Source: an uncultured Cytophagia bacterium (GTDB lineage: Bacteria > Zhuqueibacterota > Zhuqueibacteria > Oceanimicrobiales > Oceanimicrobiaceae). Taken from it: a stretch of DNA of 64,000 nucleotides. The translations under genes were made by a program, and so were the position numbers. Below are positions 1-64,000 of this stretch, in pieces. How positions within the stretch are numbered: position 1 is the first letter of the stretch; each line of letters begins with the position of its first letter. The notes under the pieces are model-generated. The model saw only the letters and a list, made by a program, of their open reading frames with translations. It made no database searches and was not told the DNA's origin. The DNA is taken from the NCBI GenBank assembly GCA_964539665.1, contig CAZIKB010000020.1, positions 526 to 64,525 on the forward strand. Direction: 5' to 3'.

Positions 1-88
1 CTACATAAATAACCATTTCAAACACCAATCATGTAATGCTTAAAGTTAACAGTTGCTATTATTGTCAATTGAGTATTAGCAAAGTGAT

Positions 89-1162
89 TTATGCATTGAT
101 GAAGTAGTTCGCTTTCTGTTCAAGATTATTCTGTTGAGTTAAGCCCAGTCTTTCCAGACGGTAGCGTAATTTTCCGCGGTTAATCTGTAATAGCCTGGCT
201 GCTTTACTAATATTGCCGTCGGTTTTTTTCAATGCACATAAAATTAGATTTTGTTCAATTTTTTCAAGTGAAATTCCTTCGTCAGGTATGTCAAATCTGG
301 AAAAATCTGGTATCACTTCGTTATCTTTTTGCTTCCTTTCTGGTGAATTCGAGACTTTCTTTCGTTCTGAATCAACCAGTAAATCCTCTGCTTCAATCCA
401 TTCGTCACATTCTACCAGTACTGCCCGCTCGATGGCATTTTTCAACTGGCGTATATTCCCCGGCCAGGAGTACTCCAATAAAAGGTGTTCTGCAGAAGGG
501 GCCAGCCCTTTTACCTGTCGATCATAATCGCTATTACAAAGCTCTATAAAATGTTTAGCCAAAATAAGCACATCAGTATCGCGACTCCGCAAAGGCGGAA
601 TGTTTATTTGACATACGTTTAATCGATAGTAAAGGTCTTCGCGAAATTTGCCAACATTTACAGCTTTTTTGAGATCAGCGTTGGTTGCGGCTATAATGCG
701 TGTTGATACGCGTATTTCTTCTGCTCCACTAATTCTCCGAAACCTTTTGTTTTCAACTGCTTTCAAAAGTTTAATTTGAAAGTTCGTTGTAATATTACCA
801 ATTTCATCTAAAAAAATAGTACCGCCATTGGCAAGTTCAAAAAGACCCTGTTTCCGTAAGTTCGCGCCGGTAAATGCGCCTTTCTCATAGCCAAACAATT
901 CGGATTCCAGTAAGGTTTCCGGAATCGCGCCACAATTGATATCGACAAATGGTTGATTCGCCGTGGTGCTTAAATTATGTACCAGCCGCGCTACCATTTC
1001 CTTGCCAGTGCCGCTTTCCCCAATAATAAGGGTGGTAATAGAAGAACTCTTAGCAATTTTTTTGGATGTTGCTATTACTTTTTTTATCTGAGGAGAAACT
1101 CCTATAATCTCTTCTTCAAATTTTGTAACGTCCTTTTTAAGTTTATCCATATCTGCAGTCAT
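89..1162 (-). CDS. sigma-54-dependent transcriptional activator (AAA+ sigma-54 interaction domain plus C-terminal Fis-type HTH, no receiver domain)
   Basis: Walker A GESGTGKE, GAFTGA sigma-54 contact motif, ESELFGYEKGAFTGA, C-terminal NISKAARLLQINRGKLRYRLERLGL HTH. The ORF track starts at a GTG at 1222; an internal ATG at 1162 (MTADMDKLK) is the more likely start. Confidence 0.8.
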   Translation of the reverse strand: MTADMDKLKKDVTKFEEEIIGVSPQIKKVIATSKKIAKSSSITTLIIGESGTGKEMVARLVHNLSTTANQPFVDINCGAIPETLLESELFGYEKGAFTGANLRKQGLFELANGGTIFLDEIGNITTNFQIKLLKAVENKRFRRISGAEEIRVSTRIIAATNADLKKAVNVGKFREDLYYRLNVCQINIPPLRSRDTDVLILAKHFIELCNSDYDRQVKGLAPSAEHLLLEYSWPGNIRQLKNAIERAVLVECDEWIEAEDLLVDSERKKVSNSPERKQKDNEVIPDFSRFDIPDEGISLEKIEQNLILCALKKTDGNISKAARLLQINRGKLRYRLERLGLTQQNNLEQKANYFINA

Positions 1163-1223
1163 TATAGTTTGTGTTATGGGCTGCGCAAAAATAAAATACC
1201 ATTCTTGAGTAGCAATTATCACA

Positions 1224-1276
1224 CTTCGACTCCGCTCAGTGTGAAGCTACGCACTTCATGCTGAGCGGAGTCGAAG
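1224..1276. repeat. perfect 16-bp inverted repeat (cttcgactccgctcag / ctgagcggagtcgaag) with a 21-nt loop; REP-like hairpin
   Basis: Read directly from the sequence. It lies just upstream of the sigma-54 activator start and shares the GAGCG/CGCTC flavour of the hairpins at 15.7 kb. Confidence 0.6.
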
Positions 1277-1410
1277 CATTATATTATTCCAAGTTATTTT
1301 TACGCAAGCGCTAAGCACCATTTGTAAATCTACGTTCGGCCTCGCTATTAATTATTATCGGCGAACACCCATTTAGCTTGAATGACCAGGCTACTTTATA
1401 ACAAAATGGC

Positions 1411-1656
1411 TTAATCTCTCGGACTGAGGCCATCATTGATATTATTTCCCCAGCTTGCCATGGGCGGTTGCACGCCAATGCTGATTATGAGTTGTAGAAT
1501 AAATACCACCGCAGTGAGTTGTAAAGTATTTGGGATGGCTTCTCCAAGAATTTCGCTTACCGGTCGTTGTTCTACCAGAGCTACCCCAAAGTTTCCAGTT
1601 GCAAAATCCTGAATCCAGAGTAGGTATTGCAGTGCCAGTGGCAGGTGCAGGCCCAT
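1411..1656 (-). pseudogene. fragment of an ABC peptide-transporter permease (DppB/OppB-like N-terminal region), truncated
   Basis: The translation ...LQYLLWIQDFATGNFGVALVEQRPVSEILGEAIPNTLQLTAVVFILQLIISIGV matches the conserved N-terminal periplasmic loop and TM2 of DppB/OppB. Only ~80 aa remain, with no start or rest of the protein. Confidence 0.4.
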
Positions 1657-1744
1657 TTGCCGGCGAATGTGAACTTAACATCTTCTGCCGTGATGGGCGC
1701 ACCGTCAGACCAACGGGCATTTTCGTGGAGATGATAGGTGAGCT

Positions 1745-2035
1745 TTAAGTAGTCATCCGAGCGGTTGCCAGCTCGGGCACGAATTCCGATTTTTCGTTGA
1801 GATCAGCCAGCCCCAATAGCAGGAGGTGAGTAATTTTCTGTGAAGTTGATGATTCGTTGAAAAGTGGATTAAACGTATCCACATCACCTGTAACACCGAC
1901 AATCAAAGTGCCGCCAAATGACGCTCGATCGCTTTTGATTAAATATTCTGTTCCAAAATTATCGTTGCTGAGAAATACGGTGTAGCCACAAAGTGCTATA
2001 CTAACAATAATTTGTGTTAACCATATTTTTTTCAT
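1745..2035 (-). pseudogene. N-terminal 96-aa fragment of a family-5 (OppA/DppA-like) solute-binding protein, truncated
   Basis: Signal peptide followed by GGTLIVGVTGDVDTFNPLFNESSTSQKITHLLLLGLADL, which is the conserved start of SBP_bac_5 proteins. The ORF stops after 96 aa, whereas intact proteins are ~500 aa. Confidence 0.45.
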
Positions 2036-2068
2036 AGCTAATCTCGAGTATTTTAAATTTTTGTTGAT

Positions 2069-2087
2069 ATTTGCATATATTGCAAAT
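2069..2087. promoter_or_regulatory. palindrome ATTTGCA-TATAT-TGCAAAT; candidate operator
   Basis: Perfect 7-bp arms read from the sequence, upstream of the decayed SBP gene. Its half-site relates to the ATGCAAATATTTGCAT palindrome at 9804. Confidence 0.3.
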
Positions 2088-2092
2088 TTAAA

Positions 2093-2518
2093 TTATTCAA
2101 TACTATTGTAATTCTCAAATCTCAGGATTGTGGAACCAAGTTTAACCACACTGCCATTAATTAATCGTTCTCGAGCGGAAATTTTATTGCCATTAACAAT
2201 TACTCCATTTTTACTATTGCGATCCTCAATCCAATAGTTTTCATCTTCATGAGTTATAATTGCGTGTTTGTTTGAAATTAGATCATCACCCAATACAATC
2301 AGATTCCCACAATCATGACCAATGGTGTTTCGTCCTTTTCTGATTAAAAAGAGCGCATCTTTCGGATCGCCGTAAAGAACACACAATCGCGGGTGCATTT
2401 GATTTTCAGATACCATTTTAGAACCACATCGTGTACAGAAAAAATTTTCGGAAGTGTTGTCATGATTGCAAGAGGAGCAAATCTTTTTATTCATACCTGA
2501 ATCCTCAGAACTATCCAA
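2093..2518 (-). CDS. FHA-domain protein with N-terminal zinc-ribbon
   Basis: CSSCNHDN...FFCTRCGSKM zinc ribbon, then an FHA core (RKGRNTIGHD...NKHAIITHEDENYWIEDRNSKNGVIVNGNKI...). Confidence 0.7.
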   Translation of the reverse strand: MDSSEDSGMNKKICSSCNHDNTSENFFCTRCGSKMVSENQMHPRLCVLYGDPKDALFLIRKGRNTIGHDCGNLIVLGDDLISNKHAIITHEDENYWIEDRNSKNGVIVNGNKISARERLINGSVVKLGSTILRFENYNSIE

Positions 2519-2548
2519 ATTAGTCTTTGAACTAAAATTAGTTTAAAA

Positions 2549-2585
2549 TGTCATTTCAATCCTGCAAAACGGATTAGAAATGACA
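2549..2585. repeat. 14-bp-stem hairpin (tgtcatttcaatcc ... ggattagaaatgaca) between two minus-strand genes; REP-like or terminator
   Basis: Inverted repeat with one bulge, read from the sequence. It contains a GTCATTTC/GAAATGAC motif related to the 15.7-kb elements. Confidence 0.45.
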
Positions 2586-2631
2586 ATATGGACTGTCTTT
2601 GTTCAAACACTTAATATGTTGTTGAATTATC

Positions 2632-2832
2632 TTAAGATGTATTGAGCGCTGAGCGTGCCCGCTCATACATATCAATAACTTGAAGATTGTCCGGGTTTTC
2701 TGTAAGTATTTTTTCGAATATTTCACTGGCTTGGGTAAATTTGCCATTTTTATAATAAAGGATACCCAGATTAAATTGTATATCGATGACTTTTATCGCC
2801 TGTTTGGTTACGAAATCACTATTGATTTGCAC
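2632..2832 (-). CDS. short TPR-repeat ORF (possibly a fragment)
   Basis: One or two TPR-like repeats (LGILYYKNGKFTQASEIFEKILTENPDN). Only 66 aa and no convincing start context. Confidence 0.3.
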   Translation of the reverse strand: MQINSDFVTKQAIKVIDIQFNLGILYYKNGKFTQASEIFEKILTENPDNLQVIDMYERARSALNTS

Positions 2833-3173
2833 AGTGAGATTATATCCACAAAACCTGTCTTCCGGGCGATGAGATTTACCACATCTGGGAAATTGTTCAT
2901 AATGACCTTCGTCTATTCTATGGATTTATTCTAACTCAGGTAGATAATCTTAATTGATTGCTGATTGATTCGTTAACTATGTTGGACGTTTAATATATAT
3001 TTTTTTGTTGTAGGTTTATTATTAACATCAATGTCCACTACTTTAATCTCTTCGGGTATAATTCCCCGAAGCTTGCTTCGAATTATAAAAAAGGCGAAGT
3101 TTAAAAATCTATGATTTTCAAACTCAACTACCTTACGATACCTCGGAGCTTGCTCCGAGGTAGTTCATTTGCT

Positions 3174-4481
3174 TCATGCTAATTGTTCTAAAGGTGTTTT
3201 TTCCTTTTTTGAGTTAATTCTGGCAACCTTTTTTTCGGCCTCGGATTCCAACATTTGTATATGGAGTTTTTTATATATTTCACGCGCTTTGGAATAGAAC
3301 TCTGCTGACTTATCAGCTCTATCGGTTTCCGCCAGCATTTGCCCATATTCCCGATAGCAATTGGCCAGACCAAGTGGAATACAAAATTCGTCGTACAAAG
3401 TCATACTTTGTTCATAGAACGCATCCGCGGTCTTTAAGTCTCCGGATTTCCAGAATATGCGTCCAAAAGTCATGTTGATTTTCGCAATACCAATTGGATT
3501 TTTAAGTCGCACGAGGTATTCCAAGGCGCGGGTACACATGTTAGCTGTCATGGGATAATCTCCAATAGTGCTGTAAAATTCAGCTTTGTTCGAATAAACG
3601 AAAGCTAATAGTGGGAAATTGCCAATTACCTGACAGAGCTGAAGGGATTTCTCAAAATAGTCAATTGCCTGGTCATATTCTTTCCGCTTTAAATGCACCA
3701 GACCCAGACTGTTCATACTCTCGGCCGTGCCTTGATGGTCCTGAATACTTTGAAACTCAATTAAGGCTTCCTGAAAGTGTATGTAAGCAAGATGATAATC
3801 TCCTTCCATACGTCGAATGATGCCCAGGTGATTACTTACGATTGCCCTGCTTCTAATGTCACTGATACCGTCAGCAGCTTCAAGCGCTTTTTCAAAACTT
3901 TCTTTAGCTTCCCGATAGGCTCCTCTTCGATAGGCGATTTTTGCTATTTCAATTTTTGCCAGGGCGGCGTCGATGTAATTACCCGTAGACTCCAGAACTG
4001 ATATGGATTCCGAAAGAAAATCCTGCGCCTGTTGCCAATCACCTCTTTCGGAATAGATTCGTGCCATTCGGTACTTTATTTGCCCTTCCATCGACTGGTT
4101 CTGCAAAGTCCTGGAAAGCTCCAGAGCCATTTTATAGTTTGTGAGGGCGGCGCCGTAATTACCTAAATTCTCATATGTCTGACTCAGAGCAAAGATGAAA
4201 TTGGCCTGTTGTTCATTATTTAACAATGGTCCGCGAATGTTCTGAAATGTTTTCAGAGCCAGGTCAACATAATAGCTGACTTTTTCCAGTGAATCACTTT
4301 CTAAATCCCGGGCTGTAATTAATTGATCAGGAAAATCCTGTGAGTCCAATTTTTTAATTGTCTTCACAATAGCGTAACTGCTACGGCTTTGGGTCAGATG
4401 CGACTTCGTGGCATTTTGTTTAATGATTTTGGACATTTTTGTCAGGTATGTCCGAATTGCTTTTCCACTATCTTTATTCAT
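3174..4481 (-). CDS. TPR-repeat protein (435 aa)
   Basis: Multiple TPR repeats throughout. Its start overlaps the stop of the upstream gene by ATGA (4474-4481), suggesting translational coupling. Confidence 0.7.
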   Translation of the reverse strand: MNKDSGKAIRTYLTKMSKIIKQNATKSHLTQSRSSYAIVKTIKKLDSQDFPDQLITARDLESDSLEKVSYYVDLALKTFQNIRGPLLNNEQQANFIFALSQTYENLGNYGAALTNYKMALELSRTLQNQSMEGQIKYRMARIYSERGDWQQAQDFLSESISVLESTGNYIDAALAKIEIAKIAYRRGAYREAKESFEKALEAADGISDIRSRAIVSNHLGIIRRMEGDYHLAYIHFQEALIEFQSIQDHQGTAESMNSLGLVHLKRKEYDQAIDYFEKSLQLCQVIGNFPLLAFVYSNKAEFYSTIGDYPMTANMCTRALEYLVRLKNPIGIAKINMTFGRIFWKSGDLKTADAFYEQSMTLYDEFCIPLGLANCYREYGQMLAETDRADKSAEFYSKAREIYKKLHIQMLESEAEKKVARINSKKEKTPLEQLA

Positions 4482-6927
4482 AGTCTACTTCTAATGCGTA
4501 AGATTTTTTGATAGATTGAGGTTTTACCGATTTCATCTGCTGCAGTTTGCTCTCAATCAATTTCACTTTTTCACTGATCTTTAGCTTGCGATAGCTGGTA
4601 AGAGCTTTGTTGAACCATAAAGTAGTATCTTCACCATCCTCCAAATCTAATGCCAGAAGCCCCAGCTCGTATTCAGTTTCAGCAGAGCCAAGTTTATTAC
4701 CTAAGTTCTCGAATTTCTGCAGGGCCTTCTGCAAATGTTTGCACGCTTCTGTCCAGTTAGCTTGTTTTCTTGTGATAACTCCTTGAATTTTATGATATTC
4801 CGCTATACCCAACCGATCTTTCAAACGAATTAATATTCGGTTGGCCTTAAAATTATATTCATTCGCATCGTCAAATTTTCGCAGATGAGCTAAAGCCAGA
4901 GCCCGGTTCAGGAATGTGATTGACTTAAGGGGCATGAGTCCCATAACATCTGATACCGCCAGGCTTTTTCCGTAAAATTCGTTTGCCTGTTCCCATTTGT
5001 TTTCATCTGCGTGAGTCATGCCAATGTTGTGGTAAACGCGTGCCAACCCAAAATCATCACCGATACTTTTATAGAGCGGAATGCTCTTGCTATATTGAGC
5101 AATAGCGCGCATGCGAAAACCCTGTACTCTCTCAACCGCGCCAAGATTGTTGATTATGTTAGCCATTAATTGTTTGGCATCTATCTCCTGAGCCTCATTC
5201 AGCGCTTCATCGTAATAGAGGAATGACTGCTCGAAATTTGCCAGCTCAAAATGTACGTTTCCCAGTCCATATTTGACCATGGCCTGATCAAATTGGCTCA
5301 AATTTTGTTTACTTCTCAAACATTGCTCAAAACATGCTTGGGCGCTTTGCCATTCATTAATCCGAAACAGGGTCAATCCATGTTGCAGTAATATTTGGTT
5401 TTTGATTTTAGGATCTGTTTCCTTTGTGGAAATTGCGAGAGCTGCCTCGCAATGCATCATGCTTTCATCCCAGTGTCCCAGAACCCGATCCAGCCAGGCG
5501 GCCCAGACCAGTAGTTGTAATATTCCAACTCTGTGTTTTTTTTCAGAAATTTTATCGCGTAATTTTAATGCTTTACCAATAAAATTTTTCGATTCAAGGA
5601 AAGCAAAATTTTCAAACGTCAGGTTGCCAGCCTGACAGAGGTATTCGAACGCCGATTCATAATCTTCGGTTTGACCGTAATGATGAGCCAAAAGATAGAT
5701 TTTCTCAGTAGGATCAATGTGTGCTCTGGTTTCGATGCCCGTGGCGATTTCTTGATGCACTGCAGGCTTTTCGTCATTTGGTATTTTATCCAGGATAGCA
5801 GACCGAATGGCTGTACGTTTGAACTGATAGTTCTCTTCCCCGATTTGCGTCAGGAATTTATTCTGTTTCAGAGCCAATAAATCTTTAAGTACCTGAATTT
5901 TTGGTTTTTTCATAATGGCCGCAAGCTGGTCATGATTGAAATGTCCATTCATTAGCGCGGCGTATTTCAGCAGCTCCAGATGGTTCGGGGATAATTCTTT
6001 TACCTGTTCAGAAACGAGCTCCATTTCGTGTTCATCACTAAAGATGTTTATAATTGCATCTTTTGTAATATTCTCCTGATTAAACCAAACATTGTTTTGT
6101 TGGAAAATAACACCTTCCTGCTGCATTTTTGCTAAAAATTTGACTATTTGCTCAGGTATACCTCCGGTTATTTCTTTCACATAAGGTATGAAATGGTTAG
6201 AGAAATCACTGCGCTGATATTTTTTGTTTAGGAGCCTCCTTATATTTTGTTGACCTAATCTGTTTAATTCAATTCTTTCGACCAATCCTTCACGGTTCAT
6301 TCGCTGTAACACATCCGCATATGCAGGTTTACAGGTTGGCTGTACTTCACGGCCATCTTGCCGTAATGTAGCGACTATCAGAATTTTATATTCGGAAATG
6401 CTTTCACACAAATAGTGAATAAATCTCCAGGCGGTGAGTGGGGCTAAATGGGCGTGCTCTATTGAAATTAGCAAGACATTTTGTCTTGAGGCCTCCAGCA
6501 AGGTGGATAATAATCGTTGTTGAGCAATGCCTTTTTCATTTTGTACGGAATAGAGGAATTCCATTTCTAATAGATCATTATATTTTGCTGAATTAGTATT
6601 CAGAACATCGAATTCCTTTTCAGTGGCGCCCATTCCAAAGGATTTTTGAATCATTGATGAGTCCAGCTTTTCAATGATTTGCAGGAAGGGCGCGTAGGGT
6701 TCAAATGATCGTACCCCATCAAAACTGGTTGAGATGATTGTGGTGTCGTCTGCTTCAGTTGCAAATTGACGAATGAGAGCAGATTTACCAATGCCAGCTT
6801 CGCCACTTATAATGATAAAACTACCGAAACCGTCCTTAGCTTTTTTCAAGCAGGAACGAAGTTTGTTGAGTTCTTGTGTCTGTCCTACAAACACATTTGC
6901 GAGATTAGAAGTGAAGTTTTTTTTCAA
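4474..6927 (-). CDS. STAND/AAA-type NTPase with a long C-terminal TPR array (817 aa), no recognisable effector domain
   Basis: N-terminal P-loop FIIISGEAGIGKSALIRQF and a Walker-B-like LLISIEHAH, followed by ~450 aa of TPR repeats. Confidence 0.75.
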   Translation of the reverse strand: MKKNFTSNLANVFVGQTQELNKLRSCLKKAKDGFGSFIIISGEAGIGKSALIRQFATEADDTTIISTSFDGVRSFEPYAPFLQIIEKLDSSMIQKSFGMGATEKEFDVLNTNSAKYNDLLEMEFLYSVQNEKGIAQQRLLSTLLEASRQNVLLISIEHAHLAPLTAWRFIHYLCESISEYKILIVATLRQDGREVQPTCKPAYADVLQRMNREGLVERIELNRLGQQNIRRLLNKKYQRSDFSNHFIPYVKEITGGIPEQIVKFLAKMQQEGVIFQQNNVWFNQENITKDAIINIFSDEHEMELVSEQVKELSPNHLELLKYAALMNGHFNHDQLAAIMKKPKIQVLKDLLALKQNKFLTQIGEENYQFKRTAIRSAILDKIPNDEKPAVHQEIATGIETRAHIDPTEKIYLLAHHYGQTEDYESAFEYLCQAGNLTFENFAFLESKNFIGKALKLRDKISEKKHRVGILQLLVWAAWLDRVLGHWDESMMHCEAALAISTKETDPKIKNQILLQHGLTLFRINEWQSAQACFEQCLRSKQNLSQFDQAMVKYGLGNVHFELANFEQSFLYYDEALNEAQEIDAKQLMANIINNLGAVERVQGFRMRAIAQYSKSIPLYKSIGDDFGLARVYHNIGMTHADENKWEQANEFYGKSLAVSDVMGLMPLKSITFLNRALALAHLRKFDDANEYNFKANRILIRLKDRLGIAEYHKIQGVITRKQANWTEACKHLQKALQKFENLGNKLGSAETEYELGLLALDLEDGEDTTLWFNKALTSYRKLKISEKVKLIESKLQQMKSVKPQSIKKSYALEVDYE

Positions 6928-7471
6928 TTTGTTCCCAGCACTTTTTAAAAGTTAACTTTTTAATTACTCCCTTCAATTGCCAGTTGTGTTAAATACCTTG
7001 CCTTTTTGATCACCTTAACTGTCGACAATCAAGATATTATCGTAATAATCTGGAAGAGTAATTAATACGGTATATAATTGAGAAACGGCCACGATCTTTT
7101 GAGACTGTTCTCTCTAACTAGAGGAATATTAATTTTACTAAGTATTGCCATATCTTTAATCCATCTTCTATATAGGCATCATAAAAATTTTACCACAGAG
7201 CACACAGAGTATTTATTCAGATTATTAGTAGCAAGTATTTCCGTCACTGTCTGTCAACTTCACAAGTCATATTCACTGTCAGTACCGTTTTTAACTTCAA
7301 AATGAACCGGTCTCGTTTTCTGTTTGTCATTGTCTTTATTCGCAGGATTTTCCATTTGAGAATTCAGAGTCGTTCTCCGTGCACTCTGTGGTTTTTTTTA
7401 GTTTGTTTCATTATTTATTTGCCAACTCTTTATCAGATTCTTATAAATAAATCATCTTTATTTATTGCTTA

Positions 7472-8086
7472 CTACTCAGCCGCAATGGCATATCGGGAGA
7501 AGTGGGGAAGCCTGGCATTTTGAATAATAATGCTGCCACTATTCGGATCAACCTCCAGGGCGTCACGCCGCATTTTTTCCCATAGACCTGTTTCCGGATT
7601 ATCATTATAAATATCAATTTCATCGGGATCATAGCCGCTCAGGTCTAAACCGGATGCCACAATCGTTAACAGGGCTGGTTGACTAAATGTAGTACCGTGG
7701 GGGCTGAAAACCAGGTCTAAACTTCCCTTAAATTGCTCGTCATCCAAAGTGAGCGATACTTCTGCGTCCTTGATCATTGTGCCAGGTAAAATGTAGAGAG
7801 CGCTGTTAACGCTTATGCCATTACCAGTATGATGCAAAAATAGAAACCCACCGCTTTGAACAGTGCTCCACTTTGAAACTGTCGTAACTTTCTTCAAGGA
7901 TGTTTCTTTAATGCCAAAATTCAGGATATTAATCTGTCCATTTTTAGATTGTACTAAATTTTCGGAGTTTTCTGGATTTTGTGGGGTCAAGGGGCTGTCG
8001 TCAGTACACCCGCTAAAGTTCAGTGCTAATCCGACTGTGAGAACAAAAATTGAAAACGCAGGAAGCATATTTTTGAATCTTTGCAT
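7472..8086 (-). CDS. hypothetical lipoprotein (204 aa)
   Basis: Signal peptide with lipobox LNFSGC and no recognisable domain. Its last ~40 codons are duplicated at 9446-9574. Confidence 0.6.
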   Translation of the reverse strand: MQRFKNMLPAFSIFVLTVGLALNFSGCTDDSPLTPQNPENSENLVQSKNGQINILNFGIKETSLKKVTTVSKWSTVQSGGFLFLHHTGNGISVNSALYILPGTMIKDAEVSLTLDDEQFKGSLDLVFSPHGTTFSQPALLTIVASGLDLSGYDPDEIDIYNDNPETGLWEKMRRDALEVDPNSGSIIIQNARLPHFSRYAIAAE

Positions 8087-8547
8087 TTTGGGAGCCCTTA
8101 TTTTTGTAAAATTATTATCTGCTAATTATTAAGTAATCCCTGAACAAGCAAAGGCAATGCCAGACTTTGGAACAATCCATTCATTCGTGGTAACCTATAC
8201 TTATAATTAACATGAAAACAAATAATTATCCCCTTAATAAATAAATTAAATTAGCAACAAATGTCGGATTTTTCAGCAGGGATGGATTTGCTGAAAGCAG
8301 CCAATGTTTGATGAATGTTGCCAATTGGCTGAAATGAGCAAAAACTCACACGGGAACTTGATCGTTCAGTATATTTATGCTGAACATGAGATATATCTGG
8401 ATATTTCATCCAGGATGAATATCCTGAACGATCAAAGTGTTCCACAGTACTAATGAGTAAATTATCGTAACAATACTATACCATTTGCTTCAGTAGCCGA
8501 ATGATAATAATAAAAAGCATATAATCACATCCACACCGTGTAAAAAA

Positions 8548-9372
8548 ATGTTGTTTTTCAAAAAGAACAAAAGACTGGAAATCAGCAACCATATCACTGC
8601 GATTGATGGCAGGGTTGTCGCGAGAAAAGGCGATGTGATTAACCAGAAATATGTGGAGCAACTGTATAACATAAAGCCCCCGGGTACCGAACATACACAG
8701 TTGTTTGGTGAGACCTATCATTTTACAAATATTGAAATCCTGCTAAAGGAGCTTAAGTATCAATTTATCTCACACGATAGTCAAAAAAAGACTCAGCTAT
8801 CAAAAAATCTGGCAGGGATAAGCTTAAACGAAATAAATTTCAATGAGTTGACCTGGATGGAGCGATATAAGTATCATTATGATCATGTTTTGGCTGTGAC
8901 AATACTTGTGGCTGCCATGACTTTAGATTGTTATCAGGATGAAGACAAAGCCAGAAAGGCTGCTTCATGCGCGCTTACCCATGATTTTGGCATTACGCGG
9001 GTGCCGGAACAGATTTTGACCAAAGTGTCTCCTCTGGAGGACGATGAAATGAAAATCGTACGAGAGCATCCCATTTATAGTTATATTCTCCTGACATATT
9101 ATGGTTTTGCACCTTCGCACCTCAATACCCGTGTCGGCTTTCAACACCATGAAAATCTGCTTGGCACCGGTTACCCGTGCAGTATCATTCAGGAAAATGA
9201 AATTGCCCAGTTTGTACAAATTAGTGATATTTTTGATGCCTTGATTTCGGCTCGACCTTTCCGGCCCGCGCTCAGCGCTGAAAAGGCTGTGTTAACAATT
9301 GCGGAAATGGTGGCTAAAGGACAGGTAGATACTGAGGTTTTCGCGCTTTTGAAATCTAGTGTGAGAGCTTAA
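8548..9372 (+). CDS. HD-GYP domain phosphohydrolase (putative c-di-GMP phosphodiesterase), no receiver domain
   Basis: HD motif (LTHDFGI), HHENLLGTGYP (HHExxDGxGYP-like) and a DIFDAL motif. Confidence 0.75.
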   Translation: MLFFKKNKRLEISNHITAIDGRVVARKGDVINQKYVEQLYNIKPPGTEHTQLFGETYHFTNIEILLKELKYQFISHDSQKKTQLSKNLAGISLNEINFNELTWMERYKYHYDHVLAVTILVAAMTLDCYQDEDKARKAASCALTHDFGITRVPEQILTKVSPLEDDEMKIVREHPIYSYILLTYYGFAPSHLNTRVGFQHHENLLGTGYPCSIIQENEIAQFVQISDIFDALISARPFRPALSAEKAVLTIAEMVAKGQVDTEVFALLKSSVRA

Positions 9373-9445
9373 TAATTAAAATCCTTGTACACGGGACAAG
9401 GGTTTTTTGATTCTTACCACGACACAAAAAATAAACCAGCAAAAC

Positions 9446-9574
9446 TTACTCAGCCGCAATCGCATAGCGGCAGAAGTGTGGCAGCCTTGCATTTTGAATA
9501 ATAATACTGCCACTGTTCGGATCAACAACCAGGGCGTCGCGCTGCATTTTTTCCCAAGTGCCTGTTTTGGTGCA
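9446..9574 (-). pseudogene. 3'-terminal remnant (about 42 codons) of a paralog of the 7472-8086 lipoprotein gene
   Basis: About 85% nucleotide identity over ~115 bp with 7472-7590. It translates in frame to ...TWEKMQRDALVVDPNSGSIIIQNARLPHFCRYAIAAE*, against ...LWEKMRRDALEVDPNSGSIIIQNARLPHFSRYAIAAE* in the intact gene. There is an in-frame stop just upstream. Confidence 0.5.
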
Positions 9575-9803
9575 TTATATTGCACCGTTGAACATCACTA
9601 ACCGTGTGACTGATCTGTGCTTCGGTTGTGTCTCGAAATCCGACACCATTACTTTTAAGCGCAATAAACAATGAACTTTATGACTTGTGATTCTATTTAA
9701 CGGATAATAATCCACCCGGTTTATTAGTTTAATGTGGTTTTTATGACTATGTATATAAATATTGTTTTGCTCAAGGCATTGTGCAATTATTTGCCGTTAA
9801 ATA

Positions 9804-9819
9804 ATGCAAATATTTGCAT
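9804..9819. promoter_or_regulatory. perfect 16-bp palindrome ATGCAAATATTTGCAT ~175 bp upstream of the SusC-like gene; candidate operator
   Basis: Read from the sequence. A TAAATTTG (TAnnTTTG-like -7 element) sits at 9904-9911. Confidence 0.3.
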
Positions 9820-9994
9820 ACGTGTTCTCTTTAGCCACTTGCTATAACTTCCGTTAACCTTTGTTTATTTAATGGTTAAAAGAAAGTACACTGAGTACGG
9901 CATTAAATTTGCACAAGAAATCACACTTACAAATAATTTTAATTCATCCAACTAATTCAGTTGAACATTACTCATACAAACGGAGGAGCAAGTT

Positions 9995-12900
9995 ATGAGA
10001 AAAATTTCTTTAATTCTTCTTTTCAGTTGTTGTTTAATCTTGATTCCATATTTACTTTTGGCACAGGACGGAGCAACTATCTCTGGAAAAGTGACGGATG
10101 TGGAAGGCGAGCCATTACCTGGCGCCAATGTCCTAATCCAATTAACCAATCTGGGTGCGGCTACTGACATTAATGGCGACTACAGTTTCACCGTACCTGC
10201 CAGTGCGGTCAGAGGCCAGGAAGTAAAACTCGAAGCCAGATTTATTGGCTATCGCACTAAAGTTGAAAAAATCACGTTATCACCCGGAGTCAACATTGTG
10301 GAGTTCGCACTCCCTATCGATGCACTGGAAATGGATGCTATCGTTGTTACGGGCGTGGTTGAAGAAACCCCTAGAGTGAAATTGGCTTTTTCGGTTGGAA
10401 TTGTTAGTGCAGAAGCTCTTGAACAGGTAACGGCAATCTCTGCTGAATCCGCTCTGCGTGGTAAAGTAGCGGGTGTGAAGATTGTTAGAGGAAGTGGTAA
10501 ACCGGGAACCGACGCTTCGGTATTGTTAAGAGCTGCCACCAGCATTAATGCTAACGATCGATCCCAGGATCCACTTTATATTGTCGATGGCGTCATTATT
10601 GATCCTTCAGTTTCTGGCAGCCCGCTGTCTGACATCAACACCGAGGATATCGCGAATATAGAAGTGGTCAAAGGCGCAGCCGGGGCTTCGTTGTATGGAT
10701 CTCGTGCAGCAAATGGCGTGGTCAATATCACCACGAATCGAGGCAAAGGCCTGGCTTTGAATCAAACCAGAATCAGAGTCCGTAATGAATATGGCTTTAA
10801 TAAACTCCGTAAAGACTATCCTTTGAGGAAGTCCCACCATTACAGGATTCATGAAGGCACCGGCAACTATACCGACGAAAACGGTATAACGGTTACCTCC
10901 GGCGACTTTATTGATGGTAAGGGCAACTTTGTCGATCCGCGGCAATCAGGCAAACGTGTTCTGGACCGGTATACAGATAACTGGGATCCAGATAATCCGG
11001 ACGAACAAAATATATCTCAAATGGCTTTCGCCGATAAGCCCTATAAGTGGGTTGCCACAGGAGACATCGTTCTGGTCGATGACCCGAACGACGCGCGCTA
11101 TCTTCTTCCCAAATTAGGTTCAAGCGGTCAACCTGTGGGTTTACAACTCCTGCCGGGCGGCGAGCCTCTCAACCAAATACAGCAGTTTCACGAGCCCGGC
11201 ACCTTCATGCTGAATTCAGTGTCCCTTAGCAGGAACATGGAAAACACCAATTTCAGCATTGCTTTAAGCAATCGCCGAGAGGACGGTGTCATCGCCGGGC
11301 TGAAGGGCTATGAGCGACAAACCATGCGTATCGCTGTAGACCATGCGTTTCGAAAAAACCTTAGCATCTCCATCAGCGGGTTCTTTAGCAACGTAGAACG
11401 GGACGATATTGAAGTCGGCGTGGGTTCCCCCTTCTTCGGTATGGTGTTTACAAGCGGGGACGTCGATCTGGGTGCGAGACATGTGGAAGCAGGAACGAAA
11501 ACGGTTTATTACAATCCCACCACCGGATACCCGGAAGGCATACCTTTAGACGTAGGAGGCGAGCTTTTCATCGTACCGGATCCAACTTCAGAAAGACAAA
11601 ATGCTATCTACGCTCCCCAGGAGCAGCTCCGGAAACGAGAACAAACCCGGCTCATGGGCGGCGTTTCCCTGGACTATCGACCCGTTGACTGGTTCAAAGT
11701 AGGCGGTAACTTCAGCTATGATCGTTCAAACCGAGAGTACAATCGTTTCTATCATGTAGGTTACCAGACTGCGTATGAATCCGAACTTATCCTGGGTAGA
11801 TATATAAAATACCCTGCATGGGATGAAGCCATAAACGCTAACGTCACGGCTTCTTTCCAAAAATCTTTCCTAAGCAACGAGCTCACCATAAGGTCGAAAG
11901 TGAGAGCCCTGATCGAGAGGGCGGATTTACAAAATACTTATGCAGAAGGTACCGACCTTGCCGTCCGCGGTGTCCAGGATTTGAACGTTGCTAATAGTAA
12001 TATGTTAGACATCAATTCCAATGTACAGGCAGTGCGGTCAGAAGGTTATTCCTTAATCACCGGCCTCGACTATAAGGATAGATATATTGCAGATTTCCTG
12101 GTACGTCGGGATGGCAGTTCGTTGTTCGGTCCTGACGAAAGATGGAAAACCTACTATCGTGTAAGCGGCGCTTACCGTCTGTCCCAGGAATCGTGGTGGT
12201 TCACCGATCAAATACAGGAATTTAAGCTTCGCGGTTCTTTTGGCACAGCGGGCGGTCGTCCCAGCTTTCTTGCTCGCTATGAAACCTGGAGTGTATCGGA
12301 TGGCGCTGTTTCAAAAAACAGGCTCGGTAACAAGGCGCTGAAACCCGAGTATGCCAAAGAGCTGGAACTTGGCGTGGATATGGCTTTTATGGATAAGTTT
12401 TCGTTAGAGCTTACCTACGCTAAAAGCGAAGTTGAGGATCAATTGCTTGATGTGCCTTTAGTTTCCTACTTTGGTTATTCATCTCAGTGGCAAAACGCCG
12501 GCACTTTGTCAACAAATACCTTCGAGCTCAACTTGCAGGCTGCACTCATCCGCAAGAGAGACACGGCTTTGTCATTAGGCTTTATCCTCGACCGGACTCG
12601 TCAAAAAGTGACCAAATTAGATTTGGCTCCTTACAACTGGGCCCCTAATGATTCGCAAGGAGCGAGCGTATTTCGGATCCAGGAAGGATTAGCATACGGC
12701 GCGCTGTGGGGAAGCTCAAGTGTCATGAACAATGAGGAATTGTTCGAACAAATCGACAATGAGGCCGAATCTCAATTTCCTATCGATGAGTTTCAGCACA
12801 ACGACCGTGGTTTTTTGGTTTGGGTTGGTACTGGCAACACCTGGAGAGACGGTATCACTAAGAAATTGTGGGGTACCGAGACCGAGCTTCTTGTCGGTTT

Positions 12901-13501
12901 TGATGAAACAACCGGAGACTCTCTTTTTGAAAAATTTGAGTGGGGTATGCCCATTAATTGGGAAGATGAAGACGGCATAACCTCGAAACAGATAGGCAGC
13001 ACCATACCCGATTTCAACTGGAGCGCTTTTGCCAACTTTGAATGGAAAGGTTTTAGCGTTTATGGTCTGCTAGACTCACAAGTTGGCGGCGACCTTTACA
13101 GCCGGACAATCCAATGGGGCTACTCCGTAGAAATGAACCAGGCCGGAGCAGATATGACTGGGGTCGCTGATGCGCACAAAAAGCCCACGGTTTACTGGAA
13201 TCGAGAAAGCCAAACAGCCAATTTTATCTATGACGCCAGCTATATTAAACTGCGCGAGTTGTCGGTTAAATACAGCTTTAAGCAGGATCAGCTAAAAGGA
13301 ATTTTCGGCGGCCTGTTTAAGAAAGTCAGTGTGGGTATTATAGGTCGTAACTTGCTTACTTTTGACAACTATGATGAAGGTTACGATCCCGAGGTCGGCA
13401 CAACGGGCGATCAAGGCGGCTCGGCTGTGGTAACAAAAATTGATGCTTTTCGTTATCCGAACTTTAGAAGCTTCACCGGTATTCTTGAGTTCGAGCTTTA
13501 A
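9995..13501 (+). CDS. SusC/RagA-family TonB-dependent outer-membrane receptor (1168 aa)
   Basis: Signal peptide; carboxypeptidase-regulatory-like domain (ISGKVTDVEGEPLPGANV...DINGDYSF); TonB plug region (ALRGKVAGVKIV...LYIVDGV, NIEVVKGAAGASLYGSRAANGVVNITT); long beta-barrel. Confidence 0.9.
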   Translation: MRKISLILLFSCCLILIPYLLLAQDGATISGKVTDVEGEPLPGANVLIQLTNLGAATDINGDYSFTVPASAVRGQEVKLEARFIGYRTKVEKITLSPGVNIVEFALPIDALEMDAIVVTGVVEETPRVKLAFSVGIVSAEALEQVTAISAESALRGKVAGVKIVRGSGKPGTDASVLLRAATSINANDRSQDPLYIVDGVIIDPSVSGSPLSDINTEDIANIEVVKGAAGASLYGSRAANGVVNITTNRGKGLALNQTRIRVRNEYGFNKLRKDYPLRKSHHYRIHEGTGNYTDENGITVTSGDFIDGKGNFVDPRQSGKRVLDRYTDNWDPDNPDEQNISQMAFADKPYKWVATGDIVLVDDPNDARYLLPKLGSSGQPVGLQLLPGGEPLNQIQQFHEPGTFMLNSVSLSRNMENTNFSIALSNRREDGVIAGLKGYERQTMRIAVDHAFRKNLSISISGFFSNVERDDIEVGVGSPFFGMVFTSGDVDLGARHVEAGTKTVYYNPTTGYPEGIPLDVGGELFIVPDPTSERQNAIYAPQEQLRKREQTRLMGGVSLDYRPVDWFKVGGNFSYDRSNREYNRFYHVGYQTAYESELILGRYIKYPAWDEAINANVTASFQKSFLSNELTIRSKVRALIERADLQNTYAEGTDLAVRGVQDLNVANSNMLDINSNVQAVRSEGYSLITGLDYKDRYIADFLVRRDGSSLFGPDERWKTYYRVSGAYRLSQESWWFTDQIQEFKLRGSFGTAGGRPSFLARYETWSVSDGAVSKNRLGNKALKPEYAKELELGVDMAFMDKFSLELTYAKSEVEDQLLDVPLVSYFGYSSQWQNAGTLSTNTFELNLQAALIRKRDTALSLGFILDRTRQKVTKLDLAPYNWAPNDSQGASVFRIQEGLAYGALWGSSSVMNNEELFEQIDNEAESQFPIDEFQHNDRGFLVWVGTGNTWRDGITKKLWGTETELLVGFDETTGDSLFEKFEWGMPINWEDEDGITSKQIGSTIPDFNWSAFANFEWKGFSVYGLLDSQVGGDLYSRTIQWGYSVEMNQAGADMTGVADAHKKPTVYWNRESQTANFIYDASYIKLRELSVKYSFKQDQLKGIFGGLFKKVSVGIIGRNLLTFDNYDEGYDPEVGTTGDQGGSAVVTKIDAFRYPNFRSFTGILEFEL

Positions 13502-13587
13502 AAGAAACAGTCTAATTCTATGATTGTGCGGGCCTTTGTTTTGGCCCTCACAATCCTGAATTTCAACTACCAAAATATGGAGGAAAT

Positions 13588-15180
13588 ATGAATAAGTTAT
13601 TAAAAAGCAGTCTGGCCGTTTTGCTCATTGTAGCTGCGGCGTTATTAGGCTGTCAGAATATGGATGTAGATAACCTGAACCAACCGGATGAGGCTCGCGC
13701 TCTCGCCACACCAAGCGACATCGAGTCCTTGATCCAGGGTTCGTTTTTAGGCTGGCATGATGGAATTTGTAACGGAACGCCTAATATGTCTTTGGCAGTA
13801 ATGTCGGATACCTATACTTGCTCCTGGGGTAACTACAGTATGGCCGCCTTATCTGAGGAGCCGCGGACTGAGTTCCAAAATAAAACAGACGCTGGCGAGT
13901 CCAGCGTGGCCAGAATGCCCTGGTTCGATCTATATGGGGCTATCTCCGCTGCCGCTGACGGCATACGAGCTATTGAGGCCGGTACAGTGACTTTGGGCGA
14001 AGACAACCAACGCGCTATCGCATTTGGAAAATTTGTGCAAGGAATATCACACGGCTGGCATGCGTGCATGTTTGACCAGGGCTTCATTCTGGATGAAGAC
14101 GTAGATCTCGCCTCCGGGACTTTGGATTTTTTCCCTTACACCGAGGTTTTGGCCGCGGGAATAGCACAATTAGAGGAGTGCATCCAGATTTGCAATGCCA
14201 ACGACTTCACCCTGCCAATTGACTGGATCAACGGGTATGTGCACACCAGCGCTCAGTTAGCGCAGGTTGCCCATTCTTTTATCGCGGTCTTTATGGCTTC
14301 GGTGGCGCGTTCACCAGCAGAACGACAGGCTGTCGACTGGAACACGGTTCTGAGCCATATAGACCAGGGGATTACTGAGGAGTGGGGACCCGATGGTAAT
14401 GGCGGTGGTCGTGGTGATCCGTGGTGGCACGCGGTACAATGGTATTCAGCCGAATCAAATACCTGGAACCGCGTCGACTATAAACTGATCGGTTATACGG
14501 ATCCAGGTACGCAATTCAGTGACTGGCTTGCCTTAGCTCCCCCGGATCGGGATGAATTCATCTTTGAATCAAGCGACTTGCGTATCTGGGACGGAACCTA
14601 TGCTTCTACTGGCGACCAAAATCCCGGCAGCCAATTCAAACAGGTCTCTGAAACTCCCTACCATCGTTCCGGTCAACCTTATCATAAGACACGCTATTCG
14701 CATTATATTTATGATGAATACCGCTACGAAACTTCGGCAGGAAGTCAAGCACCGTTGCTTCGCCCAAGACAGATGGATTTAATGAAAGCTGAGGCTTACT
14801 TACATCTTGGCAGAGCAGCTGAAGCGCCGGCTCTTATAGATAAAACCCACGTTGTCAATGGCGGCTACCCCTCTTCGGCAAGCGCGCCTGTGGGGAGTAT
14901 AACTGATGGTCTCGATTATATCAAGCCTGGCGTCAGTCTTTGGTCCATTTTACAATACGAAAAGCACATTGAGTGTTTAGGCACGCTTCCCGGACTGGAA
15001 TACTTTGACAGGAGGGGCTTTGGTACCCTCCTCAGCCTGACCTTGCTGCATTTTCCAGTTCCAGCATTGGATTTGGAAACCCTGCAGTTGGGTCTTTACT
15101 CACACGGCGGTGGCGTAGGGAATTCAGCTCCAAAACGGATTCACAATGCTGACGATGATAAACTAAGGCCTGGAAATTAA
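13588..15180 (+). CDS. SusD/RagB-like nutrient-binding outer-membrane lipoprotein (530 aa)
   Basis: Lipoprotein signal (LLGCQN) and its position immediately downstream of the SusC-like gene. N-terminal region resembles SusD-like starts. Confidence 0.7.
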   Translation: MNKLLKSSLAVLLIVAAALLGCQNMDVDNLNQPDEARALATPSDIESLIQGSFLGWHDGICNGTPNMSLAVMSDTYTCSWGNYSMAALSEEPRTEFQNKTDAGESSVARMPWFDLYGAISAAADGIRAIEAGTVTLGEDNQRAIAFGKFVQGISHGWHACMFDQGFILDEDVDLASGTLDFFPYTEVLAAGIAQLEECIQICNANDFTLPIDWINGYVHTSAQLAQVAHSFIAVFMASVARSPAERQAVDWNTVLSHIDQGITEEWGPDGNGGGRGDPWWHAVQWYSAESNTWNRVDYKLIGYTDPGTQFSDWLALAPPDRDEFIFESSDLRIWDGTYASTGDQNPGSQFKQVSETPYHRSGQPYHKTRYSHYIYDEYRYETSAGSQAPLLRPRQMDLMKAEAYLHLGRAAEAPALIDKTHVVNGGYPSSASAPVGSITDGLDYIKPGVSLWSILQYEKHIECLGTLPGLEYFDRRGFGTLLSLTLLHFPVPALDLETLQLGLYSHGGGVGNSAPKRIHNADDDKLRPGN

Positions 15181-15214
15181 CTGACCAGATTTATCGTTAG
15201 TTCGTATTTTTCAG

Positions 15215-15245
15215 AAAGGCCATCATATATTTATGATGGCCTTTT
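15215..15245 (+). terminator. rho-independent terminator after the SusD-like gene
   Basis: aaaggccatcata-tatt-tatgatggccttt hairpin followed by a T-rich tract. Confidence 0.6.
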
Positions 15246-15349
15246 CATATTAATCTTGATTGTTAAAGTATCTTTGTTAAATAGTGATTGTCATTCCAGC
15301 GATCTTTTGTGCAGGCCTGTCCCTGTCCCGAACTCGTTTCGCATTGGCG

Positions 15350-15605
15350 TCAACCTAAGGTACAGTCCCCCTTAGCAAAGGGGGATTTAGGGGGTTGTAT
15401 TTAATCTTTATAACGAAATTGTTAATAATTTGTGTAATCGTAGCTTAACAGTAAACCTGAGTAAATGAATTACTATTTTATATTAGGCTTTTACAACCCC
15501 CTGTGTCCCCCTTTTTTAAGGGGGAATTGTAAAATATTGCTTAAGTTGACGCTAATGCAAACTTGTTTCGGGGAATCTCCTCTTTTCAGGCAGGAGATTC
15601 CTACT
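15350..15605. repeat. cluster of hairpins: two copies of TCCCCCTT-N4/6-AAGGGGGA, an outer GGGGTTGTA...TACAACCCC inverted repeat, and GGAATCTCCT-N10-AGGAGATTCC
   Basis: Inverted repeats read directly from the sequence in a 730-bp intergenic region. Confidence 0.5.
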
Positions 15606-15754
15606 AAAAATATGCAGGAATAACAAGAAAGGGCTGTTTTCAGTCAATCACTAAATAAGCAGCCTTGTAATAATTCGTGGGAATAAACAACGTAAATAAA
15701 CAGTTTAAATAACAGTGTTACACCGTTATCCAGTTTACTCAGCATTTGGCTAAG

Positions 15755-15875
15755 ATTGTCATTCTGAGCGACTGGAAGGAGCGAAGAATCTCATGCCATC
15801 AAGCTTGGGAAAAAGAATAAAGGATAGTGGTCATAGATTCTTCACTCGCTCTGCTCGTTCAGAATGACATTTTTC
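15755..15875. repeat. MITE/REP-like element: ~40-bp imperfect terminal inverted repeats (tgtcattctgagcga...gcgaagaatct / agattcttcactcgc...tcagaatgaca) flanking ~40 bp
   Basis: Read from the sequence. The GTCATTCTGAGCG...GCGAAGAATC motif resembles REP-like repeats. Confidence 0.45.
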
Positions 15876-15913
15876 AGAGTTGAGTGGATAACCGCTAACA
15901 GTAGGAAAATACA

Positions 15914-16393
15914 ATGGTTAAATCAATATTATTTCGATGCGTACTTTTATTTTTTCTAATGTTTTACATCGGTTGCGCCGGCTCCGGTTCGGGAACAAAC
16001 GACACGGGTAGAAGAAGCTACCATACTCAAATAGGCACGACCTATTACAATGAATTTTTTGGGGTTTCGCGAATGGTTCTTGTTAACAAATACCAGTACA
16101 ACGTAGTTCGCTCCGAAGAAAGTACGATGGAGATTTACTTCGAAACGGCATGGAAAGACCGGCCGGTATTTGCGGATGAAGCTGCGATGCAAATAACAGC
16201 GGCTCAAACCAAATTTATTGTTAGGGCAAAACCTCGCGCTACAGGCCGATTTAACATTCATTTGTATGCGGAAAATCAGGTTCGTTATATGGGTAGTACT
16301 CGATGGGAACCAGCTCTGATAAGTGATATGCTTAAGAACTACTTAGATGAAATTTCCGGTGAGTTACGATATGAGTTTAAACAGCTTTATTAA
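15914..16393 (+). CDS. hypothetical lipoprotein (159 aa)
   Basis: Signal peptide with lipobox FYIGCAG. It sits 13 bp upstream of the first CRTAC1-like gene. Confidence 0.55.
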   Translation: MVKSILFRCVLLFFLMFYIGCAGSGSGTNDTGRRSYHTQIGTTYYNEFFGVSRMVLVNKYQYNVVRSEESTMEIYFETAWKDRPVFADEAAMQITAAQTKFIVRAKPRATGRFNIHLYAENQVRYMGSTRWEPALISDMLKNYLDEISGELRYEFKQLY

Positions 16394-16405
16394 CCGATAT
16401 GGAAT

Positions 16406-19400
16406 ATGAAAAAGGTTGCTCTCGTCACATTTTTTATACTGGTCGTTTTAGGTGCCATCTTTTTCTGGCCTCAAAAAACAATTTCATGGCATGAGGAAAA
16501 CGGATTCAGATGGGCAGAATTCTCCATTTCTTGGTTTGGCAGCCACGGCTTCAAGCAGCTTTCTGAGTCTGAAACAGGAATCACCTTTTCCAACAATCTG
16601 ACCAGGGAACAAATTACCAGCAATCGGCACCTTCTTAATGGTTCCGGTGTTGCAGCCGGCGATGTCGATGCTGATGGATTGACTGACGTTTATTTTTGCC
16701 GGCTTAATGGTTCAAATATTCTGTACAAAAATCTTGGAAACTGGAAATTTGAAGATATCACTGCCGCTGCGGGAGTTGCGTGCCCGGAGCAATTCTCCAC
16801 CAGCGCTGTGCTTGCTGACATTGACGGAGATAGAGATCTTGATCTTCTGGTCATGACGTTGGGAGGCTCTAATTCTTGTTTTGTAAATGATGGTACAGGA
16901 AAATTTACAGATATCACGAAATCGACCGAACTTAAGTCAAATACAGGCGCTACTACAATGGCCCTTGCCGATATAGATGGCGATGGCGATCTTGACCTGT
17001 ATATAGCCAATTACAAAAAAAGTACTGTTAAAGATCAATTCTTACCGCACGATATAAGATTCGAACGTATTGTAAAGAAAGTTGGCAAAAGCTATGAAGT
17101 TGTGCCGGAGTTTCAAAAACATTATACTGTTAAGAATTTTAATGATAACATTCTTATGCGGTATGAATACGCGGAACCTGATATGCTTTATCTCAATGAT
17201 GGCAGAGGACATTTCAAAATGGTTTCTTTTACAGAGGGAAGATTCTTGAATGAAGCAGGAAAACCTGTGTCCGAGCCGAAAGACTGGGGACTGACCGTCC
17301 GATTCCAGGATATCGATGCAGACGGCGACCCGGATATTTACGTATGCAATGATTTTGAAAGTCCGGACCGAATCTGGATGAATGATGGTACCGGTAATTT
17401 TAAGGCGATCCCCAAACTGATGATTCGTAATACGAGCTGGGCGACTATGGCGATAGACTTTTCAGATATTGATCGTGACGGTGACCTGGATTTTTTGCTA
17501 TTAGATATGCTCAGTAGAAATCATCAGCAACGTAAAACTCAAACGTTAAGTATGGCGCCAGCGCCATTTGCCATTGGTGAAATTAGTAACCGTCCCCAGA
17601 ATTCGCGTAATACCCTTTTCGTGAACCGGGGGGATATGACCTATGCGGAAATTGCCCAGTTCAGCGGCGTTCAGGCCTCGGGATGGTCCTGGTCACCCAG
17701 ATTTCTTGATGTTGATCTTGACGGTTATGAAGACATCCTTATTTTAACCGGACACTTTTATGACGCCCTGGACTCGGATACCCTGGCTCGTATTAAAGCC
17801 ATGAGTTATCGAAATTTAGAAACATGGCGCAGTAAAATCTATAAGTTTCCGAGTCTTAAAACTCCAAATACTGCCTTTCGCAATCGGGGTGATTTAACCT
17901 TTGAGGACGTGGGGGAAGAGTGGGGATTCGCTTCGACAGATATCAGCCATGGTTTGGCAACAGGAGATTTTGATAACGACGGAGACCTGGATATTGTCAG
18001 CAACCGACTCGATGCTCCTGCGGGAGTGTACCGCAATGAATCAACTGCCCCGCGTCTTGCAGTCCGCTTACGTGGTCTTCCGCCAAACACCCAGGGAATT
18101 GGTGCAAAAATACAGGTGTTAGGTGGTCCGGTACCTCAAAGTAAAGAAGTCATTTGTGGGGGTACTTATCTTTCAAGTTCTGATCCTTTATATGTTTTTG
18201 CAGCAGGAAAAGTGAAAGATAACCTGCTCATTAAAGTAAAATGGCGTAATGGTCAGAGTAGTGTTATCGAAAATGTTAAAACCAACCGAATCTATGAAAT
18301 TTATGAAACTGGCGCTAATACAAATGACCATGCCCAACCGATCCCTGACTCTACTTCTAAACCATATTTTGAGGATGTTAGCTATTTAATCAAACATGTT
18401 CACCACGAGGACAAATATGATGATTTTCGAGTTCAACCTTTACTGCCAAAGAGATTAAGTCAGTTAGGCCCCGGAATCGCCTGGTACGATCTCGATGATG
18501 ATGGCGATGATGATTTAGTCATCGCCAGTGGCAAGGGGGGTACATTGGCCTGCTTTCGAAATAATGGCCAGGCTGGATTTCACCAAATTCAAGATCCCCT
18601 GTTGAATCCAAAAGCACAATACGATCAAACCACTGTGTTAGGCTGGACACCGGAAGATGGAGTAAGTTCCCTGTTAGTGGGGTGCTCCAATCTTGAAAAC
18701 TCCAGGCCAGGTGACTCATTTGTTCTGCGTTATGATTTTAAGCATGGCCTTGCCAGGACGAGCAAACAAATTGTGGGAGACATATCCAGTACCGGGCCTA
18801 TGTCAATGGCAGATTATGATGGCGATGGAGACCTGGATTTGTTCGTCGGCGGCCGCAGCATACCGGCGCGATATCCAGAACCAGCGTCATCAAAACTATA
18901 TTACAACGAGGACGGTGTTCTCAAACTTGATTCACTTAACAGTGTACAATTTAAAGAGCTTGGTTTAGTATCGGGAGCGGTATTTAGTGATTTTGATGGG
19001 GATGGTGATGCGGATCTTATACTGGCTGTCGAATGGGGGCCGGTGACGGTCTTTCGTAATGAAGATGGCGCTTTCGCCAATGCCACAACGGAGTTAGGCT
19101 TAGGTGAATATCAAGGCTGGTGGAGTGGTGTGACCACCGGTGACCTGAATGAGGATGGCAAACTCGATATCATCGCAACCAATTGGGGATTGAATAGTAA
19201 ATATCAAAATCGATATAATTATGAACACCCGTTGGAAATTTTCTACAGTGATTTTGATAATAACGGAACTGTTGATATGGTTGAAGCGTTCTTTGATAAT
19301 GACATGCAAAAATTGGTTCCAGAGCGCGGACTGCTTGGGATGTTAAAAGGAATGCCAAACATTCGCATACGTATGCCAAGCCACAATAAATACAGTAAAG

Positions 19401-20125
19401 CTAGTGTTCAGGAGATTATTGGGCCGAAGCTTTTACAAGCCGGAAACCTCAAAGCCAATACGCTCGCACACACTATCTTTTTAAATCGAGGCGAGCGATT
19501 CGAGGCTGTTGAAATGCCAGCAGAAGCACAGTTTTCAACGGCGTTTTATGTTGGCGTAGCTGATATTGATGGGGATGGTCACGAGGATGTTTTCATGAGT
19601 CAGAACTTTTTTGCTTTGCAGGTTGAGACGTCTCGGTCAGATGCAGGCAGGGGTCTTTGGTTAAAAGGAAATGGCAGTGGCAGCTTGACGCCAATTAGCG
19701 GGCAAGAATCCGGCATTGAGGTCTATGGGGAGCAGCGAGGAGCGGCGCTTGGCGATTATGACCGAGATGGCCGGGTTGATCTGGCTGTCTCCCAAAATGG
19801 CGCTTCAACAAAGCTCTATCATAATGTGGGCGCAAAACCGGGTTTGCGCATTCGACTTGCTGGCCCAAAAGGAAATCCCTTTGCTGTCGGAGCAACAATT
19901 CGGTTAGTCTATAAGGATGGTTATGGTCCTGCACGCGAGGTGCATTCAGGTTCCGGATACTGGTCGCAGGACTCCATGGTGCAAGTGATGGGATTTCGGG
20001 ATAATGCGAAAGGAGTCTGGGTACGCTGGCCTGGTGGAAAGATTACAAATGTCACGCTTCCTGAAGAAACAACCGATATAACAGTTGACTTTGAAGGCAG
20101 TTTAAAAGTCAATACTATAAAGTAA
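16406..20125 (+). CDS. CRTAC1-family secreted protein, double module (FG-GAP/VCBS repeats + ASPIC/UnbV, twice), 1239 aa, paralog 1
   Basis: Many Dx(D/N)GDGxxD calcium-binding FG-GAP motifs. Two ASPIC/UnbV segments (RLRGLPPNTQGIGAKIQVLGGPVPQSKEVICGGTYLSSSDP mid-protein and GLRIRLAGPKGNPFAVGATIRLVYKDGYGPAREVHSGSGYWSQDS at the C-terminus). Confidence 0.85.
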   Translation: MKKVALVTFFILVVLGAIFFWPQKTISWHEENGFRWAEFSISWFGSHGFKQLSESETGITFSNNLTREQITSNRHLLNGSGVAAGDVDADGLTDVYFCRLNGSNILYKNLGNWKFEDITAAAGVACPEQFSTSAVLADIDGDRDLDLLVMTLGGSNSCFVNDGTGKFTDITKSTELKSNTGATTMALADIDGDGDLDLYIANYKKSTVKDQFLPHDIRFERIVKKVGKSYEVVPEFQKHYTVKNFNDNILMRYEYAEPDMLYLNDGRGHFKMVSFTEGRFLNEAGKPVSEPKDWGLTVRFQDIDADGDPDIYVCNDFESPDRIWMNDGTGNFKAIPKLMIRNTSWATMAIDFSDIDRDGDLDFLLLDMLSRNHQQRKTQTLSMAPAPFAIGEISNRPQNSRNTLFVNRGDMTYAEIAQFSGVQASGWSWSPRFLDVDLDGYEDILILTGHFYDALDSDTLARIKAMSYRNLETWRSKIYKFPSLKTPNTAFRNRGDLTFEDVGEEWGFASTDISHGLATGDFDNDGDLDIVSNRLDAPAGVYRNESTAPRLAVRLRGLPPNTQGIGAKIQVLGGPVPQSKEVICGGTYLSSSDPLYVFAAGKVKDNLLIKVKWRNGQSSVIENVKTNRIYEIYETGANTNDHAQPIPDSTSKPYFEDVSYLIKHVHHEDKYDDFRVQPLLPKRLSQLGPGIAWYDLDDDGDDDLVIASGKGGTLACFRNNGQAGFHQIQDPLLNPKAQYDQTTVLGWTPEDGVSSLLVGCSNLENSRPGDSFVLRYDFKHGLARTSKQIVGDISSTGPMSMADYDGDGDLDLFVGGRSIPARYPEPASSKLYYNEDGVLKLDSLNSVQFKELGLVSGAVFSDFDGDGDADLILAVEWGPVTVFRNEDGAFANATTELGLGEYQGWWSGVTTGDLNEDGKLDIIATNWGLNSKYQNRYNYEHPLEIFYSDFDNNGTVDMVEAFFDNDMQKLVPERGLLGMLKGMPNIRIRMPSHNKYSKASVQEIIGPKLLQAGNLKANTLAHTIFLNRGERFEAVEMPAEAQFSTAFYVGVADIDGDGHEDVFMSQNFFALQVETSRSDAGRGLWLKGNGSGSLTPISGQESGIEVYGEQRGAALGDYDRDGRVDLAVSQNGASTKLYHNVGAKPGLRIRLAGPKGNPFAVGATIRLVYKDGYGPAREVHSGSGYWSQDSMVQVMGFRDNAKGVWVRWPGGKITNVTLPEETTDITVDFEGSLKVNTIK

Positions 20126-20164
20126 TATAAAAAATAGTAATAAAAGAAATAAGGAGATATAAAC

Positions 20165-20558
20165 ATGAAAAGTAACCTTTCCGTACAAATTTCAAGATTG
20201 CTGATTATAGGTCTCGCCCTATTGCTGTTGTCCACATTCATTTCCTGCATGGATGATCTTGTTGCACCTAGACTCGATCAGGAGGACAAGGATAAAAATA
20301 AAGACGACGAAGAGCCGGACATAGAGCCGGATCCACCTGCCATGAGCAGCCAAAGATTAAGATTGTCTGCATTTTTGGTATAGGTTCAAACCGATAATAA
20401 ATCCTGAGAAGTCTATCAAATGGTATGAGGAAGCCGGATATTTTTGGGCCGAGCTTCCTCAGTCTAAATCAGTACAGACAGACTTTACACTATTGTCAAA
20501 TTTACAAACATCACTCAAATTTTCTAAAAGTATGGCAGTAGGTTCAACTGAGGCTTAA
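20165..20558 (+). pseudogene. degraded remnant of a fourth CRTAC1-like paralog (lipoprotein signal + acidic linker, frameshift, conserved N-terminal block, premature stop)
   Basis: ORF 20165-20383 has a strong SD (aaggagat) and encodes a signal peptide with Cys plus a D/E-rich linker. In another frame (20361-20558) the sequence reads ...SIKWYEEAGYFWAELPQ..., matching ISWHEENGFRWAEFS, LKWNDEEGYKWAELS and SIKWHEEPEYRWAELP of paralogs 1-3, and then terminates. Confidence 0.5.
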
Positions 20559-20590
20559 AACTCCTCGATCAGAAACCGATCGGAGACAGA

Positions 20591-23500
20591 ATGATTAAGA
20601 AGATTTCGTTAACCAGCAGATTGGTATTGGCCCTGTTTATTCTCACTCAGAGCTGCGCCACTGACAACACGCTTAAATGGAATGATGAAGAAGGATATAA
20701 ATGGGCAGAGCTTTCAGTACCATATTTTGGGGGTACTGGCTTCAAGCAACTCTCAGAATCTGAAACAGGAATCACTTTTACCAATAATCTTACCAAGCAT
20801 CAACTTGACAGCAATCAAGTTATACTGAATGGATCCGGCGTGGCTGTGGGAGATGTAGACGGCGATGGATTAGCCGACCTGTATTTTTGTCGACTTAATG
20901 GTTCCAATGTTCTTTACAAAAACCTTGGTAACTGGAAATTCGAAGATGTCACCGATTTTGCCGGTGTTGGCTGCCCTAAGCAATTTTCTACTGGAACGGC
21001 CTTCGCTGATCTCGATGGCGACGCTGATCTTGATCTCCTGGTAACAGCCATAGGGGGCCCGAATGCTTGTTTTCTCAATGATGGCACAGGCAAATTCACA
21101 GATGTTACAGATGCTGCTGGTATTTCTTCGCAGACTGGCGCCTCAACCATGGCTTTGGCCGATATCGATGGAGACGATGATTTAGATTTATATATTGCGA
21201 ATTACAAGCGGATCCGAGCAAAAGACATCTTTCTGCCTGGTGAATTAACCTTTGAAAGCCTTGTAGAGCAAATTGGAGATTCCTATCGCATTGCTGCCAA
21301 ATATCAAGAACACTATATACTGGATCTTGCAGGTGGATGGATCTTGTGGTTCGAGACGGGTGAGCCTGACATGCTATTTCTGAATGATGGTAAAGGGCGT
21401 TTCGCAAAAGTATCATTCACTGACGGCAGATTTCTAAATGAGGATGGAGAGCCAGTATCAGAGCTAAAAGATTGGGGGTTGACTGCCAGATTTCAGGATA
21501 TAGATGATGATGGCGATCCAGATATCTATGTTTGTAACGATTTTGAAAGCCCCGACCGTATTTGGATCAATGACGGAAAGGGGTATTTTCAGGCAATACC
21601 CAAATTAGCCATTCGCAACACCAGCAATTCAGCTATGGCGGTTGATTTTTCGGATATTGACAGAGACGGAGATTTGGATTTTTTAGTTACAGATATGTTG
21701 AGTCTGCATCATAGATTCCGTATGACACAGAAGCCTACTATGGTTCCATTGCCACATGCAATTGGTGCGATAGACAATCGGCCGCAACACATGCGCAATA
21801 CGCTTTTTCTTAACCGAGGCGATAAAACTTATGCCGAAATTGCACAATATAGCGGCGTTCAGGCCTCAGACTGGTCGTGGTCGCCATTATTTATGGACGT
21901 TGATCTTGATGGATACGAAGACATATTGATTGCTACTGGCCACTATTATGACGCCCTGGATTATGATACGATTAGAAAAGCCAAGAAACGTGAGAAGTTT
22001 GATGTAATGATGCCAAATAATCCGGAAGTTCGCTCGGACACGGATAAGCTAAATACTATTTTTTTATATCCGAGATTAGCATTACCGAACATTGCCTTTC
22101 GTAATCGCGGTGATCTTACATTTGAAGAAGTAGGAAAGAAATGGGGATTCACCTCCGTCGATATCAGCCATGGGATGGCCCTGGGCGACCTGGATAATGA
22201 CGGTGATCTGGATGTGGTTATGAACAGATTGGAAGATACGGCTGCCATATACACCAATGAATCGGCCGCCGCAAGAATCGCGGTGCGTCTGCGAGGGCTT
22301 CCACCAAACACCCAGGGAATTGGGGCAAAGATCCAGGTTCTGGGCGGACCGGTACCACAAAGCAAGGAAGTCATTTGCGCCGGCGCCTATCTATCGAGCT
22401 CTGATGCCACGTATGCATTTGCCGCATCTGACGCTAAAAGCCTTACCATTGAAGTTAAATGGCGGAATGGAAATATCAGTACAATCAATGATGCGAAACC
22501 TAACCGCATTTATCAAATCTATGAACCCGAGATTCATTTAGCCGACAACTCAGAGGCCAGTTCAGACTCAAACCCTCAACCGTTTTTTGAAGATGTAAGC
22601 CATTTAATCAAACACAAGCATCACGAAGATACATTTGATGATTTCAAAGGCCAACCCCTGTTGCCAAAGCGAATCAGCCAGTTAGGCCCGGGCGTCTCCT
22701 GGAACGATCTGGATGGCGATGGTGATGATGATCTTGTCATCGGCAGCGGCAAAGGTGGTCAACTTGCCTGTTTTAAAAATGATGGTGAAGCTGGATTTCG
22801 CCAGATTAAAAATCCCGTGTTTACAGCCAAAACACAGTTTGAGCAAACCACCGTACTTGGGTTCACAAACGAAGACGGGTCGACCTCTTTGCTGGTCGGG
22901 AGCTCCAATTATGAAAACCCTGATACAAATGATTCATTTGTTTCGCGCTATGATTTCAACCGTAACCAGGCAATTACAACCGCCCAGATATCGGGGGACA
23001 AATCGAGCATAGGTCCAATGTCTATGGCGGATTATGACGGTGATGGAGACCTGGATCTCTTCGTCGGAGGCAGGAGCCTGCCTGCGCATTACCCTGAACC
23101 TGCTTCTTCAAGATTATACAGTAACGATGGGGGTAACTTCGTGCTTGATTCATTGAATACCGAACAGTTTGAAAAACTTGGTCTGGTATCGGGAGCGGTA
23201 TTTAGTGATTTTGATGGAGATGGAGATCCGGATATTATTTTAGCGGTCGAGTGGGGCCCTGTTATGGTTTTTCGTAATATTGGGGGCCGTTTCAGCGATG
23301 CAACGCAAGAGTTAGGATTAAGTGGGTATAATGGTTGGTGGCAGGGTGTAACGACAGGTGACCTTAACGAGGATGGTAAACTGGATATTATCGTGACCAA
23401 TTGGGGGTTAAACAGCAAATATCAGCATCGTTATGATGATGAGCATCCGTTGCAGATTTTCTATAGTGATTTTGATAATAATGGCACTCTGGACATTGTG

Positions 23501-24352
23501 GAAGCTTACTTTGACAGTGAGACGCAAAGACTGGTCCCTGAGCGTAGTCGTATTTGGATGCTCCGAGCTATGCCTAATATCATGATGTGGATGTTTGACA
23601 ATAATAAGTATAGCCGCTCGAGTGTTCATGAGGTCATCGGTTCTAAACTTAAGAAAGCTGGCAAGTTACAGGCAAATAAACTTGCGCATACGGTATTCTT
23701 TAATCGTGGTGACCGATTTGAAGCAGTTGAAATGCCTCGGGAGGCACAATTTTCACCGGCGTTCTATGTTGGTGTAGCGGACTTTGATGGTGACGGGCAT
23801 GACGATGTTTTCATGAGTCAGAATTTTTTTGCTTTGCAGGTTGAGACACCTCGCTCTGATGCAGGTCGGGGGCTTTGGTTGAAAGGCGACGGCAGAGGCA
23901 ATTTGGCAGCGATACCAGGACAGGAGTCAGGTATTAAGGTGTACGGTGAGCAGCGCGGTGCCGGGCTGAGTGATTATGACCGCGATGGTCGGGTTGATCT
24001 GGTTGTATCCCAGAATGCTGCATCGACAAAACTCTATCACAATGTGGGTGCAAAACCAGGTATACGCATTCGATTATCTGGACCTGAAGCCAATCCATTT
24101 GCAGTTGGAGCAACAATTCGGTTAGGTTATGAAGATGGGTATGGTCCTGCTCGCGAGGTTCAGTCAGGTTCCGGATACTGGTCGCAAAATTCGATGGTGC
24201 AGGTCATGGGAGTTCGGGATAAAGTGAAGGGAGTCTGGGTGCGCTGGCCTGGTGGTCATGTGACCGAATCAGAACTCCCTGATGATACTCATGAAATCAC
24301 CATTAACCTGAATGGAGACATTAAAGAACCGCGGGAGTCACAAGTAAACTAA
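20591..24352 (+). CDS. CRTAC1-family double-module protein, paralog 2 (1253 aa, lipoprotein signal LTQSC)
   Basis: Same architecture as 16406-20125, with ~70-80% local nucleotide identity in conserved blocks. Confidence 0.85.
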   Translation: MIKKISLTSRLVLALFILTQSCATDNTLKWNDEEGYKWAELSVPYFGGTGFKQLSESETGITFTNNLTKHQLDSNQVILNGSGVAVGDVDGDGLADLYFCRLNGSNVLYKNLGNWKFEDVTDFAGVGCPKQFSTGTAFADLDGDADLDLLVTAIGGPNACFLNDGTGKFTDVTDAAGISSQTGASTMALADIDGDDDLDLYIANYKRIRAKDIFLPGELTFESLVEQIGDSYRIAAKYQEHYILDLAGGWILWFETGEPDMLFLNDGKGRFAKVSFTDGRFLNEDGEPVSELKDWGLTARFQDIDDDGDPDIYVCNDFESPDRIWINDGKGYFQAIPKLAIRNTSNSAMAVDFSDIDRDGDLDFLVTDMLSLHHRFRMTQKPTMVPLPHAIGAIDNRPQHMRNTLFLNRGDKTYAEIAQYSGVQASDWSWSPLFMDVDLDGYEDILIATGHYYDALDYDTIRKAKKREKFDVMMPNNPEVRSDTDKLNTIFLYPRLALPNIAFRNRGDLTFEEVGKKWGFTSVDISHGMALGDLDNDGDLDVVMNRLEDTAAIYTNESAAARIAVRLRGLPPNTQGIGAKIQVLGGPVPQSKEVICAGAYLSSSDATYAFAASDAKSLTIEVKWRNGNISTINDAKPNRIYQIYEPEIHLADNSEASSDSNPQPFFEDVSHLIKHKHHEDTFDDFKGQPLLPKRISQLGPGVSWNDLDGDGDDDLVIGSGKGGQLACFKNDGEAGFRQIKNPVFTAKTQFEQTTVLGFTNEDGSTSLLVGSSNYENPDTNDSFVSRYDFNRNQAITTAQISGDKSSIGPMSMADYDGDGDLDLFVGGRSLPAHYPEPASSRLYSNDGGNFVLDSLNTEQFEKLGLVSGAVFSDFDGDGDPDIILAVEWGPVMVFRNIGGRFSDATQELGLSGYNGWWQGVTTGDLNEDGKLDIIVTNWGLNSKYQHRYDDEHPLQIFYSDFDNNGTLDIVEAYFDSETQRLVPERSRIWMLRAMPNIMMWMFDNNKYSRSSVHEVIGSKLKKAGKLQANKLAHTVFFNRGDRFEAVEMPREAQFSPAFYVGVADFDGDGHDDVFMSQNFFALQVETPRSDAGRGLWLKGDGRGNLAAIPGQESGIKVYGEQRGAGLSDYDRDGRVDLVVSQNAASTKLYHNVGAKPGIRIRLSGPEANPFAVGATIRLGYEDGYGPAREVQSGSGYWSQNSMVQVMGVRDKVKGVWVRWPGGHVTESELPDDTHEITINLNGDIKEPRESQVN

Positions 24353-24968
24353 TCGTCAATTGAAAAGAAGAAACCTGGCGTGGAGCGAGGCAGTAAATTC
24401 TTATGACGTTTTTCTTCTCGCAGTTTTCGTAGTGCTGTAATTAAGACAGTTTAGTCTTTCTATTATCAATAAGGAGAGTTGAAGTATGACCTGATGACGA
24501 TTCCCGAAGCTGGTTTCATCGTCATTGGGCTATTACTTAAAAATAAAATTCACTCTACGTTTCGGCCGTTAAAGTAGAAGTGACAAATAAATTTGCGCTA
24601 TATTTGAATTGCGTCGCCCTCCTCAACATGTGTACTGGATTTCTATGATGTAAAGTACTGCTAAACAAATCCACCGGATAAGATTTTGCTCAAGTTCAAA
24701 TTCAGTCCCACCGGAATCTGGATTCGGGAGTAGAATTTCCAGGGCCTCCCACAGCACGCCAACTGACGAGCCCTATTGATCTAAGCAATTCCAACATCTA
24801 TGTGAAACGTTTTAGCTTCATTTTACGGGACCTAATAGCAGATAATTATGATTATTAATCTTGATTTTTAAAGCATTTATTGTTATTTTTAATTTAAATT
24901 TGGAACTGCAATGTGTTTTGGATTTGTAAATCAAAGTGTGATATTTCTGGAGTTAGAGTATCTAATCT

Positions 24969-27900
24969 ATGATTAAAGGCAACAATAAGAATATTATTAT
25001 AAAGACCGGTTTTATAGCGAGCGTCCTGATAGCGGCTTATCTGGTAATTCAATATTGGCCCGGACATTCCATCAAATGGCACGAAGAACCTGAATACCGC
25101 TGGGCAGAACTTCCTTCTCCTGAGTTTGGTAAACCTGGCTTTGAATTATTGCCGACTTCAGAAACGGGAATCACTTTTACTAACAGTCTGACGCCGGATC
25201 AAATCGGAGACAATCAGTTTCTGCTGGGCGGCTCTGGTGTGGCCACCGGCGACATTGACGGCGATGGGCTGACAGATGTATATTTTAGCTGTCTTGACGG
25301 CTCGAATGTCCTGTATAAGAATTTAGGCAATTGGAAGTTCAGAGATATAACCAGGCAAGCGGGGGTCGCGTGCTCCAATCGTTTTTCAACTGGGACTACG
25401 TTTGCGGACATTGACGGTGATTATGATCTGGATCTATTAGTTACATCTCTGGGTGGGGCCAACGCATGCTTCCTAAACGATGGTTCCGGAAATTTTACCG
25501 AAGTTACCGATTCGGCAGGCCTCAAATCGAACAACGGAAGCACTTCAATGGCGCTGGCTGATATTGATGGAGATGGTGACCTTGACCTTTACATGACAAA
25601 TTTTAAGAAGACGTCTGTCGAAAACATTTATTCTCCTCGTGAAAGAGAACACGGTCGTGTTGCCAGGAAGGTTGGCAGCACCTACGAGATCCTGCCTCAG
25701 TTTAAAGAACATTATAGAATTGAGATGATTTGTGACCAGCCCTTTCTATATGAAAATGCTGAGCCCGATTTTCTATATTTAAATGATGGCAAAGGGCATT
25801 TCAATCTGGCTTCCTTCACCGATGGCCGATTTCTCGATGAAGAGGGGAATCCTGTATCGGAGCAAAAAGATTGGGGACTAATGCCCAGATTGCAGGACAT
25901 GGACAATGACGGAGATCCGGATATTTATGTTTGTAATGACTACTGGAGCCCTGATCGAATCTGGATGAACGATGGCACAGGGCATTTCCAGGCTATAAGT
26001 AAGACTGCAATTCGCCACACCAGCAAGTTTACCATGGCAATGGATTTTTCTGACATCGACAGGGATGGAGACCTTGATTTTTTTCTTATAGATATGTTAG
26101 CTCAGGATCATCCACGGCGTATGCAGCAGATGGGTACTAACACAGCATTGCCAACTGCAATTGGGCAATTCGACAACAGGCCGCAGATAAAGCGCAATAC
26201 TCTGTTCTTAAATCGCGGCGATCGTACATATGCCGAGATTGCTCATTTTAGCGGTGTGCACGCTACTGAGTGGACATGGTCTGTCCGGTTTTTTGATGTT
26301 GATCTTGATGGATATGAAGATATAATTGCGACAAACGGCCAGACGCATGACTTTGAGGACACCGATACCAACGATCGCGTTCAAAGGCTCTCAGTGTATG
26401 GATATGATCGTCGCAAGCTCACATCATTATTTCCCAGTTACCTGACATCTAACATAGCTTTTCGAAATAACGGAGATTTGACCTTTGAAAATGTTAGTGC
26501 GGAATGGGGATTTACCGTACCTGATATGTCCTGGGGTATGGCGTTCGCGGATTTTGATAATGATGGAGATTTGGATATTGCCACGAACAGACTCGATGCA
26601 TCAGCAGGCATTTACCGCAATGAAACAGCCGCTCCACGGATTGCTGTGCGCCTGAAAGGACTTCCAGCAAATACTCAGGGTATTGGTGCAAAAATTCGAG
26701 TTTTGGGCGGACCCGTACCACAGGATAAAGAACTTATTTGCGGTGGAACCTATCTTTCTGGTTCAGATCCAATGGTCACCTTTGCTGCGGATACTACTGA
26801 AAATAGTCTAACGATAGAAGTCGTTTGGCGAAGCGGAAAAATTAGTCGAATAAATAATGTAATACCAAATCGAATCTATGAAATATTTGAGACAGATACC
26901 GGGACAGAAATTCTTTCAAAGTCTGATTCCTCAGTTACAACGAACCATTTCTTTGAGGATGTAAGTTACCTTATCAATCATAAGCACCACGAGGACGTTT
27001 TTGATGACTTTAAACGACAACCCTTGTTACCAAATCGACTAAGCCAGGCAGGTCCGGGTTTAGCCTGGCACGATATCGACGGCGATGGTTATGACGATTT
27101 ATTTATTGCCAGCGGAAAAGGTGGACAACTCGCCTGTTATCTCAATAACAGGAAGCAAGGATTTTCTCGAATGCAGGGCGGGTCTTTAGCTGAAAATTTA
27201 AAATTTGAACAAGGCTCCATAGTAGGTTGGGCAAAACAAGATGGTTCAGCATCCATTTTAGTTGGTTGTTCAAATTATGAGAATTTACCAACCGGTAATG
27301 CTTTTGTTATGCGCTACGATTTTAAGAATGGGGCTGTTGAGAAATCAAATTCAATATCAGGAGACACATCCAGTACAGGCCCAATTTGCGTAGCCGATTA
27401 CGACGGAGATGGAGATTTGGATTTATTTGTGGGCGGGCGAACTATACCAGGTTACTATCCCCAGCCAGCGTCTTCAAGATTGTATAGAAATGAAAAAGGC
27501 ACATTCAGGATTGATAAAACTAATTCAGAACAATTCAAAAAAATGGGGATGGTTTCGGGGGCGGTTTTTAGTGACATCGATGGAGATGGGGATCCAGATC
27601 TGATACTGGCTGTGGAATGGGGCACTGTGATGGTTTTTCGTAACAACAATGGAAATTTTACCGATGCCACAAATGCTCTGGGATTAGATGAATATAAAGG
27701 CAGGTGGAATGGAGTGACCACCGGTGATCTAAATGAAGATGGCAAGCTGGATATTATCGCGACAAATTGGGGAGTTAATAACGAACACACCGCCAGTAAT
27801 GAAAATCCATTACGAATCTATTATGACGATTTCGACGGCAATGGTACCCTGGACATTATTGAAGCACACTTTGACCAGGATGTGAACAAACTTGTTCCGG

Positions 27901-28685
27901 AACGTGGACTGAATCCATTGTCCCAGGCAATCCCCTATATCCGTTCCCGAACGCCAACTTACAAACAATTTGGCGAAGCTGGTGTTGAGGAAATCATTGG
28001 GAAATCTTTGACTCAAATACCAGGGCTATTTGCCACTACACTGGAGCATTTGATTTTTTTAAATCGTGATAATGGATTTGAAGCTGTTGCATTTCCTGTT
28101 GAGGCACAATTTGCACCGGCCTTTTATGCGGGAGTCGCCGACTTTGACGGCGATGGTCATGATGATGTGTTTATCAGTCAAAATTTCTTTGCTACTCATT
28201 TGATGAAGCCACGCTCAGACGCCGGCCGTGGTCTATGGCTGAAAGGCGATGGTACTGGTAATTTGCAACCAGTTCCTGGTCAAAAGTCTGGTGTCAACAT
28301 CTATGGCGATCAACGCGGTGCAGCCTTAGGCGATTATGATTGCGACGGCCGTGTGGATCTGGTCGTTTCACAAAACGGCAACGCAACTGTGCTTTACAGA
28401 AACGTTGGCGCGAAAAAAGGCCTGCGTATTCGATTAGCAGGTCCAAAGGGTAATCCGGCAGGAGTTGGTGCAACCATCCGAATACATTATGAGGACAGGT
28501 ATGGTCCGGCTCGTGAAGTTCATTCAGGATCAGGATACTGGTCTCAGGACTCTTTAGTACAAATCATGGGAGTACAGGATAATCCGAAGGGCGTTTGGGT
28601 GCGTTGGCCGGGGGGGGAAATTAGCAATGTAGATATTCCTGAAGGAGCATCTGAGCTTACTATAAATTTCAATAGTAAAAAATGA
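24969..28685 (+). CDS. CRTAC1-family double-module protein, paralog 3 (1238 aa)
   Basis: Same architecture: FG-GAP motifs, two ASPIC/UnbV segments and the conserved N-terminal SIKWHEEPEYRWAELP block. Confidence 0.85.
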   Translation: MIKGNNKNIIIKTGFIASVLIAAYLVIQYWPGHSIKWHEEPEYRWAELPSPEFGKPGFELLPTSETGITFTNSLTPDQIGDNQFLLGGSGVATGDIDGDGLTDVYFSCLDGSNVLYKNLGNWKFRDITRQAGVACSNRFSTGTTFADIDGDYDLDLLVTSLGGANACFLNDGSGNFTEVTDSAGLKSNNGSTSMALADIDGDGDLDLYMTNFKKTSVENIYSPREREHGRVARKVGSTYEILPQFKEHYRIEMICDQPFLYENAEPDFLYLNDGKGHFNLASFTDGRFLDEEGNPVSEQKDWGLMPRLQDMDNDGDPDIYVCNDYWSPDRIWMNDGTGHFQAISKTAIRHTSKFTMAMDFSDIDRDGDLDFFLIDMLAQDHPRRMQQMGTNTALPTAIGQFDNRPQIKRNTLFLNRGDRTYAEIAHFSGVHATEWTWSVRFFDVDLDGYEDIIATNGQTHDFEDTDTNDRVQRLSVYGYDRRKLTSLFPSYLTSNIAFRNNGDLTFENVSAEWGFTVPDMSWGMAFADFDNDGDLDIATNRLDASAGIYRNETAAPRIAVRLKGLPANTQGIGAKIRVLGGPVPQDKELICGGTYLSGSDPMVTFAADTTENSLTIEVVWRSGKISRINNVIPNRIYEIFETDTGTEILSKSDSSVTTNHFFEDVSYLINHKHHEDVFDDFKRQPLLPNRLSQAGPGLAWHDIDGDGYDDLFIASGKGGQLACYLNNRKQGFSRMQGGSLAENLKFEQGSIVGWAKQDGSASILVGCSNYENLPTGNAFVMRYDFKNGAVEKSNSISGDTSSTGPICVADYDGDGDLDLFVGGRTIPGYYPQPASSRLYRNEKGTFRIDKTNSEQFKKMGMVSGAVFSDIDGDGDPDLILAVEWGTVMVFRNNNGNFTDATNALGLDEYKGRWNGVTTGDLNEDGKLDIIATNWGVNNEHTASNENPLRIYYDDFDGNGTLDIIEAHFDQDVNKLVPERGLNPLSQAIPYIRSRTPTYKQFGEAGVEEIIGKSLTQIPGLFATTLEHLIFLNRDNGFEAVAFPVEAQFAPAFYAGVADFDGDGHDDVFISQNFFATHLMKPRSDAGRGLWLKGDGTGNLQPVPGQKSGVNIYGDQRGAALGDYDCDGRVDLVVSQNGNATVLYRNVGAKKGLRIRLAGPKGNPAGVGATIRIHYEDRYGPAREVHSGSGYWSQDSLVQIMGVQDNPKGVWVRWPGGEISNVDIPEGASELTINFNSKK

Positions 28686-28856
28686 TTTATCGAAAAATCT
28701 AATTACTTTACATAAAACTGAGTTCACAAATACGTTAAAAAATCAACTAAATTCTCAACCCCTTTATTCAAATTTACTGTACTTAAAATCAGTCATTTTG
28801 AAAATGGGTAAATTTGGTTCAAATAAAGTCAGGTTGAATTAATATATATTAGGAGA

Positions 28857-30947
28857 TTGGAAACCATGAATGACCAACAAAATCAAATCCAAAAATCTGC
28901 TGAGTGGCAGCAGAAATTGCTCTATTTTGTTATGGGGTTTTTATTTTTTGAAACGTTAACCGGCCTTTCCATTTATTTACTTCCTTTCAGTGTTCCAAAC
29001 CAAATAATGGTGCTGCTGCATACAGTCATTGGGCTGATTTTCATCATTCCTTTTACATGGTATCAAATCCGACACTGGCTCATTTACCGCTCGATGACTA
29101 TTAACCATTTCAAACTGACCGGCTATTTCTCTTTGATTGTAACATTGGTGGCTGCTGTATCAGGTTTGGTTTTAACATTTCAGGCAATTTTCCAGACTCG
29201 AATCAGCTATGTCTGGGACCTGTTACATATCGTTTCAACCTTTGCATTGATCGCCGCTTTGGTGCCACACATCGTTGTCATTATGATTCGTGATTTCAAA
29301 GCAAGCAAACAGGAATCATTACAGCCAGTCCTTGCTGCCGAAAAGAAGTTTAGTTTGAACACCCTTCTTATCACGATAATACTTTTTGCGGTAGCAGCCC
29401 TTTTTGTGTATGCCTATGAACCGGTGACTCTGGAGAATAAGTTTCCCGAGGACTATAGCTACCTCTATGGAGCTGAAAGGCCTTTTGCACCAAGCCTGGC
29501 AACTACTTCGACTGGTGGAGCTTTTGACTCTAAATCTTTAGGTGGTTCTCAGAGTTGTGGAACCTCCGGCTGCCACGAACAGATTCTCCAAGAATGGCAA
29601 GTCAGCGCTCACCGATATTCGGCAATGGATGCAGCTTTTCAATTAGTCCAAAAGGTTATGGCCGAACAAAATGGGCCGGAGTCTACTCGCTATTGTGGCG
29701 GGTGTCACGATCCAATATCACTATTCTCAGGTACAAAGAATATTTTCAATGATGATTTGACCAATCTCACAGGTTATCAGGAAGGCGTATCGTGCATTGC
29801 GTGTCATGCTATCAAAGAAACCGACGTCAAAGGCAATGCCAAATATGTTATCACTCAGCCCGGTCGCTATATGTTCGAATTACACGAAGGAGAAACATTC
29901 AGGTTATTAAGAGATTTTCTAATTCGGGCATATCCCCAATATCATGTTGAAAGTTTACAACACCGTATGTTTAAAAGTCCGGAATTCTGCGCAGCCTGCC
30001 ACAAACAGTTTATAGATGAAGAGGTTAATAATGTTGGCTGGGTTCAACTTCAGAATCAATATGACAACTGGCGCAAAAGCCGATGGAATCATCCGGGCGA
30101 TCCAACAAAAACCGTCGAATGTCGTGAATGTCACATGCCGCTTAATGAATCGTCAGATCCTGCAAGTGGCGATCCTCTGGATTATAATCGTTCCACAACA
30201 GATAAAAAACACCGCAGTCACCGGTTTATCGCAGCCAATCAATTTATGCCCGGACTACTGAAGCTTACCGGTGCTGACGAACAGATAGCATTAACAGAAA
30301 AGTGGCTTCAGGGTAAATTCGAAATTCCAGAAATTGCAGATAAGTGGCAACCGGGTCCGGCGGTACCCATTGAATTAAAGGTACCGGAAAACGTAGTGCC
30401 TGGCCAGGAAGTGAAGATTCAAGTACTCATTGCCAATAATAAAGTCGGTCACGATTTCCCAACCGGACCACTTGACATCATCCAGGCATGGGTAGAATTG
30501 ATAGTAAAGGATCAGGATGGAAATATGGTATTTACTTCTGGTACAATAGATGAACAAAATTTTATTAAACCAGGGTCTTTCATTTTTAAAGCAGAAGCTG
30601 TTGACCAAAATGGCAATCTGATTGACCGCCATAATCTCTGGGAAATGGTCGGTGTGCGGTATCGCCGCGCTCTTTTTCCCGGTTTTTCCGATAAAGCAGA
30701 ATTTGCTTTTCCATGTCCGGCCAGCATGACGATTGCAGAAGGGCCGATGATGCCGACAAAAGAAGATTTTAAATTTCAGGTACCTGGTCAACGAGTGACA
30801 CAGTTAAAGGTAGACGCCAAGCTAATGTACCGAAAAATTGATCAATACTTGCTGAATTTTCTTCTTGGAAAAGATTCCGGGATCACCGCCCCGGTAACAA
30901 TCATCTCTGAAGATGAAAAAGAAATAGAAGTTAAGAATAATTTATAA
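28857..30947 (+). CDS. membrane-anchored multiheme cytochrome c (5 predicted N-terminal TM helices with conserved His, then a periplasmic domain with 4 CXXCH and 1 CX4CH)
   Basis: TM segments at ~aa 20-190 carrying His residues (HTVIGLIF, HIVSTFALIAALVPHIVV). Heme motifs CGGCH, CIACH, CAACH, CRECH plus CGTSGCH. TAAATTTG sits at 28809-28816 upstream. Confidence 0.7.
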   Translation: METMNDQQNQIQKSAEWQQKLLYFVMGFLFFETLTGLSIYLLPFSVPNQIMVLLHTVIGLIFIIPFTWYQIRHWLIYRSMTINHFKLTGYFSLIVTLVAAVSGLVLTFQAIFQTRISYVWDLLHIVSTFALIAALVPHIVVIMIRDFKASKQESLQPVLAAEKKFSLNTLLITIILFAVAALFVYAYEPVTLENKFPEDYSYLYGAERPFAPSLATTSTGGAFDSKSLGGSQSCGTSGCHEQILQEWQVSAHRYSAMDAAFQLVQKVMAEQNGPESTRYCGGCHDPISLFSGTKNIFNDDLTNLTGYQEGVSCIACHAIKETDVKGNAKYVITQPGRYMFELHEGETFRLLRDFLIRAYPQYHVESLQHRMFKSPEFCAACHKQFIDEEVNNVGWVQLQNQYDNWRKSRWNHPGDPTKTVECRECHMPLNESSDPASGDPLDYNRSTTDKKHRSHRFIAANQFMPGLLKLTGADEQIALTEKWLQGKFEIPEIADKWQPGPAVPIELKVPENVVPGQEVKIQVLIANNKVGHDFPTGPLDIIQAWVELIVKDQDGNMVFTSGTIDEQNFIKPGSFIFKAEAVDQNGNLIDRHNLWEMVGVRYRRALFPGFSDKAEFAFPCPASMTIAEGPMMPTKEDFKFQVPGQRVTQLKVDAKLMYRKIDQYLLNFLLGKDSGITAPVTIISEDEKEIEVKNNL

Positions 30948-30951
30948 GCTC

Positions 30952-32760
30952 ATGCTTGAAAATCTTTCTCGGCGAAAAAGACATCTCCTCGTTACAGTTT
31001 CTATTGGATTTTTATTTATTGTGGCGATGGCTGTTATTTTTTGGATTGTTTTAAAACCTGCTCAACCCTATCGCCCAGGCGAAAATATTGAAGGGCTGAC
31101 AGCAGAACTTTCACGCTCCATGCCAATGGATTACCCCAAAATCACCTTTGTGGATGCCACAAAAGAAGCCGGTATCTTTTTCCAACATTTTTCTGGAAAA
31201 CGCTCATCCCAACTTCCCGAAGATATGGGCTCTGGCGCTGCCTGGGGTGACTATGATAATGACGGCTGGCAGGATCTTTTTATTGTCAATCAAATTGGCC
31301 CTTTGAACATGAGCCGCGAGGAAATTAATCAATCGCCTGCACATTGTGCCCTATACCATAATAATGGCGACGGAACGTTTAGCGAAGTGAGTGTCCCGGC
31401 GGGAGTTGATTATCGTGGTTGGGGTATTGCAGCAGCCTGGGGTGATTACAACAACGATGGTTGGCCCGATCTTTTCATCACCAATTTTGGTGAAAACGTG
31501 CTTTACTATAACAACGGTGATGGCACATTTATCGATAAATCCAGGCAAGCAGGAATTGGCGGGCAAAAAGGATTCTGGGCTGGAGTCTCGTGGGCAGATT
31601 TCAATCGTGATGGTTTTCTCGATCTCTATGTTTGTGGCTATGTTAAGTATTCCTTCCAGGAGGAGCAATTGACAACTTTGCAATACGATGTCGAAGTTCC
31701 CGTCAGCATCAATCCGTCCGCGTTTGAACCAGAACGGAATCTTCTCTACCGAAACAATGGCGATGGCACATTCAGTGAAATTGCCATTCGAGCCGGAGTC
31801 GCCGATCCCAATGGACGAAGTCTCTCGTCTGCCTGGTGTGATTTCGATGACGATGGCTGGCCTGATTTGTACGTTGCCAATGATGTATCGGATAATGTTT
31901 TGTTCCGTAATTTGGGCAACGAGTTATTTGAAGACATAAGTCATGCTGCATGGGTAGCCGACTACCGGGGAGCCATGGGAATTGCAGTTGGCGACTGGGA
32001 TAGAGACGCTGATATGGATATGTTTATCACACACTGGATAGCTCAGGAAAACGCGCTTTACAACAATAAATACCAGCAATTCAGATCAAACAATTCAGCT
32101 TCGAAAGTGCTGCGGTTTATGGATGAAGCAGATCGTTACGGATTAGGGCAAATTGCTCTCGACTTTATAGGTTTCGGAACTTCATTTTTTGATTATGACA
32201 ATGACACTAATTTAGACATTTTCGTAGCAAACGGGAGTACATTTCAGCAGAGAGAAAATCCTCAGCTACTAATCCCAATGACAGACCAGCTTTTCAGGAA
32301 CTATGGAACAGAGGAAGGTTTTTATGATATATCGATTGTAAGTGGGGATTATTTTACTCGTAAGTATGTTGGACGCGGCGCTGCGTTTGGCGATTATGAC
32401 AACGATGGAGATGTGGATATTTTTGTCGTTAATAACGACGGACCTGGTATCCTGCTAAAAAATGATGGTGGTAACCAAAACCCATGGCTTCAGGTTAAAC
32501 TTGAGGGTAACAAAAGTAACCGTCAGGCAATTGGAGCAAAATTAAGGCTCGTCACAGGGAATACAGTTCAAAGCCGGCAGGTTGGAGCACAGAGTTCGTA
32601 TTGCTCACAAAATAGCCTCATCCAACATTTCGGTCTCGGTAGTTACACATCGGTTGATACACTAGAAATTACCTGGCCAAATGGTTCAAGGCAATCTTTG
32701 CAAAATATCCCTGCCAATCACACTTTACGAGTGCTTGAGGGAGAAAATAACCATCGATAG
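30952..32760 (+). CDS. CRTAC1-family protein, single module (FG-GAP repeats + ASPIC/UnbV), 602 aa
   Basis: GDYDNDGWxDLF-type repeats and C-terminal ASPIC (NPWLQVKLEGNKSNRQAIGAKLRLVTGN...SQNSLIQHFGLG). Starts 5 bp after the cytochrome stop. Confidence 0.85.
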   Translation: MLENLSRRKRHLLVTVSIGFLFIVAMAVIFWIVLKPAQPYRPGENIEGLTAELSRSMPMDYPKITFVDATKEAGIFFQHFSGKRSSQLPEDMGSGAAWGDYDNDGWQDLFIVNQIGPLNMSREEINQSPAHCALYHNNGDGTFSEVSVPAGVDYRGWGIAAAWGDYNNDGWPDLFITNFGENVLYYNNGDGTFIDKSRQAGIGGQKGFWAGVSWADFNRDGFLDLYVCGYVKYSFQEEQLTTLQYDVEVPVSINPSAFEPERNLLYRNNGDGTFSEIAIRAGVADPNGRSLSSAWCDFDDDGWPDLYVANDVSDNVLFRNLGNELFEDISHAAWVADYRGAMGIAVGDWDRDADMDMFITHWIAQENALYNNKYQQFRSNNSASKVLRFMDEADRYGLGQIALDFIGFGTSFFDYDNDTNLDIFVANGSTFQQRENPQLLIPMTDQLFRNYGTEEGFYDISIVSGDYFTRKYVGRGAAFGDYDNDGDVDIFVVNNDGPGILLKNDGGNQNPWLQVKLEGNKSNRQAIGAKLRLVTGNTVQSRQVGAQSSYCSQNSLIQHFGLGSYTSVDTLEITWPNGSRQSLQNIPANHTLRVLEGENNHR

Positions 32761-32813
32761 AAATGAAATTTAATTTGAGCGGCCTTTTGAATAATTAGTC
32801 CCGAATTATAATT

Positions 32814-33686
32814 ATGAAAAACACTGTTTTATTAGCTCTGTCCGGCCTGCTGCTGCTTTTTTTGGCAATCACTTTTCTAAAGGATCATTCTTCAGAGGTC
32901 GGCTCACAAAATGACTCTACTAAAGAAGATTCAGCTGACAAAAACAAAATTCAACGATTCTGGCAGATTCATCGGCAAGCGACTACACATCGAATTGCCG
33001 GACGAACTCAGCCGGCCATTGAAGCATATTGCACAACTCTCGAACTTAACGATCAACATGAGAACACCCTTTATTATCTGGGCAGCTTATACTTCGAATC
33101 TGGTGAATTTAAAAAAGCAGAAAATCTTTGGATACAATTGGTGAAAGTCAATCCCAACAGCGCTCGTGCACATGCTCAGTTAGGCAGACTTTATCTAAAA
33201 TCAGGTCAGGAAGAGTTTTACAACTTGGAATCCGCCAGGATTGAATTTCAAAAAGCCATGGCGCTGAACAAAGAGGAAACCGGCCCGCTGCTTCACCTTG
33301 GTCAGATTGCGCTAATTGAGGGCAATTTTACCGAAGCAGCTCATTACTTTAGTGCCGTGACCGGCTCCAACTTTAAAAGCGTTGAAGCCCATTATTTAAG
33401 TGGTTTTGTCTGGTGGAAACAGGGGCATTCACAAAAGGCGCTGCTCTCACTGAAAAAGGCCCTGAAATATCTGCTGCCTGAGAAACCGATACATGGACTT
33501 CCGGGCGAAGGCGATACTAAAACCGGCGAATCACTGGGAAAGTCAACTCAGCAAATTCTTTTTCCGATGAATTTACACAATCTCATTGGACTTGATGATA
33601 TTGAGCTTGCAAAACAAATGGAAACCAGGTTTCAAAAATTAGAATCGTTTCTTGAGCAAATCAGAAAAGAGAGACCATTAAAATAA
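32814..33686 (+). CDS. secreted TPR-repeat protein (290 aa)
   Basis: Signal peptide and TPR repeats (YYLGSLYFESGEFKKAENLW..., AHAQLGRLYLKSGQ...). Confidence 0.6.
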   Translation: MKNTVLLALSGLLLLFLAITFLKDHSSEVGSQNDSTKEDSADKNKIQRFWQIHRQATTHRIAGRTQPAIEAYCTTLELNDQHENTLYYLGSLYFESGEFKKAENLWIQLVKVNPNSARAHAQLGRLYLKSGQEEFYNLESARIEFQKAMALNKEETGPLLHLGQIALIEGNFTEAAHYFSAVTGSNFKSVEAHYLSGFVWWKQGHSQKALLSLKKALKYLLPEKPIHGLPGEGDTKTGESLGKSTQQILFPMNLHNLIGLDDIELAKQMETRFQKLESFLEQIRKERPLK

Positions 33687-33762
33687 AATGCGAAACAGCA
33701 ACCATTCCCACGAAAGTATTCAATCATTCATTAATAGCCATGATGTTGGTAAAAATATATAA

Positions 33763-35619
33763 TTGGTTAGCAAAATCGTGAAATCTAATAAAAATATATT
33801 CCGCTTTTTCAAATTCTTTTTGCACAAATATTTATTGGGAGCTGTCATTCTAACGTTTCTCATAACATTTGTCATGTATAAAATTGGAAAAACTAACTTT
33901 ATCTCTGCCAGAGAGGCTTTATCTGTTTCTCTCGCAAAAAGAATGGGCTCAGAATTCTATAATAATAGCCTGAAAGTCTTTTCAGAATCGCTGGAAGAGT
34001 TTGATTGGCAAAAGCCGGATAATATTGCTCAATTGGATAAAATAGTAAAAACGAACACTGAACATTTTGATGTATTAAAATTAAATATAATTAATCGGGC
34101 AAAACGAATTGTTTATAGTACAGATTCTAATAATATTGGCAGCCTTCAGAACAATCAAAAGCTGGTCAAATCCTTTGAAGGTGCGCAGGTTTCCAGTTTA
34201 ATACTAAACAGTGAAAAGCTTGATACCGAAAACGCGCTACTCGAATCTTTCATCCCATTTCGTGTCTCTGACGATAATTTTGACGGCGGTAATGAAATTA
34301 TCGGAGTCTTTGTAATCTACCAAGGCGCAGCGACGCTTAATCAACAGATATTAACATTGCGCAATACTATTTTCGTTGCCGCTTTTGCAATGTTAGTTCT
34401 TGTTATCCTTTGTTTCAGGTATGTGGTCGCGCGTGCAGATCAGACACAAATGAAGTTGAGAAGAGAGATTGAAAATTACGCTGAGAATTTAGAACAAATG
34501 GTCACAGATCGTACCAAAGAGTTGAGCGAAGAAAAAATCAAACTCCAGGTAATTTTAAACCATGTACCAAGCGCTTTTGTACTTGTGGACAAAAACTTTC
34601 GTATAAAAAGTGCCAGCACAGCCCTTCGGGAATTTACGGATAAAAGTCTCGAAGAAGTTGAGAATCAACACTGTTACCAGGTGATTTGTAATAAGAAACC
34701 AAGTGGAATTTGCCCGACTACAAAAGCGCTTAAAAGTAATCATGTCGAAAATAGAATTTTAACCTTAAAACAAAAAGATGGTAAAGAGAGGTGTTTAGAG
34801 CATGTAGCGGTTCCTATTTCAAACAATGGGAAAATCGAATCGATACTTGAAATCTTTACCGATATCACCGAAAAGAAAAAGATGCAGGACTTAATTATTC
34901 AAGCAGAAAGAGTTTCCGCTATGGGGCAAATCGCGGCGACAATTTCTCATGAAATTCGGAACGGCCTGACATCTGTTAAATTAATTTTGCAGCATTTAGC
35001 AGTTTCTCTATCCCAGGATAAAAAGAAAGCAGCCAATGTTGCCCTGCAGTCGATTAATGATATGGAAAATGTAGTCAGGCAATTGTTAGATTTCGCCCGA
35101 CCTACGCCAATATCTTTCAAAACAACAGATATAAATAAATTATTAAAGCACAGTATGGATTTTTGTAAACAACAATTAGAATTGAAGTATCTTAAACTGC
35201 AGGAAGATTATGGAGATAACATCCCCAAGCGCCGTTTAGACGCTGAACATATAAGACAAGCGGTGATTAATCTAATTTTGAATGCTATTCAGGCTTCAAA
35301 AGAAAATGAAACGCTTGGCATTAAAACCACGGTCTCTCCATTGGAAATGAACATGAGCGACTATTTTATAGAAAAAAAAGCATCTATACATTTAAAAAAG
35401 AACCAGCGAGTGGTGAAGATTGATATATCAGATAAAGGCTGCGGAATTCCGCCTGAAAATTTAAATCGTATTTTTGACCCCTTTTTCACTACAAAAATTG
35501 ACGGCTCTGGCCTGGGTCTGCCGGTGACACAACGTACTGTTCATGAACATGGAGGAATCATTACAGTAAATAGTAAACCTGGCCTTGGAAGCACATTCAC
35601 AATAATTTTACCTGTTTAG
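33763..35619 (+). CDS. sensor histidine kinase (2 TM, periplasmic sensor, Cys-containing PAS, HisKA, HATPase_c)
   Basis: TM helices near aa 25-45 and 200-222, H-box ATISHEIRNGL, and G-boxes (DKGCGIPPEN, GSGLGLPV, GLGSTFTIILP). Confidence 0.8.
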   Translation: MVSKIVKSNKNIFRFFKFFLHKYLLGAVILTFLITFVMYKIGKTNFISAREALSVSLAKRMGSEFYNNSLKVFSESLEEFDWQKPDNIAQLDKIVKTNTEHFDVLKLNIINRAKRIVYSTDSNNIGSLQNNQKLVKSFEGAQVSSLILNSEKLDTENALLESFIPFRVSDDNFDGGNEIIGVFVIYQGAATLNQQILTLRNTIFVAAFAMLVLVILCFRYVVARADQTQMKLRREIENYAENLEQMVTDRTKELSEEKIKLQVILNHVPSAFVLVDKNFRIKSASTALREFTDKSLEEVENQHCYQVICNKKPSGICPTTKALKSNHVENRILTLKQKDGKERCLEHVAVPISNNGKIESILEIFTDITEKKKMQDLIIQAERVSAMGQIAATISHEIRNGLTSVKLILQHLAVSLSQDKKKAANVALQSINDMENVVRQLLDFARPTPISFKTTDINKLLKHSMDFCKQQLELKYLKLQEDYGDNIPKRRLDAEHIRQAVINLILNAIQASKENETLGIKTTVSPLEMNMSDYFIEKKASIHLKKNQRVVKIDISDKGCGIPPENLNRIFDPFFTTKIDGSGLGLPVTQRTVHEHGGIITVNSKPGLGSTFTIILPV

Positions 35620-35726
35620 GGGATTGGAGAAAATGACATTCTCATATATTTTTTATATTCACATACTAATAAAATTAACAGAAAAATCAATTACGTAATT
35701 TATATATCCAGCCCCCTTAATTGACT

Positions 35727-37151
35727 ATGAAAAAAAAGCATCCCAAAATCTTAATCATTGATGATGATGATAAAATTGTTTTCGCTATTCAACTGATTTT
35801 AGAAAGCGATGGATTTACAATTCTAACCGCTCAAAATGGCAAAGATGGCTGGGAAATGATAAAAAAAGAAGCGCCGGACATTACTATTCTTGACATTCAA
35901 ATGCCCGGGATGAGTGGACTGGAAGTGCTTGAAAAAATAGGCGAAGATAAAATAGACACTTCGGTAATAGTTATCACAGGTTTTGGAACCATGGACACAG
36001 CAATTCGATCCATGCAATTAGATGCCTTTGACTACCTTACCAAACCTTTAGACATGGAAAAAGTTAAAATATTGTGTCGAAGAGCTTTGGAAATACGTAA
36101 TTTAAAAAAAGAGATTCATGGATTACGGGCTCAGTTGGATGTTAGTTATGAAGAGGATACATTAGTCGGTAATTCTGGAACCATGCAGGAGATTTACAAA
36201 ACCATCGGCAGCATCACATCAACTCCAAACGATAGTTCCATTCTAATTCAAGGCGAAAGCGGTACAGGAAAAGAACTGGTTGCCAAGGCGATTCACAGAA
36301 ATTGCCACCGTTCTTCATTTCCTTTTATCGTAGTCAATTGTACTGTTTTAGTGGAAAACCTTTTGGAAAGCGACCTTTTTGGACATGAAAAAGGCGCCTT
36401 TACCGGAGCCCATGAACGAAAGATCGGTAGATTAGAATTAGGGAATAAGGGCACTATTTTTTTTGATGAGATTGGTGATTTGAGTATGAATCTCCAACAA
36501 AAGCTGCTTAGATTACTACAAGAACGCGAATTCGAAAGGGTAGGAGGCACTGAAACTCTTAAAGTGGACGCCCTGCTTATTTTTGCCACTCATCGGGATT
36601 TAGAAAAAGAAGTGGAATCTGGTAATTTCAGAGAAGACCTTTATTTCCGCATGAATGTCATTCCCATTAATCTTCCTCCGTTACGGGAGCGAAAAGAAGA
36701 TATTCCGATTTTAATCATCAATTTCCTGGCGAAGTACAACAGAAAGCTGGGCAAACCAGTGACGGCTGTATCAAAAGAAGCGATGCAGGCATTAGAAGCT
36801 TACGACTATCCCGGGAATGTCCGGGAATTGAGTAATCTCGTCGAACGAGCAATTGCCCTGAATCAAAAATCGGTGCTTACATTAGGATGCCTTCCAAACA
36901 TTCTTCAGCGTGAGGATGAACAGACCGATTTTAACATTCCAATCAAAGAGCTTAATTATATAAAGGCAAGAAAAGACATATTAAGGGCGTTTGAAAAAAA
37001 ATTCCTTTCCAAGCTTCTCAGGATCTACCATGGTAATGTGGCAAATGCTGCAAAACAAGCTGGAATGGAGCGACAAAGCTTCTATCGCCTTCTTAAAAAA
37101 CACGAAATTAATCCAAAACAATATTATCAATCGTCGTCACCGTCCGGGTGA
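35727..37151 (+). CDS. sigma-54-dependent NtrC-family response regulator (REC + AAA+ + Fis HTH)
   Basis: Receiver (ILIIDDDD...DITILDIQMPGMSG...KP), GESGTGKE, GAFTGA, and a C-terminal HTH (NVANAAKQAGMERQSFYRLLKKH). Confidence 0.85.
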   Translation: MKKKHPKILIIDDDDKIVFAIQLILESDGFTILTAQNGKDGWEMIKKEAPDITILDIQMPGMSGLEVLEKIGEDKIDTSVIVITGFGTMDTAIRSMQLDAFDYLTKPLDMEKVKILCRRALEIRNLKKEIHGLRAQLDVSYEEDTLVGNSGTMQEIYKTIGSITSTPNDSSILIQGESGTGKELVAKAIHRNCHRSSFPFIVVNCTVLVENLLESDLFGHEKGAFTGAHERKIGRLELGNKGTIFFDEIGDLSMNLQQKLLRLLQEREFERVGGTETLKVDALLIFATHRDLEKEVESGNFREDLYFRMNVIPINLPPLRERKEDIPILIINFLAKYNRKLGKPVTAVSKEAMQALEAYDYPGNVRELSNLVERAIALNQKSVLTLGCLPNILQREDEQTDFNIPIKELNYIKARKDILRAFEKKFLSKLLRIYHGNVANAAKQAGMERQSFYRLLKKHEINPKQYYQSSSPSG

Positions 37152-37361
37152 CAAAAAGTAACCTTGAATGAAAACATGTCCTAAGAGCTACATCGTTTTA
37201 CATTTCCTCGTAGTCGACATAAGCTGTTTTATTTTAGTAACTTAACTTTAATCCCAAAAGCATATTATTCTAACTCGGTTCTGGCGCAATACTTGCATGT
37301 TACTTATTTGAAACAATATCTTTACAAACAGTTTTTCCCTTCATCGATGGGAATCCATGCC

Positions 37362-37826
37362 ATGTCAAAAGAACTAAATTTTAGTGAGTCAATTAAGGAC
37401 AAGAACAGACCTGCCATGTGTAAGAACACAATTTTGTTGGTAGACGAGGATCCGAAGGTTGGCGCAGCTTTTCAAGAATTTTTCCAGGATTTTATTACAG
37501 ATGGAAAATATCGGATGATACAAGCAACGACCCTGTCTGACGCACTAAAGCACCTGAAAGAAAACAGAATTGACCTCATCATCACGGACCTGAGATTGTC
37601 ACAATACTCTGGACTCAGTCTCTTGATTCGTGTGCGAGCTACGCCAAATAAGGTGCCGGTTATCGTTATGAGCGCTTACACCGATTTCATGTCAGTAGAA
37701 GACTGGAAACTTCTGGGAGCTACGGAATTTATTTCCAAGCCGCCAGACTTGAACCTTCTGCAGGAAGTTATTTCCAAACTTTTGACGAACAGTAATGATA
37801 AAATGCAATCTCAACATGACCAGTAA
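37362..37826 (+). CDS. stand-alone CheY-like receiver-domain protein
   Basis: ILLVDEDP...DLIITDLRLSQYSG...VIVMSAY...FISKP. Start chosen at an internal Met; the ORF is open from 37293. Confidence 0.65.
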   Translation: MSKELNFSESIKDKNRPAMCKNTILLVDEDPKVGAAFQEFFQDFITDGKYRMIQATTLSDALKHLKENRIDLIITDLRLSQYSGLSLLIRVRATPNKVPVIVMSAYTDFMSVEDWKLLGATEFISKPPDLNLLQEVISKLLTNSNDKMQSQHDQ

Positions 37827-37900
37827 GATTTATGCTAACACACAATAACTAAAATAGTATTTTATTTTAAAAGTATTCACAGTTTAGGAGGCACAAAAAT

Positions 37901-38503
37901 ATGATTGAAGACGCGGGTACGACTAATGAACAAATAATCGACGAAACTCAGTTATCGAAAAATGAGCGTGAGGAAATAATTCAACTTGGACTGTTATCAC
38001 AAGACGGACAGGTACAACCCTCACCAATACATCCATCGGAGCGACCTCCAATCCCAAAACGAGATGTCAATGCAACAGAAGTGCTCAATGAGGCTTATAA
38101 ATACTTACCCAGGCCTTCTTCATTTTCGCGGGGTTTATGCCTCGACATAGGTGATTATAAAATTTTACTGATTTCCGGTACAGCAAGTGTAGATGATAGT
38201 GGCCGGACTGTCCATGTGGGAGATTTTCGGGCTCAGTGCTGGAGAACGTACCGCAATATTACCTCGCTTCTCGAATCTGAAGGTATGACCTGGCATGATA
38301 TCATTCGAACCTCTTGTTATTTGAGAGATATTGAACGGGATTATAATGATTTTAATGAGGTACGCACTGCATTTTTTGATTGGTTAAAACTTGATCCTCT
38401 GCCTGCCAGCACTGGTATACAGGCACGCATTTGCCGTGAGGATTTGTTGGTGGAGATCGAAGCAATTGCGGTTTGTCCATCAAATTCAAACAGTGTATCA
38501 TAA
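37901..38503 (+). CDS. RidA/YjgF (Rid) family protein with an ~75-aa N-terminal extension
   Basis: The C-terminal 120 aa match the Rid-family pattern ([11 protein letters not shown]...[10 protein letters not shown]...[20 protein letters not shown]...[10 protein letters not shown]...VEIEAIAV). Confidence 0.65.
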
Positions 38504-38525
38504 AAACGTAGTGAAGGATAAAAGG

Positions 38526-39425
38526 ATGGAGAGAGGAAAAAACAATAAGCAGGTAATTTCAAAACCTCCCGTTGGCAATCTGGTCGATCGGGAGGCAAAG
38601 CCTGAAGGAACTATCGTAAATGTAAGGGGGATTCCAATTGGCGGTTCAGAGGTAGTGGTTATGGCAGGGCCATGTGCAGTAGAGAGTCAGAAGCAATTGT
38701 TGACGATTGCTCAAACCGTACAGGCCAGCGGAGCCAGCATCCTGCGAGGAGGCGCGTTTAAACCTCGAACCTCGCCGTATAGTTTCAAGGGATTGAAAGA
38801 GGAAGGATTGAAATTACTTGCCATGGTTCGACAACAGACAGGTCTGCCAGTTGTTACAGAGGTCATGGACACACGCCTTGTCGAAATGGTATGCCAATAT
38901 GCTGATATACTGCAGGTCGGTTCCCGGAACATGCAAAGTTTTGCTCTCCTGGAAGAAGTGGGTTTGTGCCGCAAACCAATATTGTTAAAACGCGGCATGT
39001 CCGCTACCATTAAAGAGTTTCTGTTCGCTGCTGAGTATATCCTTAATCAGGGCAACGAGCAAGTCATCCTCTGCGAACGTGGAATTCGTACTTTCGATAC
39101 TGCCACACGAAACACCCTGGACTTAAACGCCGTGCCGGTATTAAAGAAGTTCAGCCACCTCCCGGTCGTCGTGGATCCGAGCCATGGAACAGGTCACTGG
39201 TGGATGGTTCCCTCGATGGCTAAAGCAGCAGTCGCGGTTGGTGCGGATGGTCTTTTGGTTGAAGTTCATTGCAATCCAAGTGAATCTGTGAGTGATGGCG
39301 CTCAATCCCTGCGCCCTGATAAATTTGATTTGATGATGAAAGAAATTAAACAAGTTGCCCAGGCTGTGGGGAGGGAAATATTTATTCCAGAATCCATCCA
39401 TAAACTGAGCAATCCAACCGTTTAG
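38526..39425 (+). CDS. 3-deoxy-7-phosphoheptulonate (DAHP) synthase, type I-beta (stand-alone catalytic domain)
   Basis: [78 protein letters not shown]. Start set at the ATG at 38526 with an upstream AGGA; the track ORF begins earlier at 38391. Confidence 0.85.
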
Positions 39426-39561
39426 GGATAGTAAGGAATCAACAACAATACTCAAGCTTAATAATTTCTTAAACGCAGATATTTAAATTTATTAAAAATG
39501 AAAATGTATGCATACTGCGAGTAGTACGTGTTCCAGCGTCAAGACTTTACGAGCGAAATTG

Positions 39562-41532
39562 ATGCTGTTCTTGACAATCAGTTCTTTTGTTCTTTTTTTT
39601 ATAGGATTTAATGCTTCTATTTATGCCCAATCTTTGCCGGTTCTTACTTTCGTGCAAATTCCTGCACAGGCAAAACCGGATATTCAGGCTGGAAAAACTA
39701 TCTACACCCCTGAAGACAGGTATGCAGACGGCGCACGGATAGTAATTCTTCGTCCATCTTTTGCTGAGCCGGTGAATCTCACGCCGAAATTTACCGCTGC
39801 CTGCGATCCTGATGTCTCCTTTGATGGAGAATCCATAATATTCGCTGGCAAAAGAAATCCGGACGATACCTGGCAAATCTGGAGAATGAACAAAGATGGC
39901 TCTCAGAAGGTACAAATCACCCACAACCCGGGCGACTGTATCGCTCCAGTGCACGCTGGAAACCGCTTCTATCTGAATGATCCACAGCCCACACCACAGA
40001 TAATTTATGGTAGTAATATGCACGATTGGGAAAACGAGCAAAATGCAGGACCGGCTTTTGCTTTATACGGCACAGATGCGGAGGGCAAGACAATCCATCG
40101 GCTGACGTTTAATCTCAGTAACGATTTTTCGCCTGATATTTTGCCAAACGGTCGCATAGTCTTCACCAGTTGGCAAAATTACGGAGATCGATACCAGCCA
40201 GACGGTATATTGGCGTTAATGGCTATTAACAATGACGGTACTGATTTCATGCCATTTTATGGAAATCATGAAATGCCGCGGTATAAGGACATGGCTCATG
40301 TTTCTGATTTCGACAGCCGGGTTTACTTTGTTGAATCAGATCACACCACCTGGCTGGGGGGCGGTGATATTGCCTATGTTTCCAGAAGTCGGCCGCTGCA
40401 TTCCTATCATCGATTGAGCCATACACGCAATGGAATATTTCACAGTCCCTGTCCACTTCCTGGCGGCGGTCTAATCGCATCATATCGTACTAACTCCCGG
40501 AATGCAATGTTCGGCATTCACCGTATTAATCCTGAAACCGGAAAACGGTTGCAGCAAATATTTGCAGAACCAGGCTGGCATTCCATAGATGCTCAGGTAC
40601 TCAGAGCGCACCCGAAAGTAAAAGGCCGTTCCAACTGGCTCATACCCGGATCAACTACTGGAGTATTCTATTGTCTGAATAGTTACAGAACAAACCTGTC
40701 TGAGGGGAATAATATCGCTCCCGGAACGATTAAACACGTACGGGTAGTGGAAGGGATACCGCTCAGGCAAAAAAATATTTTTCCAAAAAATCAGACTGAT
40801 GTCACAAATAATCCAGACCGAGAAACTTATTCAGCAACGGCTTTCGGCCCGCGGCGAATTCTGGGAGTGGCTCCAGTTGAGAAAGACGGGTCATTTCATG
40901 TCCGGGTGCCTGCAGAAATCCCGATTACGTTTCAGTTGCTGGATGAAAACTATCTGGCTCTTAGCCAGCAAAAAGCCTGGACCTGGGTGATGGGGAACGA
41001 AAATAGAGGTTGTATCGGATGTCATGAAGATCGGGAGATGTCTCCTCCCAACAAAATGGTTCAGGCGATTATTAAGCCCCCGGTAGAACTAACACTTCCA
41101 CCGGCAAAACGTCGAACTGTCGATTTTCGCTATCAAATTGCGCCACTTATCGAATCAAAGTGCGCTACTGCCGGGTGCCATATCTCCGGGCAGACAGCGC
41201 CGAATCTCGAATCAACTCAAAGAACATCGCCTGATGCAGTATTCAGTCAGGTGTATGAAACCCTTATACGTCCAATTCAAGGAAAAAATAATGAACGGTA
41301 TGTCAAGCCCGGAAATGCGATGGAGAGTCCCCTTATTTGGAATTTGTTTGGCAAACGAATGGGTTCAGCAAAAACGCCTTACACCGGCCAAATCACGCAA
41401 ATGCCTCCCCGGAATGTGTTAAGTCTCCGGGAACGCATTTTATTTATAGAATGGATTGATTTAGGCGCACAATGGGATTCGCGTGCCGCGATAGTATCGG
41501 AATCCCAATCAAACGAAGATAATATTAAGTAA
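39562..41532 (+). CDS. secreted PD40/TolB-like beta-propeller protein with C-terminal cytochrome-c-like region (one CXXCH and one CX4CH)
   Basis: Signal peptide; PD40-like repeats (DVSFDGESIIFAGKR...WQIWRMNKDGSQKVQITHNP, DFSPDILPNGRIVFTSWQ); CIGCHEDRE and KCATAGCHISGQ motifs. Confidence 0.6.
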   Translation: MLFLTISSFVLFFIGFNASIYAQSLPVLTFVQIPAQAKPDIQAGKTIYTPEDRYADGARIVILRPSFAEPVNLTPKFTAACDPDVSFDGESIIFAGKRNPDDTWQIWRMNKDGSQKVQITHNPGDCIAPVHAGNRFYLNDPQPTPQIIYGSNMHDWENEQNAGPAFALYGTDAEGKTIHRLTFNLSNDFSPDILPNGRIVFTSWQNYGDRYQPDGILALMAINNDGTDFMPFYGNHEMPRYKDMAHVSDFDSRVYFVESDHTTWLGGGDIAYVSRSRPLHSYHRLSHTRNGIFHSPCPLPGGGLIASYRTNSRNAMFGIHRINPETGKRLQQIFAEPGWHSIDAQVLRAHPKVKGRSNWLIPGSTTGVFYCLNSYRTNLSEGNNIAPGTIKHVRVVEGIPLRQKNIFPKNQTDVTNNPDRETYSATAFGPRRILGVAPVEKDGSFHVRVPAEIPITFQLLDENYLALSQQKAWTWVMGNENRGCIGCHEDREMSPPNKMVQAIIKPPVELTLPPAKRRTVDFRYQIAPLIESKCATAGCHISGQTAPNLESTQRTSPDAVFSQVYETLIRPIQGKNNERYVKPGNAMESPLIWNLFGKRMGSAKTPYTGQITQMPPRNVLSLRERILFIEWIDLGAQWDSRAAIVSESQSNEDNIK

Positions 41533-41546
41533 ATTCAGGAGTTCCA

Positions 41547-43190
41547 ATGTATAAAAAATATTGGTATCGATTCATTATTACTATTGGATACCTCAGTTTC
41601 TTTGCAGTTACTCAGCAGTTACATTCACAACAAGACCTGCCCAGACTGGTTGATGTAACCCAAAAAACCGGGATTACTTTTGTTCATAATCTCGGTGATG
41701 ATGAAATGAGTAACCTCATCGAATCAAACGCCGCCGGCTGCGCTTTTTTTGACTATAACGGAGACGGTAACCTGGATATTTATCTGGTCAATGGCGCCTA
41801 TATTGATAAAATCAGCGATATCCGCTGGCGTAAAAATAAAGGCAAACTCACTAATGCCCTGTATCGAAATAACGGCGATGGTACCTTTACTGATGTGACA
41901 ACAAAAGCCGGTGTTGGTCACAAAGGAATGGGGATGGCTGTAGCAACCGCTGATTTTGATAACGATGGGGATCAGGATATATTTATTACAAATTGGGGAC
42001 CCAATGTCTTTTACCTGAACAACGGTGACGGCACGTTTACGGATATTACCAAAAAAGCGAAAGTGATGAATGATCTATGTGGGCTTGGGATAACGTTTCT
42101 GGATTATGATCTGGATGGATATCTGGATTTATACGTCGGTAACTACGTCGAATACGATCCTGACTATCAATTTTTCTATGCCGCGAATAAATTCCCAGGG
42201 CCCCTGGCCTATCCTGGACAACCTGACATTCTTTACCATAATAACCGCAACGGTACTTTTACTGATGTGACTAAGAAGGCCGGCGTTTATAATCCGGAAG
42301 GCAGAGCTATGGGGGTGACCTCCTGTGATATCGATAATGACGGCGACTGGGACATTTTCGTAGCTAATGATGCCATGGAAAACTACCTCTACCGCAATAA
42401 CGGCGACGGAACATTTACCAATGTTGCGATACAGACTGCAGCCGGTTTTGGACAAAACGGTGAAGTCACCTCGGCCATGAGCGGGGAATTTGGTGATATC
42501 GATCTGGATGGTTTCGTGGACATTATCGTGCCCGATATGGCTTATGGCTGTATTTATAAGAATACCGGCACCGGCTTTTTCGAAGAAATGAGCGCCCGCA
42601 TGGGGCTGGCCACTGCCTGCGGACAATACACAAGCTGGTCCGGCAATTTTTTCGATCTTGATCATGATGGTTATGGGGATCTGTTTATTACCAATGGACA
42701 CCCGCACCGATTAATAGGAGAGGAAGATTTGATGCTGTTAAATAAATCCGGTATGCGATTTATTAATGTATCAAATGAAATGGGGCCGGATTTTCAAGAC
42801 AAATTTGTCGGCCGCGGCTCTGCGGTCGGAGATTTCGATAATGACGGTGATTTAGATTTACTGGTAGCCAACCTGAATGCTCGCCCCCGCTTGCTCCGTA
42901 ATGATGGCGGTAATAAGAAAAACTGGATTATGATTCATCTGATTGGAACCAAGAGCAACCGCGATGCCATTGGCAGCCGGATTCGATTAACCGCCGGCAA
43001 TATAACGCAAACCAAATGGCGGTCAGGCAATTCAGGCTACCTGTCGCAAAGTGATTATCGAATGCATTTTGGCATAGGCGATAATACCTACATAGACAAG
43101 ATCGAGGTACGCTGGCCAACTGGAAAAATCCAAATTCTCGAAAAAATTAAAGCAAATCAGGTGTTAACTGTTAAAGAACCAAAATTTTAA
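41547..43190 (+). CDS. CRTAC1-family protein, single module (FG-GAP + ASPIC/UnbV), 547 aa, secreted
   Basis: FFDYNGDGNLDIYL, DFDNDGDQDIF, DIDNDGDWDIF, DFDNDGDLDLL, and C-terminal ASPIC (NWIMIHLIGTKSNRDAIGSRIRLTAGN...SGNSGYLSQSDYRMHFGIG). Confidence 0.85.
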   Translation: MYKKYWYRFIITIGYLSFFAVTQQLHSQQDLPRLVDVTQKTGITFVHNLGDDEMSNLIESNAAGCAFFDYNGDGNLDIYLVNGAYIDKISDIRWRKNKGKLTNALYRNNGDGTFTDVTTKAGVGHKGMGMAVATADFDNDGDQDIFITNWGPNVFYLNNGDGTFTDITKKAKVMNDLCGLGITFLDYDLDGYLDLYVGNYVEYDPDYQFFYAANKFPGPLAYPGQPDILYHNNRNGTFTDVTKKAGVYNPEGRAMGVTSCDIDNDGDWDIFVANDAMENYLYRNNGDGTFTNVAIQTAAGFGQNGEVTSAMSGEFGDIDLDGFVDIIVPDMAYGCIYKNTGTGFFEEMSARMGLATACGQYTSWSGNFFDLDHDGYGDLFITNGHPHRLIGEEDLMLLNKSGMRFINVSNEMGPDFQDKFVGRGSAVGDFDNDGDLDLLVANLNARPRLLRNDGGNKKNWIMIHLIGTKSNRDAIGSRIRLTAGNITQTKWRSGNSGYLSQSDYRMHFGIGDNTYIDKIEVRWPTGKIQILEKIKANQVLTVKEPKF

Positions 43191-43205
43191 AAGAGAGTGA
43201 GAAAA

Positions 43206-46097
43206 ATGAGGAGATTTGCAGTTTTACTGTTTCTTCTAATCAGTATAACACTGACCTCAGGATGGAATTTATTCGGGCAGAAATCCAAAGACCGAATATA
43301 TTTGGGCGAGAAAGCCTGTCGTCCGTGTCATCATCTTGCAGGAAAACGAGATCAGTTCAATCCCTGGTGGCTGGCTAAACATTCCAAAGCTTATGCTGCA
43401 TTGGCGCTGCCGGAATCCAAACAGATTGCAAAGTTGTCAGGCGTTGATGTCGATCCTTACAAAAGTCCCATCTGCCTGGGATGTCATACTACCGCTTATA
43501 ACGTAGAAGCCTGGGAACGTGATGACACTTTTCATTTTGAAGATGGCGTACAATGTGAACTTTGCCATGGACCTGGCAGCGAATATATAGACGCCAGTAT
43601 TATGCTGGACCGGGAGAAATCCTTAGCGGCCGGTTTAAAAATACCGGTCGAACGAGACTGCATGGTTTGTCATAAGGAAAAAGGCTCCCACGTGGCGGTC
43701 CTGGATGTCAAAAAATTCAATTATAAGGAAGCGCTTAAGGAAATCGCCCACCCTGGGCACGGTGGATTCCTTAAAGAATTCTTTTTTCAAGTACAGCGAA
43801 TTCTCTATGAATGGTTCCCAAAAGATGAATTGCCTGTTGAGTCTCTGCTTGGTCCGAAATATGTTGGCGCTCTGGCATGTGGTAAATGTCATGGTATTAC
43901 ATCCGTTGGTCATCAATTTAGTAAATGGCGTTTCTCCAAACACGCCCGTACCTATGCCATCCTTAATACTGAGCGAGCAGCAGAAATTGCCAGTGAGATG
44001 GGATTGTCCGGCAATCCACAAAAGTTGGGAAAATGCCTGCAATGCCATACCACAGGCGCCGGAGAGCCTGCTGGTCGGTTCTCTGAAAGTTTCGATCCAT
44101 TCCAGGGAGTACAGTGTGAAAGCTGTCACGGCCCTGGAAGCGAATATATGGCAGACGCCATTATGCTGGATCCGGTAGCAGCCGCAGATGCCGGATTAAG
44201 AGACGTGAATAAGGAAATTTGTGTTAAATGTCACACCGAAGGTATTCATGGTCACTCTTTCGATTTTGAAACCATGTGGCCTGAGATCGATCACTCGAAA
44301 TGGCAAGAAGAATATTCTAATGTGGAATATAAAACTCCACTAAACCTGGCAATTACTCAGGATGGAAAGCGGTTATTTATCGCATGTGAAGCCTCTAACA
44401 GCCTTATTGTTGTGAATGCGGAATCTGAAAAAATACTGGCAGAAGTGGAAATCGGTACCCAACCGCACTTTGTTTGCTTTTCCCCGGATGAAACCCGCGC
44501 CTATGTAAGTAATCGCGGTTCCGACAATGTTTCAGTTGTTGATGCAAATACTTATCTGGTGCTATCGACAATTACAGTCGGGGATGAACCGCACGAGATG
44601 GCAACGAATAAAGCAGGAAATATTTTGTACATAGCCAATGCAGGCACCTACGACGTCTCCGTGGTCGATCTGGAAAAAGGCCAGGAAATTAAACGTCTGG
44701 CAGCATCCAGAGGTCCATGGGGTGTGGCCCGTTCGCCTGATGGCCAGTTTGTCTATGTTAGCAATAATTTACCCAGACATGGTAAATTCCGCACTCCAAC
44801 CGCATCTGAAGTGACTGTTATTGAAACAGACCGTTCAATTGTCAAACATCGATATACCGTGCCGGCGGCCAATTTAATCCAGGGAATTGCAATAGCGCCA
44901 AACGGTGAATTTGCGCTCACGACTTTAATCCGCACCAAAAACCTGGTTCCTATGACACGCAATATCCAGGGCTGGATTATTACCAACGGCATCGGTATTC
45001 TCTGGAAGGATGGTCGTGTGGATCAATTGCTGCTGGACAACGTGAGTGACTTTTTTGCGGATCCCACTGATGTCGTCTTTTCAAAAGACGGCCGGTACGC
45101 TTTTGTTAGCGGCGGTGGGGTCCAGGAAATCGCCATGATTGACATCAAGAAAATGAAACAGATTCTGGAACAGGCCACGGATAGCGAACTTATGGAAGTG
45201 CTGCCCAACCACCTTGGCATGAGCACGCAATATATTCTAAAACGGATTCCGGTTGGACAAAGTCCGCGAGGGATGGCGGTCGCTCCGGACAATAAATACC
45301 TGTACGTTGCCGACGGATTAGATGACGCCATTTCTGTTATTGATATCAAAAAACGGCAGCGAGTCAAAGTCATCGAACTCGGAGGCCCGCAAGAAATTAC
45401 CCAGACACGGTACGGCGAGCGTATCTTTCACAGCGCGGGGAACACCTTTACCCGACAGTTTTCATGCCATTCATGCCATCCGGATGGCGGCGTCGATGGA
45501 ATAACTTATGACATAGAACCGGATGGCCTGGGCTACAATCCTGTGGATAACCGCACATTGAGAGGTGTGAACGACACTGCTCCCTTTAAGTGGACCGGCA
45601 AAAATCCCACATTAAGACGCCAGTGTGGACCCAGACTGGCTGCATTTTTCACACGTATCGATCCGTTCACAGCAGAGCAATCCGCGGCGTTGGAACATTA
45701 CATCGTAACTATTCCCAGACCGCCAAACCGCTACCGAACCGGAGAAGAACTCACCCCAACTCAAAGACGGGGCAAACGGCTTTTCGAAAGGAAATACGAC
45801 AATTCCGGCAATGAAATTCCATTGAGTAATCGCTGCGATACTTGCCATTCACCGCCCTATTATACCAACCGGGAAATAGCCGACGTAGGTTCTGCATCCT
45901 GGCTGGATACAAATAGTAAATTCGACATCCCTCATCTCAACAACATTTATGCGACGCCACCCTATCTTCATGATGGACGAGCAAAATCATTGGAGGAAAT
46001 CTGGACGATTTATAACCCAAATGACACTCATGGTCTTTCAAATGATTTAACAAAAGACCAGCTCAATGATCTTATTGAATATTTGAAAACACTTTAA
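43206..46097 (+). CDS. ~10-heme cytochrome c fusion: two tandem tetraheme modules, a YVTN-type beta-propeller and a C-terminal di-heme CCP/MauG-like domain
   Basis: Eight CXXCH in two repeated sets (CRPCH, CLGCHTT, CELCHGPGSEY, CMVCH; CGKCH, CLQCHTT, CESCHGPGSEY, CVKCH). Propeller repeats (AYVSNRGSDNVSVVD, LYIANAGTYDVSVVD, VYVSNN..., LYVADGLDDAISVID). C-terminal CHSCHPDGG and CDTCHSPP. Confidence 0.75.
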   Translation: MRRFAVLLFLLISITLTSGWNLFGQKSKDRIYLGEKACRPCHHLAGKRDQFNPWWLAKHSKAYAALALPESKQIAKLSGVDVDPYKSPICLGCHTTAYNVEAWERDDTFHFEDGVQCELCHGPGSEYIDASIMLDREKSLAAGLKIPVERDCMVCHKEKGSHVAVLDVKKFNYKEALKEIAHPGHGGFLKEFFFQVQRILYEWFPKDELPVESLLGPKYVGALACGKCHGITSVGHQFSKWRFSKHARTYAILNTERAAEIASEMGLSGNPQKLGKCLQCHTTGAGEPAGRFSESFDPFQGVQCESCHGPGSEYMADAIMLDPVAAADAGLRDVNKEICVKCHTEGIHGHSFDFETMWPEIDHSKWQEEYSNVEYKTPLNLAITQDGKRLFIACEASNSLIVVNAESEKILAEVEIGTQPHFVCFSPDETRAYVSNRGSDNVSVVDANTYLVLSTITVGDEPHEMATNKAGNILYIANAGTYDVSVVDLEKGQEIKRLAASRGPWGVARSPDGQFVYVSNNLPRHGKFRTPTASEVTVIETDRSIVKHRYTVPAANLIQGIAIAPNGEFALTTLIRTKNLVPMTRNIQGWIITNGIGILWKDGRVDQLLLDNVSDFFADPTDVVFSKDGRYAFVSGGGVQEIAMIDIKKMKQILEQATDSELMEVLPNHLGMSTQYILKRIPVGQSPRGMAVAPDNKYLYVADGLDDAISVIDIKKRQRVKVIELGGPQEITQTRYGERIFHSAGNTFTRQFSCHSCHPDGGVDGITYDIEPDGLGYNPVDNRTLRGVNDTAPFKWTGKNPTLRRQCGPRLAAFFTRIDPFTAEQSAALEHYIVTIPRPPNRYRTGEELTPTQRRGKRLFERKYDNSGNEIPLSNRCDTCHSPPYYTNREIADVGSASWLDTNSKFDIPHLNNIYATPPYLHDGRAKSLEEIWTIYNPNDTHGLSNDLTKDQLNDLIEYLKTL

Positions 46098-46112
46098 AAA
46101 GGAAATATCAGA

Positions 46113-47291
46113 ATGAATCGAATATTTATTATCCTGACAACATTCATTTTCCTTGCACCTCACGGCTGGTGTCAATCAGATACTAACATCACCATGGCGG
46201 GTGAGCCCTACGTTTATTCTAAATGGGAGACATTCACAAGCGAATCAACACATGATGGTCTAATCAGCGACCATATCTTTTTTCTGGAAGCAGATGGTAA
46301 TAGTTTATGGATTGGCACCGAAGGTGGATTGGTGCTATATGAGAAAGGCGCCTGGAAAAGTTGGACGGAGAAGGACGGCCTGCCGTGGAATGTGGTAATG
46401 GGAATCGCAAAAGATCCAAAAACCGGGGAATTGTGGCTGGCGCTATTTGGAGAAGGTATCGCCCGATTTAGCGGAGGCTACTTTCAACACTACACCCAAA
46501 TGAACAGCGGCTTAATAAATGATGTGGTGTATGGCATAGATATTCAAGGGGATTACGTGTGGGTTGCTACCACGGCTGGCATCAGCCGGTATAATCAGGT
46601 GTCCGGAGAATGGACCTTGTTCAATGAGAAACATGCTCCAATGGAGGAAGTTTGGACTTATAATGTAGACGCTGCAGAAGACAAAGTCTATTTTGCCGTC
46701 TGGGGTGGCGGTATTCTTGAGTGGGATGTGGCCACTGAAAGCTGGAATGTTTATCATGATCCTGATGGAGAAATGGAAATTGATTTATACCGGGATGACG
46801 GCCTAATTCATGTTATTACCACCGCTGCATCTTACATCGATGGTGTGCTCTGGGCTGCAACATACTTTGGATTGAGCCGATACGATGGCCGCAACTGGCG
46901 TGGGTATATGGATCATGACAGCGGCCTTCCCAGCAATTTCATAAATTTTACGGTAGGCCGAAACGGTACTTCAAGCTATAGCTGCACAGATAAAGGACTG
47001 GGAGTGTTAGTAGATTATAAAACCGATACCTGGGTCACATATCAGCGGGATGAGGAAGACGCCGAAACATGGACCGCCCATGTGATGGTTGGAAAAAAAG
47101 AAATTAAAACCGTGCCCACTAATCTGGATTTACCAAATCATTTCACCTTAGCTCTGGAATTTATGGGAAACGATTTATGGGTTGGCACCGGACATGGACT
47201 GGCCCGAGGCATTGGCATAGGTTATTACACAGGATTGCAAGCTAAAAATACTAATTCTGGAAAGATTAAAACCTCTGATTCTCAAAATTAG
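46113..47291 (+). CDS. secreted beta-propeller protein made of Reg_prop (two-component-regulator propeller) repeats, no output domain
   Basis: Repeats such as LWIGTEGGLVLYEKGAWKSWT, VWVATTAGISRYNQVSGEWTLF, LWAATYFGLSRYDGRNWRGY, LWVGTGHGLARG. Confidence 0.65.
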   Translation: MNRIFIILTTFIFLAPHGWCQSDTNITMAGEPYVYSKWETFTSESTHDGLISDHIFFLEADGNSLWIGTEGGLVLYEKGAWKSWTEKDGLPWNVVMGIAKDPKTGELWLALFGEGIARFSGGYFQHYTQMNSGLINDVVYGIDIQGDYVWVATTAGISRYNQVSGEWTLFNEKHAPMEEVWTYNVDAAEDKVYFAVWGGGILEWDVATESWNVYHDPDGEMEIDLYRDDGLIHVITTAASYIDGVLWAATYFGLSRYDGRNWRGYMDHDSGLPSNFINFTVGRNGTSSYSCTDKGLGVLVDYKTDTWVTYQRDEEDAETWTAHVMVGKKEIKTVPTNLDLPNHFTLALEFMGNDLWVGTGHGLARGIGIGYYTGLQAKNTNSGKIKTSDSQN

Positions 47292-47350
47292 AAAATCATA
47301 TTTAATAGTACAATATTTTGTATTTCAATATCTGCAGGAAGAAAAGAACC

Positions 47351-48763
47351 ATGAACAGATTACATATTTTATTTGCAATTATAGTTGTCGGGTGTACTTT
47401 CATATTCTGTTCTAATGTGAGTGCGCAGACCAGTGAATCGGTTTCTGCTACAAAATCCGACACAACATCATACGGCAAAACACCCATTGAATATGAACCT
47501 TATAGCCGTTTCGAAAAGCCATATAAAAGATTTTTCATCGACACCCTGGTATATCCCGGCTATGGGCGGCATATCCCAGTACCCGAACAAATTGACACGG
47601 TTAAAATAGGTTTTATCGGTCCCATTATTGGCTCTGTTTCTGAGTCTGCGGGAGGCCCGGATGAAATAAAATTAAAGGTGAACCAGCGAGTCGTGCGTTG
47701 GGATGGCTATCGGGCTTCTCATCTGGCGCCGATTGGGATTAAAATGTTTCAGGGTGCCCAACTTGCAATTGAACATGCAAATACAAACGGTGGCTATAAA
47801 GGAAAAGTACCCTATAAGCTGATTGTTCGTAACGACAACGGTAACTGGCGTTCTTCCGGAAGAGAGGTCATTACGCTTGCATATAAAGATAGCGTTTGGG
47901 CTATCCTTGGGACAGTGGATGGGGCAAATAGCCATATTGCCATACGCGCTGCTCTAAAAGCTGAAATTCCAGTTATGAATACTGCGGATACTGATCCCAC
48001 ATTTGTGGAAACCAGAATTCCCTGGGTGTTCCGATGCATCACAGACGACCGGCAGATGTGCTATCTACTGGCGGATTTCGCCTTTAAAAAATTGGGGCTC
48101 AAACGCATAGCTGCACTTCGTGCAACCAACCGCTACGGGCGCATGAGTATTGACGAGTTCCGGGACGCGGCCACGCGTCTTGGGTATCCCTTCAAGATCG
48201 AACTGCAATATCAAGAGGGCGATACGGATTTCAGCAGTCAGTTAAAGAGGATTCAAGCAATGAAGGCGGATGGTGTAATCACTTACGGCAACGCAATCGA
48301 ATCTGCTTTGATACTCAAACAAATGCGGGAAATGGGCATGGAGCAGTGGTTCTTCGGCAGCGATCGCATGGTTACACCTGAATTTCTTGAAATCGTCGAA
48401 GAGAATCATGGACGTGTAGCAGCAGGCTATCCGTATGATCCTACCAGTGAAGATGCTGAGTATCTGCAATTTGTAGAAGATTTTCAGAACCAGTATGGAG
48501 ATGCACCAGAAACATACGCCGCACATGCTTATGACGGCATGAATATGATTATTGCGGCCATTGAAAAAGCCGGATTGAATCGAGCACTCATTAGAGATCA
48601 ACTGGTTGCTATGTCCCAATATAAGGGTGTAACTGGCAGAAAAGAATTCGATGCGGTCTACAGCGATAGAAGTCCTGCTTTTTTAGCAATCTTTAAAAAC
48701 GGCAAATTCGAATATTATACCAAGGAAGAAATTTTCTCGGATAAAATTGATCTACCTCGGTAA
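47351..48763 (+). CDS. periplasmic solute-binding protein, Peripla_BP_6 / LivK-like family (orphan)
   Basis: Signal peptide, then KIGFIGPIIGS...GAQLAIEHANTNGGYKG...YKLIVRNDNGNW...LGTVDGANSHIA...IPVMNTADTDPT. Start set at the ATG at 47351 with an upstream GGAAG. Confidence 0.75.
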   Translation: MNRLHILFAIIVVGCTFIFCSNVSAQTSESVSATKSDTTSYGKTPIEYEPYSRFEKPYKRFFIDTLVYPGYGRHIPVPEQIDTVKIGFIGPIIGSVSESAGGPDEIKLKVNQRVVRWDGYRASHLAPIGIKMFQGAQLAIEHANTNGGYKGKVPYKLIVRNDNGNWRSSGREVITLAYKDSVWAILGTVDGANSHIAIRAALKAEIPVMNTADTDPTFVETRIPWVFRCITDDRQMCYLLADFAFKKLGLKRIAALRATNRYGRMSIDEFRDAATRLGYPFKIELQYQEGDTDFSSQLKRIQAMKADGVITYGNAIESALILKQMREMGMEQWFFGSDRMVTPEFLEIVEENHGRVAAGYPYDPTSEDAEYLQFVEDFQNQYGDAPETYAAHAYDGMNMIIAAIEKAGLNRALIRDQLVAMSQYKGVTGRKEFDAVYSDRSPAFLAIFKNGKFEYYTKEEIFSDKIDLPR

Positions 48764-48780
48764 TTGAACTTCTAGGTGAT

Positions 48781-50016
48781 ATGAAAACCCATCGATTGCT
48801 CTGGATTTTGTGGTTAGTTTTCTTCTGGACAGTCCAGATACAGAGTCAAACCAAAACCTCTGCTCAAACTGCTCACCAAAGAAAGCCACCAGGTGTTCTG
48901 GATTCACCTGTGAATTTTTCAGGATGGATAGGAACCAGCAGGAGTCCTGATCAGCTAAAAGAAATTCGTATTGGTTTTTTCGCACCGGTGGACCCGGATG
49001 ATCTGGTGGGCGCTTCTATGCTTAATGCTGCTGTGTTGGCGGTAGAAGAAGCAAATGCTGCGGGAGGATTCCAGGGCGTACCGTTCAGACTGGTTAAACG
49101 CTGGGCACACAAACCCTGGGGCGCTGGCTCCAAAGAAATGATTAAGCTGGTGTATCAGGACAGTGTGTGGGCAGTGATTGGATCTTTGAACGGAAGTGCA
49201 ACGCATGTCGCGGAACAGGTTGTAACCAAAGCGTGGGTACCTCTGCTCTCGCCAGTCTCGGCTGATCCGACGCTTACTTATATTCGCATTCCATGGATGT
49301 TCCGGCTACCTCCCGATGACCAGAAACAGGCGGAAGCTATTGTACACAAAGGAATTCAGGCGTTATCTCTGAATAATATTGGTCTCATCACTTCTACTGA
49401 TCACGACGGCCGTATATTTGCAAAGGAAACGCTCGCCACAATGAATGATGCACAGACTCCGCCAGTATTTCATTTTCAGTTGCCTCTGCCCGGGATTGAT
49501 TTTAATGATATCGTCCAACGAGTGCTGTCATTCAATCCTGATGGAGTCATTGTACGCCTGCCGTGGGGTGAAACTCTTGAATTGCTGAATCATTTTCAAC
49601 ACAGTGATTTTGATGTCCCCGTATTCATTCCCTGGATTCCGGGTTTGCAGGAGGCAGATTTGACAAATCAATACGATGGAGATATTTTCTTTGTGCAACC
49701 GTTTTCTGGAACGGGAAATCCAGTATATACCGCCTTCGCTCAAATTTATCGAGAGCGCTATGAAGCGAGCCCCACGCCTGGCGCCACCTACACCTATGAT
49801 GCTGTAAATATTCTGATCCAATCACTACAAAAAAGCGGATTAAACCGGGCCAGACTTCGGGATGCTATTGCCGGGATCGGCGATTTTCATGGCGCCACCG
49901 GTAAAATTTCCTGGGATAACGGCGGCGGAAATGTAGCAGAACCTGTTCTTCGGATTCTATCTGGAAAAGCACCGACCGTGAAAGGGAAAATGCAAAAAAT
50001 CAATATTTTGCATTGA
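48781..50016 (+). CDS. second Peripla_BP_6 / LivK-like solute-binding protein (paralog, orphan)
   Basis: Signal peptide, then IRIGFFAPVDPDD...LNAAVLAVEEANAAGGFQG...IGSLNGSATHVAEQV...VPLLSPVSADPTLT. Confidence 0.75.
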   Translation: MKTHRLLWILWLVFFWTVQIQSQTKTSAQTAHQRKPPGVLDSPVNFSGWIGTSRSPDQLKEIRIGFFAPVDPDDLVGASMLNAAVLAVEEANAAGGFQGVPFRLVKRWAHKPWGAGSKEMIKLVYQDSVWAVIGSLNGSATHVAEQVVTKAWVPLLSPVSADPTLTYIRIPWMFRLPPDDQKQAEAIVHKGIQALSLNNIGLITSTDHDGRIFAKETLATMNDAQTPPVFHFQLPLPGIDFNDIVQRVLSFNPDGVIVRLPWGETLELLNHFQHSDFDVPVFIPWIPGLQEADLTNQYDGDIFFVQPFSGTGNPVYTAFAQIYRERYEASPTPGATYTYDAVNILIQSLQKSGLNRARLRDAIAGIGDFHGATGKISWDNGGGNVAEPVLRILSGKAPTVKGKMQKINILH

Positions 50017-50097
50017 AGGAATTAGCTCATCAGGGTCTTCAGCCTTTTCAGCCAGATTTGTAACTAACATTTTTAAGCAAAAAAAGGAGACAATTTA

Positions 50098-51426
50098 ATG
50101 TATAACACTCAATCTATTCAACGGGTTATCGATTTAACGGATCCTTCTAAAAACATTATTTATAATATGACAGTAGAAAAAGCCAGAGAGCTTGTTGCGT
50201 GTGGTAATCCAGAGAAAGTTCGCACCATTGACGGTCAATTCGCTATTGTAGCAAAGAAAGGCAAAAAAGTACGCCTGGCGCGCTCTATAGGAAGACCACT
50301 GCGTTATTTTATTGCCAAAAAAGCGGATGGCCCAAATCTTATCGTAGCAGACCGAATCGATACTATTTTCAATTATTTAAACAAAGAGAAAATTGACGAC
50401 CAATTTCATCCTTCATATACGCGTATGGCGCCAGCACATTACGTCACTGAAGTTGACCTTGTTGGTTGCCCGGATCCAAATCCGACTTATCAGAGATTTT
50501 TCACACCCTTAAGAAACACCCAAAAGCTGGATGTTGTTGATATTGGCTGCCTTTATATGCAGACCCTGTACGATGAAATTGTCAAATGGCTGCAAAACAG
50601 AGCCACAGAAGGTCCCATAGGAGTATGTTTTTCAGGCGGGATTGACAGCGGTTCGATTTTCCTGCTAACCTATAATGCGATGCTTAAACTTGGATTATCT
50701 CCGGCACGGCTTAAGGCTTTTACGCTTGCTGTTGAAGGCGGCGGTGATGATTTGGCTCAAGCAAAATGTTTCCTCGATAAACTTGATCTCTCTATGTTTC
50801 TGGAACCGATTGAAGTCTCAAAAGATGATGTGAATTGGCGGGATACGATTCGTGTAGTCGAGGATTACAAGCCTCTCGACATCCAGGCTGCAGCCATGAC
50901 TCTTGCCTTATATCGTGGTATTAGAAAGCGTTATCCGGAATGGCGCTTCTTTATTGACGGGGACGGCGGAGATGAAAACCTGAAAGATTATCCCATTGAA
51001 GAAAATCCTGAACTCACTATTCGCAGTGTCTTAAATAATTTAATGCTTTATCATGAAGGCTGGGGTGTGGACTCAATCAAGCATTCCCTGACCTATTCCG
51101 GTGGACTCAGTCGAGGTTACACACGCACCTACGCTACCGCAAGCCTGTTTGGCTTTGATAACTATAGCCCTTACACACTTCCAAACGTGATTGAGGTTGC
51201 GGAATCCATACCGTACGTGGCTTTAACAGAATGGAACCATGAGAAGTTGTATCGATTAAAAGGCGAGATTGTCTCCAAAGGTATAAAATCCATAACAGGT
51301 ATGGATATGCCTGTATTTCCAAAACGCAGGTTTCAGCATGGCGCTGCAACACATAGTGAGTTTGACAATTTGTTTCCCAAAAAACCTGCTGAGTACCGAC
51401 GAACTTTCTACAGTGTCTATGAATGA
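50098..51426 (+). CDS. asparagine-synthase-like PP-loop ATP-pyrophosphatase lacking the N-terminal Cys2 glutaminase nucleophile (442 aa)
   Basis: PP-loop GVCFSGGIDSGS. An AsnB-like N-terminal remnant (IDGQFAIVAKKGKKVRLARSIGRPLRYFIAK) with no Cys at position 2. Its stop overlaps the next gene's start. Confidence 0.6.
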   Translation: MYNTQSIQRVIDLTDPSKNIIYNMTVEKARELVACGNPEKVRTIDGQFAIVAKKGKKVRLARSIGRPLRYFIAKKADGPNLIVADRIDTIFNYLNKEKIDDQFHPSYTRMAPAHYVTEVDLVGCPDPNPTYQRFFTPLRNTQKLDVVDIGCLYMQTLYDEIVKWLQNRATEGPIGVCFSGGIDSGSIFLLTYNAMLKLGLSPARLKAFTLAVEGGGDDLAQAKCFLDKLDLSMFLEPIEVSKDDVNWRDTIRVVEDYKPLDIQAAAMTLALYRGIRKRYPEWRFFIDGDGGDENLKDYPIEENPELTIRSVLNNLMLYHEGWGVDSIKHSLTYSGGLSRGYTRTYATASLFGFDNYSPYTLPNVIEVAESIPYVALTEWNHEKLYRLKGEIVSKGIKSITGMDMPVFPKRRFQHGAATHSEFDNLFPKKPAEYRRTFYSVYE

Positions 51427-52366
51427 GGCTTCACCTGTTCAGCCTGATGATCGGTGGATATTAGCACAACGCCCATCGAAAAATTCTGTGAACGCCTGGC
51501 AGCCTTATGCTTATCTCGCAGAAAAAGAACGAATGCAAAACGGTGTGGTCGAAAATGTGGCAACCATATTTCTGACAAATCGTGAATGCCCATTCCGCTG
51601 CCTGATGTGTGATCTCTGGAAGAATACAACGGAACACCGAGTGCCTGAGGGAGCAATCCCAACACAAATTCAATACGCTTTGGAGCAGCTCCCACCAGCC
51701 TCACAAATCAAGCTGTACAATAGCGGTAATTTTTTCGATGATCAAGCGATTCCACCTGTCGATATCCCAGAGATCGCGAAGCTGATAGAGTCATTCGAAT
51801 CAGTCATTGTCGAATGCCATCCTCGGCTGGTGAGTAATCGCTGTCTGGCCTTTCGGGATTTATTACGATCTGAGCTGCAAATAGCAATGGGTTTAGAAAC
51901 CGTCCATCCTGATGTGCTCAAGAAATTAAACAAGCGCATGACGCTGAAAGATTTTGAGCATGCCGCGAATTTTCTCATAAATAATGACCTGTCAGTTCGA
52001 GCTTTTATACTGCTTGGCGCTCCCTATCTGAACGAAGCAGAATCAGTAATTTGGGCCAGGCGCTCAATAGATTTTGCCTTCGATGTCGGGGTAGAATGTT
52101 GTGTGATCATTCCAACGAGGAGTGGAAATGGTGCAATAGAACGGCTGCATAAACTCGGGTTATATGGCCCACCGAAAATTGCATCCCTGGAAGAAGTGCT
52201 TGAATACGGAATTCAGTTACAGCAAGGACGTGTGTTTGCCGACCTCTGGGATGTTGAGAAATTCGCAAATTGTAATCAATGCAGTGCACAGCGAATTCAC
52301 AGGATGGGCCAGATGAATTTCACACAAATGATAGCGTCAGTTATACATTGTAACTTTTGTTTTTAA
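51419..52366 (+). CDS. radical SAM enzyme (CX3CX2C), translationally coupled to the AsnB-like gene
   Basis: CPFRCLMCDLW motif. The ATG at 51419 overlaps the upstream TGA at 51424-51426. Extra C-terminal Cys residues (CNQCS, HCNFCF). Confidence 0.7.
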   Translation: MNEASPVQPDDRWILAQRPSKNSVNAWQPYAYLAEKERMQNGVVENVATIFLTNRECPFRCLMCDLWKNTTEHRVPEGAIPTQIQYALEQLPPASQIKLYNSGNFFDDQAIPPVDIPEIAKLIESFESVIVECHPRLVSNRCLAFRDLLRSELQIAMGLETVHPDVLKKLNKRMTLKDFEHAANFLINNDLSVRAFILLGAPYLNEAESVIWARRSIDFAFDVGVECCVIIPTRSGNGAIERLHKLGLYGPPKIASLEEVLEYGIQLQQGRVFADLWDVEKFANCNQCSAQRIHRMGQMNFTQMIASVIHCNFCF

Positions 52367-52388
52367 GGTTATAATTCTGAGGTGAGTG

Positions 52389-54053
52389 TTACTCTCGAAT
52401 ACCAACGCCCTGTTCAATTGTCAGATAGCGGTCAGCTTCAAGTTCTTGAAAAACCTCTGTAGTACCGTCCGTCCAACGAATCTCCAGCCGATCAACCTGC
52501 TTATAATCACCGAGACCGAAGTGCATTCGAGGATCATTATAGGAGAGGTAACTGGTTGCCCACTGGTTGATCCTGACTTGTTTTTTCATGCCTGCCTGTA
52601 TCGTCACTCTGGCTCCAATTGCAGAAGCGGTTCCTTTTTTCCCAACCAGAGTTACTCCCAGCCAGTGATTTCGATTGCCCCCCTCGTTTTGAAGAAGCGT
52701 TGCTGTGGCGCGCAGGTCCACATGAGAGACAATAATGTCTAAATCTCCATCATTGTCAAAATCCCAAACCGCAGCTCCCCGTCCGGAACGCTTATCTTTA
52801 AAATAGGTGCTTCGCTCTGGTCCTACATTGTGAAAATGTCCGGTTCCATCGTTTTCCAACAAGAGTGGTGGTTGCTCGACAAGTTCTTCTGCTAATCCAT
52901 TTGCCGAGAAGAGGTCTAAGTCGCCATCGTTATCAAAATCGAAAAGAGCGGCTGCCCATACACCCAAACCTGCAAATGCGCTGCTAAGGCCGCTCCACTC
53001 TGTAATATCTTCAAAAATACCATCCCCGAGATTACGGTAAAGCGCTCCATATCGAAGGTCTACAACCAGCAAATCAATTAATCCATCCCCATCAATATCT
53101 CCGATTGAGCCGTGCATGGAGCCAGTTGGCATCCCCCGATCGTTGACAGTTACGCCTGAAGCTTGAGCAACTTCCTTGAATTTACCGTTTCCATCGTTTC
53201 GAAACAGAAAATTCATCTGGTGATCATTCCCCTGGAATATATCTAAATCTCCATCGTCATCGTAGTCAAAAACGGTCAATCCCATACATTTCGACTCAGG
53301 GTAGTGTAATCCCAGCTCCTTTGTAATATCGGTAAAGCTGCCATCGGTTTCCTGACGGTAAAACATGGAGGCCTGCCCGTGGTACTCGGACGGATGCGGC
53401 ATCATATCTGGTGTGGTTGGAGATACATAAGATGGATCAAATGCCAGGAAATTACATACCATCAAATCCAGCGCCTCGTCACCATTGTAATCCCAGAAGG
53501 CTACTCCAGCGCTCCACTTGGTATGCCCGTTCAGTTTTTCTGGCCCCCTGAGTCCCAATGAGTCAGTAACATCTGTGAAAGTGCCATCTCCATTATTAAG
53601 GTAAAAAACATTGGGGCCGTAATTCAAAAGATAAATATCAACATCACCATCGTCGTCATAGTCTATTGCCCCGGCAGCCATACTCCATTGGCGATCATCA
53701 ACTCCGGCTTTCTCAGAAACTTCTGTAAACGATCCATCACCGTTATTACGATAAAGTCGATTCGGCGTATCTTTAAACACTAATCCTGCCGGGTCGCTGA
53801 CACCTTCCAGATATGTTCCATTTAGCATATATAAATCAAGATCTCCGTCACCGTCATAATCAAACACCGTAATTCCGGAACCGCTGCTCTCCAGAATATT
53901 TTCGTAAGTATAGTCACCGAATGTATATTTAAAATCAATTCCTGCCTGCTCAGTTATATCAGTGAAAGTTACATCTGGCGTCTGGGCCCATGAGGTCACA
54001 GTGATAGCTATTAAAGGTAGAGAACAAATATTACGTAATAATTTCAATCTCAC
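52389..54053 (-). CDS. CRTAC1-family protein, single module (FG-GAP + ASPIC/UnbV), 554 aa, secreted
   Basis: FDYDGDGDLDLY, IDYDDDGDVDIY, FDYDDDGDLDIF, FDFDNDGDLDLF, and C-terminal ASPIC (NHWLGVTLVGKKGTASAIGARVTIQAG...ATSYLSYNDPRMHFGLG). Confidence 0.85.
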   Translation of the reverse strand: MRLKLLRNICSLPLIAITVTSWAQTPDVTFTDITEQAGIDFKYTFGDYTYENILESSGSGITVFDYDGDGDLDLYMLNGTYLEGVSDPAGLVFKDTPNRLYRNNGDGSFTEVSEKAGVDDRQWSMAAGAIDYDDDGDVDIYLLNYGPNVFYLNNGDGTFTDVTDSLGLRGPEKLNGHTKWSAGVAFWDYNGDEALDLMVCNFLAFDPSYVSPTTPDMMPHPSEYHGQASMFYRQETDGSFTDITKELGLHYPESKCMGLTVFDYDDDGDLDIFQGNDHQMNFLFRNDGNGKFKEVAQASGVTVNDRGMPTGSMHGSIGDIDGDGLIDLLVVDLRYGALYRNLGDGIFEDITEWSGLSSAFAGLGVWAAALFDFDNDGDLDLFSANGLAEELVEQPPLLLENDGTGHFHNVGPERSTYFKDKRSGRGAAVWDFDNDGDLDIIVSHVDLRATATLLQNEGGNRNHWLGVTLVGKKGTASAIGARVTIQAGMKKQVRINQWATSYLSYNDPRMHFGLGDYKQVDRLEIRWTDGTTEVFQELEADRYLTIEQGVGIRE

Positions 54054-54399
54054 TTATCAACTCAAGTTAAATATTCATGAAAAATTTAATAATCATTTTC
54101 TATCAAAAACATTATCAGGATTTCAATAAAATTCAGATTTTCAATATATTTAAACCTGTTTCAAAATGCAACCTATATTTATTTTAAGTGGTCACATGTC
54201 AGTTATGGTGGGGATTATGCAAAATCATGGGTATCCTCTTTGTATGTTTTTCTTGATTTTTAAGAGGAATTTATATACTTTAAATTAAATTATCAGTGTT
54301 AAAGCTTTCCTAAATTGGACGGCTAACACAACAAATATTCCTCAGATAATAATGAGTAATGGTCATAAAATTATAATTTAAATATGAGTTGAATCTTCG

Positions 54400-57300
54400 A
54401 TGAAATTAAAAATGAATTTCGTAATTATTATTAGCGTTGTAAGTGTTTTAGTTCTGTTCTTCGCCGGATGCGAGAAAAAAGAAGAAACAGACAAAAGGAA
54501 ATCGCTGGATATGGTCACCGTTCGCACTTTGGGCCTGGCCTTTTTGGAAGAGAATAAACTCCAGGAAGCAGAGGAGCAATTCCAAAAACTTATAGAATTG
54601 GCTCCGGAAGAGGTCCTGGGGTACGCTAACCTTGGCCTGGTTTATATGCGAATGGGCCAATATGAACAGGCGGAAGAACAATTGAAAAAGGCACTGGAAG
54701 TCGTGCCAGACGATCCTGATATCCGTTTAAACCTCGCAGAAGTTTATGAACTGGAATATGAACTGGAAGAATCCATCGCCTTGCTTGAACACACGATCAA
54801 AACTACGCCAGATCACATTAAGTCGCTTTTTAAGCTTGCCAGGTTCTACAATAAATCTGCAGATCAACAAATGAAATTGCGAAGCGAGGACCTTCTTAAC
54901 AGAGTTGTGGAGATTCGTCCAGCTAACATTACAGCAAGGCTGCACCTTATTGAAACCTGTCTTAAAAATGGCAAGGCTGATACAGCAAGAATGCATCTGG
55001 AACAATTAAGACAACAAATGTCTGAATTACCAAAAGAATCTGGTGAGTATTTTGATAAAAGTCTTGCTTTCCTAACATCATCCGAAGTGGAACAAGCGCT
55101 TACTCCTACCATGATATTTCATAATTTCATGAAAGTCACACCCTTGTATCAAGCGAGCATTCTTGAGCTGAAAGGCTTAGGCGGACCTTTACTGGGTACT
55201 CCGCTCCTGACTTTTAGTCGCGATATTACCCTTCAGACGCAAGGTTCAGAATCCACATTGGATATGATTCGCTTCACAGACGCTACTACTGCAGCCGGAC
55301 TGGATGTGGCCAACCTTCTCCCGCAAGCCCCAACTAATTCCAATGAATCGAATTCCATTATTGCCGTTTCCGATTTCGATAGCGATGACGATCAGGATAT
55401 CTACGTGTCAATCTGGCATCCCAACACGAATCAAAGTGAACAGTTCTTTTTCAGGAACGAATTCGGACAATTTAAAGATATATCTTCTGAAGCCGGCATA
55501 AAACACCCCGGCAAAGATTTGGCCGCCGTTTTTGCCGATTACAATAACGACGGTTTCCTGGACCTCTTCATCGCAAATTCAGTTGCCAATCTATTGTACA
55601 ACAACGCAGAAGAAGGCAAGTTTCAGGATGTCGGAGTATCTGCTGGTATTGCAGTATCGGCTTTTGGTCTAAACGCTGTTTTTGCCGATTTTGACCATGA
55701 AGGCGACCTGGATTTATACCTTGCTAATGCCGAAGAAAATCAGTTTTATCGTAACAATTTAGACGGTACCTTTACTGAGCTTTCAGGCAAAGCGGGTATT
55801 TCCGCCGGGAAAACACGATCCCGTGATCTGGCCATTGGGGATTTCGATGAAGACGGCGACCTTGATTTTTTTGTAGCGAACGAAGGCGCCAGCAATATTC
55901 TCTACACAAATCTACGGCAGGGGAGCTTTCAAGACATCACAGAAACTGCTGGTCTTAAAAGCGATGGCAATTCCGGCGCAGTCACAGCAGGTGACTATAA
56001 CAATGATGGTTTTTTAGACCTTTTTGTTACCGGGCTCCAGGGTGGGAGCTATAGTCTGTATAAAAATAAAGGAAATGGCTCCTTTGATAAAGATAACCGT
56101 TCAAGTGAAATGTTTGACGAGCTGAGTAATTTCATCGGCCTTGACGCAAAATTCTTTGACTTTGATAACGACGGATTCATTGACCTGTTAGTTGCCGGAA
56201 GACCATCCGAAAAAATGGAAAAAAGCAGCGGCCTGCTACTTTTCCATAATGATGGCACCGGCAAATTTGAAAAGAGCAGCTTACTTTTTCCTGAAGAAAT
56301 TCCACCCGTAAGTAAAATAGCCGTAGCTGATTATAATGAAGACGGGGATATGGATATTTACTTTGCAAAGCTGAATGGCGGTATCGGGTTGCTTCGTAAC
56401 GATGGCGGAAATGTTAACAAATATCTCAAAGTACGTTTAGTCGGTCTCAGAACAGGCAGCGGAAAGAATAACCACTTTGGCATAGGTTCAAAACTGGAAG
56501 TCAGGGCTGGCGACCTTTATCAAATGCGTGTAATTTCAGAACCAGTGACGCACTTTGGACTTGGTCAACGATTAAAAGCTGATGTGGTGCGCATTTTATG
56601 GCCCAATGGCGTTCCTCAAAATTTGTTTTATCCTGGCTCCGATCAAGACCTTGTTGAAGAGCAAATATTAAAGGGTTCCTGCGCATTTCTATATACATGG
56701 AACGGCCAAAATTATACCTTTGTCACAGACATCTTGTGGAGAAGCGCCATCGGTATGCCTCTGGGAATAATGGGCGGTTCCACTGCTTATGCTTTTCCTA
56801 ATTCCTCACAGGATTATTTCAGAATTCCAGGTCAAATGCTTAAAGCTAAGAATGGGATGTATTCTATTCAATTAACCGAAGAATTATGGGAAACGGCCTA
56901 TTTTGATCAGATTAAACTTATTGCTGTTGATCACCCTGATACGGTAGATATTTATATTGATGAACGTTTCCTGCCTCCGCCTATTCCACCTCTTCAAATA
57001 TACAGGGTCACAAAGAAACATTATCCAAAATCTGCCATTGACAACCACGGCAATGATCTTCTCCCATTACTTCGCGAACAAGATGATATTTACGTATCGA
57101 ATCTCACTCCGGAGAAGTACCAGGGCATGACCAAATTGCACGACCTTATTTTAGACTTAGGCAACTTGTCGAGCGCTACGAAAATTTCGTTGTTTTTAAA
57201 CGGATGGATTTTTCCTACTGACGCCAGTATTAATATGGCGCTTTCACAATCCGAGCAATTGAAAGTCATCCCACCTTATTTGCAAGTGTTGGACAACAAC

Positions 57301-57993
57301 GGCCATTGGCGGACTGTTATTGAGAATTTGAGTTTTCCGATGGGTAAAAACAAAGTAGTTATCGCTGACCTGACTGACAAGTTCATATCAAATGACTTCA
57401 GAGTACGCATACGAACTAATATGCAGCTTTATTGGGATTATGTTTTCTTCGCAATCGATGCTGAGGAGGTTCCAGTTATTGAGACATCCCTTCAACCTGT
57501 TTCAGCGGATATCCATTATCGCGGATTCTCACGCGTGTACCGTAAAGGCGGACGATATGGACCGCATTGGTTTGATTACAGTGATGTTTCTCGTGAGCCT
57601 AAATGGCGTGATTTAGAAGGGTATTATACGCGCTACGGCGACGTGCAGCCGCTTTTTTTAGAATCCGATAATAAATATGTTATCATCAACGCCGGTGATG
57701 AAGTTACATTAGAATTCGATGCAAGCCAGACACCTGAGCTTAAACCCGGATGGTCGCGTGATTTCATTATCTACAGTGACGGCTGGCTAAAAGACGGCGA
57801 CCTGAACACTGCTCATGGGAATACAGTTTCGCCTCTTCCATTTCACGGCATGTCTCGTTATCCGTACGGATCAGATGAATACTATCCCACAGAGGAAGAA
57901 TTTCAACAATATCAAAAAAAGTACAATACAAGGAAAGTGACTACTGATAAATTTCGCAGGTTGATGATGGACTTACCACAGGGTGAAAGATAA
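54400..57993 (+). CDS. lipoprotein: N-terminal TPR region + FG-GAP repeats + ASPIC/UnbV + ~450-aa C-terminal extension of unknown type (1197 aa)
   Basis: Lipobox FFAGCEKK; TPR repeats in aa 40-230; FG-GAP motifs (DFDSDDDQDIY, DYNNDGFLDLF, DFDEDGDLDFF, DFDNDGFIDLL, DYNEDGDMDIY); ASPIC (NKYLKVRLVGLRTGSGKNNHFGIGSKLEVRAG...). The remaining ~450 aa have no motif I recognise. Confidence 0.8.
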   Translation: MKLKMNFVIIISVVSVLVLFFAGCEKKEETDKRKSLDMVTVRTLGLAFLEENKLQEAEEQFQKLIELAPEEVLGYANLGLVYMRMGQYEQAEEQLKKALEVVPDDPDIRLNLAEVYELEYELEESIALLEHTIKTTPDHIKSLFKLARFYNKSADQQMKLRSEDLLNRVVEIRPANITARLHLIETCLKNGKADTARMHLEQLRQQMSELPKESGEYFDKSLAFLTSSEVEQALTPTMIFHNFMKVTPLYQASILELKGLGGPLLGTPLLTFSRDITLQTQGSESTLDMIRFTDATTAAGLDVANLLPQAPTNSNESNSIIAVSDFDSDDDQDIYVSIWHPNTNQSEQFFFRNEFGQFKDISSEAGIKHPGKDLAAVFADYNNDGFLDLFIANSVANLLYNNAEEGKFQDVGVSAGIAVSAFGLNAVFADFDHEGDLDLYLANAEENQFYRNNLDGTFTELSGKAGISAGKTRSRDLAIGDFDEDGDLDFFVANEGASNILYTNLRQGSFQDITETAGLKSDGNSGAVTAGDYNNDGFLDLFVTGLQGGSYSLYKNKGNGSFDKDNRSSEMFDELSNFIGLDAKFFDFDNDGFIDLLVAGRPSEKMEKSSGLLLFHNDGTGKFEKSSLLFPEEIPPVSKIAVADYNEDGDMDIYFAKLNGGIGLLRNDGGNVNKYLKVRLVGLRTGSGKNNHFGIGSKLEVRAGDLYQMRVISEPVTHFGLGQRLKADVVRILWPNGVPQNLFYPGSDQDLVEEQILKGSCAFLYTWNGQNYTFVTDILWRSAIGMPLGIMGGSTAYAFPNSSQDYFRIPGQMLKAKNGMYSIQLTEELWETAYFDQIKLIAVDHPDTVDIYIDERFLPPPIPPLQIYRVTKKHYPKSAIDNHGNDLLPLLREQDDIYVSNLTPEKYQGMTKLHDLILDLGNLSSATKISLFLNGWIFPTDASINMALSQSEQLKVIPPYLQVLDNNGHWRTVIENLSFPMGKNKVVIADLTDKFISNDFRVRIRTNMQLYWDYVFFAIDAEEVPVIETSLQPVSADIHYRGFSRVYRKGGRYGPHWFDYSDVSREPKWRDLEGYYTRYGDVQPLFLESDNKYVIINAGDEVTLEFDASQTPELKPGWSRDFIIYSDGWLKDGDLNTAHGNTVSPLPFHGMSRYPYGSDEYYPTEEEFQQYQKKYNTRKVTTDKFRRLMMDLPQGER

Positions 57994-58073
57994 ATATATT
58001 TTTATATGTGGGTTTCCGATTAATTCTGTCCTTTTCTAACAGAGACAGACCATTACTTTCTAATACTGGGGTG

Positions 58074-60164
58074 TTACGTTAACTCAATGCTTTTATATTG
58101 TTCACCAAATTGTGCGCCTTTTTCATCAAACAGGGCACGAATATTATCATCCATGGTAAAGTAAATAATTTGCCAGCCGTTTTGGGCCAGTTCGGCTACT
58201 TTATCTGTAAGCAATATTCTACGTTCCCAATCTGAATATTGAAAAGCATCATCGAGAACTAAAAACAGGCAATCTTTACCGGTCATCATCGTGCTAAATC
58301 CTATACGAAGCGCAAGTAAAACCTGTTCTTGTCCACCTGTGCTGATCTCGGAAAGGTCAAAGGTATTAAATGGATCAGACACAACCAGTTTATCGCCATC
58401 GACGTAAAGACCATTATAACGATTGGTAATTTGAAACAGCGGTTCCAGGACAGACTTCGATTTTAAGCCGGCAATAATTTTACCGTCTTCCGCTTTTCTT
58501 AGCTCAGATATTACCTGGTTAACAGCCATTTTACCAATAATCTCTGCGGTTTTTTGCTTAAATTTTACTATAACCTGCTCGCGTTTTTCCTGGAGGTTTC
58601 TCAATACGATTTCCCAGCTTGTCGAAATGTTATCGTCAGTTTGCTGGCAAATCAATTGCTTGAGATTGGTCAATTTTTGAGTTTCTTCATCCACTTGCTG
58701 TTGGATTAATTGCAAACTTTTTTCAAATTCATCAAGCGTCTGGTTACTATACGGCACTTCGGTTTTTTGCGTTAAAAAGTCTGATGGATCTACCCCAAGC
58801 TTTGCCAGGTATAATTCCTTTTCACGAATCTGGTTTTCCAGTTTTTGAAACTCTTTTTCCAAATCCCTGAGTACTGCATCCCAGGTTTTCGAATCATGAT
58901 TCACACCAGTCAAATCTTCCAGCAGCTCTGACAGCTTCAGTTTTAGAGTATACAAACTGTTTAGGTCCTCTGTCAACTGTTTTTTTAACAAACGAGCCGT
59001 ATTATAATCTTCCTCCATCCTATGTAATAATTCCTTGACAATCGGCAGGCCGGTCAATTCTCGCTGAAAATGTTTTTTGAATTCTCTTTTTAAATTCTTA
59101 ATCTCCAGATTTTCAACGGCCCGTTCTGCAATGATCCGGTACTGTCGGACATGCAGCATGCCAAAAACGATAATCCCCGCCAGAGCAATAATTGCAAAAA
59201 TGGGCATTTTCATCACAGCAAAAACACCAGCGATAACTACCATTGCAATGGCCAATATTAGAAAAACAGGTTTAGGGCTCGCAAATTCCTGCTTCAAGAT
59301 ATTTTCATAAACTTCGAGTGCACTTTTTAACCATTCATAATGTTTGCTCTTAAATTCAGCATCTTTTTGTTCGTCTTTCTTTTTTTTATATTCGGCGACT
59401 TTCTGTTTGTTTATATTCAGTCCACTTTTAAATTTATGAATTTTATCAGCTGCAATTTTGTGTTTACTAACTTTTAATTTTTTTAATTCTTTGTCAGTTG
59501 TATAAGCAATATATTTTTTTGCATTTACCTGTTGATTGATTTGAGCCTTTAATTGTTCTTTTTTGTCTGCAAGCGTTTTTCTGGTTCCCCCTGAAAAACC
59601 TTTGTCAACCTGTTCAAACAATTGATTAAGTTTCTTTAATTGCTCGCTTAATTCAAGCCTTATGTTGATTTCTCCTCTCTTTGGCCCGGTTATGATATTA
59701 TTTTCAATTTGACATTCTTGAATGGTTTTAGAAATATTCGCCTCGATTTTATCGAGAATTTCTCTGCTTGATAGAAATCGTTTCAAAATTACCCTGTCCG
59801 CGCCCCCTTCGACATTAGCTATTTCCACTTCTGCTCCTTTCACCACCAAAAGCTTTGAGAAATCAGGCGGTAATCCCACGTTAGATTCCTCCCAAAAATC
59901 TTCAAGTTTTTTAGCTGAATTGGGATGAAAATCAATCAATCCTCCATTTGTGAGTCCCTCAACGACAACCTTCCCTTTACCCTTTTGGCTTCTCAGCGGC
60001 CACAAACGAGTCTTTCGGAATAGAGAGCGAATCACAAACTCAACCAGATAAGTTTTGCCTTTTTCATTGCGGCCGTATATTAAATTGAATCGCGCAAGCT
60101 CCAATGAGATTTCAGAAAGAGGGCCAAGATTTTGTACATTTATTTCTTTGATATTAAGTGACAT
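58074..60164 (-). CDS. SMC/Rad50/SbcC-superfamily ATPase with central two-helix transmembrane hairpin (696 aa)
   Basis: N-terminal Walker A GRNEKGKT; long coiled-coil-like K/E-rich arms; central hydrophobic pair (FLILAIAMVVIAGVFAVM, IFAIIALAGIIVFGML); C-terminal Walker B and D-loop (CLFLVLDDAFQYSD). Confidence 0.7.
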   Translation of the reverse strand: MSLNIKEINVQNLGPLSEISLELARFNLIYGRNEKGKTYLVEFVIRSLFRKTRLWPLRSQKGKGKVVVEGLTNGGLIDFHPNSAKKLEDFWEESNVGLPPDFSKLLVVKGAEVEIANVEGGADRVILKRFLSSREILDKIEANISKTIQECQIENNIITGPKRGEINIRLELSEQLKKLNQLFEQVDKGFSGGTRKTLADKKEQLKAQINQQVNAKKYIAYTTDKELKKLKVSKHKIAADKIHKFKSGLNINKQKVAEYKKKKDEQKDAEFKSKHYEWLKSALEVYENILKQEFASPKPVFLILAIAMVVIAGVFAVMKMPIFAIIALAGIIVFGMLHVRQYRIIAERAVENLEIKNLKREFKKHFQRELTGLPIVKELLHRMEEDYNTARLLKKQLTEDLNSLYTLKLKLSELLEDLTGVNHDSKTWDAVLRDLEKEFQKLENQIREKELYLAKLGVDPSDFLTQKTEVPYSNQTLDEFEKSLQLIQQQVDEETQKLTNLKQLICQQTDDNISTSWEIVLRNLQEKREQVIVKFKQKTAEIIGKMAVNQVISELRKAEDGKIIAGLKSKSVLEPLFQITNRYNGLYVDGDKLVVSDPFNTFDLSEISTGGQEQVLLALRIGFSTMMTGKDCLFLVLDDAFQYSDWERRILLTDKVAELAQNGWQIIYFTMDDNIRALFDEKGAQFGEQYKSIELT

Positions 60165-60166
60165 GT

Positions 60167-61270
60167 TTAATTCTCATAAATTAAATGTAATGCAGAAAGT
60201 AAAATTTGATCTTTATCAGGTTGCTCCAGGTCTGAATCCCAGTGTAAGTTTTCAATCCAGGCTGAAACTTGTTTGGCAATTTCTGCGCGGTTAATATCAT
60301 CAGCGACAGACACATTTGAAAGATCAGGTCCTCGATCCTTATAAAAAGTAAATCCCTGAAAGCATTCTTCAATCGTTTTATGCAAAGCCCTTTTGTTTAA
60401 CGTATAACCGTGTGCCTTAACCTGGACTCTAACCCGGGCTATTTCATCCTTCTGTAAATTCCACTGCTTAATTATTTCTGCTATTTTATATTTAATATAC
60501 TTTTCTTCATCCCGAATTGGTAGACTAATGAGTTTTTCGTTGAAGTAAATATAGTCAGAATCAACGGTTTGCGGTTTGATGGCGCCAGTATCTGCGTCCA
60601 TTATTAAAAATCTTCTACGACCGGTCTCAGTAATATCCAGGCCACAAGGAGAACCTGAATAATGAATTCTTGGCCGGTCCAAAGCTTTGTGAATGTGCCC
60701 TAAAACAACAGTAACAGGTTTATAATTATCGATATCAATGCGAGTTAAAGGCATATACACACCTGGTTCAAATGGATTAGGCTCGCTCAGTCCTTCAGCC
60801 CAATCACCATGACCAACTAGTACCCAATCATTTGCGGACAATTCAGCGGTCTTGTCTGCAATAAATTCTCCCATGGTTTTATCTGGCATATATGGTAAAA
60901 AAAAGAATTTTAAACCGCCGGTATTGAACGTTCTAATAGTTGGTGCAGCCACGATTTCAATATTTTCAGCGGTCAGCGCATCAATATTCAGCCGCACATC
61001 ATGATTCCCCGGTAGGATGAGAAAATTAATATCCTTGTGTTTTGGCGCTTGACAAAATTTATCGAACTCAGAATAGTTACGACTTGATACATCAAAGAGA
61101 TCCCCAGCAATAATGAGCTTATTGACACCTGCTGTTAACATCTGTTCAAGAATATTTTCAAGAGCATGATAACGTTCCGGATGTTCTTTTTGCGTTGTTA
61201 AATGAATATCTGCAGTTATGGCTATTTTCAAAATGTACTCCTTCAGGAATGTGTCTTTAAAATAATTCAA
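60167..61270 (-). CDS. calcineurin-like metallophosphoesterase, SbcD/Mre11-like (367 aa)
   Basis: DIH, GDLFD, GNHD, GHGD, GHIH motifs. Directly upstream of the ATPase gene with a 2-bp spacer. Confidence 0.75.
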   Translation of the reverse strand: MNYFKDTFLKEYILKIAITADIHLTTQKEHPERYHALENILEQMLTAGVNKLIIAGDLFDVSSRNYSEFDKFCQAPKHKDINFLILPGNHDVRLNIDALTAENIEIVAAPTIRTFNTGGLKFFFLPYMPDKTMGEFIADKTAELSANDWVLVGHGDWAEGLSEPNPFEPGVYMPLTRIDIDNYKPVTVVLGHIHKALDRPRIHYSGSPCGLDITETGRRRFLIMDADTGAIKPQTVDSDYIYFNEKLISLPIRDEEKYIKYKIAEIIKQWNLQKDEIARVRVQVKAHGYTLNKRALHKTIEECFQGFTFYKDRGPDLSNVSVADDINRAEIAKQVSAWIENLHWDSDLEQPDKDQILLSALHLIYEN

Positions 61271-61402
61271 TTAGGATAAAAATGCAAGCATGTTTTCCAA
61301 TTTCCCTCAGGACAAAACACTATTTTTCTTGATTTCTCATAAATTCTTAACTATGTTAATAAATACTTATAACAATTTCAATCATTAATTTGAGAGGAAA
61401 TT

Positions 61403-61792
61403 ATGCCTTTTGAAAAGCAACTTTCTGTGTTTGTGCAAAATAAAGTCGGAAGTTTAGCAAAACTTTGTTCTGAACTTGCTGAAGCTAATGTCAACATAAA
61501 ATCCTTAACCATTGCAGATGATTTAGATTGGGGGATCGTCAGATTAATTGTTGATAATCCTGACAAGGCCAAAGAAATATTGCATCAATTGAATTTTATG
61601 TACGGTGAAGGCAATGTTTTGACCACAGAAATCAAGAATCATCCAGGAGCTATAGCGGTGTTGGCCAACAAATTAACAAAAATGAAAATTAACATTGAAC
61701 ATATGTTTACCACCACTACTGGCGAAAACTGTCTGCTGGTTCTGACAACTACAGATGATAAAAAGGCCAATACAATTTTAATGCAAGAATAA
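61403..61792 (+). CDS. tandem ACT-domain protein (129 aa)
   Basis: Two ACT-like halves (LSVFVQNKVGSLAKLCSELAEANVNIKSL and NVLTTEIKNHPGAIAVLANKLTKMKINIEHM). Confidence 0.6.
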   Translation: MPFEKQLSVFVQNKVGSLAKLCSELAEANVNIKSLTIADDLDWGIVRLIVDNPDKAKEILHQLNFMYGEGNVLTTEIKNHPGAIAVLANKLTKMKINIEHMFTTTTGENCLLVLTTTDDKKANTILMQE

Positions 61793-61937
61793 AAATGGCA
61801 GATGAGAAATTAAAAGTTCCCCGGCTCTTCGATGATCAGAAGTGGTATTAATTATCTGTAGAAATTTTAGAACAAGTTGAATTGGTATCCCCTCAATAAA
61901 CAATGGGTACTCAGCTTTGCTAAATTTTGAAGGTTTA

Positions 61938-63986
61938 TTAATGCACAAGTAATGCAAACATCTCATCAACAGGCACAGGCCGACTAAAATAAAAACCCTG
62001 CATTTCATCACATTTTAATGATTGTAAACAGGCAAGTTGATTTTCATTTTCGACCCCTTCTGCTAATACTTTCAGTTTAAGTTCATGCGCCAAGTTTACT
62101 ATTGTAGATACTATCGTCCAATCCTGGTCGTGTTCATGAAGCCCTTTCACAAAAGAGCGATCAATTTTTAAACTATCAAACGGGAATCGTTTTAAGTAAT
62201 TCAGGGAAGCATAACCGGTACCAAAATCATCAATTGCTATGTGAATTCCCGAATCCTTCAACATATTGAGCGTTGATATGGTGTAATCGACATTCTGCAT
62301 AGCGTTGCTTTCGGTAATTTCCAGCGTAAGACAATTGTGGTTTAATCCAGTTTCTTCTAATATTTGATTAACACTTTCCTTTAGCTTCATGACGTGAAAT
62401 TGTCGGGCAGAAAGGTTGACGGCGACTCGAATATCGCGAAAGCCAGCATCTTGCCAGGCTTTATTCTGTTTACATGCTGTATTCAGAACCCATTCACCAA
62501 TAGGTACTATTTGCCCGGTTTCTTCTGCCAGTGGAATAAATCTATGAGGGGGTAACAAACCAAGCTCCGGATGCTGCCAGCGAACCAAAGCTTCTACACC
62601 AGTAATTTCATTTGTTTGTAAATTTACTTGTGGTTGGTAATGAAGCACCAGTTCATTGCTTTCAACAGCCTTTCTCAGATCGTTTTCCAGTCCACAACGT
62701 TCAAATACTTCAGTGTCTATCGATGAATTGTAATAGTGATATTGGGTGGCGTCATCAATTTTTGCCCGATACATGGCGATGGCAGCTTTTTTTACAAGAT
62801 TGTCGACATCCAATCCATCATTTGGGTAAAGGCTTATGCCAATGCTTGCTGAAATTTTTAGATGATTTCCATCAATAAAAATGGGTCTGGTGAATTCCTC
62901 GATAATTTTTTGCGCTACTTTTGCAGCATCCTCAAGCTGTACTATCTTTTCCAGCATAATTGTAAATTCATCTCCACCCAGCCGTGCAACTGAATCGTTT
63001 TCGCGTATGCACTCTTTTAGCCGCTTAGCGATTGACCTCAAAAGTGTGTCTCCAGTACTATTCCCCAGGGAATCATTTTCAGGATTAAATCGATCTAAAT
63101 CCACATAGAGAACAGCTACTTTATACTGGTAACGTTTTGCCTGCATAAGAGAGTGACGTAGCCGGTCATAAAATAATTGTCGGTTAGGCAAATCTGTATA
63201 TGCATCGTGATATGCCAAATATCGGTCCAGCTTTCTGGATTTCTCCAATGCAGCCTGCATTCTCCTTCGTTCTGTGACATCCCTCAAAGTGGCCAGGTTA
63301 GCATTTTCACCATCCCACTTGATCTTTGCAACACGAATTTCAGCAACACTTGCATTGCCATCTGCACGAGTTATTTCAATCTCAGAAATTTCCCCTTCCA
63401 CAACCGGGTGACCAAACACTTCACCGAGCAGCTCATGAGAAGTACGCCCGAAAAGCTTTTCCGAAGCGGGATTAACAAATCGTATCTTTCCATGTCTATT
63501 CAAAATAATCATGCCATCTGTATTTCTTTCAATGACACCGCGAAGCTGTAATTCGTTGTCCTTTATTTGTTGTGTTTTGGCCTCTAATTTAATAAGTACT
63601 TTTGAACGTTCAATAGAGTAAAGTATCGATTTTATCAATAGATTCGCTTTTAGATGCTTTTTTACTAAATAATCGTATGCACCATCCTCGATAGATTTCA
63701 TAGCGATGGGAAGGTTATCCTGTTCGGAAATAATTACAATTGGGATTTCCTTAACTTGCGCTTTTAATTTGTAAAATGCTTCAAGCCCACGCGCATCAGG
63801 TAAAGGCAAATCCAATAATATCAGATCAATAGTGTCGCCTGACAGATATTTTTTTGCAGCAGATGGCCGAGCTACTCGTTTCAAATTAAATTGAGCAAGA
63901 TCCGTATGGATTAATGTATTTTTTATTAAACTGAAATCCGCTGGATCATCCTCAATTAACAGTATTTTGATAAGTTGATGATTCAT
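61938..63986 (-). CDS. response-regulator receiver + PAS + GGDEF + EAL protein (c-di-GMP turnover)
   Basis: REC (ILLIEDDPAD...LILLDLPLPDARG), PAS, RLGGDEF, EALVRW, and DDFGTGYASL. Confidence 0.85.
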   Translation of the reverse strand: MNHQLIKILLIEDDPADFSLIKNTLIHTDLAQFNLKRVARPSAAKKYLSGDTIDLILLDLPLPDARGLEAFYKLKAQVKEIPIVIISEQDNLPIAMKSIEDGAYDYLVKKHLKANLLIKSILYSIERSKVLIKLEAKTQQIKDNELQLRGVIERNTDGMIILNRHGKIRFVNPASEKLFGRTSHELLGEVFGHPVVEGEISEIEITRADGNASVAEIRVAKIKWDGENANLATLRDVTERRRMQAALEKSRKLDRYLAYHDAYTDLPNRQLFYDRLRHSLMQAKRYQYKVAVLYVDLDRFNPENDSLGNSTGDTLLRSIAKRLKECIRENDSVARLGGDEFTIMLEKIVQLEDAAKVAQKIIEEFTRPIFIDGNHLKISASIGISLYPNDGLDVDNLVKKAAIAMYRAKIDDATQYHYYNSSIDTEVFERCGLENDLRKAVESNELVLHYQPQVNLQTNEITGVEALVRWQHPELGLLPPHRFIPLAEETGQIVPIGEWVLNTACKQNKAWQDAGFRDIRVAVNLSARQFHVMKLKESVNQILEETGLNHNCLTLEITESNAMQNVDYTISTLNMLKDSGIHIAIDDFGTGYASLNYLKRFPFDSLKIDRSFVKGLHEHDQDWTIVSTIVNLAHELKLKVLAEGVENENQLACLQSLKCDEMQGFYFSRPVPVDEMFALLVH

Positions 63987-64000
63987 ACTTTTCCCGAAAT

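Follow-up and report, generated by a model that had tools for sequence, protein, structure and literature searches.

Gene content of the locus

The window, i.e. the complete stretch of 64,000 nucleotides analyzed here (from an uncultured Cytophagia bacterium), has its best protein matches in KSB1/Calditrichota-like lineages. Positions 9995–28685 encode, in this order, a SusC/RagA receptor, two lipoproteins (the first SusD-like, the second of 159 aa) and three paralogs of 1238–1253 aa (Table 1). An earlier sequence-only reading had proposed this arrangement of co-directional genes, and we found every ORF where it had been placed. It had also described a layout resembling a polysaccharide-utilization locus (PUL), with CRTAC1-family double propellers at the usual position of the CAZymes and without glycoside hydrolase, lyase or esterase. 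This was borne out: between 7.4 and 43 kb no ORF contained a GH, PL, CE or CBM domain according to Pfam, and NCBIfam likewise returned no glycoside hydrolase, lyase or esterase. Measured against the canonical definition of a PUL, the SusC/SusD pair is present and co-located CAZyme genes are absent (Pfam).

Table 1. Features of the locus and its flanks. Positions are counted from the first nucleotide of the window.
Feature	Position	Strand	Basis
Possible sigma-54 -24/-12 element CGGCAT-N5-TTGCA, 82 nt 5' of susC	9898–9913	+	pattern match, weak
SusC/RagA-type TonB-dependent transporter, 1168 aa	9995–13501	+	TIGR04056, CarbopepD_reg_2, Plug
Highly divergent SusD-like lipoprotein, 530 aa	13588–15180	+	fold, family profile, SusC pairing
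Hairpin AAAGGCCATCAT-ATATTT-ATGATGGCCTTT, possible terminator	15217–15247	+	read from sequence
159-aa lipoprotein, conserved third partner of the SusC/SusD-like pair	15914–16393	+	FYIGC lipobox, synteny
CRTAC1-like double-module protein A, 1239 aa	16406–20125	+	FG-GAP_3 + 2 UnbV_ASPIC
72-aa acidic lipoprotein ORF between A and B	20165–20383	+	read from sequence
Propeller-gene 5'-end relic, translation ...KWYEEAGYFWAELPQ...	20400–20558	+	comparison with N-termini of A, B, C
CRTAC1-like double-module protein B, 1253 aa, lipoprotein signal LTQSC	20591–24352	+	FG-GAP_3 + 2 UnbV_ASPIC
CRTAC1-like double-module protein C, 1238 aa, no lipobox Cys	24969–28685	+	FG-GAP_3 + 2 UnbV_ASPIC
Membrane cytochrome, N-terminal transmembrane cytochrome b-like region + 4 CXXCH	28857–30947	+	Cytochrome_C554, MtrC-like Pfam
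Single-module CRTAC1-like protein S1, 602 aa	30952–32760	+	4 bp 3' of cytochrome gene
TPR protein, 290 aa	32814–33686	+	ASPIC-fused counterpart in L176
PAS histidine kinase + sigma-54-dependent response regulator, candidate regulators	33763–37151	+	adjacency only

The receptor scored 467.8 bits against TIGR04056 (cutoff 368.25) over aa 28–1166 and carries an N-terminal PF13715 (CarbopepD_reg_2) and a PF07715 plug domain; for the plug signature motif TIGR04057 the score of 42.8 bits lies slightly under the cutoff of 46.2. We considered a sigma-54 promoter for susC. Matches to the element occur at chance level in the window (38 found, 32.6 expected) and one is present 5' of susC in only 3 of 58 related loci, so it is kept as a weak note. 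A gap of 86 bp separates susC from the SusD-like gene.

The sequence-only reading had the SusC/SusD pair feeding directly into the propeller genes, which is too strong a wording: a 733-bp gap with a strong hairpin lies between the SusD-like gene and that of the small lipoprotein. The hairpin was not called by the terminator scan, which missed it because the T-run is short. Gap and hairpin together mean that susD and the propeller genes may be separate transcripts.

In 42 of 63 related loci the SusD-like gene is followed by one for a homolog of the 159-aa lipoprotein, as it is in Caldithrix (L095, E 3e-12) and Rhodothermales (L015). It has no match in Pfam or NCBIfam, and its family profile found nothing significant in the PDB. 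We also considered kinship with a ~200-aa lipoprotein encoded between Bacteroidota propeller genes, but rejected it, as hhalign aligned only the signal peptide (probability 45%). L004, L005 and L006 have ORFs similar to the 72-aa ORF at the corresponding place, where they are called genes; by tblastn the L004 counterpart is 46% identical (E 1e-9), and L104 was matched as well. Judged by its likeness to the N-termini of the paralogs, the relic between this ORF and paralog B is probably the scar of a tandem duplication.

A highly divergent SusD-like lipoprotein

None of the four Pfam SusD models (PF07980, PF14322, PF12771, PF12741) matched the product of 13588–15180 at E-values up to 10, and there was no match in NCBIfam or, by sequence, in the PDB. 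A trace of TPR_4 was the sole Pfam/NCBIfam signal in the same E-value range. The structural comparison gave a different picture. The AF2 model (pLDDT 90.1, pTM 0.89) was searched against the PDB with Foldseek, and the top 50 matches were all SusD/RagB proteins (E 1e-8 to 5e-5, probability 1.00, query-normalised TM-score 0.41–0.58). In addition the family profile matched 8 SusD chains in the PDB, with a best E-value of 2.7e-5. The N-terminus (MNKLLKSSLAVLLIVAAALLGC) is a lipoprotein signal with an LLGC lipobox, and Cys22 is conserved in at least 90% of the family. The sequence-only reading had called this protein SusD-like and had named a negative HMM search as evidence to the contrary. The SusD HMMs indeed match nothing in it, but the predicted fold and the profile show a very divergent member of the SusD fold.

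The family is large, with ~2,000 cluster representatives at 50% clustering, and is unannotated in HMM libraries. When scanning metagenomes with the closer subset of the family alignment we found SusC directly 5' of the SusD-like gene in 68 of 68 related loci. Relatives adjoin genes for Peptidase_M14, M20, M55, S8 and S9 and for amidohydrolases; the SusCD locus of the window itself contains no peptidase gene.

Three CRTAC1-like double propellers

Each of the three paralogs is an internal duplication of an FG-GAP propeller followed by UnbV/ASPIC, as had been proposed: Pfam found PF07593 (UnbV_ASPIC) twice in each, together with FG-GAP_3 (PF13517) at E ~1e-80 in 9–11 stretches. Each contains 12–13 Ca loops of the form Dx[DN]x[DN]Gxx[DE]. 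For protein A, with 11 FG-GAP_3 stretches and 13 loops, the N-module comprises approximately aa 1–640 (16406–18325) and the C-module aa 641–1239 (18326–20125). Among the paralogs the N-modules are 58–65% and the C-modules 61–73% identical. N- and C-modules share only 22–25% identity, which places the internal duplication far earlier than the triplication.

Most homologs carry lipoprotein signals. Among the three paralogs the lipobox is confined to B; in A and C a Trp replaces the lipid-anchor Cys of the orthologs, and the N-terminus of A is a hydrophobic anchor or signal.

The AF2 model of protein A (pLDDT 89.9) had its best PDB match in murine CRTAC1 (9etn_A, E 6e-22; target-normalised TM-score 0.67 over ~645 alignment columns, 17% identity), followed by the scaffold propellers DDB1 and SF3B3. 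No lyase or hydrolase was among the top 50 structural matches. By sequence, vertebrate CRTAC1 was matched at E 3e-19, and close homologs are named "CRTAC1 family protein" or "VCBS repeat-containing protein" at NCBI. Vertebrate CRTAC1 bears a C-terminal EGF-like Ca-binding domain; no such domain was among the Pfam matches of A, B or C.

The ASPIC/UnbV/CRTAC1 family yielded more than 7,000 close matches. From KSB1 to Acidobacteriota and Verrucomicrobia double propellers are 53–73% identical, with members at 53–56% in Acidobacteriota, Verrucomicrobia and Thermodesulfobacteriota. Many residues outside the Ca loops are invariant, including M308, M328, W387, W389 and N1027, and H626 is conserved in at least 90%. 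Such conservation is unusually high for surface binding proteins and tends to favour catalysis.

Conservation of the gene order across phyla

A survey of gene neighborhoods showed that the SusCD–propeller order recurs in several phyla. Close relatives (KSB1-like, Caldithrix, Rhodothermales) keep the order SusC, SusD-like protein, small lipoprotein and double propeller, the small lipoprotein being retained also in Caldithrix L095 and Rhodothermales L015. In L004, L005 and L007, with SusD-like proteins 42–55% identical to that of the window, SusC and the SusD-like gene are accompanied by one to three double propellers. Among the metagenome loci with a SusD-like protein 53–56% identical and sufficient downstream sequence, 10 of 10 run into propeller genes. 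Farther out in the SusD-like family the loci retain SusC and the small lipoprotein, and double propellers are mostly missing: any ASPIC gene was present within four genes in 15 of 42 loci, a double one in 6 of 37.

For Bacteroidota we sampled the loci holding the nearest double-propeller homologs, with 1–3 tandem copies. SusC lies at most four genes 5' of the propeller run in 32 of the 46 loci with sufficient upstream DNA, and these loci share with the window a cargo other than CAZymes behind SusCD. Seven or eight Bacteroidota loci have three tandem double propellers as in the window. Of 30 genes between SusC and the propellers 28 are hit by one or more of the canonical Pfam SusD models. One flavobacterial genome contains 39 SusD genes among 4766 proteins (PMC5064120), from which adjacency to a SusD gene by chance is expected in a few percent of cases. 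In PVC phyla SusC was upstream of the propellers in 0 of 8 loci, and it was absent from the neighborhood of the Acidobacteriota locus L093. Double propellers in phyla whose checked neighborhoods lack SusC point to a propeller function independent of SusCD.

In Bacteroidota the recurrent neighbors are vanadium-haloperoxidase homologs; in the lineage of the window they are peptidases or c-type cytochromes. When scanning the flanks of the SusC-preceded Bacteroidota loci (82 genes), the commonest family was a homolog of the Zobellia vanadium iodoperoxidase (10 genes; PDB 4CIT, E 6e-116); GH43 accounted for 4 genes and GH92 for 1. Cultured carriers include Algoriphagus, Dyadobacter endophyticus, Marinoscillum furvescens DSM 4134, Roseivirga, Flavobacterium and Caldithrix. 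Full-text literature searches returned no description of a linkage between SusCD and CRTAC1-like propellers.

Downstream genes

Behind paralog C lies a gene for a membrane cytochrome, an adjacent unit which by position is a candidate partner of the SusCD–propeller locus. Homologs 67–80% identical are found in KSB1, Calditrichota, Marinimicrobia and Gemmatimonadota under the names "cytochrome b/b6 domain-containing" and "multiheme c-type cytochrome". In a Gemmatimonadota genome (L176) the gene behind the cytochrome homolog encodes ASPIC and TPR fused in one protein. In L007 a c554-like gene separates the SusD-like gene from the double propeller; its likeness to the cytochrome gene of the window is at the level of haem motifs only, and we do not claim homology. 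Further downstream (39508–50016) a hydrazine-synthase-like cluster comprises an alpha homolog, a CRTAC1-like gene, a 10-haem beta-gamma homolog and two substrate-binding proteins; the CRTAC1-like S2 is flanked by hydrazine-synthase-like haem proteins. Overall the window contains 7 ASPIC genes with 10 modules.

A possible role of the propellers in substrate uptake

That SusCD and the propellers are functionally linked is predicted from adjacency, and synteny conserved across phyla lends this strong support. We consider the chances evenly balanced that the locus encodes a SusCD-type outer-membrane importer genetically coupled to Ca2+-binding CRTAC1-like double propellers which handle its substrate. 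The importer would consist of the SusC TonB-dependent barrel, the divergent SusD-like protein as lid and the small companion lipoprotein. In the most likely mechanism the propellers, standing where classical PULs keep glycan-binding proteins and CAZymes, would be situated in the cell envelope, B lipid-anchored, A and C signal-anchored or secreted. There they would bind or alter a substrate that is polymeric or associated with Ca2+, and the SusD-like lid would pass it to SusC for TonB-powered import. This substrate would be outside the reach of known glycoside hydrolases and may be proteinaceous or otherwise non-glycan. Counterpoints to such a coupling are the missing lipid anchors of A and C, the gap with hairpin 3' of susD, the scarcity of double propellers near the more distant SusD-like relatives, the double propellers of phyla whose checked neighborhoods lack SusC, and the unusually high conservation of the propellers. 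The sequence-only reading of an uncharacterised uptake system agrees with the SusCD-led locus and its synteny; it has to be widened in that the locus type is widespread and not peculiar to the window.

The propellers could instead be an unrecognised class of enzyme with a beta-propeller fold, e.g. lyases, hydrolases or oxidative enzymes that depend on Ca2+, in a functionally ordinary PUL whose catalytic family still lacks a model. We regard this as unlikely, although the sequence identity across phyla, the invariant residues outside the Ca loops and the occurrence of propellers without SusCD fit an enzyme. Some Bacteroidota loci moreover have sugar-type companions (LacI, SSF and MFS_2 transporters, GMC oxidoreductase, GH43, CBM9). 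Against it stand the structural matches, with CRTAC1 first, scaffold propellers next and neither lyase nor hydrolase in the top 50; no CAZyme Pfam match was obtained and no catalytic site was identified.

It seems improbable to us that the triad of SusC, SusD-like protein and small lipoprotein imports peptides or amides in the manner of RagAB, with the propellers as mere neighbors without a shared function. Peptidases and amidohydrolases beside the SusD-like relatives, RagB and RagAB chains among the fold matches and the gap with hairpin 3' of susD would all suit this explanation, and with 7 ASPIC genes (10 modules) in the window a chance adjacency to SusCD comes more easily. However, the order recurs in independent lineages, also with unrelated canonical SusD families (the 32 of 46 Bacteroidota loci), and in the closest SusD-like clade all loci of sufficient length continue into propeller genes. 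A Caldithrix locus has both a propeller and peptidases, so that peptide import and a role for the propellers can coexist.

It is very improbable that the propellers work together with redox proteins in a locus for the uptake or handling of a redox-active or metal-associated compound and not of a nutrient polymer: the cytochrome b/4-haem c gene with S1 behind paralog C (4 bp between the two), the conservation of this cytochrome + ASPIC(+TPR) unit up to its fusion in Gemmatimonadota, the c554-like gene of L007, the position of S2 and the iodoperoxidase homologs speak for it, but the haem-linked propellers are single-module and only ~25% identical to the double ones, which contain no haem or other redox motifs, and L004, L005 and most Bacteroidota loci have no cytochrome.

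Returning to the importer coupled to double propellers, we suggest with considerable reservation that SusCD plus CRTAC1-like double propellers constitute a widespread undescribed type of utilization locus of the FCB phyla (Bacteroidota, Rhodothermota, Calditrichota, KSB1-like) with the propellers as dedicated capture or catalytic component for a class of substrates hidden from CAZyme-based PUL prediction. If true, this would for the first time give access to the function of the ASPIC/UnbV/CRTAC1 family, to which the enediyne "E4" proteins and vertebrate CRTAC1 also belong. PUL prediction rests on SusC/D plus CAZymes. Since it needs CAZymes, loci like that of the window are invisible to it or left as "unknown". 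If the propellers handle the substrate, a common route by which some abundant substrate in the environment is taken up has escaped notice, the large "dark" SusD family needs a model, and the huge ASPIC/UnbV/CRTAC1 family gains a testable function.

Comparison with known systems

The locus resembles PULs such as the Bacteroides Sus system in the succession of a SusC barrel, a SusD-fold lipoprotein and co-directional envelope proteins, and SusD chains of the levan utilisome BT1762-1763 (PDB 8AA0/6ZLU) are among the fold matches. Unlike PULs it lacks glycoside hydrolases, lyases and esterases as well as known domains for glycan binding at the surface, and its SusD is missed by all four Pfam models. 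The candidate regulators are a histidine kinase and a sigma-54-dependent response regulator, in place of an adjacent hybrid two-component system or ECF/anti-sigma pair. Furthermore, by best matches the host is KSB1/Calditrichota-like and by that measure not Bacteroidota, in contrast to Bacteroides PULs.

The Porphyromonas gingivalis peptide importer RagAB (6SLN/6SLI) and further SusCD pairs for non-glycan substrates, e.g. BfUbb-ButCD (8YPT), likewise do without CAZymes. The fold matches of the SusD-like protein include RagB and ButD, and peptidases are encoded beside its relatives. These systems have no CRTAC1-like partners, and in the window no peptidase gene adjoins the SusCD pair.

With vertebrate CRTAC1 (murine 9ETN) each module shares the Ca2+-binding FG-GAP propeller and the UnbV/ASPIC domain. 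The bacterial proteins differ in their tandem double-module structure, their bacterial signal or lipoprotein leaders and the lack of a detected EGF-like domain.

Hydrazine-synthase-like gene clusters with a CRTAC1-family gene have been described (PMC12758564). The cluster of this type in the window has a single-module propeller and no SusCD, and indicates that CRTAC1-like genes recur as accessory genes of envelope systems.

Layout of the locus

An ORF check of the window returned exactly the gene boundaries proposed in the sequence-only reading (Table), and a Pfam/NCBIfam scan agreed with it that no glycoside hydrolase, lyase or esterase is visible: between 7.4 and 43 kb none of these, nor a CBM domain, was detected. 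The SusC/RagA protein scores 467.8 bits with TIGR04056 (curated NCBI cutoff 368) and contains a carboxypeptidase-regulatory-like N-domain and a plug. Together with a divergent SusD and a small lipoprotein it makes up the transporter; we refer to the three genes as the triad. They are followed by three paralogs (A, B and C), each a double propeller of two FG-GAP propeller plus UnbV/ASPIC modules. Judging from the gap downstream of susD and the hairpin in it, susCD may be transcribed separately from the propeller genes.

Features of the locus and of the surrounding window
Feature	Position	Strand	Remarks
Upstream block	1-8086	-	sigma-54 activator, FHA/zinc-ribbon protein, TPR protein, STAND-type AAA_16+TPR protein, 204-aa protein without Pfam match
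Sigma-54-like element	8147-8162		good match; before the gene of the 204-aa protein
SusC/RagA	9995-13501		1168 aa
SusD-like lipoprotein	13588-15180		530 aa; lipobox LLGC
Gap between susD and small lipoprotein gene	15181-15913		733 bp; contains G/C-rich palindromes
Hairpin	15217-15247		12-bp stem; in gap after susD; read from sequence
Palindrome CCCCCTTAGCAAAGGGGG	near 15368		in gap
Palindrome CCCCCTTTTTTAAGGGGG	near 15506		in gap
Inverted pair GTCATTCTGAGCG...CGTTCAGAATGAC	about 15758-15867		in gap
Small lipoprotein	15914-16393		159 aa
Double propeller A	16406-20125		1239 aa
Acidic lipoprotein ORF	20165-20383		72 aa; between A and B; read from sequence
Propeller gene relic	20400-20558		~50 codons of a 5' end, by translation; just 3' of the 72-aa ORF
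Double propeller B	20591-24352		1253 aa
Double propeller C	24969-28685		1238 aa
Cytochrome/single-module ASPIC/TPR unit	28857-33686	+	conserved
Four further ASPIC genes	30952-32760, 41547-43190, 52389-54053, 54400-57993	third: -	one with fused N-terminal TPR region
Hydrazine-synthase-like cluster	39508-50016	+	HZS_alpha-domain protein (1 CXXCH), single-module CRTAC1-like protein S2, 10-CXXCH protein, Reg_prop protein, two Peripla_BP_6 proteins
Asparagine-synthase-like gene overlapping weak radical-SAM-like gene	50098-52366	+	3' of the two substrate-binding proteins

A very divergent SusD

The lipoprotein downstream of SusC had been called SusD-like. This holds by fold and family profile but not by any sequence model, as no Pfam, NCBIfam or PDB sequence match was found even at permissive thresholds. 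A word-indexed search retrieved only 46 relatives, none of them with a Pfam domain, and the profile built from these found eight SusD crystal-structure sequences (best E 2.7e-5). The AlphaFold model is confident (pLDDT 90.1, pTM 0.89), and every one of its 50 top-ranking PDB matches is a SusD/RagB protein (10–15% identity; E 1e-8 to 5e-5); levan SusD, RagB and ButD are among them. The profile matches to SusD structures and the predicted fold thus identify the protein as a genuine, though highly divergent, SusD. When 1.84 billion cluster representatives were searched exhaustively by HMM, 2,068 members emerged at E <= 1e-3, 724 of which reach E 1e-30. The family is therefore sizeable, and the members checked escape current domain libraries. 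Some representatives (P0288, P0292, P0323, P0382, P0401) are oversized (1,090–2,634 aa) with an internal or C-terminal SusD-like part; these may represent fusions of SusC with SusD, or merged gene calls.

Double propellers of the CRTAC1 fold

Domain matches support the view of A, B and C as three internally duplicated paralogs: each contains 9–11 FG-GAP_3 stretches and two UnbV_ASPIC domains. Compared module by module the paralogs share 58–73% identity, whereas within a single protein the N half is only 22–25% identical to the C half; the internal duplication is therefore old and predates a recent triplication. The relic between A and B is, from its translation, probably a duplication scar. 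ORFs similar in size and sequence to the 72-aa lipoprotein occupy the same position in three related loci (L004, L005 and L006).

The double propellers are of CRTAC1 fold, rich in calcium loops (12–13 Dx[DN]x[DN]Gxx[DE] motifs per protein) and equipped with envelope-targeting leaders. For A (residues 41–1239) a confident model was obtained (pLDDT 89.9, pTM 0.89). Among solved structures murine CRTAC1 comes closest (9etn_A; E 6e-22, target-normalised TM-score 0.67, 17% identity), followed by the generic multi-propeller scaffolds DDB1 and SF3B3. Invariant or nearly invariant residues that are not part of the Ca loops include M308, M328, W387, W389, H626, Q1002 and N1027 (model numbering). Most orthologs, including most of those from Bacteroidota, start with a lipoprotein signal, which among A, B and C is found on B only. 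In A and C a Trp (Trp-Pro) replaces the lipid-anchor Cys of B and the orthologs; the first propeller gene of L004 has the Cys at this position. One array therefore probably mixes lipid-anchored and unanchored copies.

Homologs are very abundant: among the 8,000 candidates scored, at least 7,377 matched the propellers at E <= 1e-10. Full-length double-module homologs with 53–73% identity occur in KSB1, Caldithrix, Marinimicrobia, Gemmatimonadota, Acidobacteriota, Verrucomicrobia and Thermodesulfobacteriota, under source names such as “VCBS repeat-containing”, “FG-GAP-like repeat-containing”, “CRTAC1 family” and “enediyne biosynthesis protein E4”.

We infer that the double propellers work outside the cytoplasm on the substrate imported by SusCD, either modifying it or capturing it in the manner of lectin-like VCBS/FG-GAP propellers. 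That they are enzymes is rather unlikely. In favour of this reading are their unusual degree of conservation and the fact that in PVC and Acidobacteriota genomes they are found without SusCD; no lyase or hydrolase is among the top 50 PDB matches of A.

Linkage of SusCD and propellers across genomes

To assess the linkage from the side of the propellers we used one genome per species and obtained 80 loci with full-length double-module homologs, which were mapped by our own ORF calls and phmmer. These belong to Bacteroidota (~30% identity) and Verrucomicrobiota (41–48%) as well as Rhodothermales, Ignavibacteriae and Planctomycetes. SusC/D preceding ASPIC proteins, for which the sequence-only reading had proposed a survey, proved recurrent: among the 46 Bacteroidota loci with at least 5.5 kb upstream, 32 have SusC no more than four genes ahead of the propeller run, as against none of 8 PVC loci. 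With 39 SusD genes among 4,766 proteins in one flavobacterial genome (PMC5064120), chance adjacency would account for a few percent, versus 70% observed. In all, 30 genes are located between SusC and the propellers; 28 of them are recognised by one or more of the canonical Pfam SusD models, and several SusD subfamilies are represented. By a stricter count a single double propeller is present in 17 loci, two in 8 and three in 7. Loci with three copies are very similar to the window; in most of them the first copy is followed by an unrelated lipoprotein of ~200 aa.

Seen from the SusD-like gene, SusC, SusD-like (42–55% identity) and one to three double propellers are kept in L004, L005 and L007. 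The Caldithrix locus L095 contains SusC, SusD-like (40%), the small lipoprotein (E 3e-12) and a double propeller (64%), with Peptidase_S8 and M14 genes 3' of the latter; the same four-gene order is present in a Rhodothermales MAG (L015). A metagenome sample added 78 loci, with varying numbers usable per count. SusC lies upstream of the SusD-like gene in 68/68 and the small lipoprotein 3' of it in 42/63; an ASPIC gene is at most four genes away in 15/42, a double one in 6/37. In the clade closest to the window (L096–L106, 53–58% identity) propeller genes follow wherever the contig is long enough. A marine clade (35–37%) keeps the triad, but the propeller is single-module and convergent there (7 loci) and is accompanied by an M14 peptidase of ~850 aa, an amidohydrolase and an M20 peptidase being close by. 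Still remoter members, from Gemmatimonadota and others, keep SusC alone and adjoin peptidases and amidohydrolases.

A RagAB-like peptide importer that merely neighbours the propellers appears improbable. Peptidases do recur in these surroundings; the SusCD-propeller gene linkage is strong and spans several phyla.

Neighboring genes

The neighbours point variously to oxidative chemistry, in some loci to sugars and, for the window’s own SusD-like family, to peptides. Among 82 co-directional flanking genes from SusC-positive loci PAP2 is the sole frequent family (10 genes); others are GH43 (4), ECF sigma/FecR (3–4), AraC (3), CBM9 (2) and GH92 (1). This content is unlike that of a classical glycan-degrading PUL (polysaccharide utilization locus). 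The PAP2 gene is clearly homologous to the characterised vanadium iodoperoxidase of Zobellia galactanivorans (4CIT/4USZ, E 5.6e-116). It is present in 17 Bacteroidota double-propeller loci (e.g. L032 13543-14856, L074 13161-14558), 3' of the propeller genes in loci where its position was examined. One Flavobacterium locus, for instance, has the order SusC, SusD, two propellers, V-haloperoxidase; other cultured carriers of SusCD with propellers are Algoriphagus, Marinoscillum furvescens and Caldithrix abyssi. In the literature searched we found no description of V-haloperoxidases in a double-propeller context. Recurrent at lower frequency are LacI regulators, SSF and MFS_2 transporters, GMC oxidoreductases and DUF255 thioredoxin-like proteins, the last also 5' of the propeller in a Marinimicrobia genome. 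A role of the propellers as redox partners we consider very improbable.

Further ASPIC and cytochrome genes in the window

Downstream of C a membrane cytochrome, which has 4 CXXCH motifs and whose transmembrane region is b-like, is followed 4 bp later by the single-module CRTAC1-like protein S1, a TPR protein, and genes for a histidine kinase and a sigma-54-dependent response regulator. Homologs of the cytochrome with 67–80% identity occur in KSB1, Calditrichota, Marinimicrobia and Gemmatimonadota; on a Gemmatimonadota chromosome (L176 8001-12697) the cytochrome precedes an ASPIC+TPR fusion protein. Including A, B and C the 64 kb hold 7 ASPIC genes with 10 propeller modules. The single modules share 29–41% identity with one another and ~25% with the double modules.

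The hydrazine-synthase-like cluster is separate from the SusCD-propeller locus. It matches the “clade I” cluster of hydrazine-synthase homologs, in which a CRTAC1-family gene intervenes (PMC12758564). Its 10-CXXCH protein comprises two c554 domains, a beta-propeller and a C-terminal cytochrome c.

Comparison with known systems

In the full-text literature searched, which covers subscription journals sparsely so that an earlier mention is possible, a link of ASPIC/UnbV/CRTAC1 proteins to SusC/D, PULs or TonB receptors is undescribed; hydrazine-synthase-like clusters were the sole bacterial context found for a CRTAC1-family gene (PMC12758564). The SusCD-propeller locus is real and conserved, and apparently uncharacterised. 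A PUL-like layout with CRTAC1-like proteins in place of glycoside hydrolases had been proposed for this genome; the link is indeed conserved, but the pattern is widespread beyond it. The proposal that these proteins bind or process material for an uptake system is supported in part.

SusC belongs to the SusCD class by a curated model. The SusD-like protein is placed there by its fold, its lipoprotein signal and its synteny, but by no sequence model. The propellers fall into the ASPIC/UnbV/CRTAC1 family, but as tandem doubles in which no EGF-like domain was detected. The locus resembles a classical PUL in layout and differs from it in having no Pfam/NCBIfam-detectable CAZyme domain. We therefore consider it a variation on the SusCD/PUL theme rather than a separate kind of system.

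Follow-up and report, generated by a model that had tools for sequence, protein, structure and literature searches.

A probable mosaic gene island around a hydrazine synthase-like core in an uncultured bacterium

What kind of system is encoded where multiheme cytochromes, CRTAC1-like proteins, a two-component system and a radical SAM/asparagine synthetase-like pair follow one another on the same strand? Such a block lies at positions 28857–52366 of the window, a 64,000-nucleotide stretch of DNA from an uncultured bacterium. We consider it reasonably probable that the block is a mosaic island built around a clade-I hydrazine synthase (HZS)-like operon core (37901–50016) with a role in periplasmic redox chemistry. 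Three recurrent modules flank this core: a cytochrome b/pentaheme–CRTAC1–TPR module, a PAS histidine kinase/NtrC module with a sigma-54 promoter, and an AsnB-like/radical SAM pair.

Organization of the block

Sixteen plus-strand open reading frames were found across the block, as the initial annotation had stated. With starts corrected from homologs, the gaps in gene order are 4, 53, 76, 101, ~210, 74 and 22 bp, then 82, 14, 6, 15, 26, 17 and 81 bp, followed by an 8-bp start/stop overlap of the AsnB-like gene with the radical SAM gene (true start ATG 51419). The ~210-bp gap separates the NtrC-type gene from the receiver-domain gene, whose start was moved to ATG 37362, and the 22-bp gap lies between the Rid-like and DAHP synthase genes (start of the latter ATG 38526). 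The spacers are mostly small, as claimed, and tightly spaced genes behave as units. The same does not hold for the proposed single 23-kb unit, which instead consists of at least four modules, shuffled from one genome to the next. Its left border is arbitrary, because the co-directional run really begins at 8548/9995, and CRTAC1 genes extend past the block on both flanks (16406–28685 and 52389–57993). This earlier start, the flanking CRTAC1 genes and the genes for a Rid-fold protein and a DAHP synthase (37901–39425) were absent from the features highlighted initially.

Domain searches agree with the assigned PAS histidine kinase, NtrC-type activator, lone receiver, two Peripla_BP_6, Asn_synthase-like and radical SAM domains, and place three CRTAC1/ASPIC-type proteins within or adjoining the block. 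The heme proteins carry the described motifs (four CXXCH plus one CX4CH; one CXXCH plus one CX4CH; ten CXXCH), and the extracytoplasmic multiheme proteins are indeed interleaved with CRTAC1-like proteins. Signal peptides or anchors can be read from the sequences of the alpha-like, CRTAC1-like and beta-gamma proteins, the propeller p392 and the periplasmic binding proteins (SBPs). Three proteins with seventeen c-type heme motifs between them, weak matches to MtrC/MtrF, DmsE/MtrA and ExtKL-type families, and a membrane cytochrome b/c that could act as a quinol dehydrogenase would suit the extracellular redox machine suggested at first, that is, a multiheme conduit to the cell surface. We judge this very improbable: the electron-transfer families match at only 19–39 bits against cutoffs of 192–325, the signals on the heme proteins are of the ordinary Sec type, and domain searches of the block returned no porin-type beta-barrel or outer-membrane cytochrome, the only nearby barrel being a SusC-type TonB receptor 15 kb upstream. 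No outer-membrane or extracellular conduit is thus indicated, and two of the three heme proteins are homologous to an enzyme that is soluble and has hemes in its active site.

A core related to hydrazine synthase

That enzyme is HZS. Profile and PDB searches identify two of the three supposedly unrelated cytochromes as homologs of its alpha and beta-gamma subunits. The alpha-like protein (39508..41532, +; start probably ATG 39562) has a signal peptide, a beta-propeller, an HZS_alpha middle domain (92 bits to PF18582) and two heme motifs, a canonical CIGCH502 and a CX4CH (C552/C557/H558), both invariant in 47–48 of 48 homologs; 5C2V_A is its sole match in the PDB (E 4e-56). The beta-gamma fusion (43197..46097, +) joins two tetraheme c554 domains to a seven-bladed propeller resembling HZS-beta and a diheme domain resembling HZS-gamma/CCP, so that eight of its ten CXXCH motifs are extra c554-type hemes. 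Its Cys810, the equivalent of gamma-Cys165, is invariant together with Trp799 and the ten heme motifs in 38–39 of 39 homologs. In the PDB the fusion matches 5C2V_B (E 1e-37) and 5C2V_C (E 5e-16), and for both proteins the best or sole relatives there are 5C2V chains (A, B and C); profile matches to NF052340 and NF052341 also support the homology. Between the two genes, with gaps of 14 and 6 bp, lies CRTAC1-like protein B (41547..43190, +).

Full-length homologs of all three HZS subunits and a conserved gamma-Cys165 might point to a genuine HZS, and hence to cryptic anammox-type N–N bond formation outside Brocadiia with NO and ammonium as substrates, which we regard as extremely unlikely. The equivalog cutoffs are missed widely, with 235 bits against 800 (alpha-like protein, NF052339) and 202 against 1250 (beta-gamma, NF052342). 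Because the proteins fall so far below the HZS family thresholds, they represent a non-anammox relative of HZS, not a true one. At heme I, alpha has a canonical CXXCH, and the phmmer alignment to 5C2V_A breaks immediately past the CH. All homologs of clades I–III have a two-residue gap at alpha-Tyr591 and have lost the Zn-binding Cys and the beta-loop Glu (Hägglund et al., PMC12758564). In addition, the window holds no hydrazine dehydrogenase or HAO gene, and the host is a Marinisomatota/FCB-type organism.

The combination of genes, initially thought to be undescribed, has a counterpart in the literature. Non-anammox HZS relatives were described bioinformatically in 2023–2025, including hzs-like genes by Dalcin Martins et al. 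in 2023 (PMC10732223), with no experimental function for any of them (PMC10732223, PMC12758564). The core found here, with alpha, CRTAC1, a beta-gamma protein with eight additional hemes and two SBPs, is what Hägglund et al. 2025 (PMC12758564) call clade I; Syntrophobacter fumaroxidans, Thermogutta terrifontis, Paludibaculum fermentans and Opitutus terrae are among the culturable carriers that they name. It matches the published clade in its upstream alpha gene, the CRTAC1 gene in between (an order reported for clades I and II), the 8+2 hemes, the retained gamma-Cys165, the Trp at the CCP/MauG position and the two SBPs.

For comparison across genomes, 80 loci were retrieved, and gene content was counted in 40 of them that are complete and come from about ten phyla. 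The conserved set consists of alpha, CRTAC1 (37/40), beta-gamma (40/40), p392 (36/40), SBP1 (36/40) and SBP2 (32/40), to which many loci add the Rid/chorismatase-like protein and some a DAHP synthase. Among the 26 loci carrying a full-length octaheme beta-gamma, all have the alpha-CRTAC1-betagamma order, p392 and SBP1, and 25 have SBP2. Since this core occurs in about ten phyla with its order kept, it is not specific to one lineage, as had been supposed. Gene order is conserved among relatives, so the synteny comparison proposed in the initial annotation does not speak against the grouping.

Three of these conserved members follow the beta-gamma gene. The secreted p392, a 392-residue Reg_prop-type beta-propeller (46113..47291, +), is among the best conserved cluster members (64–83% identity across phyla). 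Its relatives are annotated as 'regulator' or 'ligand-binding sensor domain', and its AF2 model (pLDDT 86) best matches the BT4663/BT4673 sensor propellers in the PDB. SBP1 (47318..48763, +; start probably ATG 47351), possibly a lipoprotein, and SBP2 (48781..50016, +) are orphan LivJ-type periplasmic binding proteins; no ABC permease or ATPase families were recovered in the loci.

Modules that flank the core

The first module begins with a membrane cytochrome, here called TM5heme (28857..30947, +; start probably ATG 28866), whose five N-terminal TM helices contain four invariant His (H55, H73, H124, H138) and likely form a diheme cytochrome b. The N terminus matches DUF4405 weakly, and on the periplasmic side one CX4CH and four CXXCH motifs precede a C-terminal beta-sandwich. 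The AF2 model (pLDDT 50) is unusable. More than 3399 homologs at 67–80% identity occur across phyla, and NCBI names its relatives 'cytochrome b/b6 domain-containing' or 'multiheme c-type cytochrome'. Next come CRTAC1-like protein A (30952..32760, +), an FG-GAP propeller with UnbV/ASPIC and an N-terminal anchor that starts 4 bp after TM5heme, and a TPR protein with a signal/anchor (32814..33686, +). A CRTAC1 gene immediately follows TM5heme in L009, L014, L031, L085, L086, L087 and L168. The module adjoins an HZS-like cluster in five of these (L009, L014, L031, L085, L168), whereas it stands without one in L086 and L087, where the TPR protein is fused to its CRTAC1 partner in one protein of 859–880 residues. 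Distant versions of TM5heme are found in L029, L030 and L060.

The second module consists of a PAS histidine kinase (33763..35619, +) with two TM segments, HisKA and HATPase_c, an NtrC-type sigma-54 enhancer-binding response regulator (35721..37151, +) with REC, AAA+ and Fis HTH domains, and a stand-alone receiver-domain protein (37362..37826, +). The kinase and regulator are 64% and 80% identical to orthologs in L078/L168, the kinase in the equivalent position, and the receiver start was set by alignment with the 151-residue protein of L168. The receiver gene is the first past a sigma-54 promoter, TGGCGCAATACTTGCA (37282..37297, +), with -24 GG and -12 GC, one mismatch to the consensus and a distance of ~65 nt to the receiver start. 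The site is kept as TGGCACAATGCTTGCC in the NtrC-REC spacer of L078/L168. Within the window, four sites match with at most one mismatch against 0.83 expected; across all loci the motif shows no enrichment (10 matches in 1.3 Mb, about chance). In L168, the kinase-NtrC-receiver cassette precedes a different HZS-like clade.

The third module, claimed as part of the block, recurs beside CRTAC1 genes and HZS-like clusters. It pairs a cytoplasmic asparagine synthetase-like PP-loop protein (50098..51426, +) with an SGGIDS motif and no glutaminase domain, for which a PDB search gave no relative and of which more than 568 metagenomic relatives exist at 62–74% identity, with a radical SAM protein (51419..52366, +; CX3CX2C), a distant relative of RaSEA/TIGR01210 (111 bits, cutoff 212). 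The radical SAM gene directly follows the AsnB-like gene in 51 of 55 loci, and a CRTAC1-family gene directly precedes the latter in 27 of 41. CRTAC1-like protein C (52389..54053, -) is inverted here, but in most relatives its ortholog directly precedes the AsnB-like gene on the same strand. Its usual partner is a 1197-residue TPR-CRTAC1 fusion (54400..57993, +); many loci show the order TPRCRT-CRT_C-AsnBl-rSAM, and in L001 the two CRTAC1 genes lie directly upstream of the Rid-like gene.

Could unrelated same-strand operons have come together by chance, with no functional tie beyond the alpha-to-SBP2 core? The modules also occur apart, as TM5heme-CRT-TPR does in L086 and L087, and flanking modules are absent from the closest relatives: L005 and L006 have no AsnB-like/radical SAM pair at the equivalent site, and L005–L007 have neither TM5heme nor the two-component genes. 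Promoter and terminator scans were uninformative. We nevertheless hold chance juxtaposition to be improbable. In L085, L009, L014/L031 and L168 the modules come together again in varied orders and beside different HZS-like clades, and all modules share the CRTAC1 family as a partner. Parts of HZS-like clusters lie within 8 kb of the AsnB-like/radical SAM pair in about half of the long loci; the pair adjoins such clusters in L096, L100, L118 and L139 and cluster tails in at least 12 more loci, and it sometimes stands directly upstream of clade-III clusters.

Possible chemistry of the island

On the mosaic-island reading, we infer that the core encodes a redox enzyme of the periplasm that acts on a small nitrogenous substrate. 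The alpha-like and beta-gamma proteins, probably with the CRTAC1 and Reg_prop propellers, would form a 12-heme periplasmic oxidoreductase; that CRTAC1 and p392 belong to a physical complex is inferred from synteny only. The octaheme c554 arm would link two hemes, the Cys-crosslinked one of gamma type and that of alpha, with the quinone pool, in the present genome probably via the neighboring cytochrome b/pentaheme protein, and the NtrC-type regulator would turn on expression. Because TM5heme accompanies the core in only five of the 40 complete loci and NtrC in one, this electron route and regulation would not be general. The substrate may be of the NO/hydroxylamine type, or an amine or amide brought by the binding proteins.

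A different chemistry has to be weighed here, namely a peroxide-driven CCP/MauG-type system whose gamma-like diheme would run on H2O2, or on O2 with electrons supplied by the octaheme arm. Such a system might detoxify peroxide, or it might use long-range hole hopping to oxidize or cross-link a target, either a protein or a bound organic compound; alpha, CRTAC1, p392 or an SBP ligand would be candidates. The invariant Trp799 occupies the essential-Trp position of CCP/MauG in place of the HZS-gamma His, and the HZS catalytic residues are absent (PMC12758564), two features that fit peroxide chemistry and nitrogen chemistry equally. The gamma-like domain also matches diheme peroxidases and MbnH/MauG-type enzymes (1IQC, 3O5C, 6E1C), and a beta-propeller with a diheme recalls amine dehydrogenase systems (TIGR03907, 48 bits). 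We still find such a system rather unlikely. MauG/MbnH models score 17–25 bits against cutoffs of 360–440, and Pfam CCP_MauG has no above-threshold match in the block. The homologs invariantly keep the third Cys-heme link that typifies HZS gamma-I, and CCP and MauG are not known to have one. A simple peroxidase, moreover, would need no alpha subunit, two more propellers, two SBPs or eight extra hemes.

On the mosaic-island reading, too, the DAHP synthase, the Rid/chorismatase-like protein and the AsnB-like/radical SAM pair may make or process a shikimate-derived, amide- or amidine-type small molecule for the system. The cytoplasmic Rid/YjgF-fold protein (37901..38503, +; 200 residues) resembles the C-terminal domain of chorismatase and has Ser in place of the catalytic Arg of RidA (motif PASTGIQ); its relatives of 375–427 residues match FkbO/Hyg5 over most of the model, at 68 bits against a cutoff of 325. 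The type I-beta DAHP synthase (38526..39425, +; 454 bits to NF006421, cutoff 335) could be a housekeeping copy. In 28 of the 40 complete loci a Rid-like homolog is encoded no more than 10 kb from the alpha gene, on one or the other side of the cluster, and DAHP synthase is linked to it in 14 of 40, in several phyla and at varying positions; both genes shift position yet remain with the cluster.

A hydrazine synthase-like core in the cytochrome block

The 16 consecutive plus-strand genes reported for positions 28857-52366 are borne out by the ORF table; with starts corrected, their intergenic spacers range from 4 to ~210 bp, in addition to one start/stop overlap. Heme-motif counts reproduced the figures of the initial annotation (four CXXCH and one CX4CH in 28857-30947, one of each in 39508-41532, ten CXXCH in 43197-46097). 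Pfam and NCBIfam searches confirmed its domain calls as well, namely the CRTAC1/ASPIC proteins, a PAS-HK, an NtrC-type activator, a lone REC protein, two Peripla_BP_6 proteins, an Asn_synthase-like protein and a radical SAM protein. The block is genuine, and its coherence exceeds chance. What did not stand is the view that its cytochromes are unrelated: the matches of two of them, alpha and beta-gamma, to hydrazine synthase (HZS) models and to the chains of 5C2V identify them as homologs of subunits of one enzyme.

HZS was for a long time considered to be without relatives, and its homologs outside anammox bacteria have since turned out to be numerous. In the alpha protein (39508-41532) the HZS_alpha middle domain is recognised by PF18582 with 92 bits, and the protein matches the NCBIfam hydrazine synthase alpha model over its length, with 235 bits against a cutoff of 800. 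Its sole PDB relative is chain A of 5C2V (E 4e-56), aligned in four stretches that span the protein. Both heme sites are kept, one as CIGCH502 and the other as C552-X4-C557-H558, hence CX4CH and not CXXCH, and the two motifs are invariant in 47-48 of 48 homologs. The CIGCH motif is canonical and followed by EDRE; the phmmer pairwise alignment to 5C2V_A stops at its CH. In a library clustered at 50% identity, the alpha family comprises 5781 representatives at E<=1e-3, 2461 at <=1e-10 and 430 at <=1e-30.

The beta-gamma protein (43197-46097) reaches 202 bits with the HZS beta-gamma fusion model (cutoff 1250), 181 bits with the beta model (cutoff 560) and 67 bits with the gamma model (cutoff 625), and matches 5C2V_B (E 1e-37) and 5C2V_C (E 5e-16) in the PDB. 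Two c554-type tetraheme domains (PF13435 twice, E 9e-33) lie ahead of the HZS-like region, and the heme motifs count eight N-terminal and two C-terminal CXXCH. In the alignment with 5C2V_C, Cys810 falls on C126 of the chain, that is gamma-Cys165, the third covalent heme link in HZS, while W799 is a CCP-type Trp at the gamma-His144 position, the exact Trp/His column being ambiguous in the pairwise alignment. Each of the ten heme motifs is kept by 38-39 of 39 beta-gamma homologs, and both Cys810 and Trp799 by 39/39. None of the HZS equivalog cutoffs (NF052339-NF052342) is reached by alpha or beta-gamma.

A peroxide-driven reaction of the CCP/MauG kind would have its basis in the C-terminal ~230 residues of beta-gamma, which share with CCP, MauG and MbnH two CXXCH motifs, an inter-heme Trp and a PxYxHDG-type motif. 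The domain in the window differs from these proteins by a predicted Cys-heme crosslink, by its fusion to a propeller and eight hemes, and by its alpha partner. Searches with diheme CCP/MauG models gave no PF03150 match, 17 bits for MauG (cutoff 444) and 25 bits for MbnH (cutoff 363), and we regard such a reaction as rather unlikely. An extracellular machine, as first suggested for these multiheme proteins, fares worse. There is no barrel gene for a porin-cytochrome or Mtr-type conduit in 28857-52366, models of EET families give 32.5 bits for the DmsE family (cutoff 192) and 19-32 bits for OmcA/MtrC (cutoff 209), and an extracellular conduit appears very improbable.

Distant HZS homologs in co-localised clusters of clades I-IV were described by Hägglund et al. 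(2025, Genome Biol Evol; PMC12758564), with Syntrophobacter fumaroxidans, Thermogutta terrifontis and Paludibaculum fermentans as carriers of clade I. There, alpha lies upstream, a CRTAC1/FG-GAP gene in the middle, and a beta-gamma fusion is enlarged by two c554 domains that bring eight additional hemes; clade I also keeps both alpha heme sites and gamma-Cys165, has a Trp for gamma-His144 and is followed by two SBP genes. For clades I-III, the Tyr591 ligand, the Zn site (His587/Cys303) and the beta-loop Glu are reported as lost in all homologs (PMC12758564). The window cluster shows each clade I feature in gene order, hemes, Cys, Trp and SBPs: alpha is encoded upstream of the fused beta-gamma, CRTAC1-B (41547-43190) intervenes, 14 bp after alpha and 6 bp before beta-gamma, the extra hemes, the alpha heme pair and the Cys and Trp residues are all present, and the binding protein genes SBP1 (47318-48763) and SBP2 (48781-50016) lie downstream. 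It differs in the CX4CH form of the second alpha heme motif and in its host, a Marinisomatota/FCB-type MAG, a lineage that a term search did not find in PMC12758564. The core is a further example of the cluster type published in 2025, which removes the claim of an undescribed combination. The main text of that paper makes no mention of RidA, DAHP synthase, a 'regulator' Reg_prop propeller, radical SAM or asparagine synthase, nor of a cytochrome b/pentaheme module or sigma-54 control.

With the anammox HZS-alpha/beta/gamma of Kuenenia (PDB 5C2V; Dietl et al. 2015, to the extent cited in PMC12758564), the window proteins share three subunit folds matched at full length, two hemes each in alpha and gamma, the third Cys-heme link of gamma-I and a propeller placed between. 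These likenesses would speak for true hydrazine synthesis. The differences, however, are many: the genes stand in the opposite order, beta and gamma form one protein extended by an octaheme arm, alpha heme I has a canonical motif and probably lacks the Tyr ligand and Zn site (a loss described in PMC12758564), gamma-His144 is replaced by Trp, CRTAC1, p392 and the SBPs are added as candidate subunits, and the host is without an anammoxosome. No hydrazine dehydrogenase/HAO or other anammox genes were found within the 64-kb window. Of all readings weighed here, hydrazine synthesis seems to us the least credible.

Conserved partners of the core

Homologous clusters are spread across Planctomycetota, Acidobacteriota, Desulfobacterota and other phyla, at odds with a machine specific to one lineage. 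A search with aligned alpha homologs yielded 80 genome loci, whose hosts belong to Fidelibacterota/FCB, Gemmatimonadota, Omnitrophota, Calditrichia, Rhodothermales, Planctomycetota, Acidobacteriota, Desulfobacterota, Verrucomicrobiota and Aminicenantes. All window proteins were compared with these loci by tblastn; among the 40 non-redundant loci with enough flanking DNA, beta-gamma was found in all 40, CRTAC1 in 37, p392 (a propeller protein, 46113-47291) and SBP1 in 36 each, SBP2 in 32 and the Rid-like protein (37901-38503) in 28; DAHPS (38526-39425) occurs in 14, the membrane cytochrome TM5heme in 5, NtrC and REC in one each and the AsnB-like protein in none. Beta-gamma is full-length, with an alignment over at least 90% of the window protein, in 26 loci; every one of these has p392, SBP1 and CRTAC1, 25 have SBP2, and the order alpha-CRTAC1-beta-gamma is kept in 26/26, so that gene order is indeed conserved. 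Unbiased ORF clustering of the loci revealed no additional conserved family; ABC permease/ATPase genes, ccm genes and a general quinol dehydrogenase were not found in it.

The family also includes the hzs-like genes that Dalcin Martins et al. (2023; PMC10732223) reported in Phycisphaerae UBA1845 and KSB1 MAGs, proposing a broader enzyme family and hypothesising 'alternative substrates'; like Hägglund et al., they assign no function. Their OFTM MAGs correspond to three of our loci (L063, L064, L066), with the order alpha-CRTAC1-beta-gamma-p392-(Rid-like)-SBP-DAHPS; in these loci beta-gamma spans only ~0.6 of the window protein, the octaheme region at the N terminus being absent. L004/L010 (Gemmatimonadota bin75, CP070666.1; 10001-11793) was left out, since its alpha gene stands by itself and is probably truncated. 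This gene adjoins DsrMK-like genes (Nitrate_red_gam and CCG), without beta-gamma, CRTAC1 or SBP, and its translation differs from the database protein.

Alpha, CRTAC1-B, beta-gamma, p392, SBP1 and SBP2 all have Sec-type N termini as read from sequence. p392 is a secreted, single Reg_prop propeller (AF2 pLDDT 86) which in the PDB is closest to the sensor propellers of BT4663/BT4673; these are HTCS sensor domains, the other matches being generic propellers. At 64-83% identity across phyla it is among the best conserved cluster members, and as a partner it is as constant as the cytochromes; because of this high conservation we infer a structural subunit rather than a regulator. PDB sequence searches with SBP1 and SBP2 return branched-chain amino-acid binders first and aromatic-acid binders weakly.

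The Rid-like and DAHPS genes change position with lineage yet remain in the cluster: they are upstream in the window, L001, L002 and L005-L009, follow SBP2 in L017, L049 and Bryobacterales, and alternate with the SBP genes in Phycisphaerae (L054-L066). In L005, a closest relative, overlapping broken ORFs on both strands (838-2553), probably IS21-like transposase fragments judging by their translations, lie directly 5' of the Rid-like gene and mark the left boundary of the conserved module. DAHPS is a DAHP synthase of type I-beta (NF006421, 454 bits against a cutoff of 335; PF00793, E 1e-78). The catalytic Arg of RidA is Arg105 of the E. coli protein, in a 'PAR' motif. Compared with 2DYY, 3VCZ and 2CSL, the Rid-like protein of the window has Ser in this column (PASTGIQ), and it scores 50 bits with TIGR00004, below the cutoff of 106. 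The FkbO C-terminal domain is matched as well as RidA; the FkbO/Hyg5 model TIGR04444 (cutoff 325) gives 50 bits, for the C-terminal domain only.

The Rid-like protein occurs in two forms, a short one of ~200 aa and a long one of 375-427 aa in Omnitrophota and others (L003 8854-9981; L026 4071-5216; L043 5306-6589). The long protein of L003, with 375 aa, covers positions 63-309 of 311 of TIGR04444 at 68 bits, again against the cutoff of 325. The long form and DAHPS occur together in 0/11 loci, compared with 11/27 among the remaining loci. As a hypothesis, a dedicated DAHPS together with a chorismatase-like enzyme might point to a shikimate-derived small molecule.

Accompanying modules and possible working

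The membrane cytochrome TM5heme (28857-30947) has five TM helices, four invariant His and five c-heme motifs, and belongs to a very large, strongly conserved family with more than 3399 matches, the best 120 of them at 67-80% identity. Its best PDB match is the pentaheme c552 5ZE8 (E 1.6e-4); the AF2 model (pLDDT 50.5) was left out of the fold search. In every locus examined a CRTAC1 gene directly follows, with a TPR protein that is separate or fused to CRTAC1. In L009 and L085 TM5heme directly borders the HZS-like core, on the same strand and without two-component genes, whereas in L014 and L031 the two are divergently oriented. Distant versions of TM5heme occur in L029, L030 and L060, and the gene stands alone in L086 and L087. 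In the latter pair the CRTAC1 partner and TPR are fused into one protein of 859-880 aa (L086 12118-14697; L087 12126-14768), a Rosetta-stone-type arrangement that supports a CRTAC1-TPR interaction. As a separate observation, an invariant CX4CH replaces CXXCH for one heme in both TM5heme (C234-X4-C239-H240) and alpha (at C552).

In Geobacter, CbcL is a cytochrome b-multiheme c fusion quinol dehydrogenase, and in the Nitrosomonas HAO-c554-cM552 chain c554-type tetraheme modules are electron relays. The membrane domain of TM5heme, with four invariant His (diheme b-like) and a fused periplasmic multiheme domain, may be compared with the former, and the c554-type tetraheme modules of the window with the latter. 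Sequence searches gave no significant match to either system; TM5heme differs further in being always paired with a CRTAC1-like protein.

Between TM5heme and the core lies the HK-NtrC-REC cassette (33763-35619, 35721-37151 and 37362-37826). A putative sigma-54 promoter, TGGCGCAATACTTGCA, is found at 37282 between NtrC and REC, with one mismatch to the consensus and the right -24 GG/-12 GC spacing, and the putative enhancer-binding protein, of NtrC type, is encoded adjacently; rpoN lies outside the window. L078 and L168 carry an orthologous cassette at 64-80% identity, with the promoter kept and a spacer 79% identical. In L168 it precedes a clade-III-type cluster of CRTAC1, a one-heme alpha and a three-heme beta-gamma, and this repeated arrangement argues for a regulatory front end of HZS-like clusters in this lineage. 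Most other carriers lack the cassette. Ahead of the sigma-54 core, the spacer 37152-37281 and its counterpart in L168 (20100-20230) share conserved blocks, for example CATAAGAGCTA and TACATTT, which could be activator binding sites.

Similar sites occur elsewhere. CGGCATTAAATTTGCA (9898-9913, plus strand) lies 97 bp upstream of a SusC-type TonB receptor gene (9995), and TGGCATTGCCTTTGCT (8162-8147, minus strand) ~76 bp upstream of a gene for 204 aa (7472-8086, minus strand); 89-1222 (minus strand) codes for another sigma-54 activator, one that has no receiver domain. An identical sigma-54-like site, TGGTACTTACGTTGCT, is present in Thermoguttaceae and Blastopirellula MAGs (L041 4833-4848; L040 10065-10080), in L041 ~80 bp upstream of the alpha gene and with no NtrC gene nearby.

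At the other end of the block, AsnBl (AsnB-like, 50098-51426) and the radical SAM protein rSAM (51419-52366) were at first taken for an unrelated insertion, and in the closest relatives, L005 and L006, SBP2 is followed directly by an inverted CRTAC1-C without the pair. A metagenome scan overturned this view. It yielded more than 568 AsnBl relatives, with rSAM directly after AsnBl in 51/55 loci and a CRTAC1-family gene directly upstream in 27/41. A frequent order is [DAHPS]-[SBP]-TPR-CRTAC1-CRTAC1-AsnBl-rSAM, its upstream end being the tail of an HZS-like cluster, for instance in L076; in L096, L100, L118 and L139, AsnBl-rSAM is directly followed by CRTAC1-alpha'-beta-gamma'-p392-SBP. Directly right of the pair, the window has orthologs of CRTAC1-C (52389-54053, inverted) and TPR-CRTAC1 (54400-57993), and on the Fidelibacterota chromosome L001 the same two orthologs stand directly 5' of the Rid-like gene.

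The pair resembles ArcS/RaSEA (TIGR01210) in that an rSAM of the RaSEA family, with a CX3CX2C motif (CPFRCLMC), adjoins an enzyme of ATP-dependent nitrogen-group-transfer type, probably with translational coupling. It differs in that rSAM scores 111 bits against a cutoff of 212, the partner is AsnB-like and not ArcS, and the context is CRTAC1 and HZS-like genes rather than tRNA modification genes. With CRTAC1 genes accompanying TM5heme, the core and AsnBl/rSAM alike, this family is the common denominator of all modules. CRTAC1-like proteins are regular partners of multiheme cytochromes, a partnership for which we found no description in the searchable literature; this theme and the extended, modular partner set appear to be what is new here.

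In the working we propose, alpha and beta-gamma would assemble into a periplasmic complex of HZS type, in which two hemes are candidates for catalysis, one of gamma-I type with a Cys link and one of alpha-I type that is ligated by His in the ordinary way. Electrons would be relayed by the eight c554-type hemes, which the cytochrome b/pentaheme protein would link to the quinone pool in this genome, and the orphan SBPs may present or sense the substrate. The window data alone do not reveal the chemistry. We tentatively favour a small nitrogenous compound as substrate over the peroxide-driven reaction, because many parts tie to nitrogen-group chemistry: HZS ancestry, SBPs of LivJ/urea/amide type, a Rid-fold protein, an AsnB-type amide-forming enzyme, a radical SAM protein of amidine-forming type and an NtrC-type regulator.

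A far wider reading, which we consider a long shot, is that the co-conserved set of HZS-alpha-like protein, CRTAC1, octaheme beta-gamma, Reg_prop propeller, two binding proteins, Rid/chorismatase-like protein, DAHPS and AsnBl with rSAM constitutes an unrecognised, widespread periplasmic nitrogen pathway. An HZS-type enzyme with two active sites would make or break N-O or N-N bonds in a substrate other than NO/NH4+, a shikimate-derived amide or amidine small molecule would be substrate or cofactor, and the cytochrome b/pentaheme protein would provide the link to the quinone pool in Marinisomatota, Gemmatimonadota, Planctomycetota, Acidobacteriota and others.

The window lengthens the list of conserved partners by the Reg_prop propeller, the Rid/chorismatase-like protein, DAHPS, AsnBl/rSAM and TPR-CRTAC1, and suggests a candidate membrane electron entry point as well as a candidate sigma-54/NtrC switch. 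For culturable carriers, the findings supply handles in the form of subunits, binding proteins and a regulator.

Surroundings of the block

The borders of the block are arbitrary, since the co-directional run begins upstream, at 8548/9995, with a SusC-type TonB receptor and three ~1240-aa double CRTAC1 paralogs, and further CRTAC1 genes continue on the right side (52389-57993). Scans for sigma-70 promoters and intrinsic terminators gave the same counts in the window as in shuffled sequence and are therefore uninformative on operon borders, and an Rfam search of the whole window matched no RNA family.

The region 9995-28685 is a PUL-like array. Its SusC-type TonB receptor is followed by a protein of 530 aa that takes the place of SusD but has no Pfam match, then by a 159-aa protein and the three tandem ~1240-aa proteins with two CRTAC1 units each. 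In L085, SusC-SusD-MG2-double CRTAC1 occupies the equivalent place upstream of the TM5heme gene. The outer flanks are unrelated to the block: a STAND-type NTPase-TPR pair lies at 3174-6927 (minus strand), and SMC_N/metallophosphoesterase genes and a REC-PAS-GGDEF-EAL protein at 58074-61270 and 61938-63986 (both minus strand). The SMC_N match is weak (E 2e-4), and the gene, together with the adjoining metallophosphoesterase, presumably resembles SbcC/SbcD.

Follow-up and report, generated by a model that had tools for sequence, protein, structure and literature searches.

Hydrazine synthase (HZS) was long held to be without relatives. In the anammox enzyme, for which the roles of the haems have been described, Asp168 of the gamma-subunit is the distal acid that donates protons at haem gamma-I (PMC12607021). 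A broader family of HZS-like enzymes with other substrates has been proposed by Dalcin Martins et al. (2023, FEMS Microbiol Lett, PMC10732223). A later study defines a "clade I" of HZS homologues, in which the genes follow the order alpha, FG-GAP/CRTAC1 and beta-gamma and in which the beta-gamma protein carries eight extra N-terminal haem motifs in two c554 domains, with Syntrophobacter fumaroxidans, Thermogutta terrifontis, Aquisphaera giovannonii and Paludibaculum fermentans as examples (Hagglund et al. 2025, Genome Biol Evol, PMC12758564). The locus described here encodes a beta-gamma-like protein and an alpha-like partner that are assigned to clade I by architecture and gene order, and it is a new member of a known, published and functionally uncharacterised family.

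The window, i.e. the whole 64-kb stretch of DNA that was analysed, contains the decahaem beta-gamma-like gene at 43206..46097 on the + strand, as are all features given below. Its open reading frame has two candidate starts, a GTG at 43197 (966 aa) and an ATG at 43206, the latter being the public gene call with an identical product (P0001, 963 aa); residue numbers used here start from the GTG. The translation begins with a predicted Sec-type signal peptide (residues 1 to ~27, 43197..43277, MRKMRRFAVLLFLLISITLTSGWNLFG; cleavage site inferred), and all homologues have a hydrophobic N-terminus. The protein is therefore expected to be periplasmic. It contains exactly ten CxxCH motifs (41, 93, 120 and 155; 228, 280, 307 and 342; 757 and 880), in agreement with the count of about ten haems in an earlier note on this DNA, and the three-part architecture proposed there, with haem modules, a propeller and a di-haem domain, is real. 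All ten motifs, W799, C810, H945 and the propeller loop 576-597 are kept in 30/30 full-length homologues.

The first eight motifs belong to two cytochrome-c554-type tetrahaem modules at residues 33-190 (43293..43766) and 220-368 (43854..44300), both placed by Pfam PF13435, motif positions and conservation, and the second also by the repeat alignment. PF13435 matches two stretches with 113.4 bits against a gathering score of 20.8, the NCBIfam c554 equivalog model reaches 52 bits against a cut-off of 400, and N. europaea c554 (1bvb) aligns to module 2 in PDB sequence searches with the single sequence and with the family profile. Free histidines 62, 165 and 185 are invariant in module 1 and their counterparts 249, 351 and 366 are conserved in module 2; homologues of ~815 aa occur that do not have module 2. 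The two sets of motifs had been called near-identical, which is wrong: they agree in spacing (52, 27 and 35 residues in both) and in the shared GVQCExCHGPGSEY, but the modules are just 36% identical in amino acids, 50% in nucleotides and 39% at third positions. The intragenic tandem duplication itself is well founded (BLASTP E 5e-31 between the modules). The repeat lies far beyond chance, its score having z = 40 relative to shuffled sequences, or z = 17.9 if the shuffling leaves the Cys and His of the motifs in place. The duplication of the c554-type modules is ancient, not recent, and is common to all homologues.

Residues 377-723 (44325..45365) form a 7-bladed YVTN-type beta-propeller, as had been suspected: the AF2 model contains 28 strands, most with pLDDT > 90, and TIGR02276 (YVTN repeat) scores 115.1 bits against a cut-off of 27.85 in 4 stretches. 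Chain 5c2v_B of HZS matches this region across its whole chain (E 1.2e-37) and is the best Foldseek match (target TM-score 0.89). The propeller loop 576-597 is nearly invariant among homologues and aligns with the tunnel loop of HZS-beta. The Mg-binding Glu253 of HZS-beta has no counterpart, the candidate positions being R588 and I590 with an inferred chain-to-precursor numbering offset; in PMC12758564, this Glu is likewise reported not to be kept in HZS homologues.

The C-terminal residues 735-966 (45399..46097) constitute an HZS-gamma/CCP-type di-haem domain, delimited by the match to 5c2v_C (E 5e-16 with the single sequence, 3.4e-26 with the family profile) and by conservation. Chains 5c2v_B and 5c2v_C are the best specific PDB sequence matches of the protein, and its best NCBIfam matches are hydrazine_BC (the top match, E 1.6e-59, 201.8 bits against an equivalog cut-off of 1250), hydrazine_beta (180.8 bits against 560) and hydrazine_gamma (67.2 bits against 625). 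Judged by these searches, the propeller and the di-haem domain are specifically homologues of HZS beta and gamma, an identity that the earlier note missed.

Within the domain, which contains the motifs CHSCHPDGG and CDTCHSP, the haem gamma-I site is C757-H758-S-C760-H761 and the gamma-II site is C880..C883-H884 with the invariant H945; W799, Q809, C810, R813, L814 and D822 are also invariant. C810 aligns with residue 126 of 5c2v chain C, which is gamma Cys165, and is by this alignment the kept equivalent of the Cys that forms the third covalent bond to haem gamma-I in HZS. Gamma Asp168 aligns with L814, or with R813 at an alternative gap placement, and there is no Asp or Glu in 811-817. Gamma His144, which lies between the two gamma haems, sits in an insertion that is missing here, and the invariant W799 takes the site; a Trp in this place is also reported for HZS homologue clades in PMC12758564. 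H945 corresponds in the alignment to the His in 'DMHG', a motif of HZS-gamma, and residues 884-966 contain no conserved Met, from which ligation of gamma-II by His is predicted. The AF2 model is poor (pLDDT < 50) for residues 757-845 and hence for the geometry of the gamma-I pocket.

The homologue of the third HZS subunit, alpha, is encoded two genes upstream (39508..41532; public call from 39562). Pfam PF18582 (92 bits) and NCBIfam hydrazine_alpha (235.1 bits against a cut-off of 800) match the product, and 5c2v_A is its sole PDB match (E 4e-56 with the single sequence, 4e-83 with the profile). With a six-bladed propeller region, an HZS_alpha middle domain and two haem motifs, it is by sequence a full-length HZS-alpha homologue. 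After the haem alpha-I motif CIGCH (502-506) come the residues E-D-R-E and a ~50-residue deletion, and Tyr591 is absent; the position of alpha Cys303 is occupied by H254. The predicted alpha-II haem site is CATAGCH at 552-558, a CX4CH and not a CxxCH motif, as in 26/28 homologues.

Between the two genes lies one for an FG-GAP/UnbV_ASPIC (CRTAC1-like) propeller protein (41547..43190; Pfam). The beta-gamma-like gene is followed after 16 bp by a gene for a secreted Reg_prop-type beta-propeller protein (46113..47291; Pfam Reg_prop, PDB 4a2l sensor domain E 8.5e-19) and then by genes for two substrate-binding proteins assigned to HAAT/Peripla_BP_6 by family searches, SBP1 (47318..48763, likely start ATG 47351) and SBP2 (48781..50016). 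This tightly spaced run, from the alpha-like gene to the SBPs, is probably one operon. The order alpha, CRTAC1-like, beta-gamma, Reg_prop propeller, SBP1 and SBP2 is kept in testable loci from at least 8 phyla: the alpha-like gene has its position in 65/65 testable loci and the CRTAC1-like gene in 70/72, the Reg_prop gene is found in 73/74 (median identity 55%, about as well conserved as the beta-gamma gene), SBP1 in 65/66 and SBP2 in 55/58. Upstream, a RidA/chorismatase-like protein of the YjgF fold without a signal peptide (37901..38503; Pfam Ribonuc_L-PSP) is encoded; such a gene is near the cassette in 35/57 loci (median identity 63%), and Rid family and FkbO/Hyg5 models both give ~50 bits, below their cut-offs. 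A sigma-54 promoter-like site with one mismatch to the consensus, TGGCGC-N5-TTGCA (37282..37297), is situated in the intergenic DNA that follows an NtrC-type activator gene, ahead of the gene run leading into the cassette, but is a lead only, because the number of matches across the window is not above chance. No permease or ATPase gene was found near SBP1, no quinol dehydrogenase or other obvious electron donor in the conserved cassette, and no nitrogen-oxide metabolism genes or HAO/HDH-type gene within the 64-kb window. In other genomes the cassette is mostly flanked by glycan and peptide degradation genes, and in one genome by amino-acid catabolic genes.

The architecture had been regarded as uncommon, which does not hold: more than 120 clusters (90% identity) share 57% identity or more with the query, almost all of them over about the full length, hundreds of species genomes from at least 8 phyla carry it, and it has already been published. 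The nearest named relatives are Fidelibacterota and Gemmatimonadota MAGs (70-76% identity), and full-length relatives at ~49-53% identity include Thermoguttaceae, a Thermogutta sp. MAG and Bryobacterales.

Taken together, these comparisons make it fairly probable that the protein is one subunit, beta-gamma-like and with ten haems, of a multi-protein haem enzyme of the periplasm, a distant HZS homologue of clade I and not an HZS, that operates by a haem-wire mechanism. Its most likely role would be to conduct electrons in the periplasm, through a haem wire, to a catalytic di-haem site at which a small N-oxide or peroxide is reduced. The eight c554-type haems would serve as electron wire and store and pass electrons to the putatively bis-His haem gamma-II (H884/H945), from where they would reach the catalytic haem gamma-I by way of the invariant Trp799. 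The latter would be ligated by His761 and probably carry a third thioether to Cys810, in a pocket containing Gln809, Arg813, Leu814 and Asp822. A small oxidant would be reduced at this haem, and the conserved propeller loop may lead the product or intermediate on to the alpha-like subunit with its canonically His-ligated haem. As the substrate of gamma-I, NO or hydroxylamine is the leading candidate at somewhat less than an even chance, peroxide is possible at a clearly lower one, and the rest falls to other or oxidative chemistry. The loss of gamma Asp168, with the invariant R813 and L814 in its place, weakens the reading as NO reduction to hydroxylamine. Other points that count against the preferred explanation are the cassette's want of an obvious electron donor, the absence of nitrogen-oxide metabolism genes from the 64-kb window, and the flanks in other genomes, mostly of glycan and peptide degradation.

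Peroxide chemistry is also the core of a different and rather unlikely reading, namely that of a di-haem cytochrome c peroxidase (CCP) with its own electron supply, in which the octahaem wire would drive the reduction of H2O2 to water at the gamma-I-equivalent haem and protect the periplasm of a microaerotolerant anaerobe. The di-haem domain matches the bacterial CCPs 1iqc (1e-5, or 1e-6 with the profile) and 3o5c (1.6e-5 with the profile), and several homologues carry precomputed matches to PF03150. The invariant Q809, the nearly invariant P812 (Q-x-x-P) and the invariant D822 resemble what we take to be the distal Gln/Pro/Glu arrangement of CCPs, and this motif and the CCP/MauG-type Trp point towards peroxide chemistry. 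W799, which lies between the two CxxCH motifs (757 and 880, ~120 residues apart), is at the Trp position of CCP/MauG, an equivalence given in PMC12758564. However, Pfam CCP_MauG (PF03150) reaches only 15.1 bits (E 0.037) on the query itself, below the gathering score of 25.6, and CCPs align to the C-terminal haem domain only, the N-terminal haem domain aligning only to HZS-gamma. A Cys cross-link to haem, as expected for Cys810, is an HZS-gamma feature of which we know no example in CCPs, and the sixth ligand of gamma-II aligns with the HZS His and not with the CCP Met. For a simple peroxidase, a conserved haem partner of the alpha type, three additional propellers and two substrate-binding proteins would be superfluous. 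The description of the C-terminus as CCP/MauG-type is right at the level of a superfamily of CCP, MauG, MbnH and HZS-gamma; the propeller and di-haem domain match HZS beta and gamma best, and CCPs more weakly (~1e-5).

The electron flow might also be reversed. Cytochrome c554 takes electrons from hydroxylamine oxidoreductase (HAO) in nitrifiers, and in an oxidative system a nitrogen compound brought in by the SBPs, for instance hydroxylamine, an amine or an amino acid, would be oxidised at the alpha-like or gamma-I haem, with the c554 modules carrying electrons off. This doubtful reading would give a place to the two conserved binding proteins of the amino-acid/amide-type HAAT family, to the often linked RidA-like gene of the imine-deaminase fold and to the amino-acid catabolic flanks in one genome; however, the RidA-like protein lacks the signal peptide that would bring it to the enzyme in the periplasm, and no precedent is known for amine oxidation by this fold.

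It is improbable that the conserved seven-gene cassette encodes a widespread, non-anammox enzyme that still performs hydroxylamine or N-N chemistry, for example by reducing NO to hydroxylamine at the Cys-cross-linked gamma-I and condensing it at the alpha-like haem with an SBP-delivered amine or amino acid. If true, this would mean hydrazine-type bond formation in ordinary heterotrophs of many phyla. We give similarly little credence to a MauG/MbnH-like maturase that would use high-valent haem chemistry to put a cofactor or cross-link into the alpha-like, CRTAC1-like or Reg_prop product. MauG-family enzymes are usually encoded beside their protein substrates, the partner genes are strictly conserved, the MauG-type Trp is present, and there are weak matches to MbnH (6e1c, 8.8e-7 with the profile; TIGR04039, 8.7e-6) and MauG (TIGR03791, 0.002). 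Against this, HZS-gamma as the best homologue is no maturase but a stable subunit with a catalytic function, a maturation carried out once per protein does not require a wire of eight haems, and the Tyr ligand of MauG is not evident. A true hydrazine synthase of a cryptic anammox bacterium is hardly credible: all three subunit homologues are present and co-localised and the gamma Cys165 equivalent is kept, but the enzyme does not qualify as a hydrazine synthase, as it lacks alpha Tyr591, gamma Asp168, gamma His144 (Trp) and beta Glu253 (Arg or Ile). In addition, alpha Cys303 is a His, the NCBIfam models stay far below their equivalog cut-offs (202 against 1250, 235 against 800, 67 against 625), no hydrazine dehydrogenase or HAO gene lies within the 64-kb window, and the conclusion in PMC12758564 is the same.

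The locus bears on the origin of the anammox enzyme, as it is a clean and complete example of the closest known HZS relatives, with all three subunit homologues and four conserved accessory genes. The family is large and its gene order is almost perfectly conserved, and it therefore very probably carries out a common periplasmic redox reaction. Finding this reaction would show the chemistry from which hydrazine synthesis evolved, and the nitrogen or peroxide cycles of the environment might gain a step by it.

Compared with known systems, the tetrahaem modules have the same motif order as N. europaea cytochrome c554 (1BVB/1FT5; PF13435), and three conserved distal His per four haems would be expected if one haem were five-coordinate as in c554; in contrast to c554, two tandem copies are here fused to an enzyme, and the partner is not HAO. 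The di-haem domain shares with CCP, MauG and MbnH (PF03150; 1IQC, 3O5C, 6E1C) the motif distance, the intervening Trp and the alignable C-terminal haem domain. It differs in an N-terminal (catalytic) haem domain that is not detectably CCP-like by sequence, in the extra cross-link Cys, in a second haem with probably His as sixth ligand instead of Met (CCP) or Tyr (MauG), and in its fusion to a propeller and an octahaem wire.

Anammox HZS beta/gamma (Kuenenia 5C2V chains B and C; fused in Scalindua; NCBIfam NF052342) has the same 7-bladed propeller with its inserted loop, the same di-haem gamma domain with Cys at the third-thioether position and His at the gamma-II sixth-ligand position, and a co-localised alpha-subunit gene. 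The identity is however ~25%, ten haems are present here and two there, the gene order is reversed with alpha first here, and the protein here is periplasmic, in organisms not known to have an anammoxosome. In HZS, Tyr591 is the proximal ligand of alpha haem I and His587 and Cys303 bind zinc, whereas the alpha-like partner lacks Tyr591 and Cys303. A fused hzsBC-like gene with an hzsA-like gene upstream is also found among the hzsABC-like genes of the non-Brocadiales Phycisphaerae UBA1845 and KSB1 MAGs, for which the accessible parts of PMC10732223 do not describe N-terminal haem modules; possible anammox was raised there for the Phycisphaerae MAGs, but nothing in the present locus supports it.

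Clade I shares with this locus the order of alpha, FG-GAP/CRTAC1 and beta-gamma, found here at 39508-41532, 41547-43190 and 43197-46097, together with the eight extra N-terminal haem motifs in two c554 domains and a second (alpha-II) haem site predicted from C552..C557-H558. The kept gamma Cys165, the Trp for gamma His144, the missing alpha Tyr591 and the two ABC-type substrate-binding proteins downstream also agree with PMC12758564. The present copy comes from an uncultured lineage that this paper does not name, and four features found here go beyond the description in its accessible parts: the conserved Reg_prop gene, a RidA/chorismatase-like gene that is often linked, an alpha-II site of CX4CH form, and a gamma domain that has lost Asp168.

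The beta-gamma-like gene, encoding the decahaem protein under study, is an open reading frame on the forward strand that starts at 43197 (GTG) or 43206 (ATG) and ends at 46097, giving a protein of 966 or 963 residues. The ATG is the start of an identical public gene product (P0001); residues are numbered here from the GTG. The protein has a Sec-type signal peptide at its N-terminus and exactly ten CxxCH motifs (residues 41, 93, 120, 155, 228, 280, 307, 342, 757 and 880), matching the roughly ten hemes proposed in an earlier note, and a motif scan of the protein returned no further Cys-rich motifs. Motifs 1–8 form two sets of four with identical spacing (52, 27 and 35 residues), and GVQCExCHGPGSEY is present in both, as that note had described. 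The near-identity that it claimed for the two sets does not hold, as module 1 and module 2 share 36% identity across 151 residues (BLASTP, E 5e-31) and, over the aligned codons, 50% nucleotide identity and 39% third-position identity. The proposed intragenic tandem duplication is real, with a module–module alignment score 40 standard deviations above composition-preserving shuffles. Fixing the Cys and His of the haem motifs during shuffling still leaves the score 17.9 standard deviations above the shuffled set, so neither haem motifs nor low complexity explain the repeat, and a low-complexity coincidence, considered earlier as another source of the repeat, is ruled out. Both modules occur in all 30 full-length homologues from several phyla, with essentially the same spacing and orthologous module-specific sequence, and the duplication is therefore older than the spread of the family; together with the low identity between the modules, this rules out a recent or lineage-specific event. 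Some shorter homologues, a minority with about 815 residues as against about 950 in the longer forms, lack module 2. In the linker between the modules, about 17 residues (FFFQVQRILYEWFP...; residues 195-212, window about 43779-43832) are inserted that no aligned homologue has.

The N-terminal modules match Pfam Cytochrome_C554 in two stretches (113 bits) and align with N. europaea c554 (1bvb). Each module contains three conserved His residues outside the motifs (H62, H165 and H185 in module 1; H249, H351 and H366 in module 2), which would fit, per module, three bis-His haems and a fourth whose sixth position is open or differently occupied, as in c554. Residues 377-723 form the 7-bladed propeller that had been anticipated, with 28 strands and pLDDT mostly >90 in the AF2 model, and YVTN repeat models match this region. 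The AF2 model, run on an alignment of 34 sequences, is good for the propeller and moderate for the c554 modules, with pLDDT <50 for residues 757-845. Sequence and fold agree on the beta chain of Kuenenia hydrazine synthase (HZS; 5c2v_B) as the best match; it is aligned over its whole length (E 1.2e-37; 1.4e-53 with the family profile) and is the top Foldseek match (target TM-score 0.89). For this reason, the public database names lactonase, YncE and DUF1513 were rejected; they are uninformative and reflect generic propeller matches only. The gamma chain of HZS (5c2v_C) aligns to both halves of residues 735-966 (E 5e-16; profile 3.4e-26). With bacterial cytochrome c peroxidases (CCP) and MbnH, only the C-terminal haem domain aligns (1e-5 to 1e-6), and Pfam CCP_MauG scores 15.1 bits, below its gathering score of 25.6; the CCP/MauG-like C-terminus reported earlier is correct at the superfamily level, the relationship to HZS having been missed. 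The NCBIfam model hydrazine_BC reaches 202 bits, far under its equivalog cut-off of 1250.

Two genes upstream lies a full-length HZS-alpha homologue (39508-41532; Pfam HZS_alpha 92 bits), for which the sole PDB match is the HZS alpha chain (5c2v_A; E 4e-56, profile 4e-83), with four stretches that together span the chain; the score with NCBIfam hydrazine_alpha is 235 bits, the cut-off being 800. A CRTAC1-like (FG-GAP/UnbV_ASPIC) gene (41547-43190) separates the alpha-like and beta-gamma-like genes. On the 3' side follow genes for a Reg_prop-type propeller, which is secreted, and for two substrate-binding proteins of the HAAT family (SBP1 and SBP2), with gaps of 7-27 bp between the reading frames of this region and no permease or ATPase genes beside the two SBP genes. 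The same arrangement, with alpha upstream, FG-GAP/CRTAC1 in between, then beta-gamma and two ABC substrate-binding genes downstream, is described for clade I of the HZS homologues in the account of gene order by Hagglund et al. (2025; PMC12758564), which classes the eight extra N-terminal haem motifs of clade I beta-gamma as two c554 domains. Those authors conclude, from key HZS residues that are not conserved, that the homologues are not anammox enzymes. Cultured carriers known from publications are S. fumaroxidans, O. terrae, T. terrifontis and P. fermentans. Earlier, Dalcin Martins et al. (2023, PMC10732223) reported hzsABC-like genes in Phycisphaerae and KSB1 MAGs and proposed that a wider HZS-like family exists whose members use other substrates. 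Literature searches returned no functional or expression data on the clade I-type family. The present locus, probably from an FCB-group lineage, is an additional member of this recently described and widespread family, which is uncharacterised by experiment.

The architecture is not uncommon, contrary to the earlier note, whose observations were largely right and whose interpretation was right at the superfamily level and wrong on duplication age and rarity. A protein search returned more than 120 clusters (90% identity) at 57-81% identity to the query, nearly all near full length, from Fidelibacterota, Gemmatimonadota, Omnitrophota and Calditrichota and annotated only as "YVTN/lactonase/DUF1513/multihaem" proteins. 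A scan covering a single genome for each species confirmed at least 572 pattern-matching stretches; at up to two stretches per gene, these represent at least roughly 290 loci. Of the best 80 loci, nearly all align to almost the entire query; the sources of the 80 are Gemmatimonadota, Omnitrophota, Acidobacteriota, Planctomycetota, Verrucomicrobiota, Chloroflexota (Anaerolineales), Deltaproteobacteria and Bdellovibrionota. In a set of 1.84 billion representative proteins, a search with the gamma-like domain alone found 109 clusters at E ≤ 1e-30, rising to 1757 at E ≤ 1e-10. The near relatives include many proteins of about 600-670 aa that combine a propeller with a gamma domain and lack the N-terminal haems, indicating that the octahaem form represents a single branch within a large family. 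Its match being too weak (5e-16 in the far smaller PDB set), true HZS-gamma does not figure among the best 150 matches listed.

Synteny was assessed by searching 84 fetched loci with the proteins of the window, the denominators being loci with enough flank. Wherever the flank sufficed, the neighbours kept their order and orientation, and the gene tables of four genomes agree. The alpha-like gene was present in 65 of 65 testable loci (median identity 36%), the CRTAC1-like gene in 70 of 72 (49%), the Reg_prop propeller in 73 of 74 (55%), SBP1 in 65 of 66 (49%) and SBP2 in 55 of 58 (33%), a strict co-inheritance with the beta-gamma-like gene, whose product has a median identity of 51% across loci.

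Upstream of the alpha-like gene lie a RidA/chorismatase-like gene (YjgF fold; 37901-38503) and a genuine DAHP synthase (38526-39425; 448 bits, above the cut-off). The RidA-like gene, also seen in L003, L004 and many more related loci of other genomes, was present nearby in 35 of 57 testable loci, with a median identity of 63%, and is thus better conserved than the alpha-like gene; in Omnitrophota and other loci it is a two-domain form of about 375 aa resembling FkbO/Hyg5 chorismatases. In this locus, as in some of the relatives (Fidelibacterota, Gemmatimonadota and a few others), the DAHP synthase comes after it. Farther upstream are a receiver-domain gene, a sigma-54 promoter-like site and genes for a PAS histidine kinase (33763-35619) and an NtrC-type activator (35721-37151). 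The site (TGGCGCAATACTTGCA, 37282-37297, one mismatch) is intergenic, directly after the NtrC-type activator gene, and as a lead may drive the gene run into the cassette; matches to the sigma-54 motif in the scan, 38 in total versus 32.6 expected by chance, are not above chance. The histidine kinase and NtrC regulators were not conserved near the cassette in the flanks of the 84 loci from other genomes.

A membrane-anchored multihaem cytochrome (28857-30947), with an N-terminal hydrophobic region, one CX4CH (CGTSGCH) and four CxxCH, is a possible quinol-linked partner. It was found in none of the 84 related loci, with flanks reaching at most 6-10 kb, and is ruled out as a conserved electron donor within that range. 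The CRTAC1-like gene directly after it is one of seven FG-GAP/UnbV_ASPIC genes within the 64-kb window (16406-20125, 20591-24352, 24969-28685, 30952-32760, 41547-43190, 52389-54053 on the minus strand and 54400-57993), three of them double-length (about 1240 aa) and one fused to TPR repeats. A SusC-like TonB-dependent receptor (9995-13501) comes before them, as does a 530-aa reading frame with no annotation (13588-15180). Directly downstream of SBP2, an asparagine-synthase-like gene (50098-51426) overlaps by about 90 bp a radical-SAM gene (51338-52366), a relative of the archaeosine RaSEA family at 111 bits, under the cut-off; at the equivalent position, locus L004 carries a radical-SAM gene with Radical_SAM and BATS domains.

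Domain order, conserved haem sites, periplasmic targeting signals and the strict co-inheritance are established for the beta-gamma-like protein; how it works is inferred, most likely as follows. The eight c554-type haems would act as an electron wire and store, linking soluble periplasmic carriers to haem gamma-II of the C-terminal domain, from which electrons would reach the catalytic haem gamma-I by way of W799. Coupling of two haem sites in a single complex, as in HZS, is suggested by the near-invariance of the propeller loop and by the conservation of the alpha partner. For gamma-I, reduction of NO or hydroxylamine is a tentative first guess, because the cross-link cysteine of HZS-gamma is retained (Cys165, here the invariant C810), the most HZS-gamma-specific of the shared features. 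Peroxide reduction is a serious if less probable alternative, since Asp168 of HZS-gamma is lost and a CCP-like Trp, Gln and acid are present; the Gln and acid of the gamma-I pocket are presumably comparable to the CCP distal residues. Asp168, the distal acid of HZS that protonates on reduction (FTIR; PMC12607021), aligns here with L814 or R813, and residues 811-817 include no acidic residue. Oxidative or protein-modifying roles are conceivable, and hydrazine synthesis itself is very unlikely.

Beyond the cysteine on which NO or hydroxylamine reduction is proposed, the HZS residues compare as follows (residue roles from PMC12758564 and PMC12607021; chain-to-precursor offsets of +39 for gamma and +27 for alpha, derived from the haem motifs). 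The motifs of haems gamma-I and gamma-II are retained, an invariant H945 occupies the position of the "DMHG" His, and Glu122 and Glu176 are kept as acidic residues, D776 and D822. His144 lies inside an insertion that is absent here, with the invariant W799, a CCP/MauG-type Trp, in its place. H758, within the C-H-S-C-H motif (window 45468-45470), is invariant in all 34 aligned homologues and is Ala in Kuenenia HZS-gamma. The HZS-beta loop "PKNWLPVCEAENG" has an almost invariant counterpart at 576-597, but its candidate Glu residues align with R588 and I590 and are not kept. In the alpha-like protein, CIGCH precedes invariant Glu residues at +1 and +4 and a deletion of about 50 residues, and Tyr591 has no equivalent. 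One alpha-like protein (P0131; L001 6513-8315, complete Fidelibacterota genome CP070638.1) has F..FP instead of CIGCH and a plain CxxCH at its alpha-II site; the missing alpha-I motif reflects either genuine loss of the putative catalytic haem or an error in the sequence. The position of HZS-alpha Cys303 is His in 22 of 28 alpha-like homologues. The alpha-II site, after which these 28 have no conserved distal His, is CX4CH in 26 of them (here CATAGCH, residues 552-558, window 41161-41181), whereas Kuenenia HZS-alpha has CxxCH.
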